From the NCBI GenBank assembly GCA_963712745.1, contig CAVQJC010000006.1, forward strand, positions 320,001 through 384,000: a stretch of DNA of 64,000 nucleotides, read 5' to 3'. The stretch is from an uncultured Chloroflexia bacterium (GTDB lineage Bacteria > Chloroflexota > Limnocylindria > Limnocylindrales > CSP1-4). The notes beneath the pieces are model-generated. The model did not search any database and was not told the DNA's origin. It saw nothing but the letters and a program-made list of their open reading frames with translations. Shown in pieces: positions 1 through 64,000 of the stretch (positions are counted from its first letter, which is position 1; each line of letters opens with the position of its first letter). The position numbers and the translations under genes were made by a program.

Positions 1-1032
1 CTCGTCGAGCAGCTCCTCAGCCTCGGTACCGGTCACACCGAGGGGAGTCACGTCGACGAGGATGAGGTGGTTGTCCGTGCCGCCCGAGACGAGCTCGGTG
101 CCGTTGGCCAGCAACGTCTCGGCCAGTACCGCCGCGTTCTCGACGGTGCGATGCTGGTCGTTGCGGAACGTCTCCCCGCGGGCCTCCAGCAAGGCCACGG
201 CCTTGGCCGCGATGACGTGCATCAGCGGTCCGCCCTGGGTGCCGGGGAAGACCGCGCGGTCGATCAGCCGCCCGAGCTCGGCCGTGCCGAAGATCATGCC
301 TCCACGCGGCCCGCGCAAGGTCTTGTGGTTAGTGGTGGTCACGATGTCAGCGTGGGGGAAAGGGCTGGGGTGCACGCCGGCGGCCACCAGGCCCGCGACA
401 TGGGCCATGTCGACCATCAGCAGCGCATCCGCACCGTGGGCGATGGCGGCCATGCGTTCGAAGTCGATGAGGCGAGGGTAGGCGCTGGCACCGGCCACCA
501 GCATTCTGGGCCGAACTGCCTGCGCCTGGCGCTCGAGCGCGTCGTAGTCGATACGTCCGTCGGTCTCGGAGACGCCATAGGCGTGGACGTCGAAGTAGCG
601 TCCGCTGAAGTTGATGGGGTGACCGTGGGTGAGGTGGCCCCCGTGCGCCAGGCTCATACCCAGGATGGTGTCGCCGTGCTCCAGCACGGCCAGGTAGGCA
701 GCCATGTTGGCCTGCGCTCCTGAATGGGGCTGGACGTTGACGAACTCGGCGCCCGGGAACAGCTCCAGCGCACGCTCCTCGGCCAGGAGCTCCACGACGT
801 CGACGTGCTCGCAGCCGCCGTAGTAGCGGCGGCCCGGCTGGCCCTCAGCGTACTTGTTGGTCAGCCACGAACCGGTAGCTTCCATGACCGCCGCTGAGGT
901 GTAGTTCTCGCTCGCGATGAGTTCGATCTTCCAGGTTTGACGCTCGCGCTCGGCGACCATGGCGGCCCACAGCTCCGGGTCGACGGCCGCGAGGGGGGTG
1001 TCGGCCAGCTGGCGGCCAGAGGTAGGGGTCAT
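1..1032 (-). CDS. glyA: serine hydroxymethyltransferase (3' end outside window)
   Basis: Manual translation from ATG at 1032: [22 protein letters not shown]...IELIASENY...[18 protein letters not shown]...NVQPHSG...[14 protein letters not shown]. Missing from the ORF track because it is truncated. Confidence 0.97.
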
Positions 1033-1087
1033 CGGTGCTCCGTTCGTCGGTCCCTGCGCGTTCGTTGAGTGTACTCGGGGAGCGGGT

Positions 1088-1726
1088 TCAGTCTTGCCCT
1101 GCCGCAAGGTCGATGGCGACGCGCTCCAGGGCGCCCTCACGCAGCACGGTCCAGGACCCATCAGTAGCCACCGAGACCACGGTCGACGCGACGCCGCCCC
1201 GGACCGGGCCGTCGTCGAGCACGAGCGCGAGAGCGTCGCCCACCGCCGCCAGCAGCGCCTCCGCGGTCAGCGCAGGCTCCTCGCCCGAGCGGTTGGCCGA
1301 CGTCACCGCGATGGGTCCGAGCACGCGGGCGAGCGCGCGCGGCACGGCGTGGTCGGGGATGCGCAGGCCGAGCGTGTCACGGCCACCGGTCACCGCCTCG
1401 GGCACGAGCCCGGGACGACGGAGGGGCAGCACCAGCGTGAGCGGCCCCGGCCAATAGCGGGCCGCCAGGCGACGCGCCGGCGCGCTCACTTCCACGAGGC
1501 CGTCGACCTGGTCGAGGCCATCGATGAGCAGGGCGATGCCCTTCTCCTGTGGGCGCCGCTTGGCAGCGATGACAGCCGCCAGCGCGTCAGGGCGTGGCAC
1601 TACTCCGATGCCGTAGACGGTCTCGGTGGGGATGCCTACGATGCCACCGGCCTGCATGGCCAGGATGGCGTCGGCCAGGGCCTCAGCATCGCCGGCGGGC
1701 TGCACCGACGGTCGACCCTCAGTCAT
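1088..1726 (-). CDS. tsaC: L-threonylcarbamoyladenylate synthase (TsaC/Sua5 family)
   Basis: [31 protein letters not shown] motifs. Confidence 0.95.
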
Positions 1727-2639
1727 CGGGTCGGTCCAGCTGAACCACGCGGGGAGTGTCGGAGAGGTCGCGGTGCAGCGTGAAGCGCCACTCGGGCAGG
1801 GCCTCGGAGGCTGCCGCCTCCATCAGCTCGCCCTGGTCGCCACCGATCTCCAGGAACATGGCGCCTCCGGGTCCGACCACCTCGGGTGCGCGTGTGAGGA
1901 GGCGGCGGACGATAGCGAGGCCGTCGGGGCCACCGTCAAGCGCATCGACCGGCTCGAAGCTGGCCGCGATGGCCAGGCCAGGCACCACCTCGGTCGGGAT
2001 GTAGGGCAGGTTTGCCAGCAGCAGATCGACCGGGCCGGGCGGCGGGGGCGCCACGTCGACAAGGTCGCCTTCGGCGAAGGTGAAGAGATGGGCCAGGCCA
2101 TGCGAGACGACGTTGATGGTGGCCACGTCCCGGGCATCACCGCTGATGTCGCTGACGTGGAAGCGGACGGTGTCGCCGTAGCCACGGCGGCGGAGTTCGA
2201 GCGCGATGGCCACTGGGATGGCACCCGAGCCCGTGCCCACATCCCACACGACGTAGGCTCCGGCATCCTGGTCGCGCATGGAGCCGGTGAGGTCGTCCCG
2301 GATGCGCGTCAGCGCCAGCTCCACCAGCGTCTCGGTCTCCGGTCGCGGGATGAGCACACGCGGGTCGACCGAGATGGCCGAACCGTAGAACTCCTTGAGC
2401 CCGCGGATGTAGGCCACTGGCTCGCCCGTCTCGCGGCGCGCGACGTTGGCCTCGAAACGGTCGAGCTGGCCGGTGCTCAGGACCGTCTCCGGATGTGCCG
2501 CGAGCGCGCTGCGATCCACGCCCAGCACCCACGCGAGCAGCACCTCGGCGTCGAGGCGCGCGGACTCCGAGCCGGATGCCTCAAGACGCGCGGTGGCGTC
2601 GGTGAGGAGCTCGGCGACCCTCTGGGGGCGGATCTCCAT
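1719..2639 (-). CDS. prmC: release factor glutamine N5-methyltransferase
   Basis: RETGEPVAYIRG, VLIPRPETE, DVGTGSG, ANLPYI, ALDGGPDGL. Start moved to the ATG at 2639, downstream of prfA. Confidence 0.95.
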   Translation of the reverse strand: MEIRPQRVAELLTDATARLEASGSESARLDAEVLLAWVLGVDRSALAAHPETVLSTGQLDRFEANVARRETGEPVAYIRGLKEFYGSAISVDPRVLIPRPETETLVELALTRIRDDLTGSMRDQDAGAYVVWDVGTGSGAIPVAIALELRRRGYGDTVRFHVSDISGDARDVATINVVSHGLAHLFTFAEGDLVDVAPPPPGPVDLLLANLPYIPTEVVPGLAIAASFEPVDALDGGPDGLAIVRRLLTRAPEVVGPGGAMFLEIGGDQGELMEAAASEALPEWRFTLHRDLSDTPRVVQLDRPDD

Positions 2640-2655
2640 GATGCCGCGCGGGCGC

Positions 2656-3753
2656 CTAGCGGGCGGCGCCGGGCTGGCTCTCCAGGGAGGCCAGTCGGGC
2701 CGCCTGGTCAGTATGGATGAGAGCGTCGATGAGCTTGTCGAGGTCCCCGTCGAGGATGGCAGGCATGCCATGCAGGTCGAGCCCGATGCGATGGTCGGTG
2801 ATGCGGTCCTGGGGGTAGTTGTAGGTGCGGATCTTCTCCGCCCGTTCGCCGCTGCCGACCATCGAACGCCTGGCCTCCGCCTCCTCCTCCTGGGCTTTGC
2901 GCTGCTCCTGCTCGAGCAGGCGCGCGCGGAGCACGGACATGGCTTTGGCCTTGTTCTTGTGCTGGCTCTTCTCATCCTGGATCTCGACCACGAGGCCGCT
3001 CGGCAAGTGGGTGATACGCACCGCCGAGTCGGTCGTGTTGACGGACTGGCCGCCGGGGCCCGAGGCGCGTTTGACGTCGATGCGAAGGTCCCTGGCTTCG
3101 TCGATCTGGACATCGACCTCGTCGGCCTTGGGCAACACGGCCACGGTGGCCGTGGAAGTGTGGATGCGCCCGCTCGATTCGGTCTCCGGCACGCGCTGAA
3201 CGCGGTGCACGCCACCCTCGTACTTGAGCCGGCTCCAGGCACCCTGGCCGCTGATCTCGAAGATGACCTCGCGCAGGCCTTTCACACCGGACTCGTTGGC
3301 GGACAGCGTCTCCGCCTTCCAGCGGTGCCGCTCCGCGTAGCGGGCGTACATGCGGAAGAGATCGGCGGCGAAGATGGCGGCCTCTTCGCCGCCAGTCCCG
3401 CCACGGATCTCGATGATGACGTCGCGGTCGTCGTTAGGGTCCTTGGGCAGGAGCTGGATACGCAGGTCCTCGTTGAGCCGGGCCACCTCAGTCTCGTTCT
3501 CCGCGATCAACTCGCGGGCAAGCTCCTTCAGTTCAGGGTCGCTCTCGGTCTGCAACTCATGGCGGGCCGATTCCAGGGCGGCCTGGACACCGCGCAGGGC
3601 ACGGTAGTTCTCGACGATGGGCCCGATCTGCGCCTGCTCCCTGCCCAGCACCTTGCTGCGCTCCCGATCGGCAGCGACCTCAGGCTTCGACCATTCGGCC
3701 TCGATGGCCTGAAGGCGGCGCTCCAGCTCCTCGAGCCGGGCATCGAGGCTCAT
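2656..3753 (-). CDS. prfA: peptide chain release factor 1
   Basis: [11 protein letters not shown] (PxT), GPGGQSVN (GGQ), IRTYNYPQ. Confidence 0.98.
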
Positions 3754-4988
3754 GCGCCCTCCGTGGCGCCTCCGGCCCTGCCAGCCGGGGTCTCGTTGCC
3801 GTCGGGCATCTCCACCGGGCTGGCCGCGACGTCAGCGGCCGTCTCGGCCGGCGGGTCAGCGGGATGGGCCGCAGTAGCGGCGACTTCGCTCTCGAGAGCC
3901 TCGGGTGCCGGCTCGGCTTCGCCGGCGGCAGCTTCGGCCTCCTCGGCCTCGATGCGCGCACCCATCTCCTTGGCCAGTTCGTCGACGTCGGGCATGGGCT
4001 CCCTGGGCGGATCCCAGCTGCCCTCGGGCGCGGTGTCGCCATTGGCCGCCAGGCCTTCCTGCATGGCGCAGATTGCGATCTCGATCATCGAATCGTCCGG
4101 CTGCTTGGTTGTGATCTTCTGGATCCAGATGCCGGGCATGAAGAGCCACTTCCAGAAACCCTGCTCACGACGGACGGCGCCGAACTTGAGCAGCTCGTAC
4201 GAAACCGCTGCGATGACCGGCACGAGCAGGATGCGCCCCAGGATGGCCACCCACAGGTCCACGCCGGCAAGCAGGCTGAACAGCAGGATGCTGACGATGA
4301 TGAAGATGACCAGGAACTCGGTGCCGCAGCGGGGATGCGCGGTGGGGAACTTGCGCACATTGTCGACTTGCAGCGGCAGGTCGGCTTCGAGCGTGTGGAT
4401 GGTCATGTGCTCCGCGCCGTGGTATTGGAAGACCCGGCCGATCTCAGCCGAGCGACTGACCAGGGCCAGGTAGCCGACGAAAACGACGACACGCACGAGT
4501 CCCTCGAGAATGTGCACCAGGAACGACTCGATGCCGCTGTCGACCTCGCCGAATAGCAGCGTGACGCCGCCCTGGGCCAGCAACAGCGGCATCAGCACGA
4601 ACAGGCCGACGGCCAGGCCGATGGTCACGAGCATGGTCAGCGCGATGGCCTTGCCACCGAAGGCCACACCCTCTCCAGCTGCTGCCAGCGAGCCCGATCT
4701 CATGAGCCACTTGGTGCCGATGACGAGGGTCTCGTAGAGCACCACGACACCGCGGAAGAACGGGGCGCGGGCGAAGCGACGGCGATGAAGGACGCTGTCG
4801 AGCCGCTCCTGGCCGGCAAAGATCTGGCCGTCGGGGCCACGCACGGCCACTCCGATGGCGTCCTTGCCGCGCATGTAGACGCCCTCCATGAGCGCCTGTC
4901 CGCCATAGGCGAAGCGGGGCGATGCTTCGGTGCCGGGATCGCCGCTCAGCGGGGCGGCCGTCCCCTGCCCTGCCGGCGACTGGGTCAC
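3750..4988 (-). CDS. DUF1385 family membrane protein with acidic low-complexity tail
   Basis: [31 protein letters not shown]. Conserved position between rpmE and prfA. Confidence 0.9.
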
Positions 4989-5002
4989 GTTGCGGTGCTG
5001 CT

Positions 5003-5215
5003 CTAGAGCTTCGCCGAGCGCTCGAGGCGCTTCTGGAAACGCTCGACCTGGCCGGCGGTGTCGACGATGGTCTGTTTGCCGGTGTAGAAGGGGTGGCAGT
5101 TGGAACAGATGTCAACGCGCAGCTCCTCCTGGGTGGAGCCGATGGTGAACTCGATGCCGCAGGAGGCGCAGTGCACCTGTGCCTGGTAGTACTTGGGATG
5201 CATGTCGGGCTTCAT
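5003..5215 (-). CDS. rpmE: 50S ribosomal protein L31 (Zn-binding, Cys-containing type)
   Basis: [13 protein letters not shown]...[10 protein letters not shown]. Confidence 0.98.
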
Positions 5216-5233
5216 GTTGTGGGTCCTTCGGGG

Positions 5234-5500
5234 TCAGCTGGCGAGCGTCTCGGCTTCGATGCGGATGCGCTTCTTGTCCTTGCGCGCATGCTCGAAGCGG
5301 ACGCGCCCGTCGACAGTGGCGAAGACGGTGTAATCCCTGCCCAGGCCGGTACCGGGGCCTGAGAGGAACGTCATCCCGCGCTGGCGCACGATGATCGAAC
5401 CAGCGCTGACGAGCTCGCCATCGCCGGCCTTGACGCCGAGGCGCTGGCCGACGCTGTCGCGACCGTTCTTGGAGCTGGAACCTGCTTTCTTGTGGGCCAC
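5234..5500 (-). CDS. rpmA: 50S ribosomal protein L27
   Basis: [15 protein letters not shown]...IIVRQRG. Confidence 0.98.
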
Positions 5501-5503
5501 GTT

Positions 5504-6214
5504 CTACTCGTCCTTCTTGGTCTCTTCGGCGTCCCTGGTCTCATCGGCGTCGGCAGCAGCTTCGCCGTCACTCTCGGCTGGGGCCTCGGGCTCCGCGGGG
5601 GCAGAGGCCTGGGCCTCCGGCTCCGAAGCAGCAGGCGCTTTGACCTCGGGCTCCGCAGGGGCAGACGCCTGGGCCTCCGGCTCGGGCTCCGCAGCGGCCT
5701 CCTTGGCGGTGGACTTCTTCTTGGTGGCCTTCGGCTTGGCCGGCGCCTCCGCCTCGGCCAGCTTGGCTGCCAGCGCCTTGTCGGCTGCGGCCTGCTCCTC
5801 GGCGGCCTTCTTGGCTGCGGCCTGCTCCGCCTTCTCGGCCTCCTTGGCCTTCCTGGCCTCGGCCTTCTGCGCACTCTCGGCATCCTCGGCAGCGCTCTTG
5901 CCGCCGAAGGCGATGTCGGTGATACGGAGCGTGGTCAGCTCAGCACGAAAGCCCTTCTTCACGCGGGTGCGGGCCTTGGGCTTGTACTTGAAGACGATGA
6001 TCTTGTCGCCGCGGTCCTGGCCCAGGACTTCGGCCGAGACCGTGGCACCGTCGACGACCGGCTGGCCGATCGCGGCGTCGTCGTCGTCCGCGACCAGCAA
6101 GACGCGATCGAGCGTGATGGAGTCGCCGGGCTGGACGTCCAGGCGATCGACCTGGATCTCCGAACCGAGCTCGACGCGGTGCTGCTTGCCGCCTGATTCG
6201 ATGACTGCGTACAT
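5504..6214 (-). CDS. rplU: 50S ribosomal protein L21 with long Ala/Lys/Glu/Pro-rich C-terminal extension
   Basis: MYAVIESGGKQHRV...KIIVFKYKPK...KGFR. Start is the ATG at 6214. Confidence 0.95.
   Translation of the reverse strand: MYAVIESGGKQHRVELGSEIQVDRLDVQPGDSITLDRVLLVADDDDAAIGQPVVDGATVSAEVLGQDRGDKIIVFKYKPKARTRVKKGFRAELTTLRITDIAFGGKSAAEDAESAQKAEARKAKEAEKAEQAAAKKAAEEQAAADKALAAKLAEAEAPAKPKATKKKSTAKEAAAEPEPEAQASAPAEPEVKAPAASEPEAQASAPAEPEAPAESDGEAAADADETRDAEETKKDE
5584..5683. repeat. imperfect 40-bp direct repeat (60-nt period) in the rplU tail, encoding EPEAQASAPAEPE twice
   Basis: cctcgggctccgcRggggcagaSgcctgggcctccggctc at 5584 and 5644. Confidence 0.8.
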
Positions 6215-6431
6215 GGGCTTCCCGTTGCGTGGTCGGTACGTGATGTGAGTGACTGGGTCGACGCGGGGCGCGAGTCGCAGGCGAACACGGCGCGACAGAC
6301 TCCCGGGCGCGAACGGTGATGTTAGCGGGATTCCGCGAAGAGCGTCAACCGCGACCGCTCGCGGCGAAGGCGTGGCGCGGATGCAGCACAACTAGCGAGC
6401 CACCCGTGGCGTCGAGTATGGTCAGCAAGGT

Positions 6432-6914
6432 ATGGCCCGCACCTTCTACGACACGCTCATGCTCAACCCCAAGGCCGACCGTGAGCTCATCACGGTCGCG
6501 TACCGGCACCTGGCCAAGCGCTACCACCCCGACAAGGATCTCTCGTCGGAAGCGGCTGCGCGCATGGTGGAGCTGAACGAGGCCTACGCGGTGCTGTCCG
6601 ACCCGGACAAGCGCGCGGAGTACGACCGCCGCATCGGGCTGGCTGAAGCGGCCGGGCCGGCACTCGTGTCGGGCGACAGCCGAGCGGCGCGGCACGGGGC
6701 CGTGAACACGTCCTCCCCGAGCGGGCGCTTCGGGGAAGCCGGCGCCCCTCCCTCGAGCCCGCCAGCGGTAGGGCGGCCGCTGACCTTCGGCCGCTACCAG
6801 GGCTGGACCCTCAACCAGGTCGCCCGCTACGACGGCGATTACATCGAGTGGCTATCGCGCACGACCATGGGCCGCAACTACAAGCGCGAGCTGGACGAGC
6901 TGCGGCACCGGTAG
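6432..6914 (+). CDS. J-domain (DnaJ-like) protein with small C-terminal FGRY-type domain
   Basis: AYRHLAKRYHPDK, NEAYAVLSDPDKRAEYD; C-terminal LTFGRYQGWTL...YIEWL. Confidence 0.88.
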   Translation: MARTFYDTLMLNPKADRELITVAYRHLAKRYHPDKDLSSEAAARMVELNEAYAVLSDPDKRAEYDRRIGLAEAAGPALVSGDSRAARHGAVNTSSPSGRFGEAGAPPSSPPAVGRPLTFGRYQGWTLNQVARYDGDYIEWLSRTTMGRNYKRELDELRHR

Positions 6915-7044
6915 GGCGCCGAGGCGGCCGGGTAGCAGGGAGGATCATTGCCCGCGTGGGGCGGGCCCCAGCGCCGCGAGAAGCACGTCGCCGTCGGACA
7001 GTGGCGGACTCTGCTCGACGGGGAGGCTGTCCCCGAGTCTGTTC

Positions 7045-8307
7045 CTAGGCAGCTCCGGAGCTGGCATGCCCGCCAGAGTGGCGCTCGTCACGCTGCGCCC
7101 TGGGGATGGCCCACTGCAGCATCACCGGCGCCACCAGCGTGGTTAGGATGACAGCCGCCAGCAGCACCGCGTACATCTCATGCCCGATCAGGCCCAGCGT
7201 CAGACCCAGGGCAGAGACCACGATGCCGACCTCGCCGCGCGGACTCATGCCCACGCCGACCACGATCGAGTTCCACTTGCCCAGCCTCCAGGAGCCGGCG
7301 ATGCCGCCGACGAGCTTGGTCAGGACGCCCATGACCGCCAGCACGAGCACGATGATGAGCAGCTCTGGATCGAGCAGCGCGCTCATGTCGATGTTGGCGC
7401 CGGTGACGGCGAAGAAGAACGGCGCGAAGATGCCCAGCAGCGGCCGGAAGCCGTGCTCCACCTCCTCGCGGACCGGGGTCTCGGCGACCATCAGCCCGAC
7501 CACGAAGGCGCCGATGATGGCCGCCAGACCGACGAACTGCGCCAGCAGAGCGCCGGCGAACATGATGATGAAGACCGGTACGGTCGGGGTGTCCGCGAAC
7601 CTGGGCCAGGTGAAGAGCCTGCGCGGCAGGCGACGGCCCAACGGGGCCAGCGCCAGGCCGATGCCTACGAACGCGATGCCGGCGACCATGGTCAGCAGGG
7701 TCTCGGGGCCAAGGTCGCCCTCAGCCACGCCGGAGAGCAGTCCGATGGCCAGCAGTGCCAGGATGTCGTCGACGATGGCGGCGCCGAGGATGACTCGCGA
7801 GAAGGCTCTGTCGAGGACCCCCATGTCCGCCAGGACGCGACTGGTGATGCCGATGCTGGTAGCTGCGAGCGCCAGACCGGTGAGCACCGCGGCGAGCATG
7901 TCCTCACCGATGGCCAGCCCGATGGCAGCGCCCGCCATGATGGGCAGGATGAAGCCGATGGTGCCGACGGCGATGGCCATCACCCCGACTTTGAGCAGGT
8001 CGTCGATCCGGACCTCGAGGCCGACGGTGAACAGCAGGATGATGACACCCAGCTCAGCGAAGACCTCCGCGGTGACGGTGACATCGGCCAGGCCCAGCGC
8101 GAAGGGACCCACGATGAAGCCGCCCAGCATCTCGCCGATGACGCCGGGCTGGTTGATGCGCCGAAAGATCTCCTCGCCGGCCTTGGCCGCGATGAAGAGG
8201 ATGAAGAGGCTGAACATGGCGCTGGCGAAGGCCGCGCCCTCTTCGCCACCACTGCCCGATGAGAAGAACAGGCCGTCAGGAAACGGGAGCTCGGGCAGGA
8301 AGGGCAT
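7045..8307 (-). CDS. cation:proton antiporter (CPA2 family)
   Basis: Many TM helices; LLFTVGLE, ATSIGIT, AAIVDDI, GMSPRGEV. Confidence 0.92.
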   Translation of the reverse strand: MPFLPELPFPDGLFFSSGSGGEEGAAFASAMFSLFILFIAAKAGEEIFRRINQPGVIGEMLGGFIVGPFALGLADVTVTAEVFAELGVIILLFTVGLEVRIDDLLKVGVMAIAVGTIGFILPIMAGAAIGLAIGEDMLAAVLTGLALAATSIGITSRVLADMGVLDRAFSRVILGAAIVDDILALLAIGLLSGVAEGDLGPETLLTMVAGIAFVGIGLALAPLGRRLPRRLFTWPRFADTPTVPVFIIMFAGALLAQFVGLAAIIGAFVVGLMVAETPVREEVEHGFRPLLGIFAPFFFAVTGANIDMSALLDPELLIIVLVLAVMGVLTKLVGGIAGSWRLGKWNSIVVGVGMSPRGEVGIVVSALGLTLGLIGHEMYAVLLAAVILTTLVAPVMLQWAIPRAQRDERHSGGHASSGAA

Positions 8308-8399
8308 ACGGCTACAGCGTAGCGGGCAAGGCGGCGGGACGGCTCATGCGAAGTGGCTCGTCAGCGGGGGCCATGCGGCCGGGGCCGTTCGGCTGGGAC

Positions 8400-9542
8400 T
8401 CAGATGGAACGCGAGCGACGCATGGCCAGCGACTCGAGGATGCCCAGACCGAGGGCGGCGCTGATGAGCGAGGCCCCCCCGTGTGTCACGAACGGCAGGG
8501 GGATACCGGTGATGGGCATGACCCCGAGGACCATTCCGATGTTGATGATCATCTGGAACAGGAGCATGCCCGCGATGCCGCCCGAGAAGGCGAGCGTGAA
8601 GGTGTCACCAGAACGCCAGCCCACGTGCAGCACGCGCCAGATGAGCAGCGCGAAGAGAGCCAGCACCACCGCACCTCCGAGGAAGCCGAGTTCCTCGCCC
8701 ACGCGCGCGAACACGAAGTCGGTCGAGCCCACCGGCAGGTTCTGTCCGGCCAGGCCGTTGGTCAGGCCGCGGCCGAAGAGTCCCCCGGAGCTGACCGTGA
8801 TCTGCGACTGCTGCAGCTGGTAGCCCGAGCCGAGCGGGTCGGCGGCGGGATCGATGAACGAGACCAGGCGCTGCTTCTGGTAGTCGCGCAGCACCACCTC
8901 CCAGGCCACGGGCACCATGGCCAGCACGCCCAGCACCATGGCCGCGATCCAGCGCAAGCTGGCGCCGGACATGAAGAGCGCGCCAAGCATGATGGCGCCG
9001 AACACGAGAGAAGTGCCCAGGTCTGGCTGGAAAAGCACCAGGCCCAGGAGCGGGGCCACCACGAGGGCCGCGCCCAGGACCGTGCGCAGGCCGGAGATGC
9101 TCGACTCGCGCGTGGCCAGGTAGTGCGCCAGCACTACCGCCAGCAGGATCTTGGCCACTTCGGAGAACTGGAACTGCAGCCCGAAGATCGAGACCCAGCG
9201 GGAAACGCCACCGGTACCGCTGCCGATCACCAGGGTAAGCACCAGCAGGGCGATGCTGAAGCCATAGATCGGCCACGCGAAGGTGCGCAGCCAGTGGTGG
9301 TCGGCAGCGGCGGTGGCGACGAAGACGACAGCCGCGAGCGCGAGCCAGATGAGCCCGCGCGTGAAGATCGAGCCGGGCCGGAAGGGGTCGTCGGCCGAGT
9401 TGGTGAAGGCCATGAGCAGGCCGATGACGGTGAGCGAGAGGGCGAAGATGGCCAGCGGCAGGTCGAAGCCGTACCAGCGGCCCTCCCCTTCCCTGGCGGT
9501 CAGCGTACCGACACGCGCCGGCTCCAGTCGCAGCGTGCTCAT
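8400..9542 (-). CDS. rodA: rod shape-determining SEDS protein RodA
   Basis: FQFSEVAKI, QPDLGT, YQKQRL, TDFVFA-GEELG, PITGIPLPFVTHGG. Lies downstream of the PBP2 gene. Confidence 0.93.
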   Translation of the reverse strand: MSTLRLEPARVGTLTAREGEGRWYGFDLPLAIFALSLTVIGLLMAFTNSADDPFRPGSIFTRGLIWLALAAVVFVATAAADHHWLRTFAWPIYGFSIALLVLTLVIGSGTGGVSRWVSIFGLQFQFSEVAKILLAVVLAHYLATRESSISGLRTVLGAALVVAPLLGLVLFQPDLGTSLVFGAIMLGALFMSGASLRWIAAMVLGVLAMVPVAWEVVLRDYQKQRLVSFIDPAADPLGSGYQLQQSQITVSSGGLFGRGLTNGLAGQNLPVGSTDFVFARVGEELGFLGGAVVLALFALLIWRVLHVGWRSGDTFTLAFSGGIAGMLLFQMIINIGMVLGVMPITGIPLPFVTHGGASLISAALGLGILESLAMRRSRSI

Positions 9543-11477
9543 CTAGCTGTTCCTGTCGTAGAAGTTGTCGCGCTGCAGGTAATGGTGGTTTCGCAGGTCG
9601 ACCTTAAGCCCGTAATGGAGCTGCAGGAAGTACTTCACGACCTCGGTCGCGGCGTTGCCCGTGGTACGGGTATCGTCGAGATAGGCCAGCACCACGAGGT
9701 TGGAGTCTTCGCGCTTGACGGCATTGATACCGGTCGGGTCAGACGCGGTCTTTCGGGCCTGCCTTGGCACGAAGGCCGCGAACCAGTTGCTGAAGGGCAG
9801 GCGGCCGCTCTTGTCGCGAATGCCGAACTCGGCCGTGCCGGACTTGCCCGCCACGACGATGGGCAGGTCGACGAGGTTGTCGGTGTGGCGGATGGTCACG
9901 ACGCGACGGGACGCCACGCGCATGGTGCGCAGGACAGCAGGGTCGATGTCCATCTTGCGCACCACCTCGGGCGGCACCTTCCCGATGACCTTGCCCTCGG
10001 CATCGAGGATCTTGCGCACCAGCTGGGGCTTGTAGATGGTGCCGCCGTTGGCGAGCGCGGCATAGGCGTTCAGCACCTGGATGGGCGTGCTCATGTTGTA
10101 GCCCTGGCCGATACCAGCCTGGTAGAGCTCACCGGTGAAGTAGATCTCGTTCAGCGTGCGCCGCTTCCACTCGTTGGTGGGCACGATGCCGGCCGCCTCG
10201 CTAGGCAGGTCTATGCCGGTCGGTTTGCCGAATCCGAACTGGTGAGCCCAGTAGGCGAGCCGGTCGATGGTGAGCTTGCCGGCCAGCTGGTAGAAGAACG
10301 TGTCGCTCGAGTGCCCGAAGCCGTCGAAGATGTTGAGCGGCCCCCAGCCCTTGCGGTTCCACTCCCAGTACTTCCAGTCGCCGATCTCGAGGAAGGGCTT
10401 GGTCTGGATGCGCGAACTGCTCGAGATCTTGCCGTCGGCGAGGGCGCCCGTGCCGGTCACGAGCTTGTACGTCGAACCGGGCGGGTACTGCTCGTTGATG
10501 GCCACGTTGAGCATGGGCTTGGACGGGTCGCGCAGGAGCTTGGTGTACTGGGACATCGCGATGCCCTGCGCGAACTCGTTGTTGTCGTAGGACGGCAACG
10601 AGACCATGGCCAGAATCTCGCCGTTCTGCGGGTTCATGGCGATGAAGGCCCCGCGCTTGCTGCCGATCCGTCTCATGGCCCACTTCAGCGCCTTCTCGGC
10701 GTTGCGCTGGACCTTGGTGTCGATGGTCAGTTCGAGCGATCGACCAGGCTCGGCCTCGCGCAGGACGCGCGGCGTGTGGATCTCGTGGCCTTCGCGGTCC
10801 AGGTCCACCTCTTCGAGACCGTGGGTCCCGCGAAGCACGTCTTCATAGGTGGCCTCCAGGCCGGCCTTGCCGAGCAGATCCTCCGGGTAGTAGCCCTCGT
10901 CCTTGAGGCGCTGGTACTCGGGCCCGCTGATGCGTCCGGTCCAGCCGAGGACATGGGCCATGAGCTTGCCCTGTGGATAGCGCCGCCGAGCCTCGAGGTC
11001 GACCCGGACTCCGGGGAACATGTCCGGGTCCTCGGCGATCACTCGGGCCGTCTCGGTATCGATATCGGAGATGCGCACGAGCTCGAACTGGGAGCCGGTG
11101 TGGGCGTCTATGCGCTCGATGATCTTGCGCTGCTTCACGCCGGTCAGTCGGGAGATGCGTTCGGCGACCTCGGGTCGCTCCTCGAACGGCAGCTCTGCGG
11201 GCAGGATGCGCAGCACGAAGGTGGGCACGTTCTCGACGAGCAGCCGGCCCCTGCGGTCGTACATCAGCCCACGTGCGACCGAGATCGGCCGTTCCGCAGT
11301 GAGCTGGAGCGCGGTGTAGGCCTCGAACGACGAGGCTTCGGCCACCTGCAGTTGGAACAGGCGCAGGCCGAGACCGGTCACCGCCAGCACGATGGCCACG
11401 CCGAAGGCGATGAACCGAGGCGCAAGACTGCGCTGGTTCGGCTGCGACCGGCCGGTGCTGATGGGATCGCCCGTCAT
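9543..11477 (-). CDS. mrdA: penicillin-binding protein 2
   Basis: N-terminal TM, RGLMYDRRG, YPPGSTYK (SxxK), SSD (SxN variant), GKSGTA. Start is the ATG at 11477. Confidence 0.93.
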   Translation of the reverse strand: MTGDPISTGRSQPNQRSLAPRFIAFGVAIVLAVTGLGLRLFQLQVAEASSFEAYTALQLTAERPISVARGLMYDRRGRLLVENVPTFVLRILPAELPFEERPEVAERISRLTGVKQRKIIERIDAHTGSQFELVRISDIDTETARVIAEDPDMFPGVRVDLEARRRYPQGKLMAHVLGWTGRISGPEYQRLKDEGYYPEDLLGKAGLEATYEDVLRGTHGLEEVDLDREGHEIHTPRVLREAEPGRSLELTIDTKVQRNAEKALKWAMRRIGSKRGAFIAMNPQNGEILAMVSLPSYDNNEFAQGIAMSQYTKLLRDPSKPMLNVAINEQYPPGSTYKLVTGTGALADGKISSSSRIQTKPFLEIGDWKYWEWNRKGWGPLNIFDGFGHSSDTFFYQLAGKLTIDRLAYWAHQFGFGKPTGIDLPSEAAGIVPTNEWKRRTLNEIYFTGELYQAGIGQGYNMSTPIQVLNAYAALANGGTIYKPQLVRKILDAEGKVIGKVPPEVVRKMDIDPAVLRTMRVASRRVVTIRHTDNLVDLPIVVAGKSGTAEFGIRDKSGRLPFSNWFAAFVPRQARKTASDPTGINAVKREDSNLVVLAYLDDTRTTGNAATEVVKYFLQLHYGLKVDLRNHHYLQRDNFYDRNS

Positions 11478-11481
11478 GCGC

Positions 11482-11985
11482 TCACCATGCCAGCCGCTCG
11501 GGCTCGCCGAAACGCAGGTCGAGAGCCCGTACGAGTGGCACCGATACGCCCGCGACGATGCCATTGAGCAGCCCGATCAACAGCAGGCCGGGAATGGACA
11601 GCCCCACGAACGAGATGCCCGTGGTGAAGGCCAGCAACGCCAGCACCATCAACTGGTAGCCCAGCGTGAGCACGAAAGCGGTCCCACTGATCACGGCCAG
11701 TCTCGGAGGCCACACCGCCCGGGCCACCAGCAGCGCCAGGGCTGTCAGTAGAACGAGCGTCAACGCCGAAGACCCCAGAGCACGCCCGGGTAGTAGTAGA
11801 TCGAGCGTAATGCCTCCAACGAAAGCCCAGGTCATCCCGCTCTCGAAGCCGAGCACCATCGCCACGGCGATGCCCACGGCAAAAACGAGGTCGGGCCGGA
11901 CACTGCCCACCTGAAGATGGGTCAGCACGCTCGACTCCAGGATGGCAGCAAGGACAGCTCCCACGGCAGGAGCCAACACGCTCAT
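11482..11985 (-). CDS. mreD: rod shape-determining protein MreD
   Basis: Hydrophobic 167 aa with VRPDLV, WAFVGGITLDLL; directly upstream of mrdA. Confidence 0.85.
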   Translation of the reverse strand: MSVLAPAVGAVLAAILESSVLTHLQVGSVRPDLVFAVGIAVAMVLGFESGMTWAFVGGITLDLLLPGRALGSSALTLVLLTALALLVARAVWPPRLAVISGTAFVLTLGYQLMVLALLAFTTGISFVGLSIPGLLLIGLLNGIVAGVSVPLVRALDLRFGEPERLAW

Positions 11986-12264
11986 CAGGGTGTGTCGATA
12001 GCTCTGAGGTTTCCACGGCTCGAGATGGCGCGGTCGAGTCGCCCCTCGCGCTGCGGGCCATCTCTCCTACGAGTATAGCGGAGCTCCGAAGCCCCCCCTC
12101 GAGTCGCGGCCGTGACGTCGCTGCGCCCGGCCGGCTGCATCGGCGACGAGAGTGCCATGCACCGTCCCGCGCTCAAGGGCAACCCCCCTCCCCTCCTGCG
12201 CCTCTGTGTTTCACCGGACGGAATGGCCCCCCACTCGCGCATATCTGCCCCCATCTCAACGAGT

Positions 12265-12286
12265 CGCAACCGATCGATCGGTTGCG
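12265..12286. repeat. perfect 22-bp palindrome
   Basis: CGCAACCGATCGATCGGTTGCG is its own reverse complement. Confidence 0.85.
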
Positions 12287-12346
12287 TTGTGCGGTGTGCC
12301 CGCATAGCGCCAGCATTGCGAGCTTCAAGTGTCACGTGGACCATCA

Positions 12347-12362
12347 AGTTTCACGTGGAACA
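12347..12362. promoter_or_regulatory. parS site
   Basis: AGTTTCACGTGGAACA, close to consensus TGTTNCACGTGAAACA; upstream of parAB. A degenerate copy AGTGTCACGTGGACCA lies at 12328-12343. Confidence 0.9.
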
Positions 12363-12544
12363 GAGAGACATACGGCGCGACCTCTGTACCCGGAGTCCCG
12401 GCATGGTGAGGTGACGCGCGACCCAGCGAAGGTCCGCGTGGTCTTCAAGCCGACGCAGCGATGGACGCCCGCACCTACCTGCCCGAGTGGGCACCGGTTC
12501 GATCGACGAGCTGTACGGCTCCGGAGCGGTTCCCCTCGTCACGA

Positions 12545-12560
12545 TGTTCCACGTGGAACG
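12545..12560. promoter_or_regulatory. parS site
   Basis: TGTTCCACGTGGAACG. Confidence 0.9.
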
Positions 12561-12571
12561 ACTCTGCACGA

Positions 12572-12580
12572 TGTGGACAA
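12572..12580 (-). promoter_or_regulatory. DnaA box (TTGTCCACA)
   Basis: tgtggacaa, the high-GC-type DnaA box; part of the 13-mer tgtggacaaggtg repeated at 12726. Confidence 0.65.
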
Positions 12581-12725
12581 GGTGCGCATAAGTGCCAGAG
12601 GCGACGCCAGTGATCAACCACTCGTAGACTCAAACGCCCACCGACGCACGCTTTCCCATGAGGGAATGCCACTAGCGCCCTGAACCGCGCCCGTCACGGT
12701 CCGTCCAGAGCGCCCGAAGAGAAGG

Positions 12726-12734
12726 TGTGGACAA
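12726..12734 (-). promoter_or_regulatory. DnaA box (TTGTCCACA) upstream of putative parA promoter
   Basis: tgtggacaa; candidate -10 TAAACT at 12770-12775. Confidence 0.65.
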
Positions 12735-12808
12735 GGTGGTGCCAGGAGGCAACATCCGCCATCTCAGAGTAAACTTGTCACGTGTGCAGCGAAGGGTTTG
12801 GGGGTTAG

Positions 12809-13651
12809 GTGGGCGAGATCGTCGCCTGCGCAAATCAGAAGGGTGGAGTCGGGAAGACCACGACCGTGGTCAGCCTCGCTTCGTACTTGGCGCTGGACGG
12901 GCACAAGGTCCTCTTGGTGGACATGGACCCGCAGGGCAACGCCACCAGTGGCGTAGGCCTGGACAAGGAGACCGTCGCTACCTCGGTGTATGACGTCCTG
13001 CTGGATGATTCTGCGCTTGACGATGTGATTCGCCCCACGGCGATCGACCGCCTTTCACTCGTCCCGTCGAATCGCAGCCTGGCCGGAGCAGAGGTAGAGC
13101 TCGTGCCGAATGCCGGCCGTGAGCGCCGATTGAAGCAGGTACTCGGCGGATTGGAGGAACCTTTCGACTTCATCCTGCTTGACTGCCCTCCCTCGCTCGG
13201 CCTGCTCACGGTCAACGCGCTCACTGCCTCGGATAGTGTCCTTATCCCCCTCCAGTGCGAGTACTACGCGCTCGAGGGACTGGGCCAGCTCATGGCTACG
13301 ATCGAGCTCATCAGGGACCACCTCAACCCCCAACTGTCGATGAAAGGGGTCGTTCTCACGATGCACGATGGCCGCACGAGTCTTTCAGCAGATGTCACGG
13401 CTGAAGTACGCCGACACCTGGGCTCCCAGGTCTTCCAGGCTGTCGTGCCCAGGAGCGTTCGGCTGGCTGAGGCTCCAAGCTATGGACAACCGATCGCGCA
13501 GTACAGTCCGCTCTCTCGTGGTGCTCTGGCGTATCAGGCGATCGCCGCCGAGTTCCTGGTCAGGAGCGGCGTCGAACCGGGCGACGGCCTCAGACTCGCC
13601 AGAGGCCGCTATCAGGCACCGCGCAGCGACCAGGAAGGGGAGGTGAGCTAG
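12809..13651 (+). CDS. parA: chromosome partitioning ATPase ParA/Soj
   Basis: NQKGGVGKTT, DMDPQGNAT, DCPPSLG, QCEYYALEG, RLAEAPSYG. Confidence 0.97.
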   Translation: MGEIVACANQKGGVGKTTTVVSLASYLALDGHKVLLVDMDPQGNATSGVGLDKETVATSVYDVLLDDSALDDVIRPTAIDRLSLVPSNRSLAGAEVELVPNAGRERRLKQVLGGLEEPFDFILLDCPPSLGLLTVNALTASDSVLIPLQCEYYALEGLGQLMATIELIRDHLNPQLSMKGVVLTMHDGRTSLSADVTAEVRRHLGSQVFQAVVPRSVRLAEAPSYGQPIAQYSPLSRGALAYQAIAAEFLVRSGVEPGDGLRLARGRYQAPRSDQEGEVS

Positions 13652-13653
13652 TC

Positions 13654-17461
<3,808 letters not shown>

Positions 17462-17465
<4 letters not shown>

Positions 17466-20029
17466 CCGACCCAGTCGGAAACGTCCGCTCGGTCCCCATC
17501 GAGGAGGAGCTCAAGTCGGCCTATCTCGATTACGCCATGAGCGTGATCGTCAGTCGTGCCCTGCCAGACGTGCGCGACGGCCTCAAGCCCGTCCACCGCC
17601 GGATCCTGTACACGATGAACGAGATGGGGCTGAACTCGAGTTCCTCCTATCGAAAGTGCGCGGCCATCGTCGGCGACGTCATGGGCAAGTACCACCCCCA
17701 CGGGGACCAGGCCATCTACGACGCTCTGGTGCGCCTGGCCCAGGATTTCTCACTGCGCTTCCCGCTGGTGGACGGCCAGGGCAACTTCGGCTCGGTCGAC
17801 GGCGACCCCGCCGCGGCCATGCGCTACACCGAGGCGCGCATGACGGCCATCACCGCCGAGATCCTGGCCGATATCGACAAGGAAACCGTCGAATTCGTCG
17901 AGAACTACGACGGCACCCGCATGCAGCCCGCTGTGCTGCCCGCGAAGCTGCCCAACCTGCTCATCAACGGCTCGGCCGGCATCGCGGTGGGCATGGCCAC
18001 CAACATCCCGCCCCACAACCTGGGTGAGGTCGTGCGCGCCACGCAGGCATTGATCGACGACCCTGACATGAACACGGATCAGCTGTGCGAGCACCTGCTC
18101 GGTCCAGACCTGCCCACCGGGGGCATGATCTTCCGCTACGACCGCCGCCGAAATCCGGCCACCGGCGAGTGGGAAGAGATCGACGCCATCCGCGACATGT
18201 ACCGCCATGGTCGGGGGCGCGTGGTGATGCAGGCGCAAGTGGTCTTCGAGGAGACGCGCGCCGGCCGCACCGCCATCGTGGCCACGGCCATCCCCTATCA
18301 GGTCAACAAGTCCACCCTGCTGGAGAAGATCGCTGACCTGGTCAAGACCGGCAAGGTCGACGGCATCGCCGACCTGCGCGACGAGTCTGACCGGGACGGC
18401 ATGCGCATCGTCATCGAGTGCAAGAAGGACGCTGCGCCGCGCAAGGTCCTGAACAACCTGTTCAAGCACACAGCCCTGAAGATGGCCTTCAACGCCAACG
18501 TCGTGGCCCTTGTCGACGGCCAGCCCCAGACGCTCTCACTCAAACAGCTGCTGCACCATCACATCGAATGGCGCCAGGTGGTCGTGCGGCGGCGCACCGA
18601 GTTCGACCTGCAGAAGGCCAGGGACCGGGCCCATATCCTGGAGGGCCTCAAGACCGCGCTCGACAATCTCGATGCGGTCATCAGTACCATCCGCGAGTCG
18701 GCCGACGTCGAGACTGCGCGGCGGAACCTGATGCAGCGCTTCGGCCTGTCCGAGATCCAGGCCAACGCCATCCTCGAGATGCAGCTGCGCCGCCTGGCCG
18801 CTCTCGAGCGCCAGAAGATCGAGGACGAGTACATCACCATCATCCAGAAGATCGCCGAGCTCGAGGACATCCTGGCCAACCCCAAGCGTGTGCTGCAGAT
18901 CATCCGCGACGAACTGGGTGAGCTGGACGTCAAGTACGGAGAGGACCGCCGAACCAGGATCGAGGGCAGCGCCGACAAGGAGCTGAGCGACGACGACCTC
19001 ATCGCCGATGAGGACGTGGTCATCACCATCAGCGGTCGCGGCTACATCAAGCGCCAGCCGCTCATCACCTACCGTCGCCAGGCGCGCGGCGGCAAGGGCA
19101 TCATCGGAGCTCGTACCGTGGAGGAGGACGCCGTCGGTCACCTGCTCGTGGCCAACACCCATGACTGGGCCCTCTTCTTCACCGACCGCGGCCGGGTCTT
19201 CAGCTCCAAGGTGCACCAGATCCCCGATGCCAGCCGACAGGCCAAGGGCATGCCCATCATCAACCTCGAGGGTGTGCAGGTGGACTCCGGAGAACGTGTG
19301 CTCGCGACCATCACCCTGCCGAACTTCGAGCCCGGCCACAACCTGGTCATGGCCACGGTCAAGGGCATGGTCAAGAAGACCGCCATCGAGAAGTTCGAAC
19401 GAGTCCGTTCGACCGGTATCCGCGCCATCACCGTAGCCGAGGACGACCAGCTGGCCTGGGTAGCCGTGTCGTCCGGTGCAGACGACATCATCCTGGCCAC
19501 GGCCATGGGCCGTATCGCCCGGTTCAAGGAGGGGGAGGTGCGACCCATGGGCCGCGACGCGGCCGGTGTCATCGGTATCCGGTTGGCCAACAAGGCCGAC
19601 CGCGTCGTCAACATGGGCGTGGTCCAGCGGGGTCACGACATCCTCGTGCTGACCGAGACCGGCTACGGCAAGCGCGTGGCCAACACCGAGTTCCGCAACA
19701 AGCACCGCGGCGGCCAGGGCGTGCGGCTCATCTCGCTGGAAGGCGCGAAGAGCGGCAAAGTCTCCGCGGTCGAGCTCGTCGACGAGTCGGACGAGGAGCT
19801 CCTGCTCATCTCCAGGGAAGGCCAGGTCGTGCGCACGGACGTGGACTCCATCAACCGCTACGGCAGCTCCGCGCGAGGTGTCATCGTGATGCGCCTGAAC
19901 GAGGGAGACTCGGTGGCCGGCATCGCCGTCTTCCGCGAGGGCTTGGCGGGGCAACGCGACGTCGGCGAGAATGACACCGATGGGCCCGAAGAGGGTGGCC
20001 CCGGCAGCGACGGAGCGGCGCAGGCATGA
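17462..20029 (+). CDS. gyrA: DNA gyrase subunit A
   Basis: [28 protein letters not shown], GyrA-box RRQARGGKG. Confidence 0.98.
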
Positions 20030-20051
20030 CGGATCCGGCCCGGACCAGCGA

Positions 20052-21083
20052 GTGACCGCCTTCGGCGAGGTCGAACGCATGCGACCCGGTGAGGCTCTGG
20101 GCCTCTACTCGGGCAATGCCAACGAGCGGCTGGCCCGCAAGATCGGCCGCTACCTGGGGGCGGATCTGGGGCGCGTGGAGGTGTTCGAGTTCGCTAACGA
20201 GAACATCTTCGTGCGCATCATCGACAACGTGCGCGAGAAGGATGTCTTCCTCGTGCAGCCCACCTGCAAGCCGGTGCAGAAGTCGATCATGGAGCTGCTC
20301 ATCATGATCGATGCGTTCAAGCGCGCCAGCGCCGGGCGCATCACCGCCGTCGTGCCTTACTACTCATATGGTCGCTCGGACAAGAAGGATCAGCCGCGGG
20401 TGCCCATCACCGCCCGCCTCGTCGCGGACATGATCAGCGTGGCCGGCGCGGACCGTCTGCTGACGATGGACCTGCACCAAGGTCAGATCCAGGGCTTCTT
20501 CAACATCCCCGTCGATGAGCTCACGGCCACCCATCTGCTTTCCAACTACTGGCGCCAGAAAGAGCTGCAGAACACCGTGGTCGTGACCGACCTCGGTTTC
20601 GCCAAGCGCGCGCGCACGTTCGCCGAGCTGGTGGGCGCGCCGATGGCCATCATCGAGAAACGCCGGGAGGGCAATGACGACCGGGCGGAGGTGATGAACG
20701 TCATCGGCGAGGTGCGAGGCAAACGCGCCATCATCGTCGACGACGAGATCGACACCGGGGGCACGCTGGTCGAGACGACCCGGGCCCTGGAGCGTGAAGG
20801 CGCGCTGGAGATCTACGGCTGCGCCACCCACGGCGTGCTCTCCGATCCGGCCGTCGACCGCATCCGCGACTCGGCGCTGCTGGAGGTCGTCATCACCGAC
20901 ACCATCCCGCTGCCGGCTTCCCACCACCTCGACAAGATCAAGGTGCTCACCGTGGCGCCGCTCATCGGTGAGGCCATCACGCGCATCCACCGGGGCGAGT
21001 CCGTGGGCGCGCTATTCTCCTCGGAGATCCAACGCACCCAGGCGATGCTGCTGTGGGGCGAAGATGACGAGGACGAGGCATGA
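20052..21083 (+). CDS. prs: ribose-phosphate pyrophosphokinase
   Basis: DAFKRASA, PYYSYGRSDKK, DLHQGQIQGFF, VDDEIDTGGT. Start is GTG 20052 or ATG 20079. Confidence 0.95.
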   Translation: MTAFGEVERMRPGEALGLYSGNANERLARKIGRYLGADLGRVEVFEFANENIFVRIIDNVREKDVFLVQPTCKPVQKSIMELLIMIDAFKRASAGRITAVVPYYSYGRSDKKDQPRVPITARLVADMISVAGADRLLTMDLHQGQIQGFFNIPVDELTATHLLSNYWRQKELQNTVVVTDLGFAKRARTFAELVGAPMAIIEKRREGNDDRAEVMNVIGEVRGKRAIIVDDEIDTGGTLVETTRALEREGALEIYGCATHGVLSDPAVDRIRDSALLEVVITDTIPLPASHHLDKIKVLTVAPLIGEAITRIHRGESVGALFSSEIQRTQAMLLWGEDDEDEA

Positions 21084-21358
21084 CCGACCAGTCCGGACTG
21101 GAGCCGACCAGCGGGCAGAGCAAGACGACGCTGTACCGGCCGACGGCCGGTGGCGGACTCGAGCCGGCGCCACCTCAGACCGCCGACTACCGTGACGGTC
21201 TGCGGTCGCGCCGCTGGAACGCCGCGCCGCTGGAGAACCCTGAGGTCGAGAAGACCGATCCGCGGATCGCGGTCGCGGCCATCATCCTGCTCGGCGCCCT
21301 GACGCTGGCCGTGCTCGTGATCGGCTACGGCGTGGGCCTTTGGAGCCTGCCGGCGTAG
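21080..21358 (+). CDS. small hypothetical protein with a C-terminal TM helix
   Basis: ATGA overlap with the prs stop; hydrophobic IAVAAIILLGALTLAVLVIGYGVGLW. Confidence 0.65.
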   Translation: MTDQSGLEPTSGQSKTTLYRPTAGGGLEPAPPQTADYRDGLRSRRWNAAPLENPEVEKTDPRIAVAAIILLGALTLAVLVIGYGVGLWSLPA

Positions 21359-22014
21359 GCGGCCTGTCCACACCCGTCGCCCATGTCGTCTGGGACTGGA
21401 ACGGGACGCTGCTCGACGACTTCGAGCTGACGGCTCGCGTCGCTGGAAGCACGCTCGCGGCGATGGGTGTCCACGGCCTCACCGGCGACGACGTCCGCAC
21501 CCACTTCCGTCGTCCGTTCGGTGACTTCTACGCGAGGCTCTTCGGCCGGCCAGTGAGCGCGGACGAGTTCGCCTACATCCGCCGGCGCTATCAGCTCGAG
21601 TACGACGCCGAGGTCCTGGCGCTCTCGCTGCAGCCCGATGCCCTGCCGGCGCTGGACCACGTCGCAGCAAGGGCCTCGCAGTCATTGTTGTCGATGGCGC
21701 ACGACGACCAGCTCCAGGAACTGGTCGACCATCACTCGATCCGGCATCGGTTCGTGCGCATCGAGGGCAGCCCCACCAGAGACAGCGACGGCAACAAGGC
21801 CAGACGGCTGCGTGACCACCTCTCCGCCGTCGGCGTCGATGCACGGCGCACGGCCATCATCGGCGACACCGTGGACGACCACGACGCGGCTGTGGCTCTG
21901 GGGGCGCGTTCGGTCCTGGTCACCACCGGCACCACATCCCGGTCGGTGCTGGAGGCTACCCGAGCGCCGGTGGTGGATACGCTCGTCGAGGCGGCCGCGA
22001 GAGCAGTCGGCTGA
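21340..22014 (+). CDS. HAD-superfamily hydrolase (start uncertain)
   Basis: VVWDWNGTLLDD, LLS, K, IIGDTVDD motifs I-IV. Confidence 0.88.
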   Translation: MEPAGVGGLSTPVAHVVWDWNGTLLDDFELTARVAGSTLAAMGVHGLTGDDVRTHFRRPFGDFYARLFGRPVSADEFAYIRRRYQLEYDAEVLALSLQPDALPALDHVAARASQSLLSMAHDDQLQELVDHHSIRHRFVRIEGSPTRDSDGNKARRLRDHLSAVGVDARRTAIIGDTVDDHDAAVALGARSVLVTTGTTSRSVLEATRAPVVDTLVEAAARAVG

Positions 22015-22067
22015 TCGCTGGCACGTCGCTCGGTATTGGCGGTGTGGTGGGCAGGGAAGGGGTGGTG

Positions 22068-25000
22068 TCAGGCTGCGCCGTGGCAGCGCTTGAACTTCTT
22101 GCCGGAGCCACACCAGCAGGGGTCATTGCGGCCGATCTTGTCGCCGTCGGGCGGCTGGCCAAGGGCACGCGCGGGCGCTGCACTGACCGTCTCGTCACCC
22201 TTCTGCAGCTGCACGTTCTTGGGCGTCTGCGGGGCCAGCCCGGGCAGGAGCTGCGTGGTCGTCGTCACGGTGGCCCCGCTGGTGGCGGTGGCGCTGCCAC
22301 CGGATGACACGGCGGGCGTCACAGTGCCGGGCGAGGCAGGCCCGGCGTCCGCCGCAGCTGCGCCGCCGTTGCCACCGAGCTTCAGTCTGGCCAGCTGCTC
22401 GGGGGTGAGCGTGGGCATGGTCGTAGGCTCCTGGGCCGGGGCCTGCTCGCGCCGCTGGACGCTGACGCGGTAGATGGTGGACGCCACCTGGTGCTGGATG
22501 AAGCCACGCAGCTCGGAGTAGAGGCTGTAGGCCTCGCGCTTGAACTCCACGAGCGGGTCGCGCCCGCCGTAGCCGCGTAGACCTACGCCCTTGCGGAAGT
22601 CCTCGAGCTCGGTGAGGTGTTCGACCCACAGCGTGTCGATCGCGCGCAGCAGTACCGCTCGCTCTACGAGCGACCAGGTCTCCTCGCCGTATTCCTGCTC
22701 GCGCTCGTCAAGTGCGTCGGCGGCCATGTCGTTGATGTAGCCGACGATGTCCTCGCGCGACCCCTGCTCGTCGAGCCTGTCAGCGGAGAAGGCCTCACCG
22801 GTCAACCCCAGGGCGCCGAGGGATTCAGAGAGGCCCTCGAAGTCCCAGTCCGTCTCGACTTCACCCAGGTGCGCCTCGACGACGCGGGCGAGCTCCTGTT
22901 CGACGAAGGCCAGGACTGTCTCGCTGAGGTCCTCGTTGTGGAGGACCTTGTCGCGTTCCTCGTAGATCCGTTCGCGCTGCTTGTTGATGACGTCGTCGTA
23001 CTCGACGATGCGCTTGCGGATATCGAAGTTGTAGCCCTCGACACGAGACTGCGCGTTCTCGACGGTCTTGGAGACCATCCGCGACTCGATGGCCACCTCC
23101 CCCTCGAGGCCCATCTTCTCCATGAGTGCGGTGACGCGTTCGTTCGCGAAGCGCTTGAGCAACGGGTCCTCGAGGGACAGGAAGTAGCGCGAGGAGCCCG
23201 GGTCGCCCTGGCGACCGGAGCGGCCACGCAGCTGGTTGTCGATGCGGCGGGCGTCGTGTCGCTCGGTGCCGATGATGTGCAGGCCACCGGCGGCCACGAC
23301 CTTCTCGTGATCTGCATCGCACTCCGCCCTGGCTTCGGCGAAGACCTTGTCGTACGTCTCCGTGTCGACCTCGACCGGGTTGAGGCCCATGTTGTGGAGC
23401 TTCTGGCTGGCAAGACCGGCGGGGTCACCGCCGAGCTTGATGTCAGTGCCGCGGCCGGCCATGTTGGTGGCGATGGTGACCGCGCTAGAACGACCAGCCT
23501 GAGCCACGATGGGCGCTTCCTTCTCGTGGAACTTGGCGTTGAGCACCTCGTGCTTCACGCCCCGCTTCTTGAGCGCCCTCGCCAGCGTCTCGCTCTTCTC
23601 GACGGAGGTCGTGCCCACCAGGACCGGCCGGCCGGCCGCCTGCTGCTCCGCGATCTCGTCGATGACGGCGTTGAACTTGGCTTCCTCGTCGCGGAAGACG
23701 AGGTCGGCGAAGTCTTCGCGGATCATCGGCAGGTGGGTCGGGACGGCCACCACGTCAAGCCCGTAGATCTTGTAGAACTCCTCCCGCTCGGTCATCGCCG
23801 TGCCGGTCATGCCGGCGAGCTTGTCGTAGAGACGGAAGTAGTTCTGGAACGTGACCGTGGCCATGGTCATCGATTCGCGCTGGATGCGGACTCCCTCCTT
23901 GGCCTCGATAGCCTGGTGGAGACCTTCCGACCAGCGGCGCCCGGGCATCTGGCGGCCGGTGAACTCGTCCACGATGACGATCTCGTCGTCCTTGACGATG
24001 TAGTCGCGGTCCCGCTTGTAGAGCGCATGGGCCCGCAGCGACTGTTCGAAGTGACGCGGCAGTCGAGGGTCCGTCTCGACCCCGTAAAGATCGCGGACGT
24101 TGAGCATCTTCTCGATCTTGGCCACGCCTTCCTCGGTCGCCGAGACAGCGTGTTCCTTGAGGTCGACGAAGTAGTCGCCACCCTCCTCGGCCCCATCCGG
24201 CCGGGCCTCGAGGCGCGGCACCAGGCGCGCGAAGACCTTGTACAGGTCACCCGATTCCCCGGCCGCGCCGCTGATGATCAGCGGCGTCCGTGCCTCGTCG
24301 ATGAGGATGTTGTCGACCTCGTCCACGATGCCGAAGTAGCGGTCACGCTGGACCCGCTCGCTGAGCTCCTGGACCATGTTGTCGCGGAGGTAGTCGAAGC
24401 CGAGCTCGTTGTTGGTGGCGTACGTCACGTCGGCGTCGTAGGCCTCCTTGCGCTCTACCGGGCGCAGGTGCACGAGGGTCTCGTCCTTGGTGCGGTAGTC
24501 GGGGTCGAAGAGATAGGCCGTGTCGTGCTGGATGATGCCGACCGCAAGGCCCAGGCCGTGGTAGATCGGTCCCATCCACTGGGGGTCACGCTTGGCCAGG
24601 TACTCGTTGACGGTGACGATGTGGACGCCCCACCCGGACATGGCGTTGAGCGCGGCGGCCAGCGGAGCCACCAGGGTCTTGCCCTCGCCCGTCTTCATCT
24701 CGGCGATCTTGCCCTCGTGCAGGGCGATCGCCCCCAGCAACTGGACGTCGAACGGACGCATCCCCAGCTCGCGACGGCTGACTTCTCGGGCTGCCGCAAA
24801 GACGTCCGGCAGTACGTCGTCGAGCGCCGCCTGCATGCGCTTCGAGTCGGCCCTCTGCCGCTCGCGTCGCAGCGACGCCCGGCGTTCGCTATCGGGGCTG
24901 TGGATCTCCTCCTCGGAGGGCTCGCTGGCAGGTGCGGCGGTGCGCACCTCCTCGCGGACCTCGACCATCTCGGCCTTGATCTGCTCGTCGGAGAGTTCGC

Positions 25001-25103
25001 TGTAGTGGACTTCCAGCTCATTGACACGATCGACGATGGGCTGGAGCGAACGCAGATCTGATTCTTCGGAGGTCCCGATCAGGCGGGACATTAACTTACG
25101 CAT
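22068..25103 (-). CDS. secA: preprotein translocase subunit SecA
   Basis: EMKTGEGKT, VDEVDNILIDEARTPLIISG, QLRGRSGRQGDPG, C-terminal SEC-C GRNDPCWCGSGKKFKRCHG. Start is the ATG at 25103. Confidence 0.98.
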   Translation of the reverse strand: MRKLMSRLIGTSEESDLRSLQPIVDRVNELEVHYSELSDEQIKAEMVEVREEVRTAAPASEPSEEEIHSPDSERRASLRRERQRADSKRMQAALDDVLPDVFAAAREVSRRELGMRPFDVQLLGAIALHEGKIAEMKTGEGKTLVAPLAAALNAMSGWGVHIVTVNEYLAKRDPQWMGPIYHGLGLAVGIIQHDTAYLFDPDYRTKDETLVHLRPVERKEAYDADVTYATNNELGFDYLRDNMVQELSERVQRDRYFGIVDEVDNILIDEARTPLIISGAAGESGDLYKVFARLVPRLEARPDGAEEGGDYFVDLKEHAVSATEEGVAKIEKMLNVRDLYGVETDPRLPRHFEQSLRAHALYKRDRDYIVKDDEIVIVDEFTGRQMPGRRWSEGLHQAIEAKEGVRIQRESMTMATVTFQNYFRLYDKLAGMTGTAMTEREEFYKIYGLDVVAVPTHLPMIREDFADLVFRDEEAKFNAVIDEIAEQQAAGRPVLVGTTSVEKSETLARALKKRGVKHEVLNAKFHEKEAPIVAQAGRSSAVTIATNMAGRGTDIKLGGDPAGLASQKLHNMGLNPVEVDTETYDKVFAEARAECDADHEKVVAAGGLHIIGTERHDARRIDNQLRGRSGRQGDPGSSRYFLSLEDPLLKRFANERVTALMEKMGLEGEVAIESRMVSKTVENAQSRVEGYNFDIRKRIVEYDDVINKQRERIYEERDKVLHNEDLSETVLAFVEQELARVVEAHLGEVETDWDFEGLSESLGALGLTGEAFSADRLDEQGSREDIVGYINDMAADALDEREQEYGEETWSLVERAVLLRAIDTLWVEHLTELEDFRKGVGLRGYGGRDPLVEFKREAYSLYSELRGFIQHQVASTIYRVSVQRREQAPAQEPTTMPTLTPEQLARLKLGGNGGAAAADAGPASPGTVTPAVSSGGSATATSGATVTTTTQLLPGLAPQTPKNVQLQKGDETVSAAPARALGQPPDGDKIGRNDPCWCGSGKKFKRCHGAA

Positions 25104-25409
25104 GGAGTCCGAAGTATAGGGCTCACGCGCGGCCGACCCCTGTGAGAGGCAGGCGTGTGTGCGGCTCCAGACAGGCCCAGCGGGACGTGGTGCATGGGCA
25201 GGGGCGGGGCGGCACGGCCCTGGGGGCGCCGCTGGCAGCCCCAACGGCGACCGATGTTCAGCGAATCTTGGACTGACCCCTTGTGTGAAACCGGTTGCTG
25301 TCGCTACACTCGGACGAAACGCCGGCGGCCACCCCCGCCGGTGTGTCTATATGCGGCCGTTGCAAGGAACGTGCCCTGGCTAACGGTCCGATGAGGGAGA
25401 GACACATAA

Positions 25410-25658
25410 GTGAAGCCGTTTTCGGTTGAGCCCGGAGCCGAGATCGGAGATCCGTCGTTCACCGACCTGATCGCCTGCGAGCGTGACTGCCGCAACTGCA
25501 GCTACGCCGCCTGGCTGGACTGTGATGGCAACTGCGGTGAATGCGTTCACAACGGCTACTGCCCGTGCGTGAACCCCGTGGTCGCCCGAAGCAAGACCGC
25601 ACTCAAGATCATCGAGCTGCGCCCCCTGCTGCTGCAGGACCTGCGCTCTCGACGCTAG
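25410..25658 (+). CDS. small Cys-rich hypothetical protein (two CxxxCxxC plus CPC)
   Basis: Purine-rich GAGGGAGAG upstream of GTG, GC-rich third codon positions, fills the secA-prfB gap. Confidence 0.7.
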   Translation: MKPFSVEPGAEIGDPSFTDLIACERDCRNCSYAAWLDCDGNCGECVHNGYCPCVNPVVARSKTALKIIELRPLLLQDLRSRR

Positions 25659-25679
25659 AAGCGACGGCCCTGACCGCCG

Positions 25680-26793
25680 ATGGACCACGCGTTGATCCGT
25701 GATCTCGTGTCCCGCGTCCACGCGACGTCGGGGCGGCTTTGACCTAGCCGCCAAGGCTCAGGAGCTGGCCGCGCTCGATGAGCGCGCCTCCCAGCCCGAC
25801 CTCTGGAACGATTCGCGCGAGGCCAAGCGCGTGCTGAGGGCTGCCGACGGCCTGCGCGAAGAGCTCGACGCCTGGAATGGCCTCATCGAGCGCGTCGACG
25901 ACATGGCCGAACTCGCCGAGCTGGCCGCCGAGACCGATGACGCCGAGCTGGAGGAAGGCGTGGCTTCCGAGTTCGCGGCCGTCGAGGCCATCTATGAGCG
26001 CATGCGCACGAGCCTGCTCTTCAGCGGCGACTACGACGACTCCGACGCCTTCATCAGCATCAGCGCCGGGGCCGGCGGTACGGAGGCCACCGACTGGGCG
26101 GAGATGCTGCTGCGCATGTACCTGCGCTGGTGTGAACGACGCGGGTTCGGCACCGAGATCGTGGACCGGCTGGAGGGCGAGGAGACCGGCATCAAGTCGG
26201 CCACCGTGTGGGTCCAGGGACGTCGGGCCTACGGCTGGCTGCGCGCGGAGGCCGGCGTGCACCGGCTCGTGCGCATCAGCCCCTACGACGCTCAGTCGCG
26301 GCGCCACACCACCTTCGTTCAGGTCGAGATCTTGCCCGAAGTGGAAGAGGCGGCGGAGATCGAGGCCATCCCCGATGACGAGCTGAAGGTCGACACCTAC
26401 CGGGCCCAGGGCGCCGGCGGGCAGCACGTCAACAAGACCGATTCCGCGGTGCGCCTGACGCACATCCCCACCGGCATCGTGGCCCAGAGCCAGAACGAAC
26501 GCTCGCAGCACCAGAACCGTGAGGCCGCCATGAAGATCCTGCGCGCGCGCCTGCTGGAGCGACGCATCGAGGAGCGCGAGGCGGAGATCCGCGAGCTCAA
26601 GGGCGAGCACAAGGACGCCGGCTGGGGCAACCAGATCCGCTCGTACGTGCTGCACCCCTACCAGATGGTCAAGGACCACCGCACAGACCACGAGACCGGC
26701 AACACCACGGCCGTGCTCGATGGCGACCTCGATGCTTTCATGGTGGCCGAGCTTGAGCGTGTCGCCACGAAGCGGGAGGGTGGCTCTGCCTGA
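25680..26793 (+). CDS. prfB: peptide chain release factor 2 (programmed +1 frameshift)
   Basis: ATG 25680 MDHALIRDLVSRVHATSGRL, then CTT-TGA-C at 25737-25743; the +1 frame continues DLAAKAQE...HRLVRISPY...GAGGQHVN. Confidence 0.97.
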
Positions 26794-27667
26794 GCTCAGA
26801 GAAGCGACCGCCGCCGATATCCCGGCCATGCTCGAGGTCTTCTTCCACGCCGTGGAGGACCTCGACACCAAGCGAGGCCGGGCGCTCCACCCACGCAGCG
26901 CGGCGCCGCTGGAGATGCACTTCGAGCACTTGCTCGTGACCGACCCGAGCTCCAGCTACGTGGCCGACGACCACGGCCGCGTCATCGCCTTCGGGGTGCT
27001 CATGCGTCGCGGCGCGGATGCGTTCCTCTCGTTCCTCTTCGTGGAGCCGTCGTGGCAGGGACGACGCATCGGTCAGAGCGTGCTCGATGCCTGCATCCGT
27101 GGGGCCGGCGAGGGCGTGGCGCGTGTCTCGGTCTGTGCCGAGGCCGACCAGCCCGTGTCAACGGGGCTCTACGCCGCGGCCGGCATGGCCCCGCGTACAC
27201 CGCTCTACCTGCTGCGCGGCGCCCTGGCCGACGACGCGCTGCCGGAGTTGCCCGCGAGCGTCCACCGACGACCCATGGTGACCGAGGCGGTGGCGGCCTT
27301 CGACCAGTCCCTGATGGGCTATCAGCGACCGGCTGACCACGCCTTGTGGGCCCGCGACCGACAGGGCGTCCTCTTCCTGGACGAGACCGAGGCTGTGCTC
27401 GGCTACGGCTACGCCCACAGCAGCGGACGGGTAGGCCCAGTGGCGGCGCTCGAGCCCTCCTACCTGCCCGGCTTCATCGGCTATCTCGCGCACGTCACGC
27501 ACGTGCTCGAAGGGCGGCAGCTGGTCGTGCCCGGTCCAGCCATCTCGGCGCTGCAGCCGCTGCTGGCCGCCGGGTTGCGAATCGACGGCGCACCGGCGGT
27601 CTACTGTTCCGCAGGCCCTGGTCCACGGTTCGACCGCTACATCCCCATGAGCTTCGCCCTCCTGTAG
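26780..27667 (+). CDS. GNAT family N-acetyltransferase
   Basis: LREATAADI, LFVEPSWQGRRIG, GLYAAAGM; GGGAGG overlaps the GTG start region. Confidence 0.85.
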   Translation: MALPELREATAADIPAMLEVFFHAVEDLDTKRGRALHPRSAAPLEMHFEHLLVTDPSSSYVADDHGRVIAFGVLMRRGADAFLSFLFVEPSWQGRRIGQSVLDACIRGAGEGVARVSVCAEADQPVSTGLYAAAGMAPRTPLYLLRGALADDALPELPASVHRRPMVTEAVAAFDQSLMGYQRPADHALWARDRQGVLFLDETEAVLGYGYAHSSGRVGPVAALEPSYLPGFIGYLAHVTHVLEGRQLVVPGPAISALQPLLAAGLRIDGAPAVYCSAGPGPRFDRYIPMSFALL

Positions 27668-27693
27668 CACAGGCCGGGCCCCACGGAGAGACG

Positions 27694-28524
27694 ATGAGCA
27701 AGCTGACACTGCCCGACACCTCGACCGAGATCGGCGCCGCGGTGGAGGTGGCCCTGGCCGCCTGCGACGCCGCGGACGCCATCTCGCTGGCCTCGTTCCG
27801 GCGGCCGATCCAGGTGGAGGCCAAGCCCGATGCCACGTTCGTGACCGAGGCCGATACGGCCGTTGAACGAGCGGTGCGGGAGTTGATCAGCGCCCGCTTC
27901 CCCGATCATGGGTTGGTGGGCGAGGAGTACGGGGAAGCAGCGTCGGAGAGCGGACGGCGCTGGATCATCGACCCTATCGACGGCACCCACAACTACATGC
28001 GGGGCGTGCCCGTGTACGCCACGTTGTTGGGGCTCGAGGTCGACGGGAGCATGGCGGTCGGCGCCGTCAGCGCCCCAGCCCTGCACCGGCGCTGGTTCAG
28101 CTGGGACCGAGGCGGAGCATGGGCCGTCGACACCGTGCCCGGCGGCTGGGACCGCGGCTCGGCCGTTCGACTGTCGGTCTCGGCGGTCGAGTCGCTGGCT
28201 GAGACCTCGGTCGTCTACTCCTCGTACCCGAGCATCGTGGAGTCGGGCCTGGCACCCGGCTTCAGCGGCCTGCTCGGCTCGGTCTGGCGAGACCGGGGCC
28301 TGGGAGACTTCTACGGCTACATGCTGGTGGCCGAGGGAGCGGCCGAGGTCATGGTCGAGTCGGAACTCAAGCTCTGGGACCTGGCCGGACCGCTGGCGGT
28401 GATGCAGCACGCCGGTGCGCGCGTGACCGACCTGGTCGGCGGGCTCGACATGCCTGCCCGGGGCGTGCTGGCCACCAATGGGCGCGTCCACGAGCCGGTC
28501 CTCGCTGCGCTCCGCGGCCAGTAG
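27694..28524 (+). CDS. hisN: histidinol-phosphate phosphatase / inositol monophosphatase family
   Basis: VTEAD, GEE, WIIDPIDGT, GDFYGYMLVAEG, LKLWD. Confidence 0.8.
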   Translation: MSKLTLPDTSTEIGAAVEVALAACDAADAISLASFRRPIQVEAKPDATFVTEADTAVERAVRELISARFPDHGLVGEEYGEAASESGRRWIIDPIDGTHNYMRGVPVYATLLGLEVDGSMAVGAVSAPALHRRWFSWDRGGAWAVDTVPGGWDRGSAVRLSVSAVESLAETSVVYSSYPSIVESGLAPGFSGLLGSVWRDRGLGDFYGYMLVAEGAAEVMVESELKLWDLAGPLAVMQHAGARVTDLVGGLDMPARGVLATNGRVHEPVLAALRGQ

Positions 28525-28626
28525 GGCCGGCGCTCCGCGCCACCAGGGCCGCCTCGAGCGGCCGGCGCGGCCAGTGCCGACGCCGCCGGCGGGCTTGGGG
28601 CGACCCCTGTGCTACGCTCGCGGCCG

Positions 28627-29457
28627 ATGAGCGACGCCGTTTCCCGGGCCGTCGCCGGGCCACCCCCCGGAGCATCCTGGCCCGATCAGGCACCAGCCCC
28701 AGTGGTGCCCGGACCCGTACCGCCCGGAGCACCAGTCCCCGGCCAGCCCCTGCCTCCGCTGGAGAGGCTCGACTCGGTGCGTCTCGACGCGGTCAGCAAG
28801 ACCTACGACACCGGCAAGGAAGCGCTCATCGACGTCGACCTCGTCATACCCGAGGGCGACTTCATCTTCCTGGTCGGGCCATCAGGCGCCGGCAAGTCGA
28901 CGCTCATCAAGCTGCTCGTGCGAGACGAGACGGCGACCGAGGGCCACGTCGAGGTAGCCGGCCATGACCTCGGCCGCATGAAGAAGCGCGAGGTGCCTCT
29001 GCTGCGCCGCAAGATCGGCATCGTCTTCCAGGACTTTCGCCTGCTGCCGCGCAAGACCGTCTACGAGAATGTGGCCTTCGCGCTCGAGGTCACCGGTACG
29101 TCCAAGCGCCTGATGGATCCGGCCGTGGAGCGCGCGCTGGCGCTGGTGGGACTCACCGAGCAGGCCAGGCAGCGCCCGCACCAGCTCTCGGGCGGCGAGC
29201 AGCAGCGCACGGCCATCGCCCGGGCCATGGTCCACGACCCGCGACTCATCATCGCCGACGAGCCTACCGGCAACCTCGACCCGCTCATCTCGTGGGAGAT
29301 CATCCAGTTGCTGCTGCGCATCAACGAGATGGGCACGACCGTGCTCATGGCCACCCACGACGCCGAGGTCGTGACGGCACTGCGCCGGCGAGTGGTGGCC
29401 CTCGAGGACGGCCGCGTGGTGCGCGACGAGGTCGGCGGATACCATCGTGAGTACTAG
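28627..29457 (+). CDS. ftsE: cell division ATP-binding protein FtsE
   Basis: [41 protein letters not shown]. Confidence 0.93.
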
Positions 29458-29469
29458 GGCCGGCCGCTG

Positions 29470-30357
29470 ATGCACTTCGTTCGCTTCTCGATCAGGCAGG
29501 CCCTGCAGGGCCTGTGGCGCAACAGCGTCATGACGTTTGCGGCCACGTTCACGATGATCCTCATGCTCATCCTGCTGAGCGCCCTGGTCATCGTCATCTC
29601 CGGCGTGGAGGCCGGCATCGAGTACATCGAATCGCGCGTGGAGGTGCGGGCCGAGTTGCACGATGGCCTGCTCGAGGAGCGGGTGACCGACTTCCAGGCC
29701 CAGATCGAGGGCCGGCCGGACGTGACCACCGTGGTCTACGTGAGCAAGGAAGAAGCGCTTGTGAACTTCCGGGACGCACGGGCCGAGCAGGGCCAGACCG
29801 ACATCACCGGCGCCTACGTCGGATACAACCCCTTCAACGCCTACCTCTCGGTCGAGCTGCGCGACCCTCGCCGCTCGGGAGACCTGGTGGAGGCGCTGGA
29901 GTCGGAGACCGGGCTGGTCACTCGAGTGCTCGGCCAGCAGTCGGGCATCGACCGACTCGTCGCACTCACGGCCCAGCTGCGCAACCTCGGAGTCATCGTC
30001 CTCAGCTTCGTGGCCTTGACGGTCTTGCTCATCGTCGTCAACAGCATCCGCATGGCCCTGATGGCGCGTGCGCAGGAGATCGAGATCATGCGCCTGGTGG
30101 GGGCCTCCGACCGCTACGTGCGCTGGCCGTTCGTGCTCGAGGGCATCTTCATCGGGCTCGGCGGAGCGGTGGTCACGCTGGTGCTGTTGCTGGTCGCCTC
30201 GCCGGGCATCAGCGACATCGCCAGCGACATCGCGGGCTCCGTGCCGCTGGGCTTCGACCGCTCCCTGACCATGCAGATCATGGCCATCACGCTCGGTGCC
30301 GGCATCGGTCTCGGCGGGGTGGGTGCCTGGATCAGCGTGCGCACCTACCTGCGTTAG
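29470..30357 (+). CDS. ftsX: cell division permease FtsX
   Basis: [18 protein letters not shown]...[20 protein letters not shown]. Confidence 0.93.
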
Positions 30358-30373
30358 CAGCGACCGATCCCCG

Positions 30374-31756
30374 ATGACCTCTCCCGCCGAAATGCCGCCG
30401 CCGGCTCCTGACCAGGATTCGCCCGGAACGGGGCGCGGCGGCTCGTCAGCGGGCCTGGTGGCGGCAGTGCTGCTGGCCGTCTCCGCCGCCGTCATCTTCC
30501 TGGCCGGTCTCTCCCTCGGCGATGGCCCATCGGGTCGCAACGCCGAGGAACGGGCAGCCATCGAGGCCTTCACGGAGACCTATCAGCGCATCGCCGATGA
30601 CTACATCGGCACCCCACTCCCGGCCGAGCTGCTCGAAGGCGCCATCGAGGGCATGTTCGACGTCCTCGATGACCCCCACTCGCGGTACATGAGCCCCGAC
30701 GAGTATGGCTCCGCGCTCGACGACGCCCGCGGCGAGTTCGAGGGCATCGGGGCGGTGATGAGCACCGAGGACACCGAAGGTGAGCGCTGCGAGCCCATCG
30801 ACGAGGTCTGCCGACTGCTGGTGGTGGAGGTGCTGGCCGGTGCACCGGCACAGTCCGCCGGGCTGGCCCCGGACGACATCGTGACCGAAGTCGACGGCAC
30901 CGCGCTCATGGGCCGCACCATCGACGACTCCGTCCTGCTCATCCGCGGGCCGCGGGGCAGCGAGGTCACGCTGACGCTCGAGCGGAACGGCGAGGAGCTC
31001 CAGCTGGTCATCACCCGCGACACCGTCGTGACCGAGGACGTGCATTCCGCGACGCTGTCGGACGGACGGGTCGGCTATATCGCCATCGAGAGCTTCAGTG
31101 CCAAGTCGGCCGATGACTTCGAGGGGGCCCTGCGCTCGCATCTCGAGGGGGGCATCGACAAGCTCATCGTCGACGTGCGCGATGATCCCGGCGGCTTCGT
31201 CGATGCCACGGTGGAGATCAGTAGCCAGTTCCTCGCTGACGGTGCGGTGCTGTGGGAGGAAGATGCCGCAGGCAGGCAGGTGTCGGTCGACGTCTCCGGC
31301 GGCGGACTCGCGACCGATCCGTCGATCGAGGTGGTGCTGCTGGTCAACGGTGGTTCGGCCTCGGCCAGCGAGATCCTCGGCGGAGCCCTGCAGGATGCCG
31401 GCCGGGCCCGGCTGGTGGGTGAGCCCACGTTCGGCAAGGGCACGGTGCAGGAATGGAGCGAGCTGCCGGGTGACAACGGTGGTTATCGGCTGTCGGTGGC
31501 CAAATGGCTGACTCGCGACAAGACCTGGGTGGAGGGCGTGGGCCTGATACCCGACGTGGTCGTGCCCGATGATGAGGGGCGCTACTGGGCCGGCGCGGCA
31601 GGCGGCGACCCTGAGGCCGACCCGCAGCTGCAGGCGGCAGTCGCGCTGCTGCTGGGTGGGCCACTGTCGAGTCCGTCCCCGCTGGCCACCGAGGCGCCCG
31701 CCACCATCGAGGCAGCCGAGCCGGCATCCTCGCCCGGCCCTGCGCCTGGGGGCTGA
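30374..31756 (+). CDS. ctpA: S41 family C-terminal processing peptidase (PDZ)
   Basis: [33 protein letters not shown]. Confidence 0.92.
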
Positions 31757-31957
31757 GATGTGCCCGGGGTCCCGCCATGCGAAGCTTGGTCGGACAGATG
31801 CACCGAGCAGTCGGTGTGGACACCGCCACGCATCGGCTGCCACGGACGAAGTCGCTGACCAGTTGGCGTGGTCAAAGTCACTGAGCAACAACAAGGCCGA
31901 ACGCTGCCACTTGACAGGTCGGGTACCGTCTCCTCAAGCGAAAGGAGGTGGTGTGCA

Positions 31958-32005
31958 ATGCAAACTCGTTTAAGTAGCAGCACCGCCTCGGAGGTTCGAC
32001 GCTAG
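31958..32005 (+). CDS. putative 15-aa leader/small peptide MQTRLSSSTASEVRR
   Basis: Near-perfect SD AAAGGAGGTG (31941-31950) 7 nt upstream of ATG; the stop codon overlaps the loop of a hairpin. Confidence 0.55.
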   Translation: MQTRLSSSTASEVRR

Positions 32006-32036
32006 TCGAGCCGACCGGGTGGTGTTTGCCACGAGG

Positions 32037-32070
32037 ACGCCGGCCCACTTGGGCCGGCGTTCGTATGTCT
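32037..32070 (+). terminator. putative intrinsic terminator upstream of smpB
   Basis: ACGCCGGCCC-actt-GGGCCGGCGT perfect 10-bp stem, followed by a weak T-containing tail. Confidence 0.6.
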
Positions 32071-32125
32071 GTGCGACCCTAGGGGGCCGCCACCCGCCAC
32101 CGCCAGCACTCTGGGGATCCGACCG

Positions 32126-32587
32126 ATGGGCAAGACCGTCGCCACCAACCGCAAAGCCCGCCACGACTACACGATCGAGGATTCGTTCGAAGCCGGCATC
32201 GCGCTCACCGGCACCGAGATCAAGTCGGTGCGCGAGGGCTCGGTCAACCTGCAGGACGCCTACGCTCGCATCGAGAGGGGAGAGGCCTGGCTGGTCGGTG
32301 CCCGAATCGCGCCCTGGGCCGGCGGCAACCGCTACAACCACGAGCCCATGCGCGACCGCAAGCTGCTGCTCCATCGGACGCAGATAGATCAGTTGCTGGG
32401 GCGCACCAAGGCCAAGGGCCTGACGATGGTTCCGCTTTCGATGTACTTCAACGATCGGGGCAGGGCCAAGATAGAGCTCGGGCTCGCGCGCGGCAAGAAG
32501 AACTACGACCGTCGCCGCGATATCGCCGCCCGCCAGGCCAAGCGCGACATGGATCGCGAGATCTCGGACGCGATGCGCGGCCGCTAG
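32126..32587 (+). CDS. smpB: SsrA-binding protein
   Basis: NRKARHDY, GIALTGTEIKSVR, RKLLLH, LARGKKNYDRR. Confidence 0.98.
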   Translation: MGKTVATNRKARHDYTIEDSFEAGIALTGTEIKSVREGSVNLQDAYARIERGEAWLVGARIAPWAGGNRYNHEPMRDRKLLLHRTQIDQLLGRTKAKGLTMVPLSMYFNDRGRAKIELGLARGKKNYDRRRDIAARQAKRDMDREISDAMRGR

Positions 32588-32633
32588 CGCGGCACACCAG
32601 CCCCGCCTCGACTAGACAGAACGTGTGTTCGAC

Positions 32634-32642
32634 TGCTAGAAT
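32634..32642 (+). promoter_or_regulatory. extended -10 promoter of ssrA
   Basis: TGcTAGAAT, 11 nt upstream of the tmRNA 5' end. Confidence 0.7.
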
Positions 32643-32653
32643 CAAGGGTCCGT

Positions 32654-33031
32654 GGGGATGCGTGGTCTCGACAGGGCCCGAACCCCGGAGAACGCGAGTC
32701 GAGGTTGCCATCAGGCCTCGTTAATCAGGTGGCAAAACTAGAAGTAACTGGCAACAACCGCCAGCCTGCTCTCGCCCTCGCGGCCTAAGGCCGTAAGGTG
32801 AGCGTGGAAGCAGCCTCGTCCTCGCGGGCTGTGGAAGCGTCATACAGCGAGGATGCGCATCGGGTCAGCGTCACGTAGCCCGGTGCAAAGCCCGCAAGGG
32901 GACGTGACTGGATCCTGCGGCACGGTGCCGATGCTGGTCCGCAGGATCGACGACAAACCATCGGATACGCTCGTAGTGGTCTTCGGCAGACGGTTCTGGA
33001 CGGGGAGTTCGACTCTCCCCCATCTCCACCA
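32654..33031 (+). ncRNA. ssrA: tmRNA; tag (A)GNNRQPALALAA encoded at 32750-32788
   Basis: 5' GGGGATG; 3' T-arm GGGAGTTCGACTCTCCC and CATCTCCACCA; TAACT before the resume codon; tag ends LAA; follows smpB. Confidence 0.96.
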
Positions 33032-33046
33032 ACTCGCAGACACAGC

Positions 33047-33074
33047 ACGACCCCGTCGAAGTCGACGGGGTCGT
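33047..33074. terminator. hairpin between convergent ssrA and jag
   Basis: ACGACCCCGTCGA-ag-TCGACGGGGTCGT inverted repeat. Confidence 0.75.
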
Positions 33075-33112
33075 CGGCTTGTCCGGGGCCGCGGAAGGGC
33101 GGCCCGCCTGGA

Positions 33113-34075
33113 TCAGACCTTGAGCACGACCACCCGGCGCATCGGCTCTTCGCCGATCGACTGGGTCGCGACGCCGTCGACATCGCGGAGTGCCAGGTGT
33201 ACCCAGCGACGCTCCAGGGCGGACATCGGCTCGAGCTGCAGCATCTGGCCGGTCTCGTTGACGCGTTCTGCGGCACGCGTGGCCACCTCCACGAGCTGGC
33301 GCTCGCGGCGGCCACGGTAATCCTCGACGTCGACGAGTACGCGGGTCCAGGTGCCCATCTTGCGAGAGAGCATGAGGTTCACCAGGTGCTGCAGCGCCGA
33401 CAGGCGTTCGCCCTTGCGGCCGATGAGCGCACCCAGCGCCTCCTTCTCCTCCTCGTCGGCTCCGTAGACGGTGATCTTGGCAGTGGCTCCGGTGGTGACC
33501 TCGACCGATGCGTCGTAGCCCATCATCTCGACCAGCTGCTCGAGGATCTCCTTGCCGGCAGCCAGCGCCTCCGGCGAGATCTCGGCGTCCTCGGTGGGTT
33601 CGGCTTTGACAGTGGTGCCTGCGGCGACTGCGGCCTCGACCTCGGTGGCGGCGGCTTCACTCACCTTGGAGGCCTCGCGCGAGCGACTCCCACCACGACT
33701 TCGGCGCCGGTCGGCACCGTCGCCGCGCTCGCTCGACTTGCGGCGCGGCTTGGGCTCCGCTGGCGCTTCGTCGTCAAGTGGCGCCGGGGCCTCTGCCGGA
33801 GCTGCTGTCGGTGCCGGAACGGCCTTCTCCACGGGAGCGGCCTCCTGCACCGGAGCGGCCTGTGCGGGCTCCTTCCGGGGCGTGCCACCAGCCAGCGCCG
33901 TTCGTGGCGCCGCGATGATGCGTGCGGGCTCAGCGCCCATGCCCAAGACGCCTCGGCTGCCCTGGGTCAGGATCTCGAAGTCGAGGTCAGAGAGGCCTGA
34001 GACCCCGAACTCCTCGCGCGCGTTCTTGAGGGCCTCCTCGACGGTCTTGCCCGTGAACTCCTGGTATTCGCTCAT
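33113..34075 (-). CDS. jag: RNA-binding protein Jag/KhpB/EloR (Jag-N, KH, R3H)
   Basis: EFTGKTVEEAL, LIGRKGERLSALQHL, LEPMSALERRWVH. Confidence 0.95.
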   Translation of the reverse strand: MSEYQEFTGKTVEEALKNAREEFGVSGLSDLDFEILTQGSRGVLGMGAEPARIIAAPRTALAGGTPRKEPAQAAPVQEAAPVEKAVPAPTAAPAEAPAPLDDEAPAEPKPRRKSSERGDGADRRRSRGGSRSREASKVSEAAATEVEAAVAAGTTVKAEPTEDAEISPEALAAGKEILEQLVEMMGYDASVEVTTGATAKITVYGADEEEKEALGALIGRKGERLSALQHLVNLMLSRKMGTWTRVLVDVEDYRGRRERQLVEVATRAAERVNETGQMLQLEPMSALERRWVHLALRDVDGVATQSIGEEPMRRVVVLKV

Positions 34076-35512
34076 CGACGTCTCCCTCGCCGGCGGCTGC
34101 GACGCCGTGCCGGTCTGATGGTGCCCGCTGCGCTCTCCTTGGTGGAGCGCTTGGTGGTCGTGGTGGACTTGTCGTCCTGGTCGGACGAGGCTGGCTTGGG
34201 CTCCGGCATGCTCACCGGGAAGCGCGGCTGGTGGTCCTTGGCGAATCCGGGGGTCCAGCCGAACAGCGGGAACAGGCCGCCGAAGCCGTTGATCAGGAAC
34301 TGCTGCACGATGCTGAAGACGGTGGTGGTGATCCAGTAGATGAAGAGGCCCGCCGGCAGGATGGCGCCGTAGATCAGCGAGAACAGCGGCAGCAGCAGCA
34401 TCATGCGGTTGGTCGTCGCGGCGGCGCTATCGCCGGGTGCGAGGTTGCGGTTCATCATCATTCGCGACTGGATCAACTGGAGCAGGGCCGACGTCGCAGC
34501 CAGCAGCGAGAGGCCGAGGCCGAAGCCGCTGAAGACCATGACGAAGATCTCGGGCTCGTTCGACGGCAAGCCGCCGGGGTAGCCGGGCAGTTGGAAGCCG
34601 GTCTCAGTCGATCTTGGGGATCCAGGCAAGCCAGGGGATGTCGGGGTTGATGCAGGGGGCGTAGGGATTGCCCGGGTCCTGGCATTGGACGTTGACCAAC
34701 TGGATGCCGAATGGGTGGAGCATGGAGCTGATGTCCGGCGCCTTGAGGCCCTGCATGAAGACCTGGTACATGGGTAGCAGCAGGACGAGCTGCAGCACGG
34801 CGGGCAGGCAGCCGGAGGCCGGGTTCACACCGCGGTCGCGGTAGAGCTTCATCTGCTCTTCGGAGATCTTCTGCCGGTCGCCCTTGTACTTGGTCTGGAT
34901 GGCCCGTAGCTCCGGCTGGAGCATCTGCATCCGCCGCTGCGAGACGATCTGCATGCGGAAGATGGGGATCATCAGCGTGCGGATGATGATGGTCAGCAGG
35001 ATGATGGCGATGCCGATGTCGCCGGTGATGCTGTAGAGGAAGGCCAGGCCGATGAAGATGACCTGGAAGATCGGCGTGAAGACCCAGGCCAGCAGCGACA
35101 GCGGGTTGGCACCGTCGGGCTGCGCCGGACAGAGGTTGGGGTTGGGCGGGCCGGTCGCATCGGGGTTCGGTGTGACGTTCGGGTCGGGCGAGGGCGTCGG
35201 AGCGCAGGGGTCTCCGGTGGTGCGTGCACCGGGGGCCAGGGTCGGGACGGCGCCGGGCGCGAGGGTAGCGGCCGCGCTGGCCTCTGGCTCGGCGCTGGCC
35301 TCTGGCTCGGCGCTGGCGGCCGGTGAGGGCGAGGTTTCAGGTTCGACCGTGGCCTCGGCCGCCACGGACGGTTGCGGCGACGGGCTGGCCTCCTGGGCCA
35401 CGACCGGGCCGACGATCATGCTGAAGGCGATGAACGCGATGGCCAGCGCTGCGAGCAGGTCAAGGAACGAGAGTCGGAACGGCGTCGCGAGGACGGAACG
35501 GATACGCATCAC
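34072..35512 (-). CDS. yidC: membrane protein insertase YidC, split by a frameshift near 34604-34612
   Basis: 5' ORF: GIAIILLTIIIR, MQMLQPEL, LYRDRGVNPASGCLP. 3' ORF: LPAGLFIYWITTTVFSIVQQ. Lies between yidD and jag. Confidence 0.9.
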
Positions 35513-35739
35513 TTCACCGGGTCATAGCCGCCGGGACGCCATGGACCACAACTGGCGATGCGCTTGGCACCCATCCAGCTGCCTTTGAGCAGCCCGTACT
35601 TGGAGATGGCCTGCTCGGTGTAGACCGAGCAGGATGGTTCATATCGGCACGAACCGGCGAAGAGCGGAGAGAGTGTCTTGCGGTAGACGTGGATCAGGCC
35701 GATGCCGAGCCCCTTGGTGAACTGGCTGAACGACTTCAC
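35509..35739 (-). CDS. yidD: membrane protein insertion efficiency factor
   Basis: YRKTLSP, CRYEPSCS, GGYDPV. Confidence 0.96.
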   Translation of the reverse strand: MKSFSQFTKGLGIGLIHVYRKTLSPLFAGSCRYEPSCSVYTEQAISKYGLLKGSWMGAKRIASCGPWRPGGYDPVK

Positions 35740-36074
35740 GGACGCGCCTTCACCGAGCTGCGTACTGCGCCGAGCAGGCGCTCGATTGCGCTGCGTAGCT
35801 CATCGAAGGAGGCATCGACGGCAGGGGCGCGGGCGACAACGAGGATGTCCCAGCCGTGGCCCGTCTGGTTAGGGGAGAGACGAAGGATCTCGCGGAGGCG
35901 CCGGCGCACACGATTCCTCTGGACGGCGCCTCCGAGGCGTCGCCCAGTCGAGATGCCGAAGCGGTCGTGGTCGCGGCCATTGGGTACGAAGCGGACGACG
36001 ATGAGCCGGTCCGACCGCGAGTGTCCCTGCCCGCCGATGCGGGCGAAGTCCTCGCGGGACCGGATCGTCGGCAC
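35736..36074 (-). CDS. rnpA: ribonuclease P protein component
   Basis: RFGISTGRRLGGAVQRNRVRRRLRE; GTG at 36074. Confidence 0.95.
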   Translation of the reverse strand: MPTIRSREDFARIGGQGHSRSDRLIVVRFVPNGRDHDRFGISTGRRLGGAVQRNRVRRRLREILRLSPNQTGHGWDILVVARAPAVDASFDELRSAIERLLGAVRSSVKARP

Positions 36075-36099
36075 CGCCCCCCTTCGTTTCTGCCGGACG

Positions 36100-36237
36100 T
36101 CAGACGGTGAGCTTCTTGCGACCACGTGCCCGCCGAGCGGCGAGCACCTTGCGGCCGCCCTGGGACTTCATGCGCTTGCGGAAGCCGTGCTCCTTGGCGC
36201 GATGGCGCTTCTTGGGCTGGTACGTTTGCTTTGTCAC
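36100..36237 (-). CDS. rpmH: 50S ribosomal protein L34
   Basis: [22 protein letters not shown]...[11 protein letters not shown]. Confidence 0.97.
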
Positions 36238-36417
36238 GGGGTCAGGGCTCCTTCGGGCAGACGGTCGGGACCTTCTCTCTGGGACCGGCCTGCCGATGCG
36301 GATGTGATCGATGCGGAGCACGGTGCTGGTAGACCACTTGTGGCCGTCCCGGGCACCAAGGCGCATCCAGACCGCCGGAGTATACGCGACGACCCCCCGA
36401 AGACGGAGGAAACAGAC

Positions 36418-36798
36418 GTGTCGAACACACAGGCGCAGACCCAGCCGCCCTTCCTCGATCCGGGCAGCGCCAGCATGGAGGACTTCGAGCGCCTCGATCT
36501 GCGGGTCGGGCGAATCGTCGAGGCCAGCCCGCTCGAGGGCGCACGCAAGCCCGCCTATCGGCTGCGACTCGACTTCGGAGCGGCGGGTGAACGGCAGTCG
36601 TCGGCACAGCTCACGAGGACCTACCCGAACCCCGCCCAGCTGATCGGGCGGCTGGTGGTGGCCGTGGTCAACTTCCCGCCGCGACGGGTGGCCGGCTTCC
36701 GCAGTGAGGTGCTGGTGCTCGGGGCGCTCGGGGCGGGCGGCGAGATCCCGCTCCTGGCCCCGGACGATGGGGCGGCGCCGGGACAGCGCGTCGGTTAG
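36418..36798 (+). CDS. csaA: tRNA-binding / export chaperone CsaA
   Basis: [42 protein letters not shown]; GGAGG RBS. Confidence 0.9.
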
Positions 36799-37226
36799 TC
36801 TGCCTCGCGCCGGTGCTGTGGGGTACGGTCCGGAGAGGTGCGGTCTGCAGAAGAGTTGCACGCGGCCACCCCGCCATTCGCATCGGCCACTCCGGCGGTC
36901 TGGCGAACGTCCGTTCGGTCCGAGCGTGGCCGCCCTCGTGTCTCCCTCGTGGCCCGACATCGCGGCCGCGGTCGGCACCGGCCTCGATACTCCCTGGGGG
37001 TATGCCGGTTCGACGTTGCGCGGTGCCGAAACGCGGTGCTAACGTATGCCGCCCCGGCGCCCTACGAAACGCCTGGGAGCCCAAGCTGGAGCCACCGTCG
37101 TGACGGCCCGAGGGGGGCCGGCCCGGTTCCTCAGATGGGCCGCCGATCGTGCCTCGCCCGGTTCCAGGGACATCGCCCGGACGGAGGCGCAAGAGCTGTG
37201 TGCAAGAACGGGTCACGTTGCCATCG

Positions 37227-38606
37227 ATGGATGCGAAGCAGGTCTGGAGAGCCGCCCTCGGTGAGCTTCAGGTGTCGCTGTCCCCGGCCAATTACGAGAC
37301 CTGGCTGAAGGACACCGTGCTCGTCGGGGTCGACGGAGACCGCTTTCGCGTCGCAGCACCCAACGGCTTCGCCAAGGATTGGCTTGAGAACCGATACCGC
37401 TCGCTTATCGCGCAGACACTGGCCCGCGTGGTCGGCTACAGCGTCAACGTCGAGTTCGAGGTGCGCGAGTTCGACCCCGACGAGGTGGTCGAGGCAGAGA
37501 CGCCGCAGGAGTTCACCCGGCCGGCCGGACCCACGGTCCGGGTCGAGCCCGGTCGCGTCGGCGGCACCGAGGGCGGAGGTGTCAACCTCAACTCCCGCTA
37601 CACCTTCCGCACTTTCATCGTAGGCTCGGCTAACCGCCTCGCGCACGCCGCCAGCCTCTCGGTCGCCGAACGGCCCGGCGAGGCCTACAACCCGCTCTTC
37701 CTCTACGGCGGCGTGGGGCTCGGCAAGACGCACCTGATGCACGCGGTCGGCAACGCGGTCGTGCAGCGCTTCCCGCGCAAGCGCGTGGTCTACGCGACCA
37801 GCGAGAAGTTCACCAACGACTTCATCACCTCCATCCAGCAGGGCCGCATCGACGACTTCCGGGCCCGCTACCGCAAGATCGACCTGCTGCTCATCGACGA
37901 CATCCAGTTCATCGCCGACAAGGAGCGCACACAGGAGGAGTTCTTCCACACCTTCAATGCGATCCACGAGGACGGCAAGCAGATCGTCCTCTCGAGCGAT
38001 CGGCCGCCCAAGCAGATCACCACGCTCGAGGAACGCCTGCGCAGCCGCTTCGAGTGGGGCCTCATCGCCGACCTGACCGCGCCCGACCTGGAGACGCGCA
38101 TCGCCATCCTGCGCACCAAGTCCGAGGAACAGGGCGTGCGCGTGGACCCTGAAGCGCTCGAGTTCATCGCGCGCAAGGTCGTGTCGAACATCCGCGAGCT
38201 CGAAGGCGCGCTCAATCGCATCGTGGCCTATGCCTCCATGCAGGGCATGCCCATCAGCGTCGACTTGGCCCAGGCCGTGCTCAGCAACGTGCTTTACAGC
38301 CCGCGCAAGCGCGCGGTGACGCCCGAACGCATCGCCATGGCCGTGTCGGAGTATTACGACGTGGACCTGGAGGTCCTGCGTGGTCAGAAACGCGATCGCG
38401 CCATCGTGGTGCCCCGGCAGATCGCCATGTACCTCATGCGCGAGGAGACCGACGTGTCGCTGCTGCGTATCGGCGCCGAGCTGGGTGGCCGCGACCACTC
38501 GACCGTGCTGCACGCCTGCAAGAAGATCGACCAGGAGGCCGCGCGGAACGAGGACCTGCGACGGGAGCTGGCCGCGGTCCGGGAGTCCATCTACTCCGAT
38601 TCCTAG
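37227..38606 (+). CDS. dnaA: chromosomal replication initiator DnaA
   Basis: YNPLFLYGGVGLGKTHL, LLIDDIQF, RLRSRFEWG, GGRDHSTV. Confidence 0.99.
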   Translation: MDAKQVWRAALGELQVSLSPANYETWLKDTVLVGVDGDRFRVAAPNGFAKDWLENRYRSLIAQTLARVVGYSVNVEFEVREFDPDEVVEAETPQEFTRPAGPTVRVEPGRVGGTEGGGVNLNSRYTFRTFIVGSANRLAHAASLSVAERPGEAYNPLFLYGGVGLGKTHLMHAVGNAVVQRFPRKRVVYATSEKFTNDFITSIQQGRIDDFRARYRKIDLLLIDDIQFIADKERTQEEFFHTFNAIHEDGKQIVLSSDRPPKQITTLEERLRSRFEWGLIADLTAPDLETRIAILRTKSEEQGVRVDPEALEFIARKVVSNIRELEGALNRIVAYASMQGMPISVDLAQAVLSNVLYSPRKRAVTPERIAMAVSEYYDVDLEVLRGQKRDRAIVVPRQIAMYLMREETDVSLLRIGAELGGRDHSTVLHACKKIDQEAARNEDLRRELAAVRESIYSDS

Positions 38607-39002
38607 CCACCGATGGCCGCCAGCGCCGGCTGGGTTTCGGCCAGCGAGATTCGCGCGGCTGGTGGGTGCGCATGTGCCCAGACCGACGCTCGCAGCCACG
38701 CCCGACATGGTGGATGGGGCTGTGGATTACCCGGGCGCTTGAGCGCTGGTGCGCGGGCTTCACGGTGGGTGCAGCGGTGGGCCAGCCGGGAGCGGTACGT
38801 GGGTATCGGACGGGCCGTCCACATCGGCAGGGCGACGGCACACCGCTCACCCACAGGCTGTCCGCCGTCTCGGACAGGGCCGGGTAAGCGTGAGTGCAGC
38901 ACGGCGCGGTCGAACCATCATCACAATCCACAGCATGAAGATGATGATGAGATGAGAAGATTAGATAGACCCATGTACATCTAATAGGGAGCTCGTCCGC
39001 TC
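38607..39002. other. putative oriC (dnaA-dnaN intergenic region)
   Basis: Degenerate DnaA boxes (tgtggatta 38721, ccgtccaca 38815, tcacccaca 38847, caatccaca 38924), the last followed by NAN trios CAT GAA GAT GAT GAT GAG and an AT-richer tract. Confidence 0.8.
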
Positions 39003-40124
39003 GTGAAGCTGTCCTTGATGCAGGAGAACCTGGCCCGGGGCCTGTCCCTCGTCAGTCGCGCTGTCAGCAGCCGGGCGACGCTGCCGGTTCTCGCCAATGT
39101 CCTGCTGAAGACCCAGGATGGTGGACTCCGTCTGACGGCCACCAATCTCGAGATCGGCATCTCCGTCTGGGTGCCAGGCAAGATCGATACGGACGGCACC
39201 ACGACCGTGCCCGCTCGCCTGCTCACCGACGTGGTGGGTGGACTGCCGTCCGGTGAACGAGTCGACCTGGAGATGGAGCAGGACGACACACTGCTCATCC
39301 GGGCCGGTGCCTACAGGACTCACCTGCGCGGGATCGAGGCTGAGGAGTTCCCGGTCATCCCCGGCGCCGGCGACCGGCCGACCACCCAGGTCAGCCAGAA
39401 GTCCCTGCGCCGCGCGCTCAGCGAGGTGAGTTTCGCTGCGGCGGCCGACGAGACGCGCCCGATCCTCACCGGCGTGCTGACCCAGTTCAGCGGTGAGACC
39501 CTGACCCTGGCTGCGGCCGACAACTACCGCATCGCGGTCAAGACACTGGAGTTGATGCAGTCGGTCGAGGAGACCAGCGTGGTCGTCCCGGCCCGCTCGT
39601 ACATCGAGCTGATGCGTGTGCTCGGCGACACCGACGAGCCAGTCGACATCATCCTCGCCCAGGCCAAGAGTCAGGTCATCTTCAAGGTCGATACCACCGA
39701 GTTGGTCAGCCGGCTCATCGACGGCCAGTTCCCCAACTACCAGTCGGTCCTGCCGACCTCACACAGCACCCGTGCACTCGTCGATCGCGACGAGTTGCTG
39801 AAGGCCGTGCGCCTGACCGCCCTCATCGCCTCCTCCTCAGCCAACGTGGTTCGCCTCGGTTTCGGCGAGGAGGAGAACCCAGGCTCCATCGCTGTCAACG
39901 CCAAGGCCGACATCGGTGATGCCGAAGGCCAGGTCGAGGCCCAGCTCGAGGGTGACCCCGTGACCATCGCGTTCAATGCGCGCTACCTCGTGGAGGCACT
40001 GCAGAACATGGAGGCCGAGCAGTTGGCGGTCGAGCTCAGCGGCCCGCTGGCACCCGGCGTGCTCAAGCCCGTGGACGACCCCGCCTACGTCCACGTCATC
40101 ATGCCGGTGCGTACACCGTCCTGA
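39003..40124 (+). CDS. dnaN: DNA polymerase III beta clamp
   Basis: TLPVLANVLL, ATNLEI, RPILTGV, SRLIDGQFPNY, FNARYL, IMPVR. Confidence 0.98.
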   Translation: MKLSLMQENLARGLSLVSRAVSSRATLPVLANVLLKTQDGGLRLTATNLEIGISVWVPGKIDTDGTTTVPARLLTDVVGGLPSGERVDLEMEQDDTLLIRAGAYRTHLRGIEAEEFPVIPGAGDRPTTQVSQKSLRRALSEVSFAAAADETRPILTGVLTQFSGETLTLAAADNYRIAVKTLELMQSVEETSVVVPARSYIELMRVLGDTDEPVDIILAQAKSQVIFKVDTTELVSRLIDGQFPNYQSVLPTSHSTRALVDRDELLKAVRLTALIASSSANVVRLGFGEEENPGSIAVNAKADIGDAEGQVEAQLEGDPVTIAFNARYLVEALQNMEAEQLAVELSGPLAPGVLKPVDDPAYVHVIMPVRTPS

Positions 40125-40185
40125 TCGACGCCGCGACCCAGCGCTCCACGGCCGACCCAGTCGGTCGTCTGACGCATCACGCCTG

Positions 40186-41319
40186 ATGCCTGTCCGCACG
40201 CTCACGCTCGATGGCTTTCGCAGCTATCAGCACCTCGAGGTCACGTTTGGCGACGGCCCCCATGTCGTGGTCGGCCGCAACGCCGCCGGCAAGACCAACC
40301 TCGTCGAGGCCTTGGTCGTGCTCTCCGAGGGTCGTTCGCATCGCAGCTCGGCCGATCCCGAGATGGTGCGCTGGGGGGTCGACTTCGCCCGTGCCTCAGC
40401 ACGGGTCGAGCTCGGCGCTCGGACCGAGGAGCTCGAGGTCGTCATCCACGCCCGGGGGGCAGGGTCCGGAGCTCGCAAGCGCATCCGCGTCAACGGCGTG
40501 AACCGGCGCGCAGCCGCTCTCCGACCCATCCTGCGCTCCGTGCTCTTCGCGCCCGAAGACATGTTGCTCATCGTGGGCTCGCCCTCTCTGCGCCGATACC
40601 TGCTCGACGCGCTCGTGGTCCAGCGCGAGCCGACCGCCGCCGCCGTCATGTCCACCTACCAGCGAACGCTCACCCAGCGCAACTCACTGCTCCGTCGTAT
40701 CCGCGAGGAGGAAGCTGATCGAGCCGAGCTTCCGTACTGGGATAACGTCATCGTCGAGCACGGCGGCCGGATCCTCGACTGGCGTCACGAGACGCTCGCA
40801 GCCATGGCCGAACCGCTCTCCGCGGCGCATCGGGAGATCGCGCCCGAGGAGAGCGGGCTGAACCTGCGCTACGTCTCCAACGTCGAACCGTCTGCCAACG
40901 AGAGCCACGAAGCCGCCCTGCGCCGGCGCTTGCGGGAGACGGCCGACAAAGAGGTCTGGAACGGTGCCACGCTGGTGGGGCCGCACCGCGACGATCTGGC
41001 CTTCGAGACCGACGGCAGGCAGTTGACCGAATTCGCCTCGCGTGGGCAGCAGCGCACGGCCATCCTGGCGCTGAAGCTGGCCGAGCTGGACGTCCTCACT
41101 GCCCTCGACGGCCGCCCTCCGCTACTGCTCCTCGACGACGTGTTCAGCGAGCTCGATCCAGAACGCCGGGCCCATCTCGTCCGCCGCATCGGCAGTCTGC
41201 CCCAGGCCATCGTGACCACGACCACGCCGGACGACCTCGACCCTGCGCTGGTAGCGGCCTCGACGCTGTGGCAGGTGGAGCCCGGGACTGTCTCGCGGGC
41301 CGGCGAGGCAGCGAGGTGA
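40186..41319 (+). CDS. recF: DNA replication/repair protein RecF
   Basis: GRNAAGKTNLVEA, GPHRDDL, SRGQQR, LLLDDVFSELD. Confidence 0.97.
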   Translation: MPVRTLTLDGFRSYQHLEVTFGDGPHVVVGRNAAGKTNLVEALVVLSEGRSHRSSADPEMVRWGVDFARASARVELGARTEELEVVIHARGAGSGARKRIRVNGVNRRAAALRPILRSVLFAPEDMLLIVGSPSLRRYLLDALVVQREPTAAAVMSTYQRTLTQRNSLLRRIREEEADRAELPYWDNVIVEHGGRILDWRHETLAAMAEPLSAAHREIAPEESGLNLRYVSNVEPSANESHEAALRRRLRETADKEVWNGATLVGPHRDDLAFETDGRQLTEFASRGQQRTAILALKLAELDVLTALDGRPPLLLLDDVFSELDPERRAHLVRRIGSLPQAIVTTTTPDDLDPALVAASTLWQVEPGTVSRAGEAAR

Positions 41320-41660
41320 ACGCGCGCAAACGGCCCGTCCACCGCCTGGGCGACCTGCTTCCCGGCATCGCCAGCCAGCTGGGGCTCGACGAGGAGCTGA
41401 AGGCGGCCCGGGCCATGGCGTCCTGGTCGCGCCTGACCGAGGAGCTGGTGCCGGCCGCAGCCGGAGCGTCGCGCCTGCTGGAGGTCCGCCCGCCGGCGCT
41501 GCTGGTGACCGCTGACGATGCTCCCACGGCCCAGGAGCTCCGCCTGCACTCCGCGGAGCTGCTGGACGCCTTCGCCTCCGCCCCCGGGGGCCAGCGCCTG
41601 CTGGAGCTGCAGGTGATCGTGCGCCGGCCGCTGAGCGGGGATTCCGCCAAGCCGCGCTAG
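41316..41660 (+). CDS. dciA: DUF721 / DciA family protein
   Basis: Directly after recF (GTGA overlap); LGDLL...W..L...AQELRL pattern. Confidence 0.75.
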   Translation: MNARKRPVHRLGDLLPGIASQLGLDEELKAARAMASWSRLTEELVPAAAGASRLLEVRPPALLVTADDAPTAQELRLHSAELLDAFASAPGGQRLLELQVIVRRPLSGDSAKPR

Positions 41661-41672
41661 ACTAGGCCGCCC

Positions 41673-43796
41673 ATGGCTACCCGACTCGAGATCACGCATG
41701 GACTGATCGCCGAGCGGGACCGGCTTTCGACCTCGGCCGACACGCTGAGTGTCACTCGGCCGACGACCGGCTCGAAGACCCGCTCCAAGGGCGTGCTCTT
41801 CATCGTCGTCAGCTCGGGCGTTCCAGGACCTCGGGCCCGGGAGGCGACGGCACTCGTGGCCGACACCATCAGGCACGAGTACTACTACGACGAGTCGGCC
41901 GGTGTGCCGGTCTGCCTGGAGAAGGCCGTCAAGAGTGCCGACCGCCGCCTGCAGGGCAGCCGGGAGGGCGCGGGCCTCCCTCCAGGATCGCTCGGCGTAG
42001 CCGCTGCCGTCATCCGCAACAACGAGCTGTACCTCGCCACCCTCGGTCCGGCTGAGGCATACCTCGTGCGCTCGGCACGGCTGTTGATGCCCGATCGCAG
42101 CTCCCCCGGCGGACTGCCCAGCAGCGACGGGCGCGGCATCGACGTCTGGCGCGGCGAGCTGAGTGTCGGCGACGGGCTCCTGCTGGTCTCTCGGAACCTG
42201 ACTGAGACCGTGGGCACCGAGGAGCTCAAGAGCGCCATCCTGACGCTCCATCCGCAGGCGGCCACCGAACACCTCCACCACCTGTTCGTGGCCGCCGGAG
42301 GCGCCGGCTCGGACGGCATCATCGCCGTCGAGGCCAAGGAGCAGACCTCGCGAGTGCAGGCCCGAGCGACGGCCTCGGTCGGTGATGCCTACGGCGATCT
42401 GCCCGGTGCGGTCCCCGAGCCGGTCGGCGGTACCGTCGGTTCGGCCATGATCGCCGTGCGTGATACAGCAGACGGCTTGCTCGACCGTTTCTGGAACGCC
42501 ATGCCCAAGCGTCGTACGAACGCCCGCGAGGTGGCCGCGGTGCACTCCCGGGCGGAGACCCGGCGGCGGGCGGCCATGGGCTTGCTGGCGCTGGTCGCGG
42601 TCGTCTTCGTGGTGGGCATCGTGCTCGCGCTCACGCCGCGCGGAGCCGATGTCAGCGAGGTCGAGCAGGTGGCCAGCTCTGATTCGGCGCTGGGTGCCGC
42701 GATGGACGCGGCCAATCGAGCGGACAACCTGCTCTCCTCGGAGCCCGACACGTCGCTGGAGTACTACCGCGACGCGTGGGCCGAGATCGAGCGTGCACGC
42801 GCGACCGGCCTGTCCGCACCTGCCCTCGACGAGCTCGAGAGTCGCGTACAGACGGGCCTCGACAAGCTCTACGGCGCGCGCTACCCGAGCATCAAGCGAG
42901 TGGCCAAGGTGCCCAAGGATGCCGACCCGGCCTACCTCGTGGAGGGCCCGCGTGGGGGTGCCATCTTCATCGATCGCGCGACAGGGATCGTCCACCGCGC
43001 GAACCTCAGGAGCGGCAAGACGGCCGACATCGTGCACGAGGGCGACAAGCAGCGCGGGACGGACAAGACCATCGGCAAACCCGTCCAATTGGCCGCCGCC
43101 GGGCCTGACGTCATCATCGTCGACGACGATGCGCGACCGTGGCGCTGGCGACCGTCGAACTCGGCCGGCGCCGGCACCCTCGCCCGGCTCGTGCTGCAGG
43201 GTGGCGCGACGTTCGGCAAGGACCACGGCGATATCGAGGCCTACGATGGCGTCGGTGAGTACCGCCTCTACGTGGCCGAACCGTCGCTCAACCAGCTCAT
43301 GCGCTATCAACAGACCTTCGATGGCAGCGCATTCTCGCCACCGGGACCCTATCTCGCCTCCCAGACCGCCGAGGTCGCCGACTTCGAGCAGCTCTACATC
43401 GACTTCGACGTCTACGCCCTGTTCGACAACGCCCTGCGGCGCCACGAGTACGGCAAGTACGACGGCGGATTCATCCTGGACACGCCGCCAGACGACGGCG
43501 ACTTGCGGCCTGGACAGGACTATCGCCTCGTCCACGGATCCGGCAGCGCTTCCACGGCCGGGCGGGTGTATCTCTACGATGCCAAGCACGGGCGGGTCGT
43601 CGGCTTCGACAAGGCCGACGGCAGCTACGTCGGCCAGTGGTTCCCGCAGGGCGACGGCACCGAGATGGACGACATCCGCGGGATGTACGTCATCGACGGC
43701 GTCTACAAGTCCAACAAGGGTAAGCGCAAGGCCGACACGCTCGTGTGGGTCACTCCCAGCGGTGTCTACCAGGCCGCACTCCCGGTCCCCGGGTAG
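41673..43796 (+). CDS. membrane protein: degenerate PP2C-like domain, TM helix, probable extracytoplasmic beta-rich domain
   Basis: LFIVVSSG, LYLATLGPAEAYLVR, GDGLLLVSRNL; TM AAMGLLALVAVVFVVGIVLAL; C-terminal LYVAE/VYLYD/MYV strands. Confidence 0.7.
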   Translation: MATRLEITHGLIAERDRLSTSADTLSVTRPTTGSKTRSKGVLFIVVSSGVPGPRAREATALVADTIRHEYYYDESAGVPVCLEKAVKSADRRLQGSREGAGLPPGSLGVAAAVIRNNELYLATLGPAEAYLVRSARLLMPDRSSPGGLPSSDGRGIDVWRGELSVGDGLLLVSRNLTETVGTEELKSAILTLHPQAATEHLHHLFVAAGGAGSDGIIAVEAKEQTSRVQARATASVGDAYGDLPGAVPEPVGGTVGSAMIAVRDTADGLLDRFWNAMPKRRTNAREVAAVHSRAETRRRAAMGLLALVAVVFVVGIVLALTPRGADVSEVEQVASSDSALGAAMDAANRADNLLSSEPDTSLEYYRDAWAEIERARATGLSAPALDELESRVQTGLDKLYGARYPSIKRVAKVPKDADPAYLVEGPRGGAIFIDRATGIVHRANLRSGKTADIVHEGDKQRGTDKTIGKPVQLAAAGPDVIIVDDDARPWRWRPSNSAGAGTLARLVLQGGATFGKDHGDIEAYDGVGEYRLYVAEPSLNQLMRYQQTFDGSAFSPPGPYLASQTAEVADFEQLYIDFDVYALFDNALRRHEYGKYDGGFILDTPPDDGDLRPGQDYRLVHGSGSASTAGRVYLYDAKHGRVVGFDKADGSYVGQWFPQGDGTEMDDIRGMYVIDGVYKSNKGKRKADTLVWVTPSGVYQAALPVPG

Positions 43797-43840
43797 GTCG
43801 CCCGCGCAGCAGCCTCAGGCCACGCCGCTAGAATCGAACC

Positions 43841-44461
43841 ATGCCTCAGGGAGCGCGCGAGATGGTGGTCGAGAGCGTGCGCGTGCACATGCTCTCATCG
43901 CAGCACGTCGTCATCCTGCGCGAGACGGACGGCGAGCGCTACCTGCCCATCTGGATCGGCAGCTGGGAAGCCCAGTCCATCGCCATGAAGTTGCAGGGCG
44001 TGGAGGCGGAGCGGCCACTGACCCATGACCTGCTGGCGTCGATCCTCGACGACCTCTCGGTCAGCGTCCGCCATATCCTCGTGTCAGACCTCGCCGACGA
44101 GACCTTCCGCGCCCGCATCATCCTCATCCAGGGTGGCAGCGACTACGAGATCGACGCCCGGCCGTCGGATGCCATCGCCCTCGCCGTGCGCGTGGCTGCG
44201 CCCATCTTCGCCACCGACGCGGTGCTCGACCGCGCCGGCGTCATCCCGGAGGCCGACGAGGAGGAGAAGCTCAGCGTCTTCCGCGAGTTCGTCAACTCGC
44301 TCGAGAGCGAGCCTGAGGGTCCGGGCGCTGGTCCGGGTGGGCAAGGCGGACGCTCGCCGGGGGCGACGCCGCCCGACGACCTGCCCGATGAGACCCCGCT
44401 GGATGACCGGCTGGGCCACGGTGACGAGCGCCCCGACGAGGATACCGGCGCCTTCGGCTAG
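43841..44461 (+). CDS. bifunctional nuclease family protein (DUF151)
   Basis: RYLPIWIGSWEA, RPLTHDLL, IDARPSDAIALAVR. Confidence 0.93.
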   Translation: MPQGAREMVVESVRVHMLSSQHVVILRETDGERYLPIWIGSWEAQSIAMKLQGVEAERPLTHDLLASILDDLSVSVRHILVSDLADETFRARIILIQGGSDYEIDARPSDAIALAVRVAAPIFATDAVLDRAGVIPEADEEEKLSVFREFVNSLESEPEGPGAGPGGQGGRSPGATPPDDLPDETPLDDRLGHGDERPDEDTGAFG

Positions 44462-44489
44462 CGGCGATTCGGGCGCCCGGGTCGCGGCC

Positions 44490-45308
44490 TCAGCCGAGGA
44501 TCGGCTGACCGCGCTCGAGTGCCTCGGCCCGGTTCACCCACAAGCGCAGGCGCAGGGACCAGAAATCACGCACCGCTCGCAGCACGACGCGCGGGTCCGC
44601 TCCCGAGGCGCGGCCGGCGGTTCGGGGGTAGTGCGGGACGCCCTCCTCCGCGATGCGCCCGCCCCGCTGGCCGATCTTGATGAGCAGTTCGGCCGAGAGG
44701 AAGGCACCTCCGGACTCCACGCGCACGCCCTCGAGCGCATCTCGCCGGAATAGCTTGCAGGCACAGTCGGGGTCCCGCACCCGCAGCCTGAAGAACGTGG
44801 CCAGGGCCGCCCGATAGGCGCGCGCGTAGGCCAGGCGGACGGGCGGATCGGCCCGCTTGATACGGAAGCCGGCTACGACATCGGCGACCCTCCCGTCGGC
44901 TGCGGCCACGTCCAGCCGGGCGGTCAGCCGGGCCAGGTCCGCGACCTTGAACTGGCGATCGCCGTCGGTGAAACAGATGAGTGGATAGCGTGCGGCGGCC
45001 AGCCCAGAGCGGACGGCCGAGCCGTAGCCGAGGTTGAGCGGGTGGTGGACCGCGCGAACGATATCGGGGTGTTCCGCGGCCAGCCTGTCCGCGATGGCGC
45101 CGGTGCCGTCGGTACTGCCATCGTCGACGGCGATGATCTCGAAGCGCTCGGCGAGGTGGGGCAGCTCGGCCAGGGCTTCGTCGACCAGGTCTTCGATGTT
45201 CTCGGCCTCGTCGTGCGCGGGGAAGAAGTAGCTCAGCTCCGCGACGCGCGCCCGATCCGCGACGCGGGCGCGCCGGTCGTCGCTGTGTGGGGCGTTCGGT
45301 TCGGGCAC
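44490..45308 (-). CDS. GT2 glycosyltransferase (DPM/polyprenol-phosphate sugar synthase-like)
   Basis: FFPAHDE, VDDGSTDGT, NLGYG, FTDGDRQF, DPDCACKLF. Confidence 0.88.
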   Translation of the reverse strand: MPEPNAPHSDDRRARVADRARVAELSYFFPAHDEAENIEDLVDEALAELPHLAERFEIIAVDDGSTDGTGAIADRLAAEHPDIVRAVHHPLNLGYGSAVRSGLAAARYPLICFTDGDRQFKVADLARLTARLDVAAADGRVADVVAGFRIKRADPPVRLAYARAYRAALATFFRLRVRDPDCACKLFRRDALEGVRVESGGAFLSAELLIKIGQRGGRIAEEGVPHYPRTAGRASGADPRVVLRAVRDFWSLRLRLWVNRAEALERGQPILG

Positions 45309-45336
45309 AGCTCCAATCCTAAGGGTCACAGCCTCA

Positions 45337-46869
45337 TCAGTCCCCGTCGCTCCTGTCACCGTCCGTCGCCGGCCCCACCACCCGATAGAGCTCGCCGGGA
45401 ACCCCCGGTACAAGCTCCAGCTCGTAGAGTCGCTCCAGCGCCTCCCGGTCCTCCTTGATGCGGACGATGTACACCGGGCGCTCGCCGAGGAAGTGGTCGA
45501 TGGCGCCACGGACGTCACCGTAGCCATCGTCGAGGATGTCCCGGTCATCGAGGATGACGAGGTCCTCGCGACGCCCTTCTACCCAGCGTCCGTACCACAA
45601 CGGCGTGGAGAAGGACCACCACGAGATGACCGCAGCCTCCGGCTCCAGAGCCTCGAAGGCGGCTTCCAGGTAGTCACGGCCCCGGGTCTCCCCCGACGCG
45701 TCCATGGCCTCGTAGCGGTCAAGCGCCGGCAGCAGCACGGCCGCCATCAGGGCCAGCGACAGGCCGCCAGCCGCCAGGCCGGGCCATGGCCGTCGTGCAT
45801 CAGGGATGACCGTGCGCAACGAGTCCCAGATGACTTCGCCCGAGAAGCCGACCCAGAGCGCTGCGACCAGCAGTGGCACCAGGTAGTAGCGCTCGATGAC
45901 CGCGTTGCTGTAGCCCGCGGCGAAGAGCCAGGTAGCGCCGAACCAGAGCAGGCCCAGGAGCGTCAGGCGCGGATGCCGGCGGAGGCCCAGGATGGCTCCC
46001 GAGACGGCCAGGATCGACAGGACGCCAAGGTTGCGCACGAGCTCGTCCCAGGCGCCCGAGACGAGTTCCGCGAGCGGTGGCAGTCCGCCGAAGGAGCCGC
46101 GGAACTGTTGACCCAGGACGACGTACCAGAAGCGCTCCCACGTTTCCGGGTCGGCATAGTCGAGGCCGGGGTCCATGGCCGACCGCAATGGCAGGTAGAG
46201 ATAGACGAGGGCCGTCGTGAGCGCCAGCGCGGCGACACACGCCAGCACCAGGCGCCACTGCCGCCAGAGGATGCGCGGCGCCACCAGCAGCACGAAGACG
46301 GCGATGCCTGGCGCCAGCAGCAGGGTCAGGGCGTGGTTGCCCAGGGCCAGGCCGAAAGCGATCGCACATGCCACCAGCCAGCGTCCGGCGCCTTTGCCGC
46401 CCGCCGCGACCCGCGCCTGCCAGCCACCAAGCAGCACCAGCATGAGCGCGGCCATGAAGACGTGGAGCGCGTGCGGGTCGGCGCGCAGGCCCCACTTCCA
46501 GGCCACCGGGGTGACCGCGAACGCGAGCCCTGCGGCCAGACCCAACTGCCAGCGGCGCGTGGCCATGACCACCCGCACCGCCAACAGGGCAGCGGCCCCG
46601 GCCATGAGGCAGGCCGAAAGCAGGTCGGCCCGATAGGCCTCGTTGCCGAAGGGCGCGAAGACGACCGAGCCGAGCCAGGCCAGCAGCGTATAGGTCGGGT
46701 AGCCGGTGGGGTGGGCGATGCCCAGCACCGGGCCGACCGCCTGGAACTCGGCGGTATCCCACAGGCCCACGTCGGGCAGGAGCGTGCGGAGGTAGAGGCC
46801 CAGGGCCAGCAGGAATACCGGGATGGCCCCCAGCGCGTACTCACGACGGGCCGGGCGGGTCAGGTTCAC
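45337..46869 (-). CDS. DUF2723 / TMEM260-like GT-C glycosyltransferase (probable O-mannosyltransferase)
   Basis: DTAEFQ, LGIAHPTGYPTY, GNH, YLYLPLR; many TM helices; GTGA overlap with the upstream gene. Confidence 0.82.
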   Translation of the reverse strand: MNLTRPARREYALGAIPVFLLALGLYLRTLLPDVGLWDTAEFQAVGPVLGIAHPTGYPTYTLLAWLGSVVFAPFGNEAYRADLLSACLMAGAAALLAVRVVMATRRWQLGLAAGLAFAVTPVAWKWGLRADPHALHVFMAALMLVLLGGWQARVAAGGKGAGRWLVACAIAFGLALGNHALTLLLAPGIAVFVLLVAPRILWRQWRLVLACVAALALTTALVYLYLPLRSAMDPGLDYADPETWERFWYVVLGQQFRGSFGGLPPLAELVSGAWDELVRNLGVLSILAVSGAILGLRRHPRLTLLGLLWFGATWLFAAGYSNAVIERYYLVPLLVAALWVGFSGEVIWDSLRTVIPDARRPWPGLAAGGLSLALMAAVLLPALDRYEAMDASGETRGRDYLEAAFEALEPEAAVISWWSFSTPLWYGRWVEGRREDLVILDDRDILDDGYGDVRGAIDHFLGERPVYIVRIKEDREALERLYELELVPGVPGELYRVVGPATDGDRSDGD

Positions 46870-48257
46870 CACCCCAGCGTCACGCCCCAGTAGACGCCCC
46901 AGGCGTTGACCGCGACTGAGGCCCCCACCAGCGCGAGCGCGAGCCAGCCTGTGCCTAGGCGGGCGATGCCCAGGGTCGCCAGGATCACCGCGAACGGCGC
47001 GAAGTCGTTGCTGAAGCGGTAGCCGAACTGCACCCAGCCCTGGCTGAAGTGCATGAGGTCGGCAAGGGCGATGGCGATGACGGCCAGTGCAGCGCCGGCT
47101 ACCAGGCGGCGGCGCCAGCAGCGCAGCAGCACCGGGATCATCAGCAAGTAGGCCGGGCTCACCAGCAGGATGCTCATACCCATGGGGCTGGGCCGCAGCA
47201 GAGGGCACTCACGGTCGGTGAGCGAGTCGAGCCCGAGGTTCCGCGTGGCACAGGCTGGGTCGTCGAGCAACGGCATCTCGGGCAGCGAGCCCAGCATGAT
47301 GCCGAGGCTCTGGGGAATGTAGCGCGGGTCTTCGGCCGCCCACTCAGGATGGACCAATCCCGGCTGAGGCCGGTACTCGACCTCGTAGAGATAGTCGTAG
47401 GCCGGGTGGAAGACCTCGCCGGTAGTGACGAGGTTGTAGCCGGTGAGCAGCAGAACCGGGATGAGGGCGCCGGCGCCGGCGGCCAGTGTGCGCCGTGGCC
47501 ATGAGCCTCCCCCACCGACGAGGGCGAAGAAGGGCGCGCCGAAGATGGTGGTCAGCCGCGCTGTGGCTGCCGCCCCGAGGGCCAGTCCAGCCGCGAACTG
47601 GCGGCCCAGGGTCCGTCGTCCGGCACCGGCCCGCTGGGGGAGCACGCTCGCCTCGGCGCGCGTGGCCACGGCGATGGCGATGAAGAGGAAGGTCGAGGCC
47701 ACGACGTGGGCCAGGAACCAGGTCGTGCCCAGCATGGCCGCGTACCAGGCCACCGTGCCGAAGCCGTAGAAGACGGTGCCTGCCAGGGCCGCCGAGCGAC
47801 GTGGCGTCACGCCCAGCAGCATGACCCAGCAGAGCACGACGTTGACCGCCCCCAGGGCCGCTGCCACGCCAGAGCCGTTGGTGCCCAGGCCCCACACCGC
47901 CACGAACGGCAGCAGCACGATCGCTGGCAGCGGCGGGAAGGGGATCTGAGCGCGGTCCGGCCCCACCGGCAGCACGTCCTGGAAGTAGCCATTCTGGTAC
48001 GGCCCCTCCGTCACCGGATAGGCGATCTCGGCGCGGCCATGGAGGAAGGCGTCCGCCTGCCATACGAAATGGTCGTAGAGATCGCCGCGAGCCGGGTTGG
48101 AGCCGACATAGACGATGAGCGCCACGACGAAGAGGGCGATCGAGACCCAGGCGGGGTCGATACGGGCCAGCCGAGCCTCGAGCCAGGCGCCGGGCCCCGA
48201 CTCGGGTCGGGGCGCGTCTGGGGAGGACAGGGGGCCCGTTGATATACTCGCGCTCAC
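46866..48257 (-). CDS. multi-pass membrane protein, probable GT-C fold glycosyltransferase
   Basis: YDHFVWQADAFLHGR, PFPPLP, GWVQFGYRFSNDF; many TM helices; GT cluster context. Confidence 0.6.
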   Translation of the reverse strand: MSASISTGPLSSPDAPRPESGPGAWLEARLARIDPAWVSIALFVVALIVYVGSNPARGDLYDHFVWQADAFLHGRAEIAYPVTEGPYQNGYFQDVLPVGPDRAQIPFPPLPAIVLLPFVAVWGLGTNGSGVAAALGAVNVVLCWVMLLGVTPRRSAALAGTVFYGFGTVAWYAAMLGTTWFLAHVVASTFLFIAIAVATRAEASVLPQRAGAGRRTLGRQFAAGLALGAAATARLTTIFGAPFFALVGGGGSWPRRTLAAGAGALIPVLLLTGYNLVTTGEVFHPAYDYLYEVEYRPQPGLVHPEWAAEDPRYIPQSLGIMLGSLPEMPLLDDPACATRNLGLDSLTDRECPLLRPSPMGMSILLVSPAYLLMIPVLLRCWRRRLVAGAALAVIAIALADLMHFSQGWVQFGYRFSNDFAPFAVILATLGIARLGTGWLALALVGASVAVNAWGVYWGVTLGW

Positions 48258-48290
48258 CTCATCGCTTTCCCAGGAGGCAGGACGTCGTCG

Positions 48291-51200
48291 GTGACCTCGA
48301 CCCTGGTGCAAGGGGTCGGCCGTAGCCACGGAGAGCCGGTCCGCCCCCTTTCCGTGCTCGCCCTGAGCCCCGCCATCATCGTCCTGCTGCTCGGCGGTCT
48401 GGCACTGCGGCTAACTATCGCATACGTGCTCTTCCCGGCCTCGGGCTTCGAGTCGGACCTGGCCTCCTATGCGTCGTGGGCCGGCTCGATGGCCGAGTTC
48501 GGCCCCGGCGGCTTCTACCAGAACGCCGGTTTCTCCGACTACCCGCCGGCCTATCTCTACGTGCTCTGGGGCCTGGGCCTGCTGGCCGGGTCTGCCGGCG
48601 ATGCCGCCGAGCTGGTCAAGCTGCCGCCCATCCTGCTCGACATCGCGGTCGGGTACTTCATCTTCAGGTTGGTGCGCGGTTGGACCTGGCCCGGGCCTCG
48701 CAGCGAGGCGCTGGCGCTGGTCGCCGCCGCCCTCTACCTGTTCAACCCGGTGTCCTTCTACGACTCGGCCCTCTGGGGCCAGACCGACGCGGCCGGGGCC
48801 CTGGTGCTGTTGCTGGGCCTGGCCGCGCTCATCCGCGGCAACAGCGAGGGTGCCGCGGCCATGGCCGCGACCGCAGCCCTGGTCAAGCCGCAGTTCGGGG
48901 TGGTGCTTATCCCCCTCGTGGCCGCCGTCCTCGTCAAGCGGCACCTGCTGCAGGCCGGCTCGGGGCCACGCAAGCGGCCATGGGTGCCCGGGACGCTCGG
49001 CCGCTGGCTGGCGCGCGAACAGGGCCCACTGCGACTGCTGACGGCCGTGGGGGTCGCCTGGCTGGCCTACCTCGTGATCGCGCTGCCCTTCGGCCTGGGC
49101 CCAGACGAATACCTCGAGCGCATGTTCGGCACCGCCGGTGGCTACGGCTATCTCAGCGTCAACGCCTTCAACCTGTGGGCGCTCGTCGGTGTCGATGGGC
49201 AGCCCTCGCTGGCCGATGCGCTGCGCTGGAACGAGGACACGCTGGAGCTTCTGGGCCCGCTGCCGGGCCTCGCCATCGGTGCGACCCTGCTGGTCGCGGG
49301 CTTCCTCTGGGGCGTCGTTCGCGGCGCGGTGCGCGACGATCGCTGGACGCTCATCGTGGCCATCACGTTCCTGGCCATCGCCTTCTTCATCCTGCCCACG
49401 CGGGTCCACGAGCGCTACATCTTCCCGGCCGTCGCGCTGATGCCGCTGCTGGCAGTGGTGCAGCGTCGCTGGGCGCTGGCGCTGCTGCTCTTGAGCGTGG
49501 GCGCCTTCATCAACCTGCACGCCATCCTGACGCTGCCGCTCTACGGCAGTAGCAACGTCGAGACGCTGCCGCTGGGGGAGTGGTTCAGGAGCCAGCCGCT
49601 GGTGGTGCTCTCGGCGCTGCTGCAGACGAGCGTGGGCCTGTGGGCGGCCTGGCAGCTGCGTCCCTCGCTACGCACCAGCCCAGACCGATTCGATTACGCC
49701 TCGGCCCCCGCGGGGGAGGGGGTGCCAGCGCTCGCGCCACCCTCGAGCTACCCGGCGCTGCCGCCCTCGCCGGAGCTCTGGGTCCGCGGGCCTGGTGTCG
49801 TGGACCAGGTCGTGTCCCGTCTCTCGTGGGGCTCGCTGCGGCGCGACCGTAGCGCGACCCTGGCGTGGGAGCGGGGCGGGCGCCTCGACCGGCGCGACCT
49901 GCTCATCGTGGCCGTGCTGGCCGTGCTCGTGCTCGGCATCCGCGGCTTCCGTCTGGACCAGCCGGTGCGCATGTACTTCGACGAGGTCTACCACGCTCGC
50001 ACGGCCACCGAGTTCCTGCAGCAGTGGCAGTACGGCGAGCCTCACGACATCTACGAGTTCACCCACCCGCACCTGGCCAAGTACGCCATGGCCTGGGGTA
50101 TCCGCCTCGCCGGCGGTAATCACATCACGGGCTCCGCCGAGCTGGGGGTGCCAGTAGCCGACACCGCTCTCGAGCGACGCTGGGCGCGATCGGCCGAGGA
50201 CGAGCGGCGCCGGGGCGACCGGCTGTGGGTCGGGACCGGCAGCGCCCTGCGCGCCTACGACCTGGAGACCGACAGGTTGGTGGCCGAGGTCCCCTTGGCC
50301 GCGGCCGCCGTGGCGGTGGACGACGCTGGTCATCGTCTCTTCGTGGCCGATTCCGTGGGCCGCCTCTACCGGCTGGACACGACCGTGCTCGACGGCGCGC
50401 CGGGAGGCCAGGCCCTCCTCGAGACCATACCGCAGCCCCTGTCCCCGGGCCCCGGTGCCCCGGTCGAGCGACTGCTCGCTACCGATACATCCCTTGTGGC
50501 GGCCACCCGTGGCGCGCTCAGATCCTTCGACCCCGAGACTGGCGAGCTCGTCTCCGAACGACTGATGGTGGGGGTCACCGACCTGCTCGAGCTGCCGTGG
50601 GCCGAGCGCCTGGTCGTCGATACCCGCGCGTTGCCCGACCGCGAGGTCGCGGCCGATCTCCTGGCCGAAGCCCTCGCCACGGACCGTGAGCCGCTGGCCG
50701 AACGCCTGGCGGCCGAGGGTTCGGTGGTCATCGCTGCCTGGCTCGACGAGAGCGCGGCCGATGCTGTGCTGGCGCTGATCGAGGCCGGTGACCTGCCCGG
50801 GGCAGAGCTGGCGTCGGCGCCGCTGTTGGCCGTGGCCGATCACTCCGGCGTGAGTGTGCTCGACGCCTGGACGCTCGACCCGGTCGATGACATCGCCAGC
50901 GCGTCCGCCGTCAGCGCGCTGATGCTGGCCGAGCCGGCGAGCGACGAACCCACGCTCTACGCCGCCGCCGGGCCCGAGCTCCTGACGGTGCCGCTGCTGG
51001 AGGATGGACCCGGCATCCCTGAGACGATGTGGATGCCTGGCCAGACGCGCGGCCTCGCCTGGAACGAGTCGGCTGGCCTGGCTCATGTGCTGGGCGACGC
51101 GCCCGAGGGTGGGCCCACGGTCTACGTGGTCGAGCCCCGGGGCCGATCGGTCTTCATCGACGTGCCGCTGCCCTACGAACCGCTGCGGCTGCTGGCCGAC

Positions 51201-53345
51201 ACGCAGGCGGACCGACCCGACGCCGACCGCACGCAGCTGCTGGCGGTCGCGGCGGACGGCTCGGTGACAACGATCGGCATCGGCGGCAACGCCTTCGGCT
51301 GGCGCCTGCCGGGCGTGCTGCTGGGCGTGCTGGGAGCAGCCCTCCTCTATCTCCTCGCCCGCGTGCTCTTCGCACGGCGAAGTATCGCCCTCATCGTGGC
51401 CGTCCTTGTCGTTGCCGAGGGCATGCTCTTCGCCAACTCGCGGATCGCCATGAACGACGTCTACGTGACCACGTTCATCCTACTCGCGGCACTCGTCTTC
51501 GCGCCCCTCTACCTCGCTCCGAGGCGGGCCCTCATCGCCCTCGCCATCGTCATCGGGGCGGGCCTGGCGCTGGGGCTTGCCCTGGCCTCGAAATGGGTCG
51601 CGCTCTACGCCATCGGCGGCCTCGGCCTGCTGGTGCTCTTGCGCTCGGCGCTCGGCCGCTCCATGGCCCTGCTGGCTCTCATGGGCATGACGGCCGTCCT
51701 CGGCGCCATGGCCGTTCGCCCAGCCGATATGCCCGAACCCTCGCGCAACTGGAGCTTCGTGCTATTGATGCTGCTGCTCACAGGGTTACTGGCGGCGGCG
51801 ATGGTGCGTCGACCGCTGCCCTTCACCAGGGTGGAGGTCCTGCTGGCGGTGACGGCGCCGATCCTGGCCGGACTGGCGCTGGTCCTGCTGGGGCAGCCGC
51901 TCTACGGGGGGCTGACCGTGGGGGCAGGGGCGCTCGTGGCTCTCATCGCACTCGTGGTGACCTGGGCGGGGCGTGGCCCCTTCTCCCCCGCCGCCCGACT
52001 GCCGGCTCGGGACACCAGCGTCTGGCTGCGCCCGGGGCCGGTCCAGTTCGTGCCCTGGCTGCTCACGCTGGGCGCCCTCCTGGTCCTGCCCATCGGGACG
52101 TATGTCATCAGCTACGCACCGTGGGTCGAGCTGGGCAACGCCTGGGGCCTGCCGCTGCTAGGAGACCTGCCCTTCCTGCCCGAGTCGGTCGAGGACGGCC
52201 GTGATCTGGCCGACCTGACCGCATCGATGTACCAGTACCACGACAACCTCCGCGCCGAGCACGCCGCTTCGTCCCCGTGGTGGGCCTGGCCACTCGACCT
52301 CAAGCCGGTGTGGTTCTTCCAGGAGCGCTACGCCGACGGCACGACCGGGCTCATCTACGACGCCGGCAACCTCGTCGTCTTCTGGCTGGGCATCGCGGGC
52401 CTGGCCTTCAGTGCGGTCATGGCCTGGCGCCGGCGTAGCCTGGCCCTGACGCTGGTGGTGGTCATGTGGGCGGCACTCTGGCTGCCCTGGGCGCGTATCG
52501 ACCGGGCCGCGTTCCAGTACCACGTCTACGCCAGCCTGCCCTTCATGCTGCTGGCCCTCTCGTACTTCCTTGCCGAGCTGTGGCACGGACCGGGCGCACG
52601 CACCTGGTTCCTGGCCCGGGTTGCCGGCGCCCTGGCCATCATCGGCGTGCCGTTGCTGTGGCTGCTGCGCACGCCGCTGTGCATCCTCTCCGGTACGGCC
52701 GTGGCACGTCCGGAGGGCGTGGCGTGTGCCGCGGAGGTCACCCGCACCGCGCAATTGAGCGAGGGCGGCGTGGCGGCGATCTTCGTCCTGGGGGTGGGCG
52801 CTGCCGTGGCCGGCTATCTTGCCTGGCGAGCCTCGCGGGCCCAGGCTCTCCGGCCGCGCGAGGACGGCCGCGGCGGGCCCTGGCTGGCGGCCATCGTGAC
52901 CGTCGCCCTGCTCACGCTCGGCGGCGTCTTCGCGGCGCTGCTCCTGCTCGACACCTCGTCGACCACGGGCATCACCATGACCTCCGACGTGCTGGCGCTG
53001 ATGGGCCTGGTGGTGCTGGGGATCCCGGCCTGGCTGACGCTGCGCGCGCGCGATCCGCGACGCTTCGTGCTGGGTGTCCTGGGCGCAGCCGTGCTCTGGC
53101 TGCTGGTGTGGTATCCGAACATCAGCGGCCTGCCGCTACCGTCGGAGATCGCACATCTCTACCAGGGCCTGCTGCCGACCTGGAACTGGGACTTCCAGTT
53201 CGCGGTCAACACCGACCCTGCTGCCGAGGACGGCATCGCTGACGCGGCCACCCTCGTCATCGGCGCCATCAGCGTCGTCTTCGTCGTGGCCGTGGCTGTG
53301 GCCGCCCGTGCCTGGGGCCGGCCCTCGCCGCCGCCCTCGGGGTAG
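48291..53345 (+). CDS. 1684-aa double GT-C protein: ALG6/8-like domain fused to PMT/GT39 domain with a large inserted soluble domain
   Basis: N-half SDYPP, WGQTD, KPQ, PTRVHERY; C-half YFDEVYH, HPHLAK, NAFGWR, SRIAMND, ASKW, HAASSPWWAWP, FQYH. Confidence 0.85.
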   Translation: MTSTLVQGVGRSHGEPVRPLSVLALSPAIIVLLLGGLALRLTIAYVLFPASGFESDLASYASWAGSMAEFGPGGFYQNAGFSDYPPAYLYVLWGLGLLAGSAGDAAELVKLPPILLDIAVGYFIFRLVRGWTWPGPRSEALALVAAALYLFNPVSFYDSALWGQTDAAGALVLLLGLAALIRGNSEGAAAMAATAALVKPQFGVVLIPLVAAVLVKRHLLQAGSGPRKRPWVPGTLGRWLAREQGPLRLLTAVGVAWLAYLVIALPFGLGPDEYLERMFGTAGGYGYLSVNAFNLWALVGVDGQPSLADALRWNEDTLELLGPLPGLAIGATLLVAGFLWGVVRGAVRDDRWTLIVAITFLAIAFFILPTRVHERYIFPAVALMPLLAVVQRRWALALLLLSVGAFINLHAILTLPLYGSSNVETLPLGEWFRSQPLVVLSALLQTSVGLWAAWQLRPSLRTSPDRFDYASAPAGEGVPALAPPSSYPALPPSPELWVRGPGVVDQVVSRLSWGSLRRDRSATLAWERGGRLDRRDLLIVAVLAVLVLGIRGFRLDQPVRMYFDEVYHARTATEFLQQWQYGEPHDIYEFTHPHLAKYAMAWGIRLAGGNHITGSAELGVPVADTALERRWARSAEDERRRGDRLWVGTGSALRAYDLETDRLVAEVPLAAAAVAVDDAGHRLFVADSVGRLYRLDTTVLDGAPGGQALLETIPQPLSPGPGAPVERLLATDTSLVAATRGALRSFDPETGELVSERLMVGVTDLLELPWAERLVVDTRALPDREVAADLLAEALATDREPLAERLAAEGSVVIAAWLDESAADAVLALIEAGDLPGAELASAPLLAVADHSGVSVLDAWTLDPVDDIASASAVSALMLAEPASDEPTLYAAAGPELLTVPLLEDGPGIPETMWMPGQTRGLAWNESAGLAHVLGDAPEGGPTVYVVEPRGRSVFIDVPLPYEPLRLLADTQADRPDADRTQLLAVAADGSVTTIGIGGNAFGWRLPGVLLGVLGAALLYLLARVLFARRSIALIVAVLVVAEGMLFANSRIAMNDVYVTTFILLAALVFAPLYLAPRRALIALAIVIGAGLALGLALASKWVALYAIGGLGLLVLLRSALGRSMALLALMGMTAVLGAMAVRPADMPEPSRNWSFVLLMLLLTGLLAAAMVRRPLPFTRVEVLLAVTAPILAGLALVLLGQPLYGGLTVGAGALVALIALVVTWAGRGPFSPAARLPARDTSVWLRPGPVQFVPWLLTLGALLVLPIGTYVISYAPWVELGNAWGLPLLGDLPFLPESVEDGRDLADLTASMYQYHDNLRAEHAASSPWWAWPLDLKPVWFFQERYADGTTGLIYDAGNLVVFWLGIAGLAFSAVMAWRRRSLALTLVVVMWAALWLPWARIDRAAFQYHVYASLPFMLLALSYFLAELWHGPGARTWFLARVAGALAIIGVPLLWLLRTPLCILSGTAVARPEGVACAAEVTRTAQLSEGGVAAIFVLGVGAAVAGYLAWRASRAQALRPREDGRGGPWLAAIVTVALLTLGGVFAALLLLDTSSTTGITMTSDVLALMGLVVLGIPAWLTLRARDPRRFVLGVLGAAVLWLLVWYPNISGLPLPSEIAHLYQGLLPTWNWDFQFAVNTDPAAEDGIADAATLVIGAISVVFVVAVAVAARAWGRPSPPPSG

Positions 53346-54658
53346 GCGCTAGCGGTCGTCGTCGATCCCGGGCTGCAGGGCTGCTGCCGCGGCCACCTGC
53401 CGGTTTCGCCCTCCGACCTCGTCAGGCTGCCCGATCGCGCGATCGGCGTGGCCTTCGGATCCTGCTCTGCCTGGGTCCACAGGCCTGGTGCGCGCTGGGG
53501 CGTCTCGGGAACGTCCGCGCTGAAGCCGGAGGGGAGCGCGTCCTTGGCGGCCAGTCGCCGGATGACGAAGCCGTAGTAGTCCTCCACCTTGGCCGTGATG
53601 TTCTCCCAGCTGAACTGGACCGCGCGCTCACGGCCGCTATCGCCCATGCGCCGTCGCAGCAGCGGATCGCGCAGCAAGGTGCCCAGGGCTGCAGCCAGAG
53701 CCTCCACGTCGCGTGGCGGCACCAGCACGGCCTGCTCGTTGCGGCGGACCACTCCCTTGTAGCCGTGGATGTCGCTGCACACGATGGGCTTGCCGGAGGC
53801 CATCGCCTCGAGCAGCACGATACCGAACGACTCCTGGCCCGTGGCCGGCCCGGCGTAGATGTCGGCCGTCGCGAATGCACGCGCCTTGTCGTGGTCAGAG
53901 AGACGGCCCAGCATCTCCACGCCACCGAGGCGGCGCGACTGGACGTAGCGACGCGCCTCGCCGGCCTGAGGTCCGCTGCCCACCACCAGCAGGCGGCAGC
54001 CCAGTCCCTCCAGGCGCAGCTGGTAGTAGGCCCGCAGCAGGTACATCAGCCCCTTGCGGCTCTCGAAGCGACCCACGAAGAGGATGTTGGGCACACCGTC
54101 ATTCCAGCGAGCGAACGGCGGCACGTCGTCGAACTGCGAAAGGTCCACGCCGTTGGGGATGACCTTGTACTCCCCGGGGAAGTAGCGCTTGATGAAGTGC
54201 TGCGCGGCTGCGCTGACCGCGATGCGGCCGTGCAGCCGACGGGCGGGTGTGCGCATGAAGCGCTTGCCGAACTCGTAGGAGGGGCTGAAACCCGAGTACG
54301 CATGGAAGGTGGCGATGTTGACGGCCCTGGAGTAGCGCAGGAGGACCAGGGAGAGGAAGGGCACGAACGGTTCGTGGAAGTGGATGACGTCGAAGCGCTC
54401 GCGGTCGAGCATGGCCTGCACGAGCTGGGGGTAGCGGTGCGAGACCGTGAGCGTGCCTACCGAGCCGTTGGTGGGCACGCTCCAGCCGTAGCCGAGCCGG
54501 ATGATGTCGCCCTCGCTCGAGCGCTGCGGACCGTGGGTCGCGCTGATGATGCGCACGTCGTGTCCGCGCTTGACCAGGTTCTCGTAGAGGTAGCCCACGT
54601 GAGCGTTCACGCCCCCGGGCAGCGGGAAGATGTATGGCGTGACCAGGCCGATCTTCAC
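53159..54658 (-). CDS. pimA: PimA-like GT4 phosphatidylinositol alpha-mannosyltransferase (3' end uncertain)
   Basis: PGGV..HV, PTNGSV, FDVIHFHEP, ATFH, RIAVS, IPNGVD, QESFGIVLLEAMA; clustered with pgsA/patA homologues. Confidence 0.8.
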   Translation of the reverse strand: MKIGLVTPYIFPLPGGVNAHVGYLYENLVKRGHDVRIISATHGPQRSSEGDIIRLGYGWSVPTNGSVGTLTVSHRYPQLVQAMLDRERFDVIHFHEPFVPFLSLVLLRYSRAVNIATFHAYSGFSPSYEFGKRFMRTPARRLHGRIAVSAAAQHFIKRYFPGEYKVIPNGVDLSQFDDVPPFARWNDGVPNILFVGRFESRKGLMYLLRAYYQLRLEGLGCRLLVVGSGPQAGEARRYVQSRRLGGVEMLGRLSDHDKARAFATADIYAGPATGQESFGIVLLEAMASGKPIVCSDIHGYKGVVRRNEQAVLVPPRDVEALAAALGTLLRDPLLRRRMGDSGRERAVQFSWENITAKVEDYYGFVIRRLAAKDALPSGFSADVPETPQRAPGLWTQAEQDPKATPIARSGSLTRSEGETGRWPRQQPCSPGSTTTASAYPEGGGEGRPQARAATATATTKTTLMAPMTRVAASAMPSSAAGSVLTANWKSQFQVGSRPW

Positions 54659-55515
54659 GGAGCCTCCTCCGCTCGTGGCAGCCCGGCAGCATCGCGGTCG
54701 AAGTGCACCGGGCGCTCGCGTCCGCCCGGATAGCCCAGGTCCCGCCCGGTACCGTCGCGGCGGACCTTGCCGCCGACCTCGTCCGCGATGGCGTCGAGGT
54801 TCTTGCGTGTCTGCTGTGCGAACATGCGCAGCTGCCCCTTCCAGGTGTAGGCCTTGCCCTCCCAGCGTGTGTCGCGCTCGGCCAGCGCCCGGCGCAGGCT
54901 GGCCTCGACATCCCCGTGTCGCTCGAGGATGGTCACCGTCGAGCCCACGTTGGCCATCTTGTGCGCATCGGAGCCGCCGGTGGCGGCGATGCCCAGCTCC
55001 TCAGCCAGTGCGGGCGCCTTGTGGCTCCAGCGCATGCGCGCGGTGGTGGGATTGAAGCCCTCCAGGCCGTCGGGGTGAAAGATGGGGTCGGCCTCGTCCA
55101 TGAGCCTGCGGATGGAGCGTTCGCTCGCGCACAGGGGATAGGGCGGCAGCGGGTGGGCGATGATGGCCAGCCCGCCCTGATCGTGGATGCGCGCGATGGA
55201 GTCCTTGAGCGAGTGCCAGGGTCCGATCCGCCTGCTCAAGTACAGCCCCAGCAGGTGCCCGCCACGCGTGGAGATCTCCTCGCCCACGATGACTTCGATG
55301 GGCCAGCCGTGGTATTCGGCCATGGCCTTGCCTGCGAGGGCCGCGTCCATGCGCTCGTGGTCGGCGATGGCCACGGCGTCGAGCTTCGCGTCGACGGCGG
55401 CCCTGATCATGTCCGCCACCCCGTGGATGCCGTCGGAGGCGAGCGTGTGGACATGCGGGTCGATGCGCAGCTTCGGAGTCGCCGCCGGCCGCGTTGTCGC
55501 CTGTTCCTCGCTCAC
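54655..55515 (-). CDS. PHP-family metal-dependent phosphoesterase
   Basis: DPHVHT.ASDG, IADHE, GEEIST..GH, AHP, GGSDAH. Confidence 0.88.
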   Translation of the reverse strand: MSEEQATTRPAATPKLRIDPHVHTLASDGIHGVADMIRAAVDAKLDAVAIADHERMDAALAGKAMAEYHGWPIEVIVGEEISTRGGHLLGLYLSRRIGPWHSLKDSIARIHDQGGLAIIAHPLPPYPLCASERSIRRLMDEADPIFHPDGLEGFNPTTARMRWSHKAPALAEELGIAATGGSDAHKMANVGSTVTILERHGDVEASLRRALAERDTRWEGKAYTWKGQLRMFAQQTRKNLDAIADEVGGKVRRDGTGRDLGYPGGRERPVHFDRDAAGLPRAEEAP

Positions 55516-56540
55516 CCCTCGTCGTCCTCCCAGATGCGGAAGAACAGTGTGGTCCATTGTTCGGGCGCGCGCGCGATGATGCGCTCCATGGCCCGAGCTT
55601 CCTGCTCCAGGATGGCGCGCGTGGCTGCCCGGCCCTGGGCGCCCTCCGGTGGCCGCAGCGGAACCGTATGGCCGAGCCACTCGCCCGGCCCGGTCCGCTC
55701 GATGGCCTCCAGATACAACGGAGCCCCAGTCTGGACCGAGAGCATGGCCGGCCCGATGGGCAGCCGCACCGGCCCGCCGAACAGCTCCACGGCTCGCCCG
55801 CGGCCGACGATGTTGCGGTCGGCAACGATGCCCACCGCTTCACCGCGCCCGAGTGCACCGGTCAGTGCGTCGGCAGCATCCTCGACGGGCACGATGGTGA
55901 CTCCCAACTCGAAGCGCACGCGATCGAAATAGGCCCTCGCCAACGGCGAGTCCACGAACTCCATCGGTCCGGTCAGGGGCAAGGGGCCGACCCGCGAGCC
56001 GTACAGGGCCGAGAGGTCGACCGAGCCGAAGTGCATGGCCATGTGGATGGGCCCCGGCTTCCCCGGCTCAGGCAGGCTCATGGCCATGGCCGTGGCCGTG
56101 GGATCGGCCGGCACGAAGCGGGCCTTCAGCTGTGTGCCGCTGTAGCGCGGGCCCAGAGCTGCCTCGGCGTAGCCCACGACCCAGTGCCCGAAGGTAGCCC
56201 GCACCAGCCGGTCGAGTGCCCGGCGATCCCGGGCGGCCCGAGCCACCCGCGGTGTGGCCATGCCGTTCTCGACCAGCCAGGTGCACACCCGCCGCAGGTT
56301 GTCGCGCACGAGCTCGCGCCGCTCGGGCAGGAGCAGGTAGAGGCCCGCCCCGAGGGCGAACGCGGCGCGGTAGAGTGGCTTGTCGGGCAGCCTGCGCGCG
56401 AGCCAGAGGGTACCGATGAGCAGCCTGAACACGACGCGCCCGAAGCGATCGAGAGCCGGCCCCGGCGGCGGCGCAGATCTGCTGATGGCCTCGGAAGGCG
56501 AGTCGGCCGCCGTGTGCGCACCGGTCGGCTGCTCAGTCAT
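55512..56540 (-). CDS. PatA/LpxL-family lysophospholipid acyltransferase (copy 2)
   Basis: HFGSVD (Hx4D), GIVADR, VELFG, GPAML, APEQW. Confidence 0.85.
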   Translation of the reverse strand: MTEQPTGAHTAADSPSEAISRSAPPPGPALDRFGRVVFRLLIGTLWLARRLPDKPLYRAAFALGAGLYLLLPERRELVRDNLRRVCTWLVENGMATPRVARAARDRRALDRLVRATFGHWVVGYAEAALGPRYSGTQLKARFVPADPTATAMAMSLPEPGKPGPIHMAMHFGSVDLSALYGSRVGPLPLTGPMEFVDSPLARAYFDRVRFELGVTIVPVEDAADALTGALGRGEAVGIVADRNIVGRGRAVELFGGPVRLPIGPAMLSVQTGAPLYLEAIERTGPGEWLGHTVPLRPPEGAQGRAATRAILEQEARAMERIIARAPEQWTTLFFRIWEDDEG

Positions 56541-57537
56541 GGGCCCCGACCCTGGCCGCTCGAAGGGCCAGGTCCTCGGCCTCGCCATCGTGGGCCGGCC
56601 ACATCGGCTTGAAGGTGTACCACTGTTCGGGGGCTGCGGCGATCATGTGTTCGAGGGCGTCGGCCACCGCCTGGGTGGCGCGAGCGATCTCGGCCTCCGA
56701 CGTTCCGGCCACCTCGATGGGTTCGTACATGATGGGGACGTAGGAGCCATCGGGTTGGCGTCGGGCCAGGACCGGCACGACCACGGCGTTGGTGCGAGCG
56801 GCCAGCGTGGCCGGGCCGGCTGGGAGCGTGGTCCAGTCGCCGAACAGGCGGACCGGCACGTCGTCGGGCCGGTAGCCCCAGTCCACGACCATGCCCAGGA
56901 TGGCCGGCTTGCGCATGACCCGGAAGATATCGCGCAGCCGGCGCCAGGGGATGATGGTCACGCCCCACCGCGCCCGCGAGCGGTTGAGCAGCTCGAAGAG
57001 CTCCGGATAGGCCGAGTCGTCGGCCAGGCCGTAGGTGGGGATGCCTTGCTGGGCATAGGCCCCGGCGAAGACCTCGATGCTGCCGATGTGGCCGGAGACG
57101 GCGACGATGCCGCGACCCTCTGCTTCGCAGCGGTGCCACAGGTCCATGAACCGCTGGTGTAGTTCGCCCTCCTTGGACACGAGCCGGGCGGGCTCGTCGG
57201 CGGGCAGGTTCGGCAGCCGCATCAGCTCGATGGTGAAGCGCGCATAGGTGCTGTAGATGCCGCGTGCCAGGCCTGCCACGTCCCGGTGGTCGTGTGGCAG
57301 GCCCAGCACGTGGGCGGCATTGCTCTTGATGATGTGTCGCTTCGACGGCCACAGGTAGTAGCCGGCGCGGAAGCCGATTCCTGCGAGCGGCTCGCTGATG
57401 CGCAGCGGCACCCGCACCAGCAGGGCGCTGACGGCGCGGAAGACCAGGACCACGAAACGCTCCCAGGCCCGCGACACGGCTCCGCAGAGCAGCCCCCGGT
57501 CCGAGCGGCGGTGTGGTGCGTAGTCGACGCCGGACAC
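56533..57537 (-). CDS. PatA/LpxL-family lysophospholipid acyltransferase (copy 1)
   Basis: HIGSIE (Hx4E), GMVVDW, VRLFG, PAGPATLA, APEQW; AGGAGG RBS before GTG 57537. Confidence 0.85.
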   Translation of the reverse strand: MSGVDYAPHRRSDRGLLCGAVSRAWERFVVLVFRAVSALLVRVPLRISEPLAGIGFRAGYYLWPSKRHIIKSNAAHVLGLPHDHRDVAGLARGIYSTYARFTIELMRLPNLPADEPARLVSKEGELHQRFMDLWHRCEAEGRGIVAVSGHIGSIEVFAGAYAQQGIPTYGLADDSAYPELFELLNRSRARWGVTIIPWRRLRDIFRVMRKPAILGMVVDWGYRPDDVPVRLFGDWTTLPAGPATLAARTNAVVVPVLARRQPDGSYVPIMYEPIEVAGTSEAEIARATQAVADALEHMIAAAPEQWYTFKPMWPAHDGEAEDLALRAARVGAHD

Positions 57538-57547
57538 GTCCCTCCTG

Positions 57548-58720
57548 TCAGGCGATCGTGACCGCCTCCTGCTCATTCGAGGCTGCCGCCAGGACCGCCT
57601 CAGCCTCCTCGACCGCGTCCGACTCGGCGCCGTTCAGGGTCGCTTCGTCCTCGCCCCGGATGAAGGCCTCGAGACGCTCGCGGGCGACGTCGTCGTGGAT
57701 CTGCTGGGGCGGGCTCTTCATGAAGTATGCCGAGGCAGCCACGAGCGTGCCCGCGAGGCCGCGGTCGAGGCCGATCTTGGCGCAGCGGATGGCGTCGGTG
57801 ATGACGCCGGCACTGTTGGGGCTGTCCCAGACCTCGAGCTTGAGCTCGGCCAGCAGCGGCACGTCGCCGTAGGTCGTGCCCTCGATGCGGATGTGGCAGA
57901 ACTTGCGGTCCTCGAGCCAGGGCACGTGGTCCGAGGGGCCGACGTGGACGGCACCCTCCTCGAGCTCGTAGTCCAGCATCGAGGTGACGGCGTTGGTCTT
58001 GCTGATCTTCTTGGACTCCAGGCGATCGCGCTCGAGCATGTTCTGAAAGTCGGTGTTGCCGCCGAAGTTCAACTGGTAGGTCCTGTCGACCTTCACTCCG
58101 CGGTCGTCGAAGAGGCGAGTCAGCACGCGGTGGCTGATGGTGGCGCCGACCTGGCTCTTGATGTCGTCGCCGATGACGGGCAGCCCGGCAGCGGCGAACC
58201 TGGCCTGCCACTCGGGCTCCCGGCCGATGAAGACGGGGATGGCGTTGACGAAGGCGCAGCCGGCCTCGATGGCTCGCTCGGCGTACCAGCGAGTAGCGTC
58301 CTCACTGCCCACCGGCAGGTAGGAGACGACCACCTCGACCTGGGCCGCCTTGAGTGCCGCGACCACGTCGACCGGCGCCTCCGGCGACTCGGGAACGACG
58401 GCTGCCACGTAGCGGCCGATGCCGTCCATGGTCGGGCCGCGCTGGACGGTGACACCCACCCGGGGTACATCGCAGAAGCGGATGGTGTTGTTGGGCTTGG
58501 CATAGATGGCCTCGCCCAGGTCCAGCCCGACCTTGCTGGCGTTAACGTCGAAGGCCGCCACGAACTCGATGTCACGGACGTGATAGCCGCCAAGGTTGAC
58601 GTGCATCAGGCCGGGGACGAAGGTGTCCTCAGGGGCGTCCTGGTAGTAGTAGCGGCCCTGGACGAGGCTGCTGGCGCAATTCCCGACGCCGATGATGCCG
58701 ACGCGAACCTTGTTGCTCAT
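57548..58720 (-). CDS. ino1: myo-inositol-1-phosphate synthase
   Basis: [62 protein letters not shown]. Confidence 0.96.
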
Positions 58721-58747
58721 TGGTGGTGTCTCCTGCCTTGTCTCGTG

Positions 58748-59413
58748 TCAGTCGTTCTGGGGGTTGGGGGGTTGGGCGGTGACGAAGCGGACGCGCTGGA
58801 TGACCGTGACGGTCGCCAGCACGGCGATCAGACCGAGGCCTATCGCGAGGATGAGGCTGCCGGTGTCGAACAGGTCGGGAGTGACTCCGAAGATGCCTGC
58901 GCCCACGACGGCGATGCCGAGGATGACCGTGCGGACCTCGCGCGGAGCGAAGCCGATGGCGGCCATGCCGGTGCCGCTCGAGAAGCCGAGCGATTCGCTC
59001 TTGGCGCGGGTGTAGCTGACCATGAAGGCCGAGACCAGCGCTGCGGCCGCCAGCCAGGCTCCCAGATCGAAACCGGCTCGCGTGGCACCGATGACGATGC
59101 CCAGGTACACGATGCCTTCGCCCCAGCGGTCGAAGGTGCTGTCCATGAAGGCACCGAGCTTGCTCACCTGCCCGGTAGCGCGCGCGACCGCCCCGTCGAA
59201 CATGTCGAAGCCCGCACCGGCCGTGGCCACGATGCCGGCGAGCAACCACCATTCGAGAGCGGCCAGCACACCGCCGAGCGAGGCGATGCCGAAGCCGATG
59301 AGGGTGAGCATGTTGGGCGTGAGCCCTGCTCGAGACATGGCCAGAGCGATGGGTTCGACCCTGGCCCGGATGCCGGAGCGCTGCTCCGGCGAGATGAACG
59401 ATCCCTTGCCCAT
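58748..59413 (-). CDS. pgsA: CDP-alcohol phosphatidyltransferase (PI-phosphate synthase-like)
   Basis: LTPNMLT, DMFDGAVAR...GAFMDSTFDR, MVSYTRAKSESLG; adjacent to ino1. Confidence 0.85.
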   Translation of the reverse strand: MGKGSFISPEQRSGIRARVEPIALAMSRAGLTPNMLTLIGFGIASLGGVLAALEWWLLAGIVATAGAGFDMFDGAVARATGQVSKLGAFMDSTFDRWGEGIVYLGIVIGATRAGFDLGAWLAAAALVSAFMVSYTRAKSESLGFSSGTGMAAIGFAPREVRTVILGIAVVGAGIFGVTPDLFDTGSLILAIGLGLIAVLATVTVIQRVRFVTAQPPNPQND

Positions 59414-59415
59414 GA

Positions 59416-59748
59416 CTACCTCTCCAATCCCAAGAGTGCGATCTCCTGCTCGTGGAACCGCAGCAGGGCCTCGCGACCCAGGCTGCAGATGGTTTCGCGA
59501 CCCTGCCGCCGGGTCTGCACGAGACCGGCCGCACGCAGGCGGCGCAGGTGCCACGACACGAGCGGCTGGCTCAGGTCGACGTGGCGCATGAGGTCGCTGA
59601 CAGTGCCATCCCCCTGGGCCAGCCGCTGGAGGATGCGCAGCCGGGTGGGGTCGGCGAGGGCCTTGTGCACCAGCGCCACACCTTTGAGGTCCTGCGGCGG
59701 ACCGGTGATGGTGGCGATGGTGGAACGGATGCGTGCCGGACTTGGCAA
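59416..59748 (-). CDS. ArsR/SmtB family transcriptional regulator
   Basis: KALADPTRLRIL, LSQPLVSWHLRRLRAAGLV, RRQGRE; GAGGAGG before TTG 59748. Confidence 0.88.
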   Translation of the reverse strand: MPSPARIRSTIATITGPPQDLKGVALVHKALADPTRLRILQRLAQGDGTVSDLMRHVDLSQPLVSWHLRRLRAAGLVQTRRQGRETICSLGREALLRFHEQEIALLGLER

Positions 59749-59779
59749 GCGGTCCTCCTCCGAACTCGACTTGTCACAA

Positions 59780-59807
59780 CAACAAGTCTTTATATAAGCG
59801 GTTGTTG
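59780..59807. promoter_or_regulatory. putative ArsR operator in the divergent promoter region
   Basis: AT-rich inverted repeat CAACAA-gtct-TTATATAA-gcgg-TTGTTG. Confidence 0.6.
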
Positions 59808-59879
59808 ATGCTAGACGGCCGGGGACGCCCATGTCAAGCCCCCGTGGCGCGGCCGTGGTGAATGGCCCATCATTCGGCC

Positions 59880-60809
59880 ATGCCGTCGATCGCCCGGCCC
59901 CTGCCCCTGACCATCGTGACGCTCGGCATATCGTCACTCGCTCTGCTCATCAGCCTCGTAGTCGGTGCGGACCCCCTCAGCCTCGTCGTCGGCGCGGCGA
60001 CCGTGGCCGTTGCCTTTGCCCTGGTGGTCGTGATCTGGTTCGTGCCCGCCCAGCGGGCTGCTCGTCGCCGCCGACGTCGAGACCTCCGCGAGGCCAGGCG
60101 CGCGCGCCGTCGTGAGCGCCAGGCGGCTGTCCGTCGCGCTGCCAAGCAGGAGCGCGTCACCCGGCGCCTGGTGGGGCGCAGTGAGCGCCACCTCCTCGTG
60201 CAGCTGGAGTCTCGCGACTGGCTGTCCCGCGAGCTCGGTCTGCCCAGACCGCTGCCACCCACGCGCGCCTATGCCGCCAGCCCGGACCTTCTCGCCGAGC
60301 TGGTCGGGGCCATCGACCGCTTCGCGCCCGACACTGTCGTGGAACTCGGCGCCGGGCTATCCACCGTGGTCCTGGCCCGCCGGCTGCAGCAATCCGGCCG
60401 CGGCCATCTGGTCACGCTCGAGCACTTGCCTGAGTACGCGGCGCGGTCCAGGGAGGAGCTCGAGGCGTACGGGGTGAGCGGCAGTGTGAGCGTCCTCGAC
60501 GCACCGCTGGTGGATACACCCGTAGGTCCCGAGACCTGGCCCTGGTACGAGCTCGGGCCAGGTGTCCCCGAGCGCATCGACATGCTCGTCGTCGACGGCC
60601 CGCCGGGCAGGATACGGCCGCAGGCCCGCTATCCCGCCATGCCCGTGCTGCGGGACCGGCTCAGCCCCGGCGCGCGCGTGTTCGTGGACGACGGGGACCG
60701 GCCTGATGAGCGTTTGATCGTCGACCGCTGGCTGGCCGAGATCGATGGTCTCGAGGCCGAGCGGCTGTCCATCGCCCAGGGTGCCTGGATGCTGACCATG
60801 CCGCGATGA
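59880..60809 (+). CDS. membrane-anchored class I SAM methyltransferase (Methyltransf_24-like)
   Basis: Two N-terminal TM helices, Arg-rich linker, VVELGAGLST, LEH, IDMLVVDGPP, VDD. Confidence 0.82.
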   Translation: MPSIARPLPLTIVTLGISSLALLISLVVGADPLSLVVGAATVAVAFALVVVIWFVPAQRAARRRRRRDLREARRARRRERQAAVRRAAKQERVTRRLVGRSERHLLVQLESRDWLSRELGLPRPLPPTRAYAASPDLLAELVGAIDRFAPDTVVELGAGLSTVVLARRLQQSGRGHLVTLEHLPEYAARSREELEAYGVSGSVSVLDAPLVDTPVGPETWPWYELGPGVPERIDMLVVDGPPGRIRPQARYPAMPVLRDRLSPGARVFVDDGDRPDERLIVDRWLAEIDGLEAERLSIAQGAWMLTMPR

Positions 60810-60867
60810 CCGCCGCCCGCCATGGTCTTGTCGGAGTGCCCGGGCCCTGACTGCCACCGCTGAGCCC

Positions 60868-62478
60868 ATGGGCCGGACCTCGCGCGCGGTGATGCTGGCC
60901 GCGCTGTGCCTGGGTGTGCTGCTCGTGGGCATCGAGTTGTTCATCACCGCGGTCGCGCTGCCGGACATCTTCTTCGACCTTTCGGGCTGGGACGAGCTGC
61001 GGCGGGCTTCGTGGATCATCACCGCCTACCTGGTGGCCTACATCGCCGCCATGCCCCTGGCCGGACGTGCTGCGGACCGCTTTGGATTACCGCGCCTGAT
61101 GATGCTGAGCCTGCTGCTGTTCGCGGCCGGCTCGTTCATCTGCGGCGCCGCCCAAGACCTGGAGATGCTGGTCTTCGGACGCGTGGTGCAGGGCGCCGGC
61201 GCAGGCGCCATCCTGCCCGTGGCCACGGCCGGCGCCAGCCACCTCTACAGCGGCCATCTCCGCTCCCGTGCGCTCGGCTTCATCGGCGCCGCCACCTTCC
61301 TGGGCATGGCCATCGGGCCCCTGCTGGGCGCGCTCATCCTCGAGCACCTGCAGCTGCGCGACGCGCTCGCCTCGATCGACATCTGGGGCGGCAGCGCGGT
61401 CGACTACCTCGTGCCGGCCTGGCGCTGGGTCTTCTACATCACCGTACCGCTGGCGCTGCTGGCGGCCCTCTACGTCTGGGCCGCTTCCCCGGACTGGGAC
61501 GTGGCCCCGGGCAGCTCGCGCATGGACGCGGTCGGCGCGGTCCTCTCCAGCATCGCCCTCACCAGTGCCCTGCTGGCCATCACGCTCATCGGCGATGAGC
61601 CAGGCGACCTGCCGGTCATCCCGGTGGCCACGGTCGTGGCCATCGTCGCCGGCGTGCTCGCGGTCGTGCGCATGCTGCGTGTACCTGAGCCCTTCCTCGA
61701 CCTGCGCCTGTTCACCAACCGCGTCTTCAGCGGGGCGGTGCTGGTAAGCCTGCTCACCGGCTACGCCCTGGCCACGGCCATCGTGGGCATGGCTGCGTTC
61801 ATCGACCGGGTCCGTTTCGCGGGCCCCGACGAACAGGGCCTGGTGCTGGGGCCGATGGCTCTGTTCATGGCCATCGGCGCCTTCGCCTCGGGCTTCATGA
61901 TGCGGCGCTTCAACGCCACCGCCGTGACCCTGGTCGGCCTGGCCGCGAGCGTGGTCGGCCTGGTCTGGCTCTCGACCACGCGCATCGATACCGAGCTGTA
62001 CGTGCCGGTGGGGGCCATGTCCGTCTTCGGCATCGGCTTCGGGCTCACCGTCACTCCGCGCTCGATGGCGGCCGTGGAGGCGGCCGGCCGCGCCGCCTTC
62101 GGAGCTGCCAGTGCCGCGGTCACGGTCGCGCGTATGGCCGGCATGGCCGTCGGCATGGCCGTGCTCACGGCCTTCGGCACGACCCGTATCGACCAGGTGA
62201 CCGTGGCCCTCGAGGACCAGACCTACCGCGACTCCATCCTGCCGCCGGAGCTGGTAGGCCAGCCGCTGAGCGACCCCCTCGTGCTCGACGCCATCGAGCT
62301 CTGGGCCTCATCAGAGGCGGCGGAGGTGCTGGGCTCGCTGTTCATCGTGGCCGCCATCATCCTGGTCATCGCCGCGGTTCCGGCCTGGCTCATGCGCGAG
62401 GGGCGGGGTGACCAGGCGGGCGACGTCGCGACGGTCCAGGCGGCGGCAGACGACGAGGAGATCGTCGCTGGCTTCTGA
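60868..62478 (+). CDS. 14-TM-type MFS transporter, Rv1410c/P55-like
   Basis: YIAAMPLAGRAADRFG, GRVVQGAG, WRWVFYI, ASAAVTVARMAGM. Confidence 0.85.
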   Translation: MGRTSRAVMLAALCLGVLLVGIELFITAVALPDIFFDLSGWDELRRASWIITAYLVAYIAAMPLAGRAADRFGLPRLMMLSLLLFAAGSFICGAAQDLEMLVFGRVVQGAGAGAILPVATAGASHLYSGHLRSRALGFIGAATFLGMAIGPLLGALILEHLQLRDALASIDIWGGSAVDYLVPAWRWVFYITVPLALLAALYVWAASPDWDVAPGSSRMDAVGAVLSSIALTSALLAITLIGDEPGDLPVIPVATVVAIVAGVLAVVRMLRVPEPFLDLRLFTNRVFSGAVLVSLLTGYALATAIVGMAAFIDRVRFAGPDEQGLVLGPMALFMAIGAFASGFMMRRFNATAVTLVGLAASVVGLVWLSTTRIDTELYVPVGAMSVFGIGFGLTVTPRSMAAVEAAGRAAFGAASAAVTVARMAGMAVGMAVLTAFGTTRIDQVTVALEDQTYRDSILPPELVGQPLSDPLVLDAIELWASSEAAEVLGSLFIVAAIILVIAAVPAWLMREGRGDQAGDVATVQAAADDEEIVAGF

Positions 62479-62488
62479 CGACCTGGCT

Positions 62489-63346
62489 GTGCCCCTCGCC
62501 GGCGGCGTGGCGGTGTCTTCCGCCGCCGAGGCCATGACGCGTGCGCGCCCGCTGCTCCGCGGACGGCTGTTGCTGGCCTGCGACTTCGACGGCACCATTT
62601 CCCGGCTCGGGCTCGACCCCTGGCGAGCGGCCGTCATCCCGAGCGCCCAGCGGGCACTGCGCCAGCTGGCCGGCTCACCGCGCACTCACGTCGCTCTCAT
62701 CTCCGGTCGCTCCGTGCCCGACCTGGCCGGACGCGTGCGGGTCGGTGGCGCGAGCTATCACGGCGATCATGGGGCCGAGCGAGCGCGCACCGTCCGTGGC
62801 TTCCGCCCGGCGCACATCCGGGTCGAGCGGGAGCCGGCCGACCCCGCGGTCACGGCCATGGCCGAGCGCCTGAAGACGGGCGTGCCACCGATGGTTGCCG
62901 AACCCTGGCTGGTGCTCGAAGACAAAGGCCCCGCGCTGACCTTCCACTTCCGCGGCGCCCCCGACACCGACGCGGCTCGGCGCCGGGTGCGCGCGGCCGT
63001 GGACGCTATCGACACCGACGGTCTGCTCGATCAGCCCGGCGGGCGCCGCGCCTGGGAGCTGAGACCTCCCGGCGCCACCACCAAGGGCATGACCCTGGAG
63101 CGGCTCATGGGGGAGTATCGTCCCGACACGGTGCTCATGCTGGGCGACGATCGCAACGACGCGCTGGCCTTCGACGCGCTGCGGGCGGCTCGCGACGACG
63201 GCCGGGTGCAAGGTCTGGCCATCGCCGTCGTCAGCCCGGCCGCCGATGCCACCGAGATCGCACCCCGCGCCGACCTCGTCTTTCCCGGATCGAGCGTGGC
63301 CGCGCGCTTCCTGGGGTTGCTGGCGCGCGCACGCGCCGACGCTTGA
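62489..63346 (+). CDS. otsB: trehalose-6-phosphate phosphatase-like HAD IIB enzyme (start uncertain)
   Basis: CDFDGTIS, ISGR, GDHGAE, EDKG, HFR, ELRP...KG, GDDRND. Confidence 0.82.
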   Translation: MPLAGGVAVSSAAEAMTRARPLLRGRLLLACDFDGTISRLGLDPWRAAVIPSAQRALRQLAGSPRTHVALISGRSVPDLAGRVRVGGASYHGDHGAERARTVRGFRPAHIRVEREPADPAVTAMAERLKTGVPPMVAEPWLVLEDKGPALTFHFRGAPDTDAARRRVRAAVDAIDTDGLLDQPGGRRAWELRPPGATTKGMTLERLMGEYRPDTVLMLGDDRNDALAFDALRAARDDGRVQGLAIAVVSPAADATEIAPRADLVFPGSSVAARFLGLLARARADA

Positions 63347-63431
63347 GATACGGCGTCCCGCGCCCCTTGCCAGCGTCATCTCGGCGGCCGATGATATCGG
63401 ACCGAGCTGCACCCGCCAGGAGGTCACACTC

Positions 63432-64000
63432 GTGCGTTCCCGTCATCGCCTCGTGCTCGCTGGAGCCGCCTCCGCAGCACTCCTTGCCATGTCCCTGGTG
63501 GGCCCGGTCGTGGCCCAGACCGAGCCCGCAGCCGAGTGCTCATCACAGAACGCCGACGGCCGATGTGAACGCGTCGAAGACTGGCGCGCCCGCCGAGCCG
63601 AGCTGCGCGACACGCTCAAGTCGACGCGCGCCGAATGGAAGGCATTCGCTGCCGAGTACAAGGCAGAGCGGCGTGGGGCACGCGAGGAGCTCCGAGACCT
63701 GCGCCGCGCCGCCATGGCTGAACGAAAGACCGACCGAGCAGAGCTGCGAGCCCAGCGGCGAGCCGAACGAAAGACCGACCGAGCAGAGCAGCGCGCGCAA
63801 CGCCGATCAGCGCGTCAGTCAGCGCTCCCCGCCGCCATCGACGACCGCTTTGGCGGGAGCGCCAGCGCTGACGGGAGCGGCGTGGTCCGTGCGGGGCTGG
63901 GCCTGGCCGAGCCTGGCTCGGCACCCGGCGAACAGCTGGGTCTGTGGCACTACACCATCGCCGCCGGGGCCGAGCTGGCGCCACATACGCACCCCGGCTG
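63432..64000 (+). CDS. secreted protein: signal peptide, charged coiled-coil, cupin domain (partial)
   Basis: AGGAGG RBS; VRSRHRLVLAGAASAALLAMSLVGPVVAQ; AERKTDRAE repeats; ends YTIAAGAELAPHTHPG at the window edge. Confidence 0.7.
   Translation, partial: MRSRHRLVLAGAASAALLAMSLVGPVVAQTEPAAECSSQNADGRCERVEDWRARRAELRDTLKSTRAEWKAFAAEYKAERRGAREELRDLRRAAMAERKTDRAELRAQRRAERKTDRAEQRAQRRSARQSALPAAIDDRFGGSASADGSGVVRAGLGLAEPGSAPGEQLGLWHYTIAAGAELAPHTHPG

Follow-up and report, generated by a model that had tools for sequence, protein, structure and literature searches.

Does a stretch of DNA from an uncultured Chloroflexota bacterium of soil and sediment encode a mycobacterial-style route to an inositol glycolipid, and do all of the envelope genes gathered there serve it? 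An earlier note on the window (the whole stretch of DNA that was analyzed, 64,000 nucleotides) had proposed a single locus for the synthesis, extension, modification and export of such a lipid in a probably non-actinobacterial genome. The nearest relatives of the host were Chloroflexota MAGs assigned to Candidatus Limnocylindrales/Limnocylindria, placing it in the class Limnocylindria and outside the Actinobacteria as the note had supposed. The source MAG is 84.6% complete with an estimated contamination of 5%; the locus is carried on a 405-kb contig and its synteny is kept in many relatives, which counts against contamination. Every gene that the note listed was found where the note had placed it; the families given below come from Pfam and NCBIfam searches. 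Many 5' ends in the ORF list for the window were too long, as expected with a G+C content of 64-73%, and the coordinates given here follow likelier starts.

The center of the locus is a packed operon:

53159-59679, minus strand: core operon of seven genes, ArsR-PIPS-Ino1-AcylA-AcylB-PHP-PimA
59416..59679, minus strand: ArsR/SmtB-family regulator, first operon gene (HTH_5 9e-17; NF033788 83.6 bits)
58748..59413, minus strand: PIPS/PgsA1-like CDP-alcohol phosphatidyltransferase (PF01066 5.8e-14)
57548..58720, minus strand: Ino1, myo-inositol-1-phosphate synthase (PF01658 2.3e-34; TIGR03450 563 bits)
56533..57537, minus strand: PatA-like acyltransferase A, AcylA (Lip_A_acyltrans 2.2e-28)
55512..56540, minus strand: PatA-like acyltransferase B, AcylB, a more divergent paralogue (Lip_A_acyltrans 1.1e-16)
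54655..55515, minus strand: PHP-family metal-dependent phosphoesterase (PHP_C 2.3e-11; PHP 4e-07)
53159..54658, minus strand: PimA-like GT4 (Glycos_transf_1 3.8e-35; Glyco_transf_4 2.5e-23)

Its description as tightly overlapped agrees with the junctions, which range from an 8-nt overlap (AcylA/AcylB) to a 27-nt gap (PIPS/Ino1). AcylB/PHP and PHP/PimA each overlap by 4 nt, with a GTGA at either end of the PHP gene, and the remaining gaps are 2 nt (ArsR/PIPS) and about 10 nt (Ino1/AcylA). The ArsR ORF is open back to 59937, with a likely GTG start at 59679 or 59670. Four metatranscriptome libraries contained short contigs that match parts of six operon genes exactly, none of them on the PHP gene; we take this as weak support, because DNA carry-over is possible. 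A literature search retrieved no published description of the operon.

The earlier note had called the phosphatidyltransferase a phosphatidylinositol (PI)-phosphate synthase, and enzymes of this type were indeed its best match among solved structures (mycobacterial PgsA1, 6h53, 4.6e-16), with the Renibacterium PIPS also among the best. Its top NCBIfam families were archaetidylinositol-phosphate synthase (125.5 bits) and PI-phosphate synthase (PIPSynth, 114.3 bits), both below cut-off (114 versus 170 for PIPSynth). The translation contains the complete motif DX2DGX2AR...GX3DX3D, as defined for PIPS in the accessible part of PMC9246714. Ino1 scored below the TIGR03450 cut-off (563 versus 638 bits) and is 60-76% identical to the copies in operons of other classes. 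PatA was the sole match of both acyltransferases among solved structures (AcylA 5.7e-14, AcylB 8.2e-06), in line with their proposed PatA-like identity. For both, the best NCBIfam family was the PIM acyltransferase NF005919, at 101.4 bits for AcylA and 77.7 bits for AcylB against a cut-off of 209. AcylA aligned with PatA at both the catalytic His and the acidic residue of block 3, whose roles are given in the available text of PMC4792965, and AcylB contains an HX4D motif.

The GT4 was likewise closest to PimA among solved structures (4n9w/2gej, 3.7e-55, 190.8 bits over residues 1-363, with the next family at 95.9 bits), and it is ~40% identical to M. smegmatis PimA across 363 residues. The G-G, R/K and EX7E positions of PimA are kept and are invariant among 24 Chloroflexota homologues. 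However, a non-basic stretch pairs in the alignment with the basic segment of M. smegmatis PimA that we take to be its membrane-binding element, and no PimA-specific family model was among the best 25 of 32 NCBIfam matches. The conserved portion is 53570-54658; the final ~136 codons form a non-conserved tail, and relatives stop at 369-425 amino acids. It is very improbable, in our judgment, that this GT4 and the PHP enzyme instead use soluble inositol-phosphate in an MshA-like manner, giving a glycosyl-inositol solute or thiol precursor. Matches of MshA type do occur (7qsg at 1.4e-21 in the PDB; TIGR03449 at 76 bits in NCBIfam), the top Ino1 family carries a mycothiol name, and mycothiol synthesis likewise requires a phosphatase (MshA2), whose counterpart the PHP enzyme would be. 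Against this, the GT4 scored 190.8 bits to PimA versus 80 and 65 to MshA-type chains, and across the phylum its gene lies beside a membrane PIPS in 36/40 neighbourhoods and beside PatA-like lipid acyltransferases in 26/40.

We therefore consider it likely, on the strength of these homologies and neighbours, that the operon suffices on its own to convert glucose-6-phosphate into an acylated phosphatidylinositol glycoside, most plausibly an acyl-phosphatidylinositol mannoside. Inositol-phosphate would be produced by Ino1, and PIPS would couple it with CDP-diacylglycerol to give phosphatidylinositol-phosphate (PIP). The PHP phosphoesterase would cleave off the inositol phosphate before or after glycosylation, and the two PatA-like acyltransferases would attach one or two more acyl chains. 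The GT4 would add the sugar, which we infer to be mannose; a gene of the GDP-mannose pyrophosphorylase type is present. No PimB'-like second mannosyltransferase was found within the operon, so the product may end after one sugar. PI has been reported as a major polar lipid in a cultured Chloroflexota.

The operon extends well beyond this genome and is widespread in Chloroflexota. All 42 full-length loci of related MAGs contained PIPS, the two acyltransferases, PHP and PimA, while ArsR was present in 41 and Ino1 in 38, confirming that the cluster is conserved. Further out, the 1684-amino-acid protein described below was found in 39/42, the MFS transporter in 37/42, the GT2 in 34/42, the TMEM260-like gene in 32/42, OtsB in 28/42 (its position lies at the border of the fetched flank) and the methyltransferase in 8/42. 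Fifteen loci had an identical 14-gene order lacking only the methyltransferase, and three further loci had all 15 genes. Because the gene order recurs across related genomes, the arrangement is far beyond chance. The three sequence-based findings that the earlier note had named as counting against its proposal (an actinobacterial host, a GT4 outside PimA and an unconserved cluster) were thus all absent. Across the phylum, 290 of the 401 Chloroflexota genomes sampled had a PimA-like gene (E <= 1e-45), as did 165 of 218 genera; with six genomes flagged as unpublished set aside, the genome count was 284/395. In 40 phylum-wide neighbourhoods from 36 families, the genes beside it were PIPS (36), Ino1 (24), at least one acyltransferase (26), two acyltransferases (21), PHP (17) and ArsR (16). 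Even genomes of just 1.1-1.4 Mb (family f2) retain the entire operon. The core operon is probably an ancestral Chloroflexota trait that has been widely retained.

The part of greatest interest is the PHP gene, to which the earlier note had given no role. We propose, from gene context and fold, that its product may be a 3-phosphatase of PIP (or mannosyl-PIP) that converts PIP to PI, and so may perform a pathway step still without an assigned enzyme in mycobacteria. The mycobacterial PIP phosphatase is still termed unidentified in the available portion of a 2026 preprint (bioRxiv 10.64898/2026.07.15.738315). The protein matched a CehA/McbA domain at 68.9 bits (NCBIfam), and its His/Asp/Glu positions, presumably the PHP metal ligands, are invariant across 26 operon-linked homologues. 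An AF2 model (pLDDT 89.3) retrieved PHP phosphoesterases with Foldseek, RNase AM and Cv1693, among them a 3',5'-bisphosphate phosphatase.

The same matches bear on a different role, which we think rather unlikely: that the core does make a PI-based glycolipid while the PHP enzyme acts on a nucleotide or nucleotide sugar (for example, hydrolyzing GDP or GDP-mannose as the counterpart of the NUDIX domain of the mycobacterial operon), or is an unrelated housekeeping PHP with another enzyme dephosphorylating PIP. Phosphoesterases that act on nucleotides and RNA are its closest relatives in sequence and fold (RNase AM 9etk/7ug9; pAp phosphatase 2yb1), although pAp and PIP may be chemically analogous, each with a ring phosphomonoester beside a second phosphate ester. 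PHP was absent from 23/40 operon neighbourhoods, and in family f26 a PimA-like gene was found in 6/7 genomes and a PHP-family match (at 1e-10) in 0/7. PHP-family genes also occur where a PimA-like gene is absent (24/24 in f10, 17/25 in f14), PHP paralogues adjoin other, more divergent GT4 genes in three neighbourhoods (L186, L196 and L197), and a quick PHP tree did not cleanly split operon-linked from unlinked proteins (6 changes, long branches). In the mycobacterial operon, as far as the preprint text available describes it, the closing gene encodes a LemA-NUDIX protein (bioRxiv 10.64898/2026.07.15.738315). On the other side, the PHP gene is translationally coupled between an acyltransferase and PimA, and it adjoins PimA in 42/42 related loci and, phylum-wide, in 16 families. 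The pathway also needs an enzyme for this dephosphorylation, and the host genome, at 84.6% completeness, yielded no PIP phosphatase gene of the PgpA type. We accordingly favor the PIP phosphatase as the candidate role.

Next to the core operon lies a block of glycosyltransferase genes:

44490..45329, minus strand: GT2, polyprenyl-phosphate-sugar synthase type (DPM1/ArnC/PpgS-like; Glycos_transf_2 9.1e-24)
45337..46872, minus strand: TMEM260-like GT-C glycosyltransferase (PF11028 1.4e-22)
46866..48257, minus strand: 463-amino-acid membrane protein of an unnamed family, GT-C by predicted fold
48291..53345, plus strand: 1684-amino-acid membrane protein with two GT-C modules (PMT, PMT_4TMC, PIG-U)

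The genes for the 463-amino-acid protein (unk487), the TMEM260-like protein and the GT2 form a second set packed like the core operon, and the TMEM260-like gene probably starts at a GTG that overlaps the stop codon of the GT-C gene before it. The GT2 has no predicted TM helix; its top NCBIfam families (PpgS, dolichyl-P-hexose transferase and ArnC) were all far under cut-off, and its PDB matches were ArnC (1e-08) and DPMS (5mlz, 1.5e-06). The 463-amino-acid protein had no match in Pfam or NCBIfam. It has 2731 homologues at E <= 0.001; among the 120 listed, none had a Pfam domain, and those with a name are called hypothetical proteins. Its AF2 model (pLDDT 84.7, pTM 0.87) matched the GT-C enzymes AglB, STT3 and ArnT with Foldseek at E <= 0.001 and PimE, AftA and Pmt4 more weakly, suggesting a GT-C enzyme. 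In the 1684-amino-acid protein, an unassigned ~400-residue middle domain separates a C-terminal module (PMT 5.3e-14, PMT_4TMC 1.1e-10, residues ~1000-1460) from an N-terminal module in the first 600 amino acids (PIG-U 2e-06, residues 85-218, 27.6 bits versus a cut-off of 24.5), and the Atlas leads for it were clusters sharing this two-module architecture. The claim of four GT-C modules in three genes thus stands, with evidence of uneven strength, one module being assigned by fold alone.

PMT, TMEM260 and PIG-U types are known from protein O-mannosylation and GPI-related enzymes. Because the modules are of these types and not of the mycobacterial GT87, extension to a lipoglycan is unproven: the GT2 and GT-C genes of the earlier proposal are present, and the extension itself is one of two comparable readings. 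In one, the block may lengthen the glycolipid at the outer membrane face. In the other, to which we give a little less than an even chance, the GT2 and GT-C block (44490-53345) serves protein O-mannosylation or the synthesis of a cell-wall glycan and is only a conserved neighbour, in which case the locus is two systems and not one lipoglycan assembly line. PMT, PMT_4TMC and TMEM260-like proteins are protein O-mannosyltransferase families, and the sole NCBIfam match of the GT-C modules was the protein O-mannosyltransferase Pmt. No GT-C module of the locus matched GT87 (PimE/MptA type), and all nine GT87 genes of the host lie elsewhere in its genome. The placement of the block beside the operon is the one feature specific to Limnocylindria: it was found in 0/37 neighbourhoods outside this class, and within the class it lies within 10 kb of the operon in L178 (f3) and not in L179 (f4) or L180 (f2). 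However, the block adjoins the operon in 39/42 full-length related loci, with PimA identity down to 57%, the N-terminal module matches the GPI-related PIG-U family, and the acceptor does not follow from a GT-C fold alone. In Limnocylindria, then, the core operon would have become fixed beside a polyprenyl-phosphate-sugar synthase and four GT-C modules.

Three genes on the other side of the operon complete the list of the earlier note:

59862..60809, plus strand: membrane-anchored methyltransferase, weakly conserved neighbour (Methyltransf_24 1.8e-09; one predicted TM helix)
60868..62478, plus strand: DHA2 (EmrB-type) MFS efflux transporter (MFS_1 3.3e-44)
62408..63346, plus strand: trehalose-6-phosphate phosphatase, OtsB (TIGR00685 102.7 bits, cut-off 68)

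With its presence in so few of the full-length related loci (8/42), it is doubtful that the methyltransferase belongs to the locus. The transporter, put forward as P55-like, is a generic DHA2/EmrB-type efflux pump and nothing more specific (TIGR00711 at 196.6 bits, below its cut-off of 230). The OtsB identity is supported by a score above the TIGR00685 cut-off. OtsB is probably outside the inositol-lipid pathway, OtsA is on a separate contig (C11), and a cupin gene and the nuo operon lie downstream of OtsB. Conserved position, and nothing beyond it, ties the MFS transporter and OtsB to the pathway.

Among the closest known systems, pgsA1-patA-pimA with Ino1, for early PIM synthesis in mycobacteria and corynebacteria, draws on the same four families (PIP synthase, PimA-type GT4, PatA-type acyltransferase and MIPS). 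The genes for PIPS, acyltransferase and GT4 lie in a single operon both in the Chloroflexota locus and in mycobacteria, whose pgsA/patA/pimA operon is described in the accessible part of bioRxiv 10.64898/2026.07.15.738315. In contrast to the mycobacterial operon, the present one includes Ino1 and an ArsR regulator, has two acyltransferase paralogues instead of one and a PHP phosphoesterase inserted ahead of PimA, and lacks a LemA-NUDIX gene (one LemA gene is on another contig). Compared with solved actinobacterial proteins, PimA reaches only ~40% identity and the other core proteins less. According to the available text of Heaver et al. 2022 (PMC9246714), the inositol-lipid cluster BT_1522-1526 of Bacteroides thetaiotaomicron likewise unites MIPS, PIP synthase and PIP phosphatase, and its route passes through a PIP intermediate as proposed here. 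The phosphatase there (BT_1525) is PgpA-like, whereas the hydrolase clustered in the present locus belongs to the PHP family. The Bacteroides cluster yields PI and inositol sphingolipids, and PimA/PatA homologues are not among the genes described in that text (PMC9246714). A mycobacterial candidate for the same PIP-to-PI step, EphE, was put forward from its association with PimA and has an alpha/beta-hydrolase (epoxide-hydrolase-like) fold encoded outside the operon, as far as the portion of the preprint available states (bioRxiv 10.64898/2026.07.15.738315). The Chloroflexota candidate is instead a PHP-fold metal-dependent phosphoesterase whose gene is directly upstream of PimA. The glycosyltransferase block shares its GT-C fold and Pfam matches with PMT/TMEM260 O-mannosyltransferases and PIG-U/PIG-M, and like them it would use a polyprenyl-phosphate-sugar donor, likely from the adjacent GT2. 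It differs from these enzymes in fusing two GT-C modules in the 1684-amino-acid protein, in including one module family without a Pfam model and in its linkage to an inositol-lipid operon.

The seven genes of the core operon are read on the minus strand. They are flanked on one side by GT2 and GT-C glycosyltransferase genes and on the other, divergent from ArsR, by four genes encoding a methyltransferase, an MFS transporter, a trehalose-phosphatase and a cupin, after which the nuo operon starts. The host assembly comprises 4.2 Mb in 20 contigs with a G+C content of 67-69% per contig, and has a completeness of 84.6% and a contamination of 5%. Because the ORF list at such G+C contains many over-extended and shadow frames, we delimited the genes of the window by family matches and inspection of the junctions.

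Genes of the locus (window coordinates, strand)
44490-45329, minus: GT2 glycosyltransferase
45337-46872, minus: TMEM260-like GT-C protein
46866-48257, minus: 463-aa protein
48291-53345, plus: 1684-aa membrane protein
59679 down to 53159, minus: ArsR/SmtB regulator, PI-phosphate synthase-like protein (PIPS), Ino1, two PatA-like acyltransferases (AcylA, AcylB), PHP phosphoesterase, PimA-like GT4
59862-60809, plus: methyltransferase
60868-62478, plus: MFS transporter
62408-63346, plus: trehalose-phosphatase (OtsB)

This inspection confirmed the core operon and flanks described in an earlier note on this DNA, and the junctions show operon packing. Gaps of 2 nt, 27 nt (with a Shine-Dalgarno-like AGGAG inside) and about 10 nt separate ArsR from PIPS, PIPS from Ino1 and Ino1 from AcylA, respectively. 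AcylA overlaps AcylB by 8 nt, and the AcylB/PHP and PHP/PimA junctions are both 4-nt overlaps (GTGA). The note had also taken the host to be non-actinobacterial, which was borne out. A GT4 scan with one genome per species returned 426 relatives, and the best 80 of these loci (57-92% identity) come almost entirely from MAGs, nearly all titled Chloroflexota, 'uncultured Chloroflexia', Candidatus Limnocylindrales/Limnocylindria or CSP1-4. Because the nearest GT4 relatives carry these titles, and NCBI taxonomy places Limnocylindrales within class Limnocylindria, phylum Chloroflexota, the host is not an actinobacterium.

The first gene encodes an ArsR/SmtB regulator (HTH_5, 9e-17). PIPS is a CDP-alcohol phosphatidyltransferase by family match (PF01066, 5.8e-14), and its best NCBIfam families were archaetidylinositol-phosphate (AIP) synthase at 125.5 bits and PI-phosphate (PIP) synthase at 114.3 bits, both below the respective cut-offs (125 vs 180 and 114 vs 170 bits). 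Among solved structures it is closest to mycobacterial PgsA1 (4.6e-16), together with the PIP synthases of Renibacterium and M. kansasii. The PIPS translation contains the motif DX2DGX2AR...GX3DX3D, which is the signature by which Heaver et al. (PMC9246714) recognise PIP synthases. Ino1 carries an Inos-1-P_synth domain (PF01658, 118 bits) and matched TIGR03450 across model positions 1-355 of 355 with 563 bits, short of the cut-off of 638. AcylA and AcylB matched Pfam Lip_A_acyltrans (2.2e-28 and 1.1e-16), and the top NCBIfam family for both was the PatA PIM (PI mannoside) acyltransferase NF005919 (101.4 bits for AcylA and 77.7 bits for AcylB; cut-off 209). PatA chains were their only solved relatives (5.7e-14 and 8.2e-06). 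AcylA aligns with PatA at the catalytic His and at the acidic residue of block 3, the roles of both residues being those given in PMC4792965. An HX4D motif is visible in the AcylB translation.

The last gene encodes a GT4 with a two-domain GT-B/GT4 architecture (Glyco_transf_4 and Glycos_transf_1). Residues 1-363 aligned to M. smegmatis PimA (4n9w) with 190.8 bits (3.7e-55), double what the runner-up family among solved chains reached (Tll1590, 95.9 bits; MshA-type, 80 bits; PimB', 63.9 bits). Functional positions of PimA, namely its EX7E motif and the G-G and R/K sites of nucleotide-sugar binding, are kept relative to 4n9w and are invariant in 24 homologues. A weak argument against the PimA identity is that the basic amphipathic helix of M. 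smegmatis PimA, important for membrane and PI binding, aligns to a stretch of the GT4 with no basic residues. The PimA-like ORF also has a Pro/Ala/Thr-rich tail of about 136 codons beyond the end of PimA homology; this tail shares 187 nt (53159-53345) with the 3' end of the 1684-aa gene, which runs convergently. Because the GT4 of relatives ends at 369-425 aa, apparent 'full-length' tblastn matches run through stop codons, and matches over the tail probably reflect conservation of the opposite-strand gene.

None of the core proteins tested reached an NCBIfam equivalog cut-off, and we therefore call them PimA-like, PatA-like and PIPS-like, not proven orthologues. The earlier note's reading of PIPS, Ino1, the PatA-like and the PimA-like proteins as a PIM-type core was right. 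Synthesis of di-myo-inositol-phosphate was considered and rejected, as the operon contains no cytidylyltransferase domain and the IPCT/DIPPS family scored 48 bits vs 114-125 bits for the PIP and AIP synthases.

To follow the locus in close relatives, we compared 15 window proteins by tblastn with the best 80 of the 426 GT4 loci, 42 of which have both 10-kb flanks. Contig ends cut many loci, which lowers the counts over all 80.

Conservation of window genes in the best 80 GT4 loci (all loci; full-length loci)
PimA-like GT4: 80/80; 42/42
PHP: 77/80; 42/42
AcylB: 73/80; 42/42
AcylA: 72/80; 42/42
1684-aa GT-C: 71/80; 39/42
Ino1: 58/80; 38/42
PIPS: 56/80; 42/42
463-aa protein: 56/80; 39/42
ArsR: 54/80; 41/42
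GT2: 50/80; 34/42
TMEM260-like GT-C: 44/80; 32/42
MFS transporter: 44/80; 37/42
Trehalose-phosphatase: 30/80; 28/42
Methyltransferase: 11/80; 8/42

The exact gene order of the window, minus the methyltransferase, was found in 15 of the 42 full-length loci, and three more have the methyltransferase too. The earlier note had included the MFS transporter, OtsB and the methyltransferase as parts of the pathway, which was an over-reach: the transporter is of the generic DHA2/EmrB type, the phosphatase exceeds the NCBIfam cut-off for trehalose-phosphatases, and the methyltransferase, which has one predicted TM helix, occurs in few of the full-length loci. An OtsA match (Glyco_transf_20) lies on another contig of the host (C11:242857-244239); the open frame around it spans 791 aa, enough to accommodate a fused form, and the OtsB of the window is separate from this frame.

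The core is a widespread Chloroflexota operon and no one-off of this genome. Of 401 Chloroflexota genomes sampled, 290 encode a PimA-like protein (query residues 1-380, E <= 1e-45), or 284/395 after removal of six flagged as unpublished. By genus the count is 165 of 218, and among high-quality genomes it is 231 of 322. Outside the host class these proteins are 42-48% identical to the query and nearly always full-length and single-copy. With this query, there were no matches among the 24 genomes of family f10 or the 25 of family f14. We then inspected 40 neighbourhoods from 36 families, hand-picked from the listed matches and hence not a random sample, and counted neighbours on the same strand within 6.5 kb of the PimA-like gene. 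PIPS was present in 36/40, Ino1 in 24/40, at least one PatA-like acyltransferase in 26/40, two in 21/40, PHP in 17/40 (16 families) and ArsR in 16/40; PIPS and Ino1 were both absent from three. Outside Limnocylindria the genes usually run ArsR-Ino1-Acyl-Acyl-(PHP)-PimA-PIPS, and in Limnocylindria PIPS has shifted to the second position. Only Ino1-PimA-PIPS is left in small genomes of families f20, f12, f36 and f49 (1.4-2 Mb). Within the host's own order, four genomes of 1.1-1.4 Mb (family f2) retain the PimA-like and PHP genes, which suggests that the core matters even to streamlined cells.

Given a single PimA-type GT4 alongside two PatA-type acyltransferases, the simplest product of the operon is likely a mono- or di-acylated PI-monohexoside. 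The linkage to PIPS and PatA-like genes supports a PI-type acceptor for the putative PimA. Mannose would be the default sugar by analogy, and a GDP-mannose pyrophosphorylase-type gene is present in the genome; the identity of the sugar is not readable from sequence. In one cultured Ktedonobacteria species, PI is reported as a major polar lipid and is accompanied by unidentified glycolipids (PMC12453558), which fits an inositol-glycolipid reading.

In four estuary metatranscriptome libraries, we found contigs of 151-258 nt with zero differences to parts of the PimA, AcylB, AcylA, PIPS and ArsR genes, one contig on Ino1 with a single difference, and none on the PHP gene. Two contigs span the AcylA/AcylB and PIPS/Ino1 junctions. 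These contigs are only a weak hint of operon expression, because DNA can occur in RNA libraries; parts of the window with no contig in them carry no information. In a survey of sequencing runs, no run contained half of the sampled words.

The 1684-aa protein is encoded convergently with the PimA-like gene. Its C-terminal third matched PMT (5.3e-14) and PMT_4TMC, and its first 600 residues matched PIG-U at 27.6 bits, just over the Pfam cut-off of 24.5. A language-model atlas contains clusters with the same long two-module architecture, which we treat as a lead only. Between the two GT-C modules lies a domain of about 400 residues (residues 601-1000, window 50091-51290) with no family match; a PQQ_2/BamB-type beta-propeller match at E 0.03 is only a hint. 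Divergent from this gene is a second packed operon encoding the 463-aa protein, the TMEM260-like GT-C (1.4e-22), whose GTG start overlaps the stop of the preceding gene, and the GT2. The nearest relatives of the GT2 are polyprenyl-phosphate glycosyltransferases (ArnC, DPMS and PpgS), and its sugar is not readable from sequence.

The 463-aa protein has no Pfam or NCBIfam match. Of its 2731 homologues, the 120 listed all lack Pfam domains, and those that bear a name are annotated as hypothetical. An AF2 model from a 29-sequence alignment (pLDDT 84.7, pTM 0.87) gave the GT-C enzymes AglB, STT3 and ArnT as best Foldseek matches (E <= 0.001), followed by weaker matches to PimE, AftA, Pmt4, ALG12 and Emb, with TM-scores of 0.35-0.51. 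We therefore assign it as a putative GT-C by predicted fold only. The family matches together with this Foldseek result uphold the count of four GT-C modules in three genes, on evidence of unequal strength (TMEM260-like, PMT, PIG-U, fold only). Comparison of the four modules with hhalign gave nothing significant, the best pair being the 463-aa and TMEM260-like proteins (P 0.0014, probability 17.6).

The PMT, TMEM260-like and PIG-U modules fall into families that comprise protein O-mannosyltransferases and GPI-related enzymes. Limnocylindria is the only class in which we saw the GT2/GT-C block beside the operon, both among the 80 loci and at one locus of family f3 (L178). It was not found within 10 kb at the loci from families f4 (L179) and f2 (L180), nor in any of 37 neighbourhoods outside Limnocylindria. 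Locus L180 (G133:C2:89800-109799) has all seven core genes in the order ArsR-PIPS-Ino1-Acyl-Acyl-PHP-PimA, with no GT-C block nearby. None of the GT-C modules is of the mycobacterial GT87 type: PF09594 (PimE/MptA type) matched no GT-C protein of the window. We consider it about equally likely that the block extends the inositol glycolipid towards a lipoglycan, as the earlier note proposed, and that it is a separate protein- or wall-glycosylation system, now a fixed neighbour.

The genome has nine GT87 (PF09594) matches far from the window. Most belong to two clusters of contig C20 (568145-569922 and 602156-605846), with the remainder at C4:98548, C1:346591 and C2:11313; these genes are candidates for mannoside extension. 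A BFN_dom bifunctional-nuclease gene (43841-44461, 3.1e-40) adjoins the GT2 gene, a position kept in 30 of 42 full-length related loci. Next to it, window 40869-43796 contains overlapping opposite-strand ORFs of 906 aa (minus) and 707 aa (plus) and a 522-aa ORF, with no Pfam match.

The PIP synthase product is PI-phosphate, so the pathway requires a phosphatase. The PHP protein (286 aa) has PHP and PHP_C domains. Across 26 operon-linked homologues (27-81% identity to the window's protein), there is no variation at D19, H23, D28, D52, H53, E80, H87, H121, D183 or H185, and at least 90% keep H21, a pattern that we take to be the ligands of the PHP metal site. An AF2 model (pLDDT 89.3) matched PHP enzymes in Foldseek at E 4e-11 to 1e-08, the best being TM0559, the RNase AM PHP domain, PsfC, BVU_3505 and a Chromobacterium enzyme solved with AMP and phosphate. 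By sequence, RNase AM-type proteins alone matched among solved chains, and public annotations read 'TrpH' or 'CehA/McbA'. The PHP stop and PimA start share nucleotides in several loci.

Because a phosphatase is needed, no PgpA family member was found in the host genome (at its 84.6% completeness) and the gene is embedded in the operon, we propose from context and chemistry that PHP may be the PIP phosphatase, or a mannosyl-PIP phosphatase if the GT4 acts first. Several findings argue against this role. PHP is missing from 23/40 operon neighbourhoods, and in family f26 the PimA-like protein occurs in 6/7 genomes and a PHP-family match in 0/7. The PHP family is also broad, with a match at 1e-10 in 341/401 genomes, including families without PimA. 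A tree made by a quick method from 47 rows (26 operon-linked and 21 labelled not linked) gave no operon-specific PHP clade: the labels are intermixed, with 6 changes, and three rows have very long branches. The label 'not linked' is wrong for locus L201 and doubtful for L186, L196 and L197, which adjoin GT4 genes. A predicted complex of the PimA-like and PHP proteins scored 0.01, which speaks neither for nor against the role. The OtsB-like HAD phosphatase was set aside as an alternative PIP phosphatase, since it scores above the cut-off for trehalose-phosphatases and the genome also carries OtsA.

At L186 (G026:C15), L196 (G295:C1) and L197 (G207:C87), PHP paralogues directly adjoin GT4 genes 31-36% identical to the PimA-like protein, and two of these loci belong to a family not among the PimA matches listed. 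That some PHP paralogues adjoin more divergent GT4 genes hints that a PHP-GT4 partnership may extend beyond the inositol operon. The host also has a second, distant PHP paralogue (C6:308185-308715; 33% identity across 183 residues), some 11 kb upstream from where the window begins.

In Bacteroides the PIP phosphatase step was filled only in 2022, by the PgpA-like BT_1525 (PMC9246714); the PHP protein is not homologous to BT_1525. For mycobacteria, a July 2026 preprint still describes a 'long-sought' enzyme that is 'as-yet unidentified', with EphE as its suggestion (bioRxiv 10.64898/2026.07.15.738315). A literature search of full texts, with subscription journals and supplementary files outside its scope, returned no paper linking PIMs or PimA to Chloroflexi/Chloroflexota, although an earlier description may exist. 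Seemingly relevant hits proved false (MetaCyc, the description of an actinobacterial species and the author name 'Pimanda'). Inositol lipids are not mentioned in the main text of two Limnocylindria papers or a Tepidiforma paper, and 'inositol' is absent from the first 300,000 characters of PMC7203096. The supplementary tables of PMC9246714, a survey of inositol-lipid genes across bacteria, may list Chloroflexota.

The main correction to the earlier note is one of scope, and the main addition is PHP, which may fill the missing PIP phosphatase step and is a concrete, readily testable candidate: a soluble protein of 241-294 residues, amenable to expression and assay. We put forward as a tentative and, taken as a whole, rather improbable model that Chloroflexota at large make acyl-PIMs via an ancestral operon, that PHP is a third, non-homologous PIP phosphatase, and that a GT-C set of Limnocylindria not described before, including the two-module fusion, extends the glycolipid outside the membrane to a lipomannan- or GPI-like lipoglycan. 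The locus also supplies a genomic setting for an abundant GT-C family that lacks a Pfam model, as well as for the two-module GT-C fusion. Chloroflexota are abundant in soils, sediments and lakes, and the finding bears on the construction of monoderm Chloroflexota envelopes. PIMs and their lipoglycan derivatives are regarded as defining envelope components and a hallmark of Actinobacteria; with a conserved PimA/PatA/PIPS/Ino1 operon in roughly 70% of the Chloroflexota genomes sampled, PIM chemistry would reach into a second large terrabacterial phylum.
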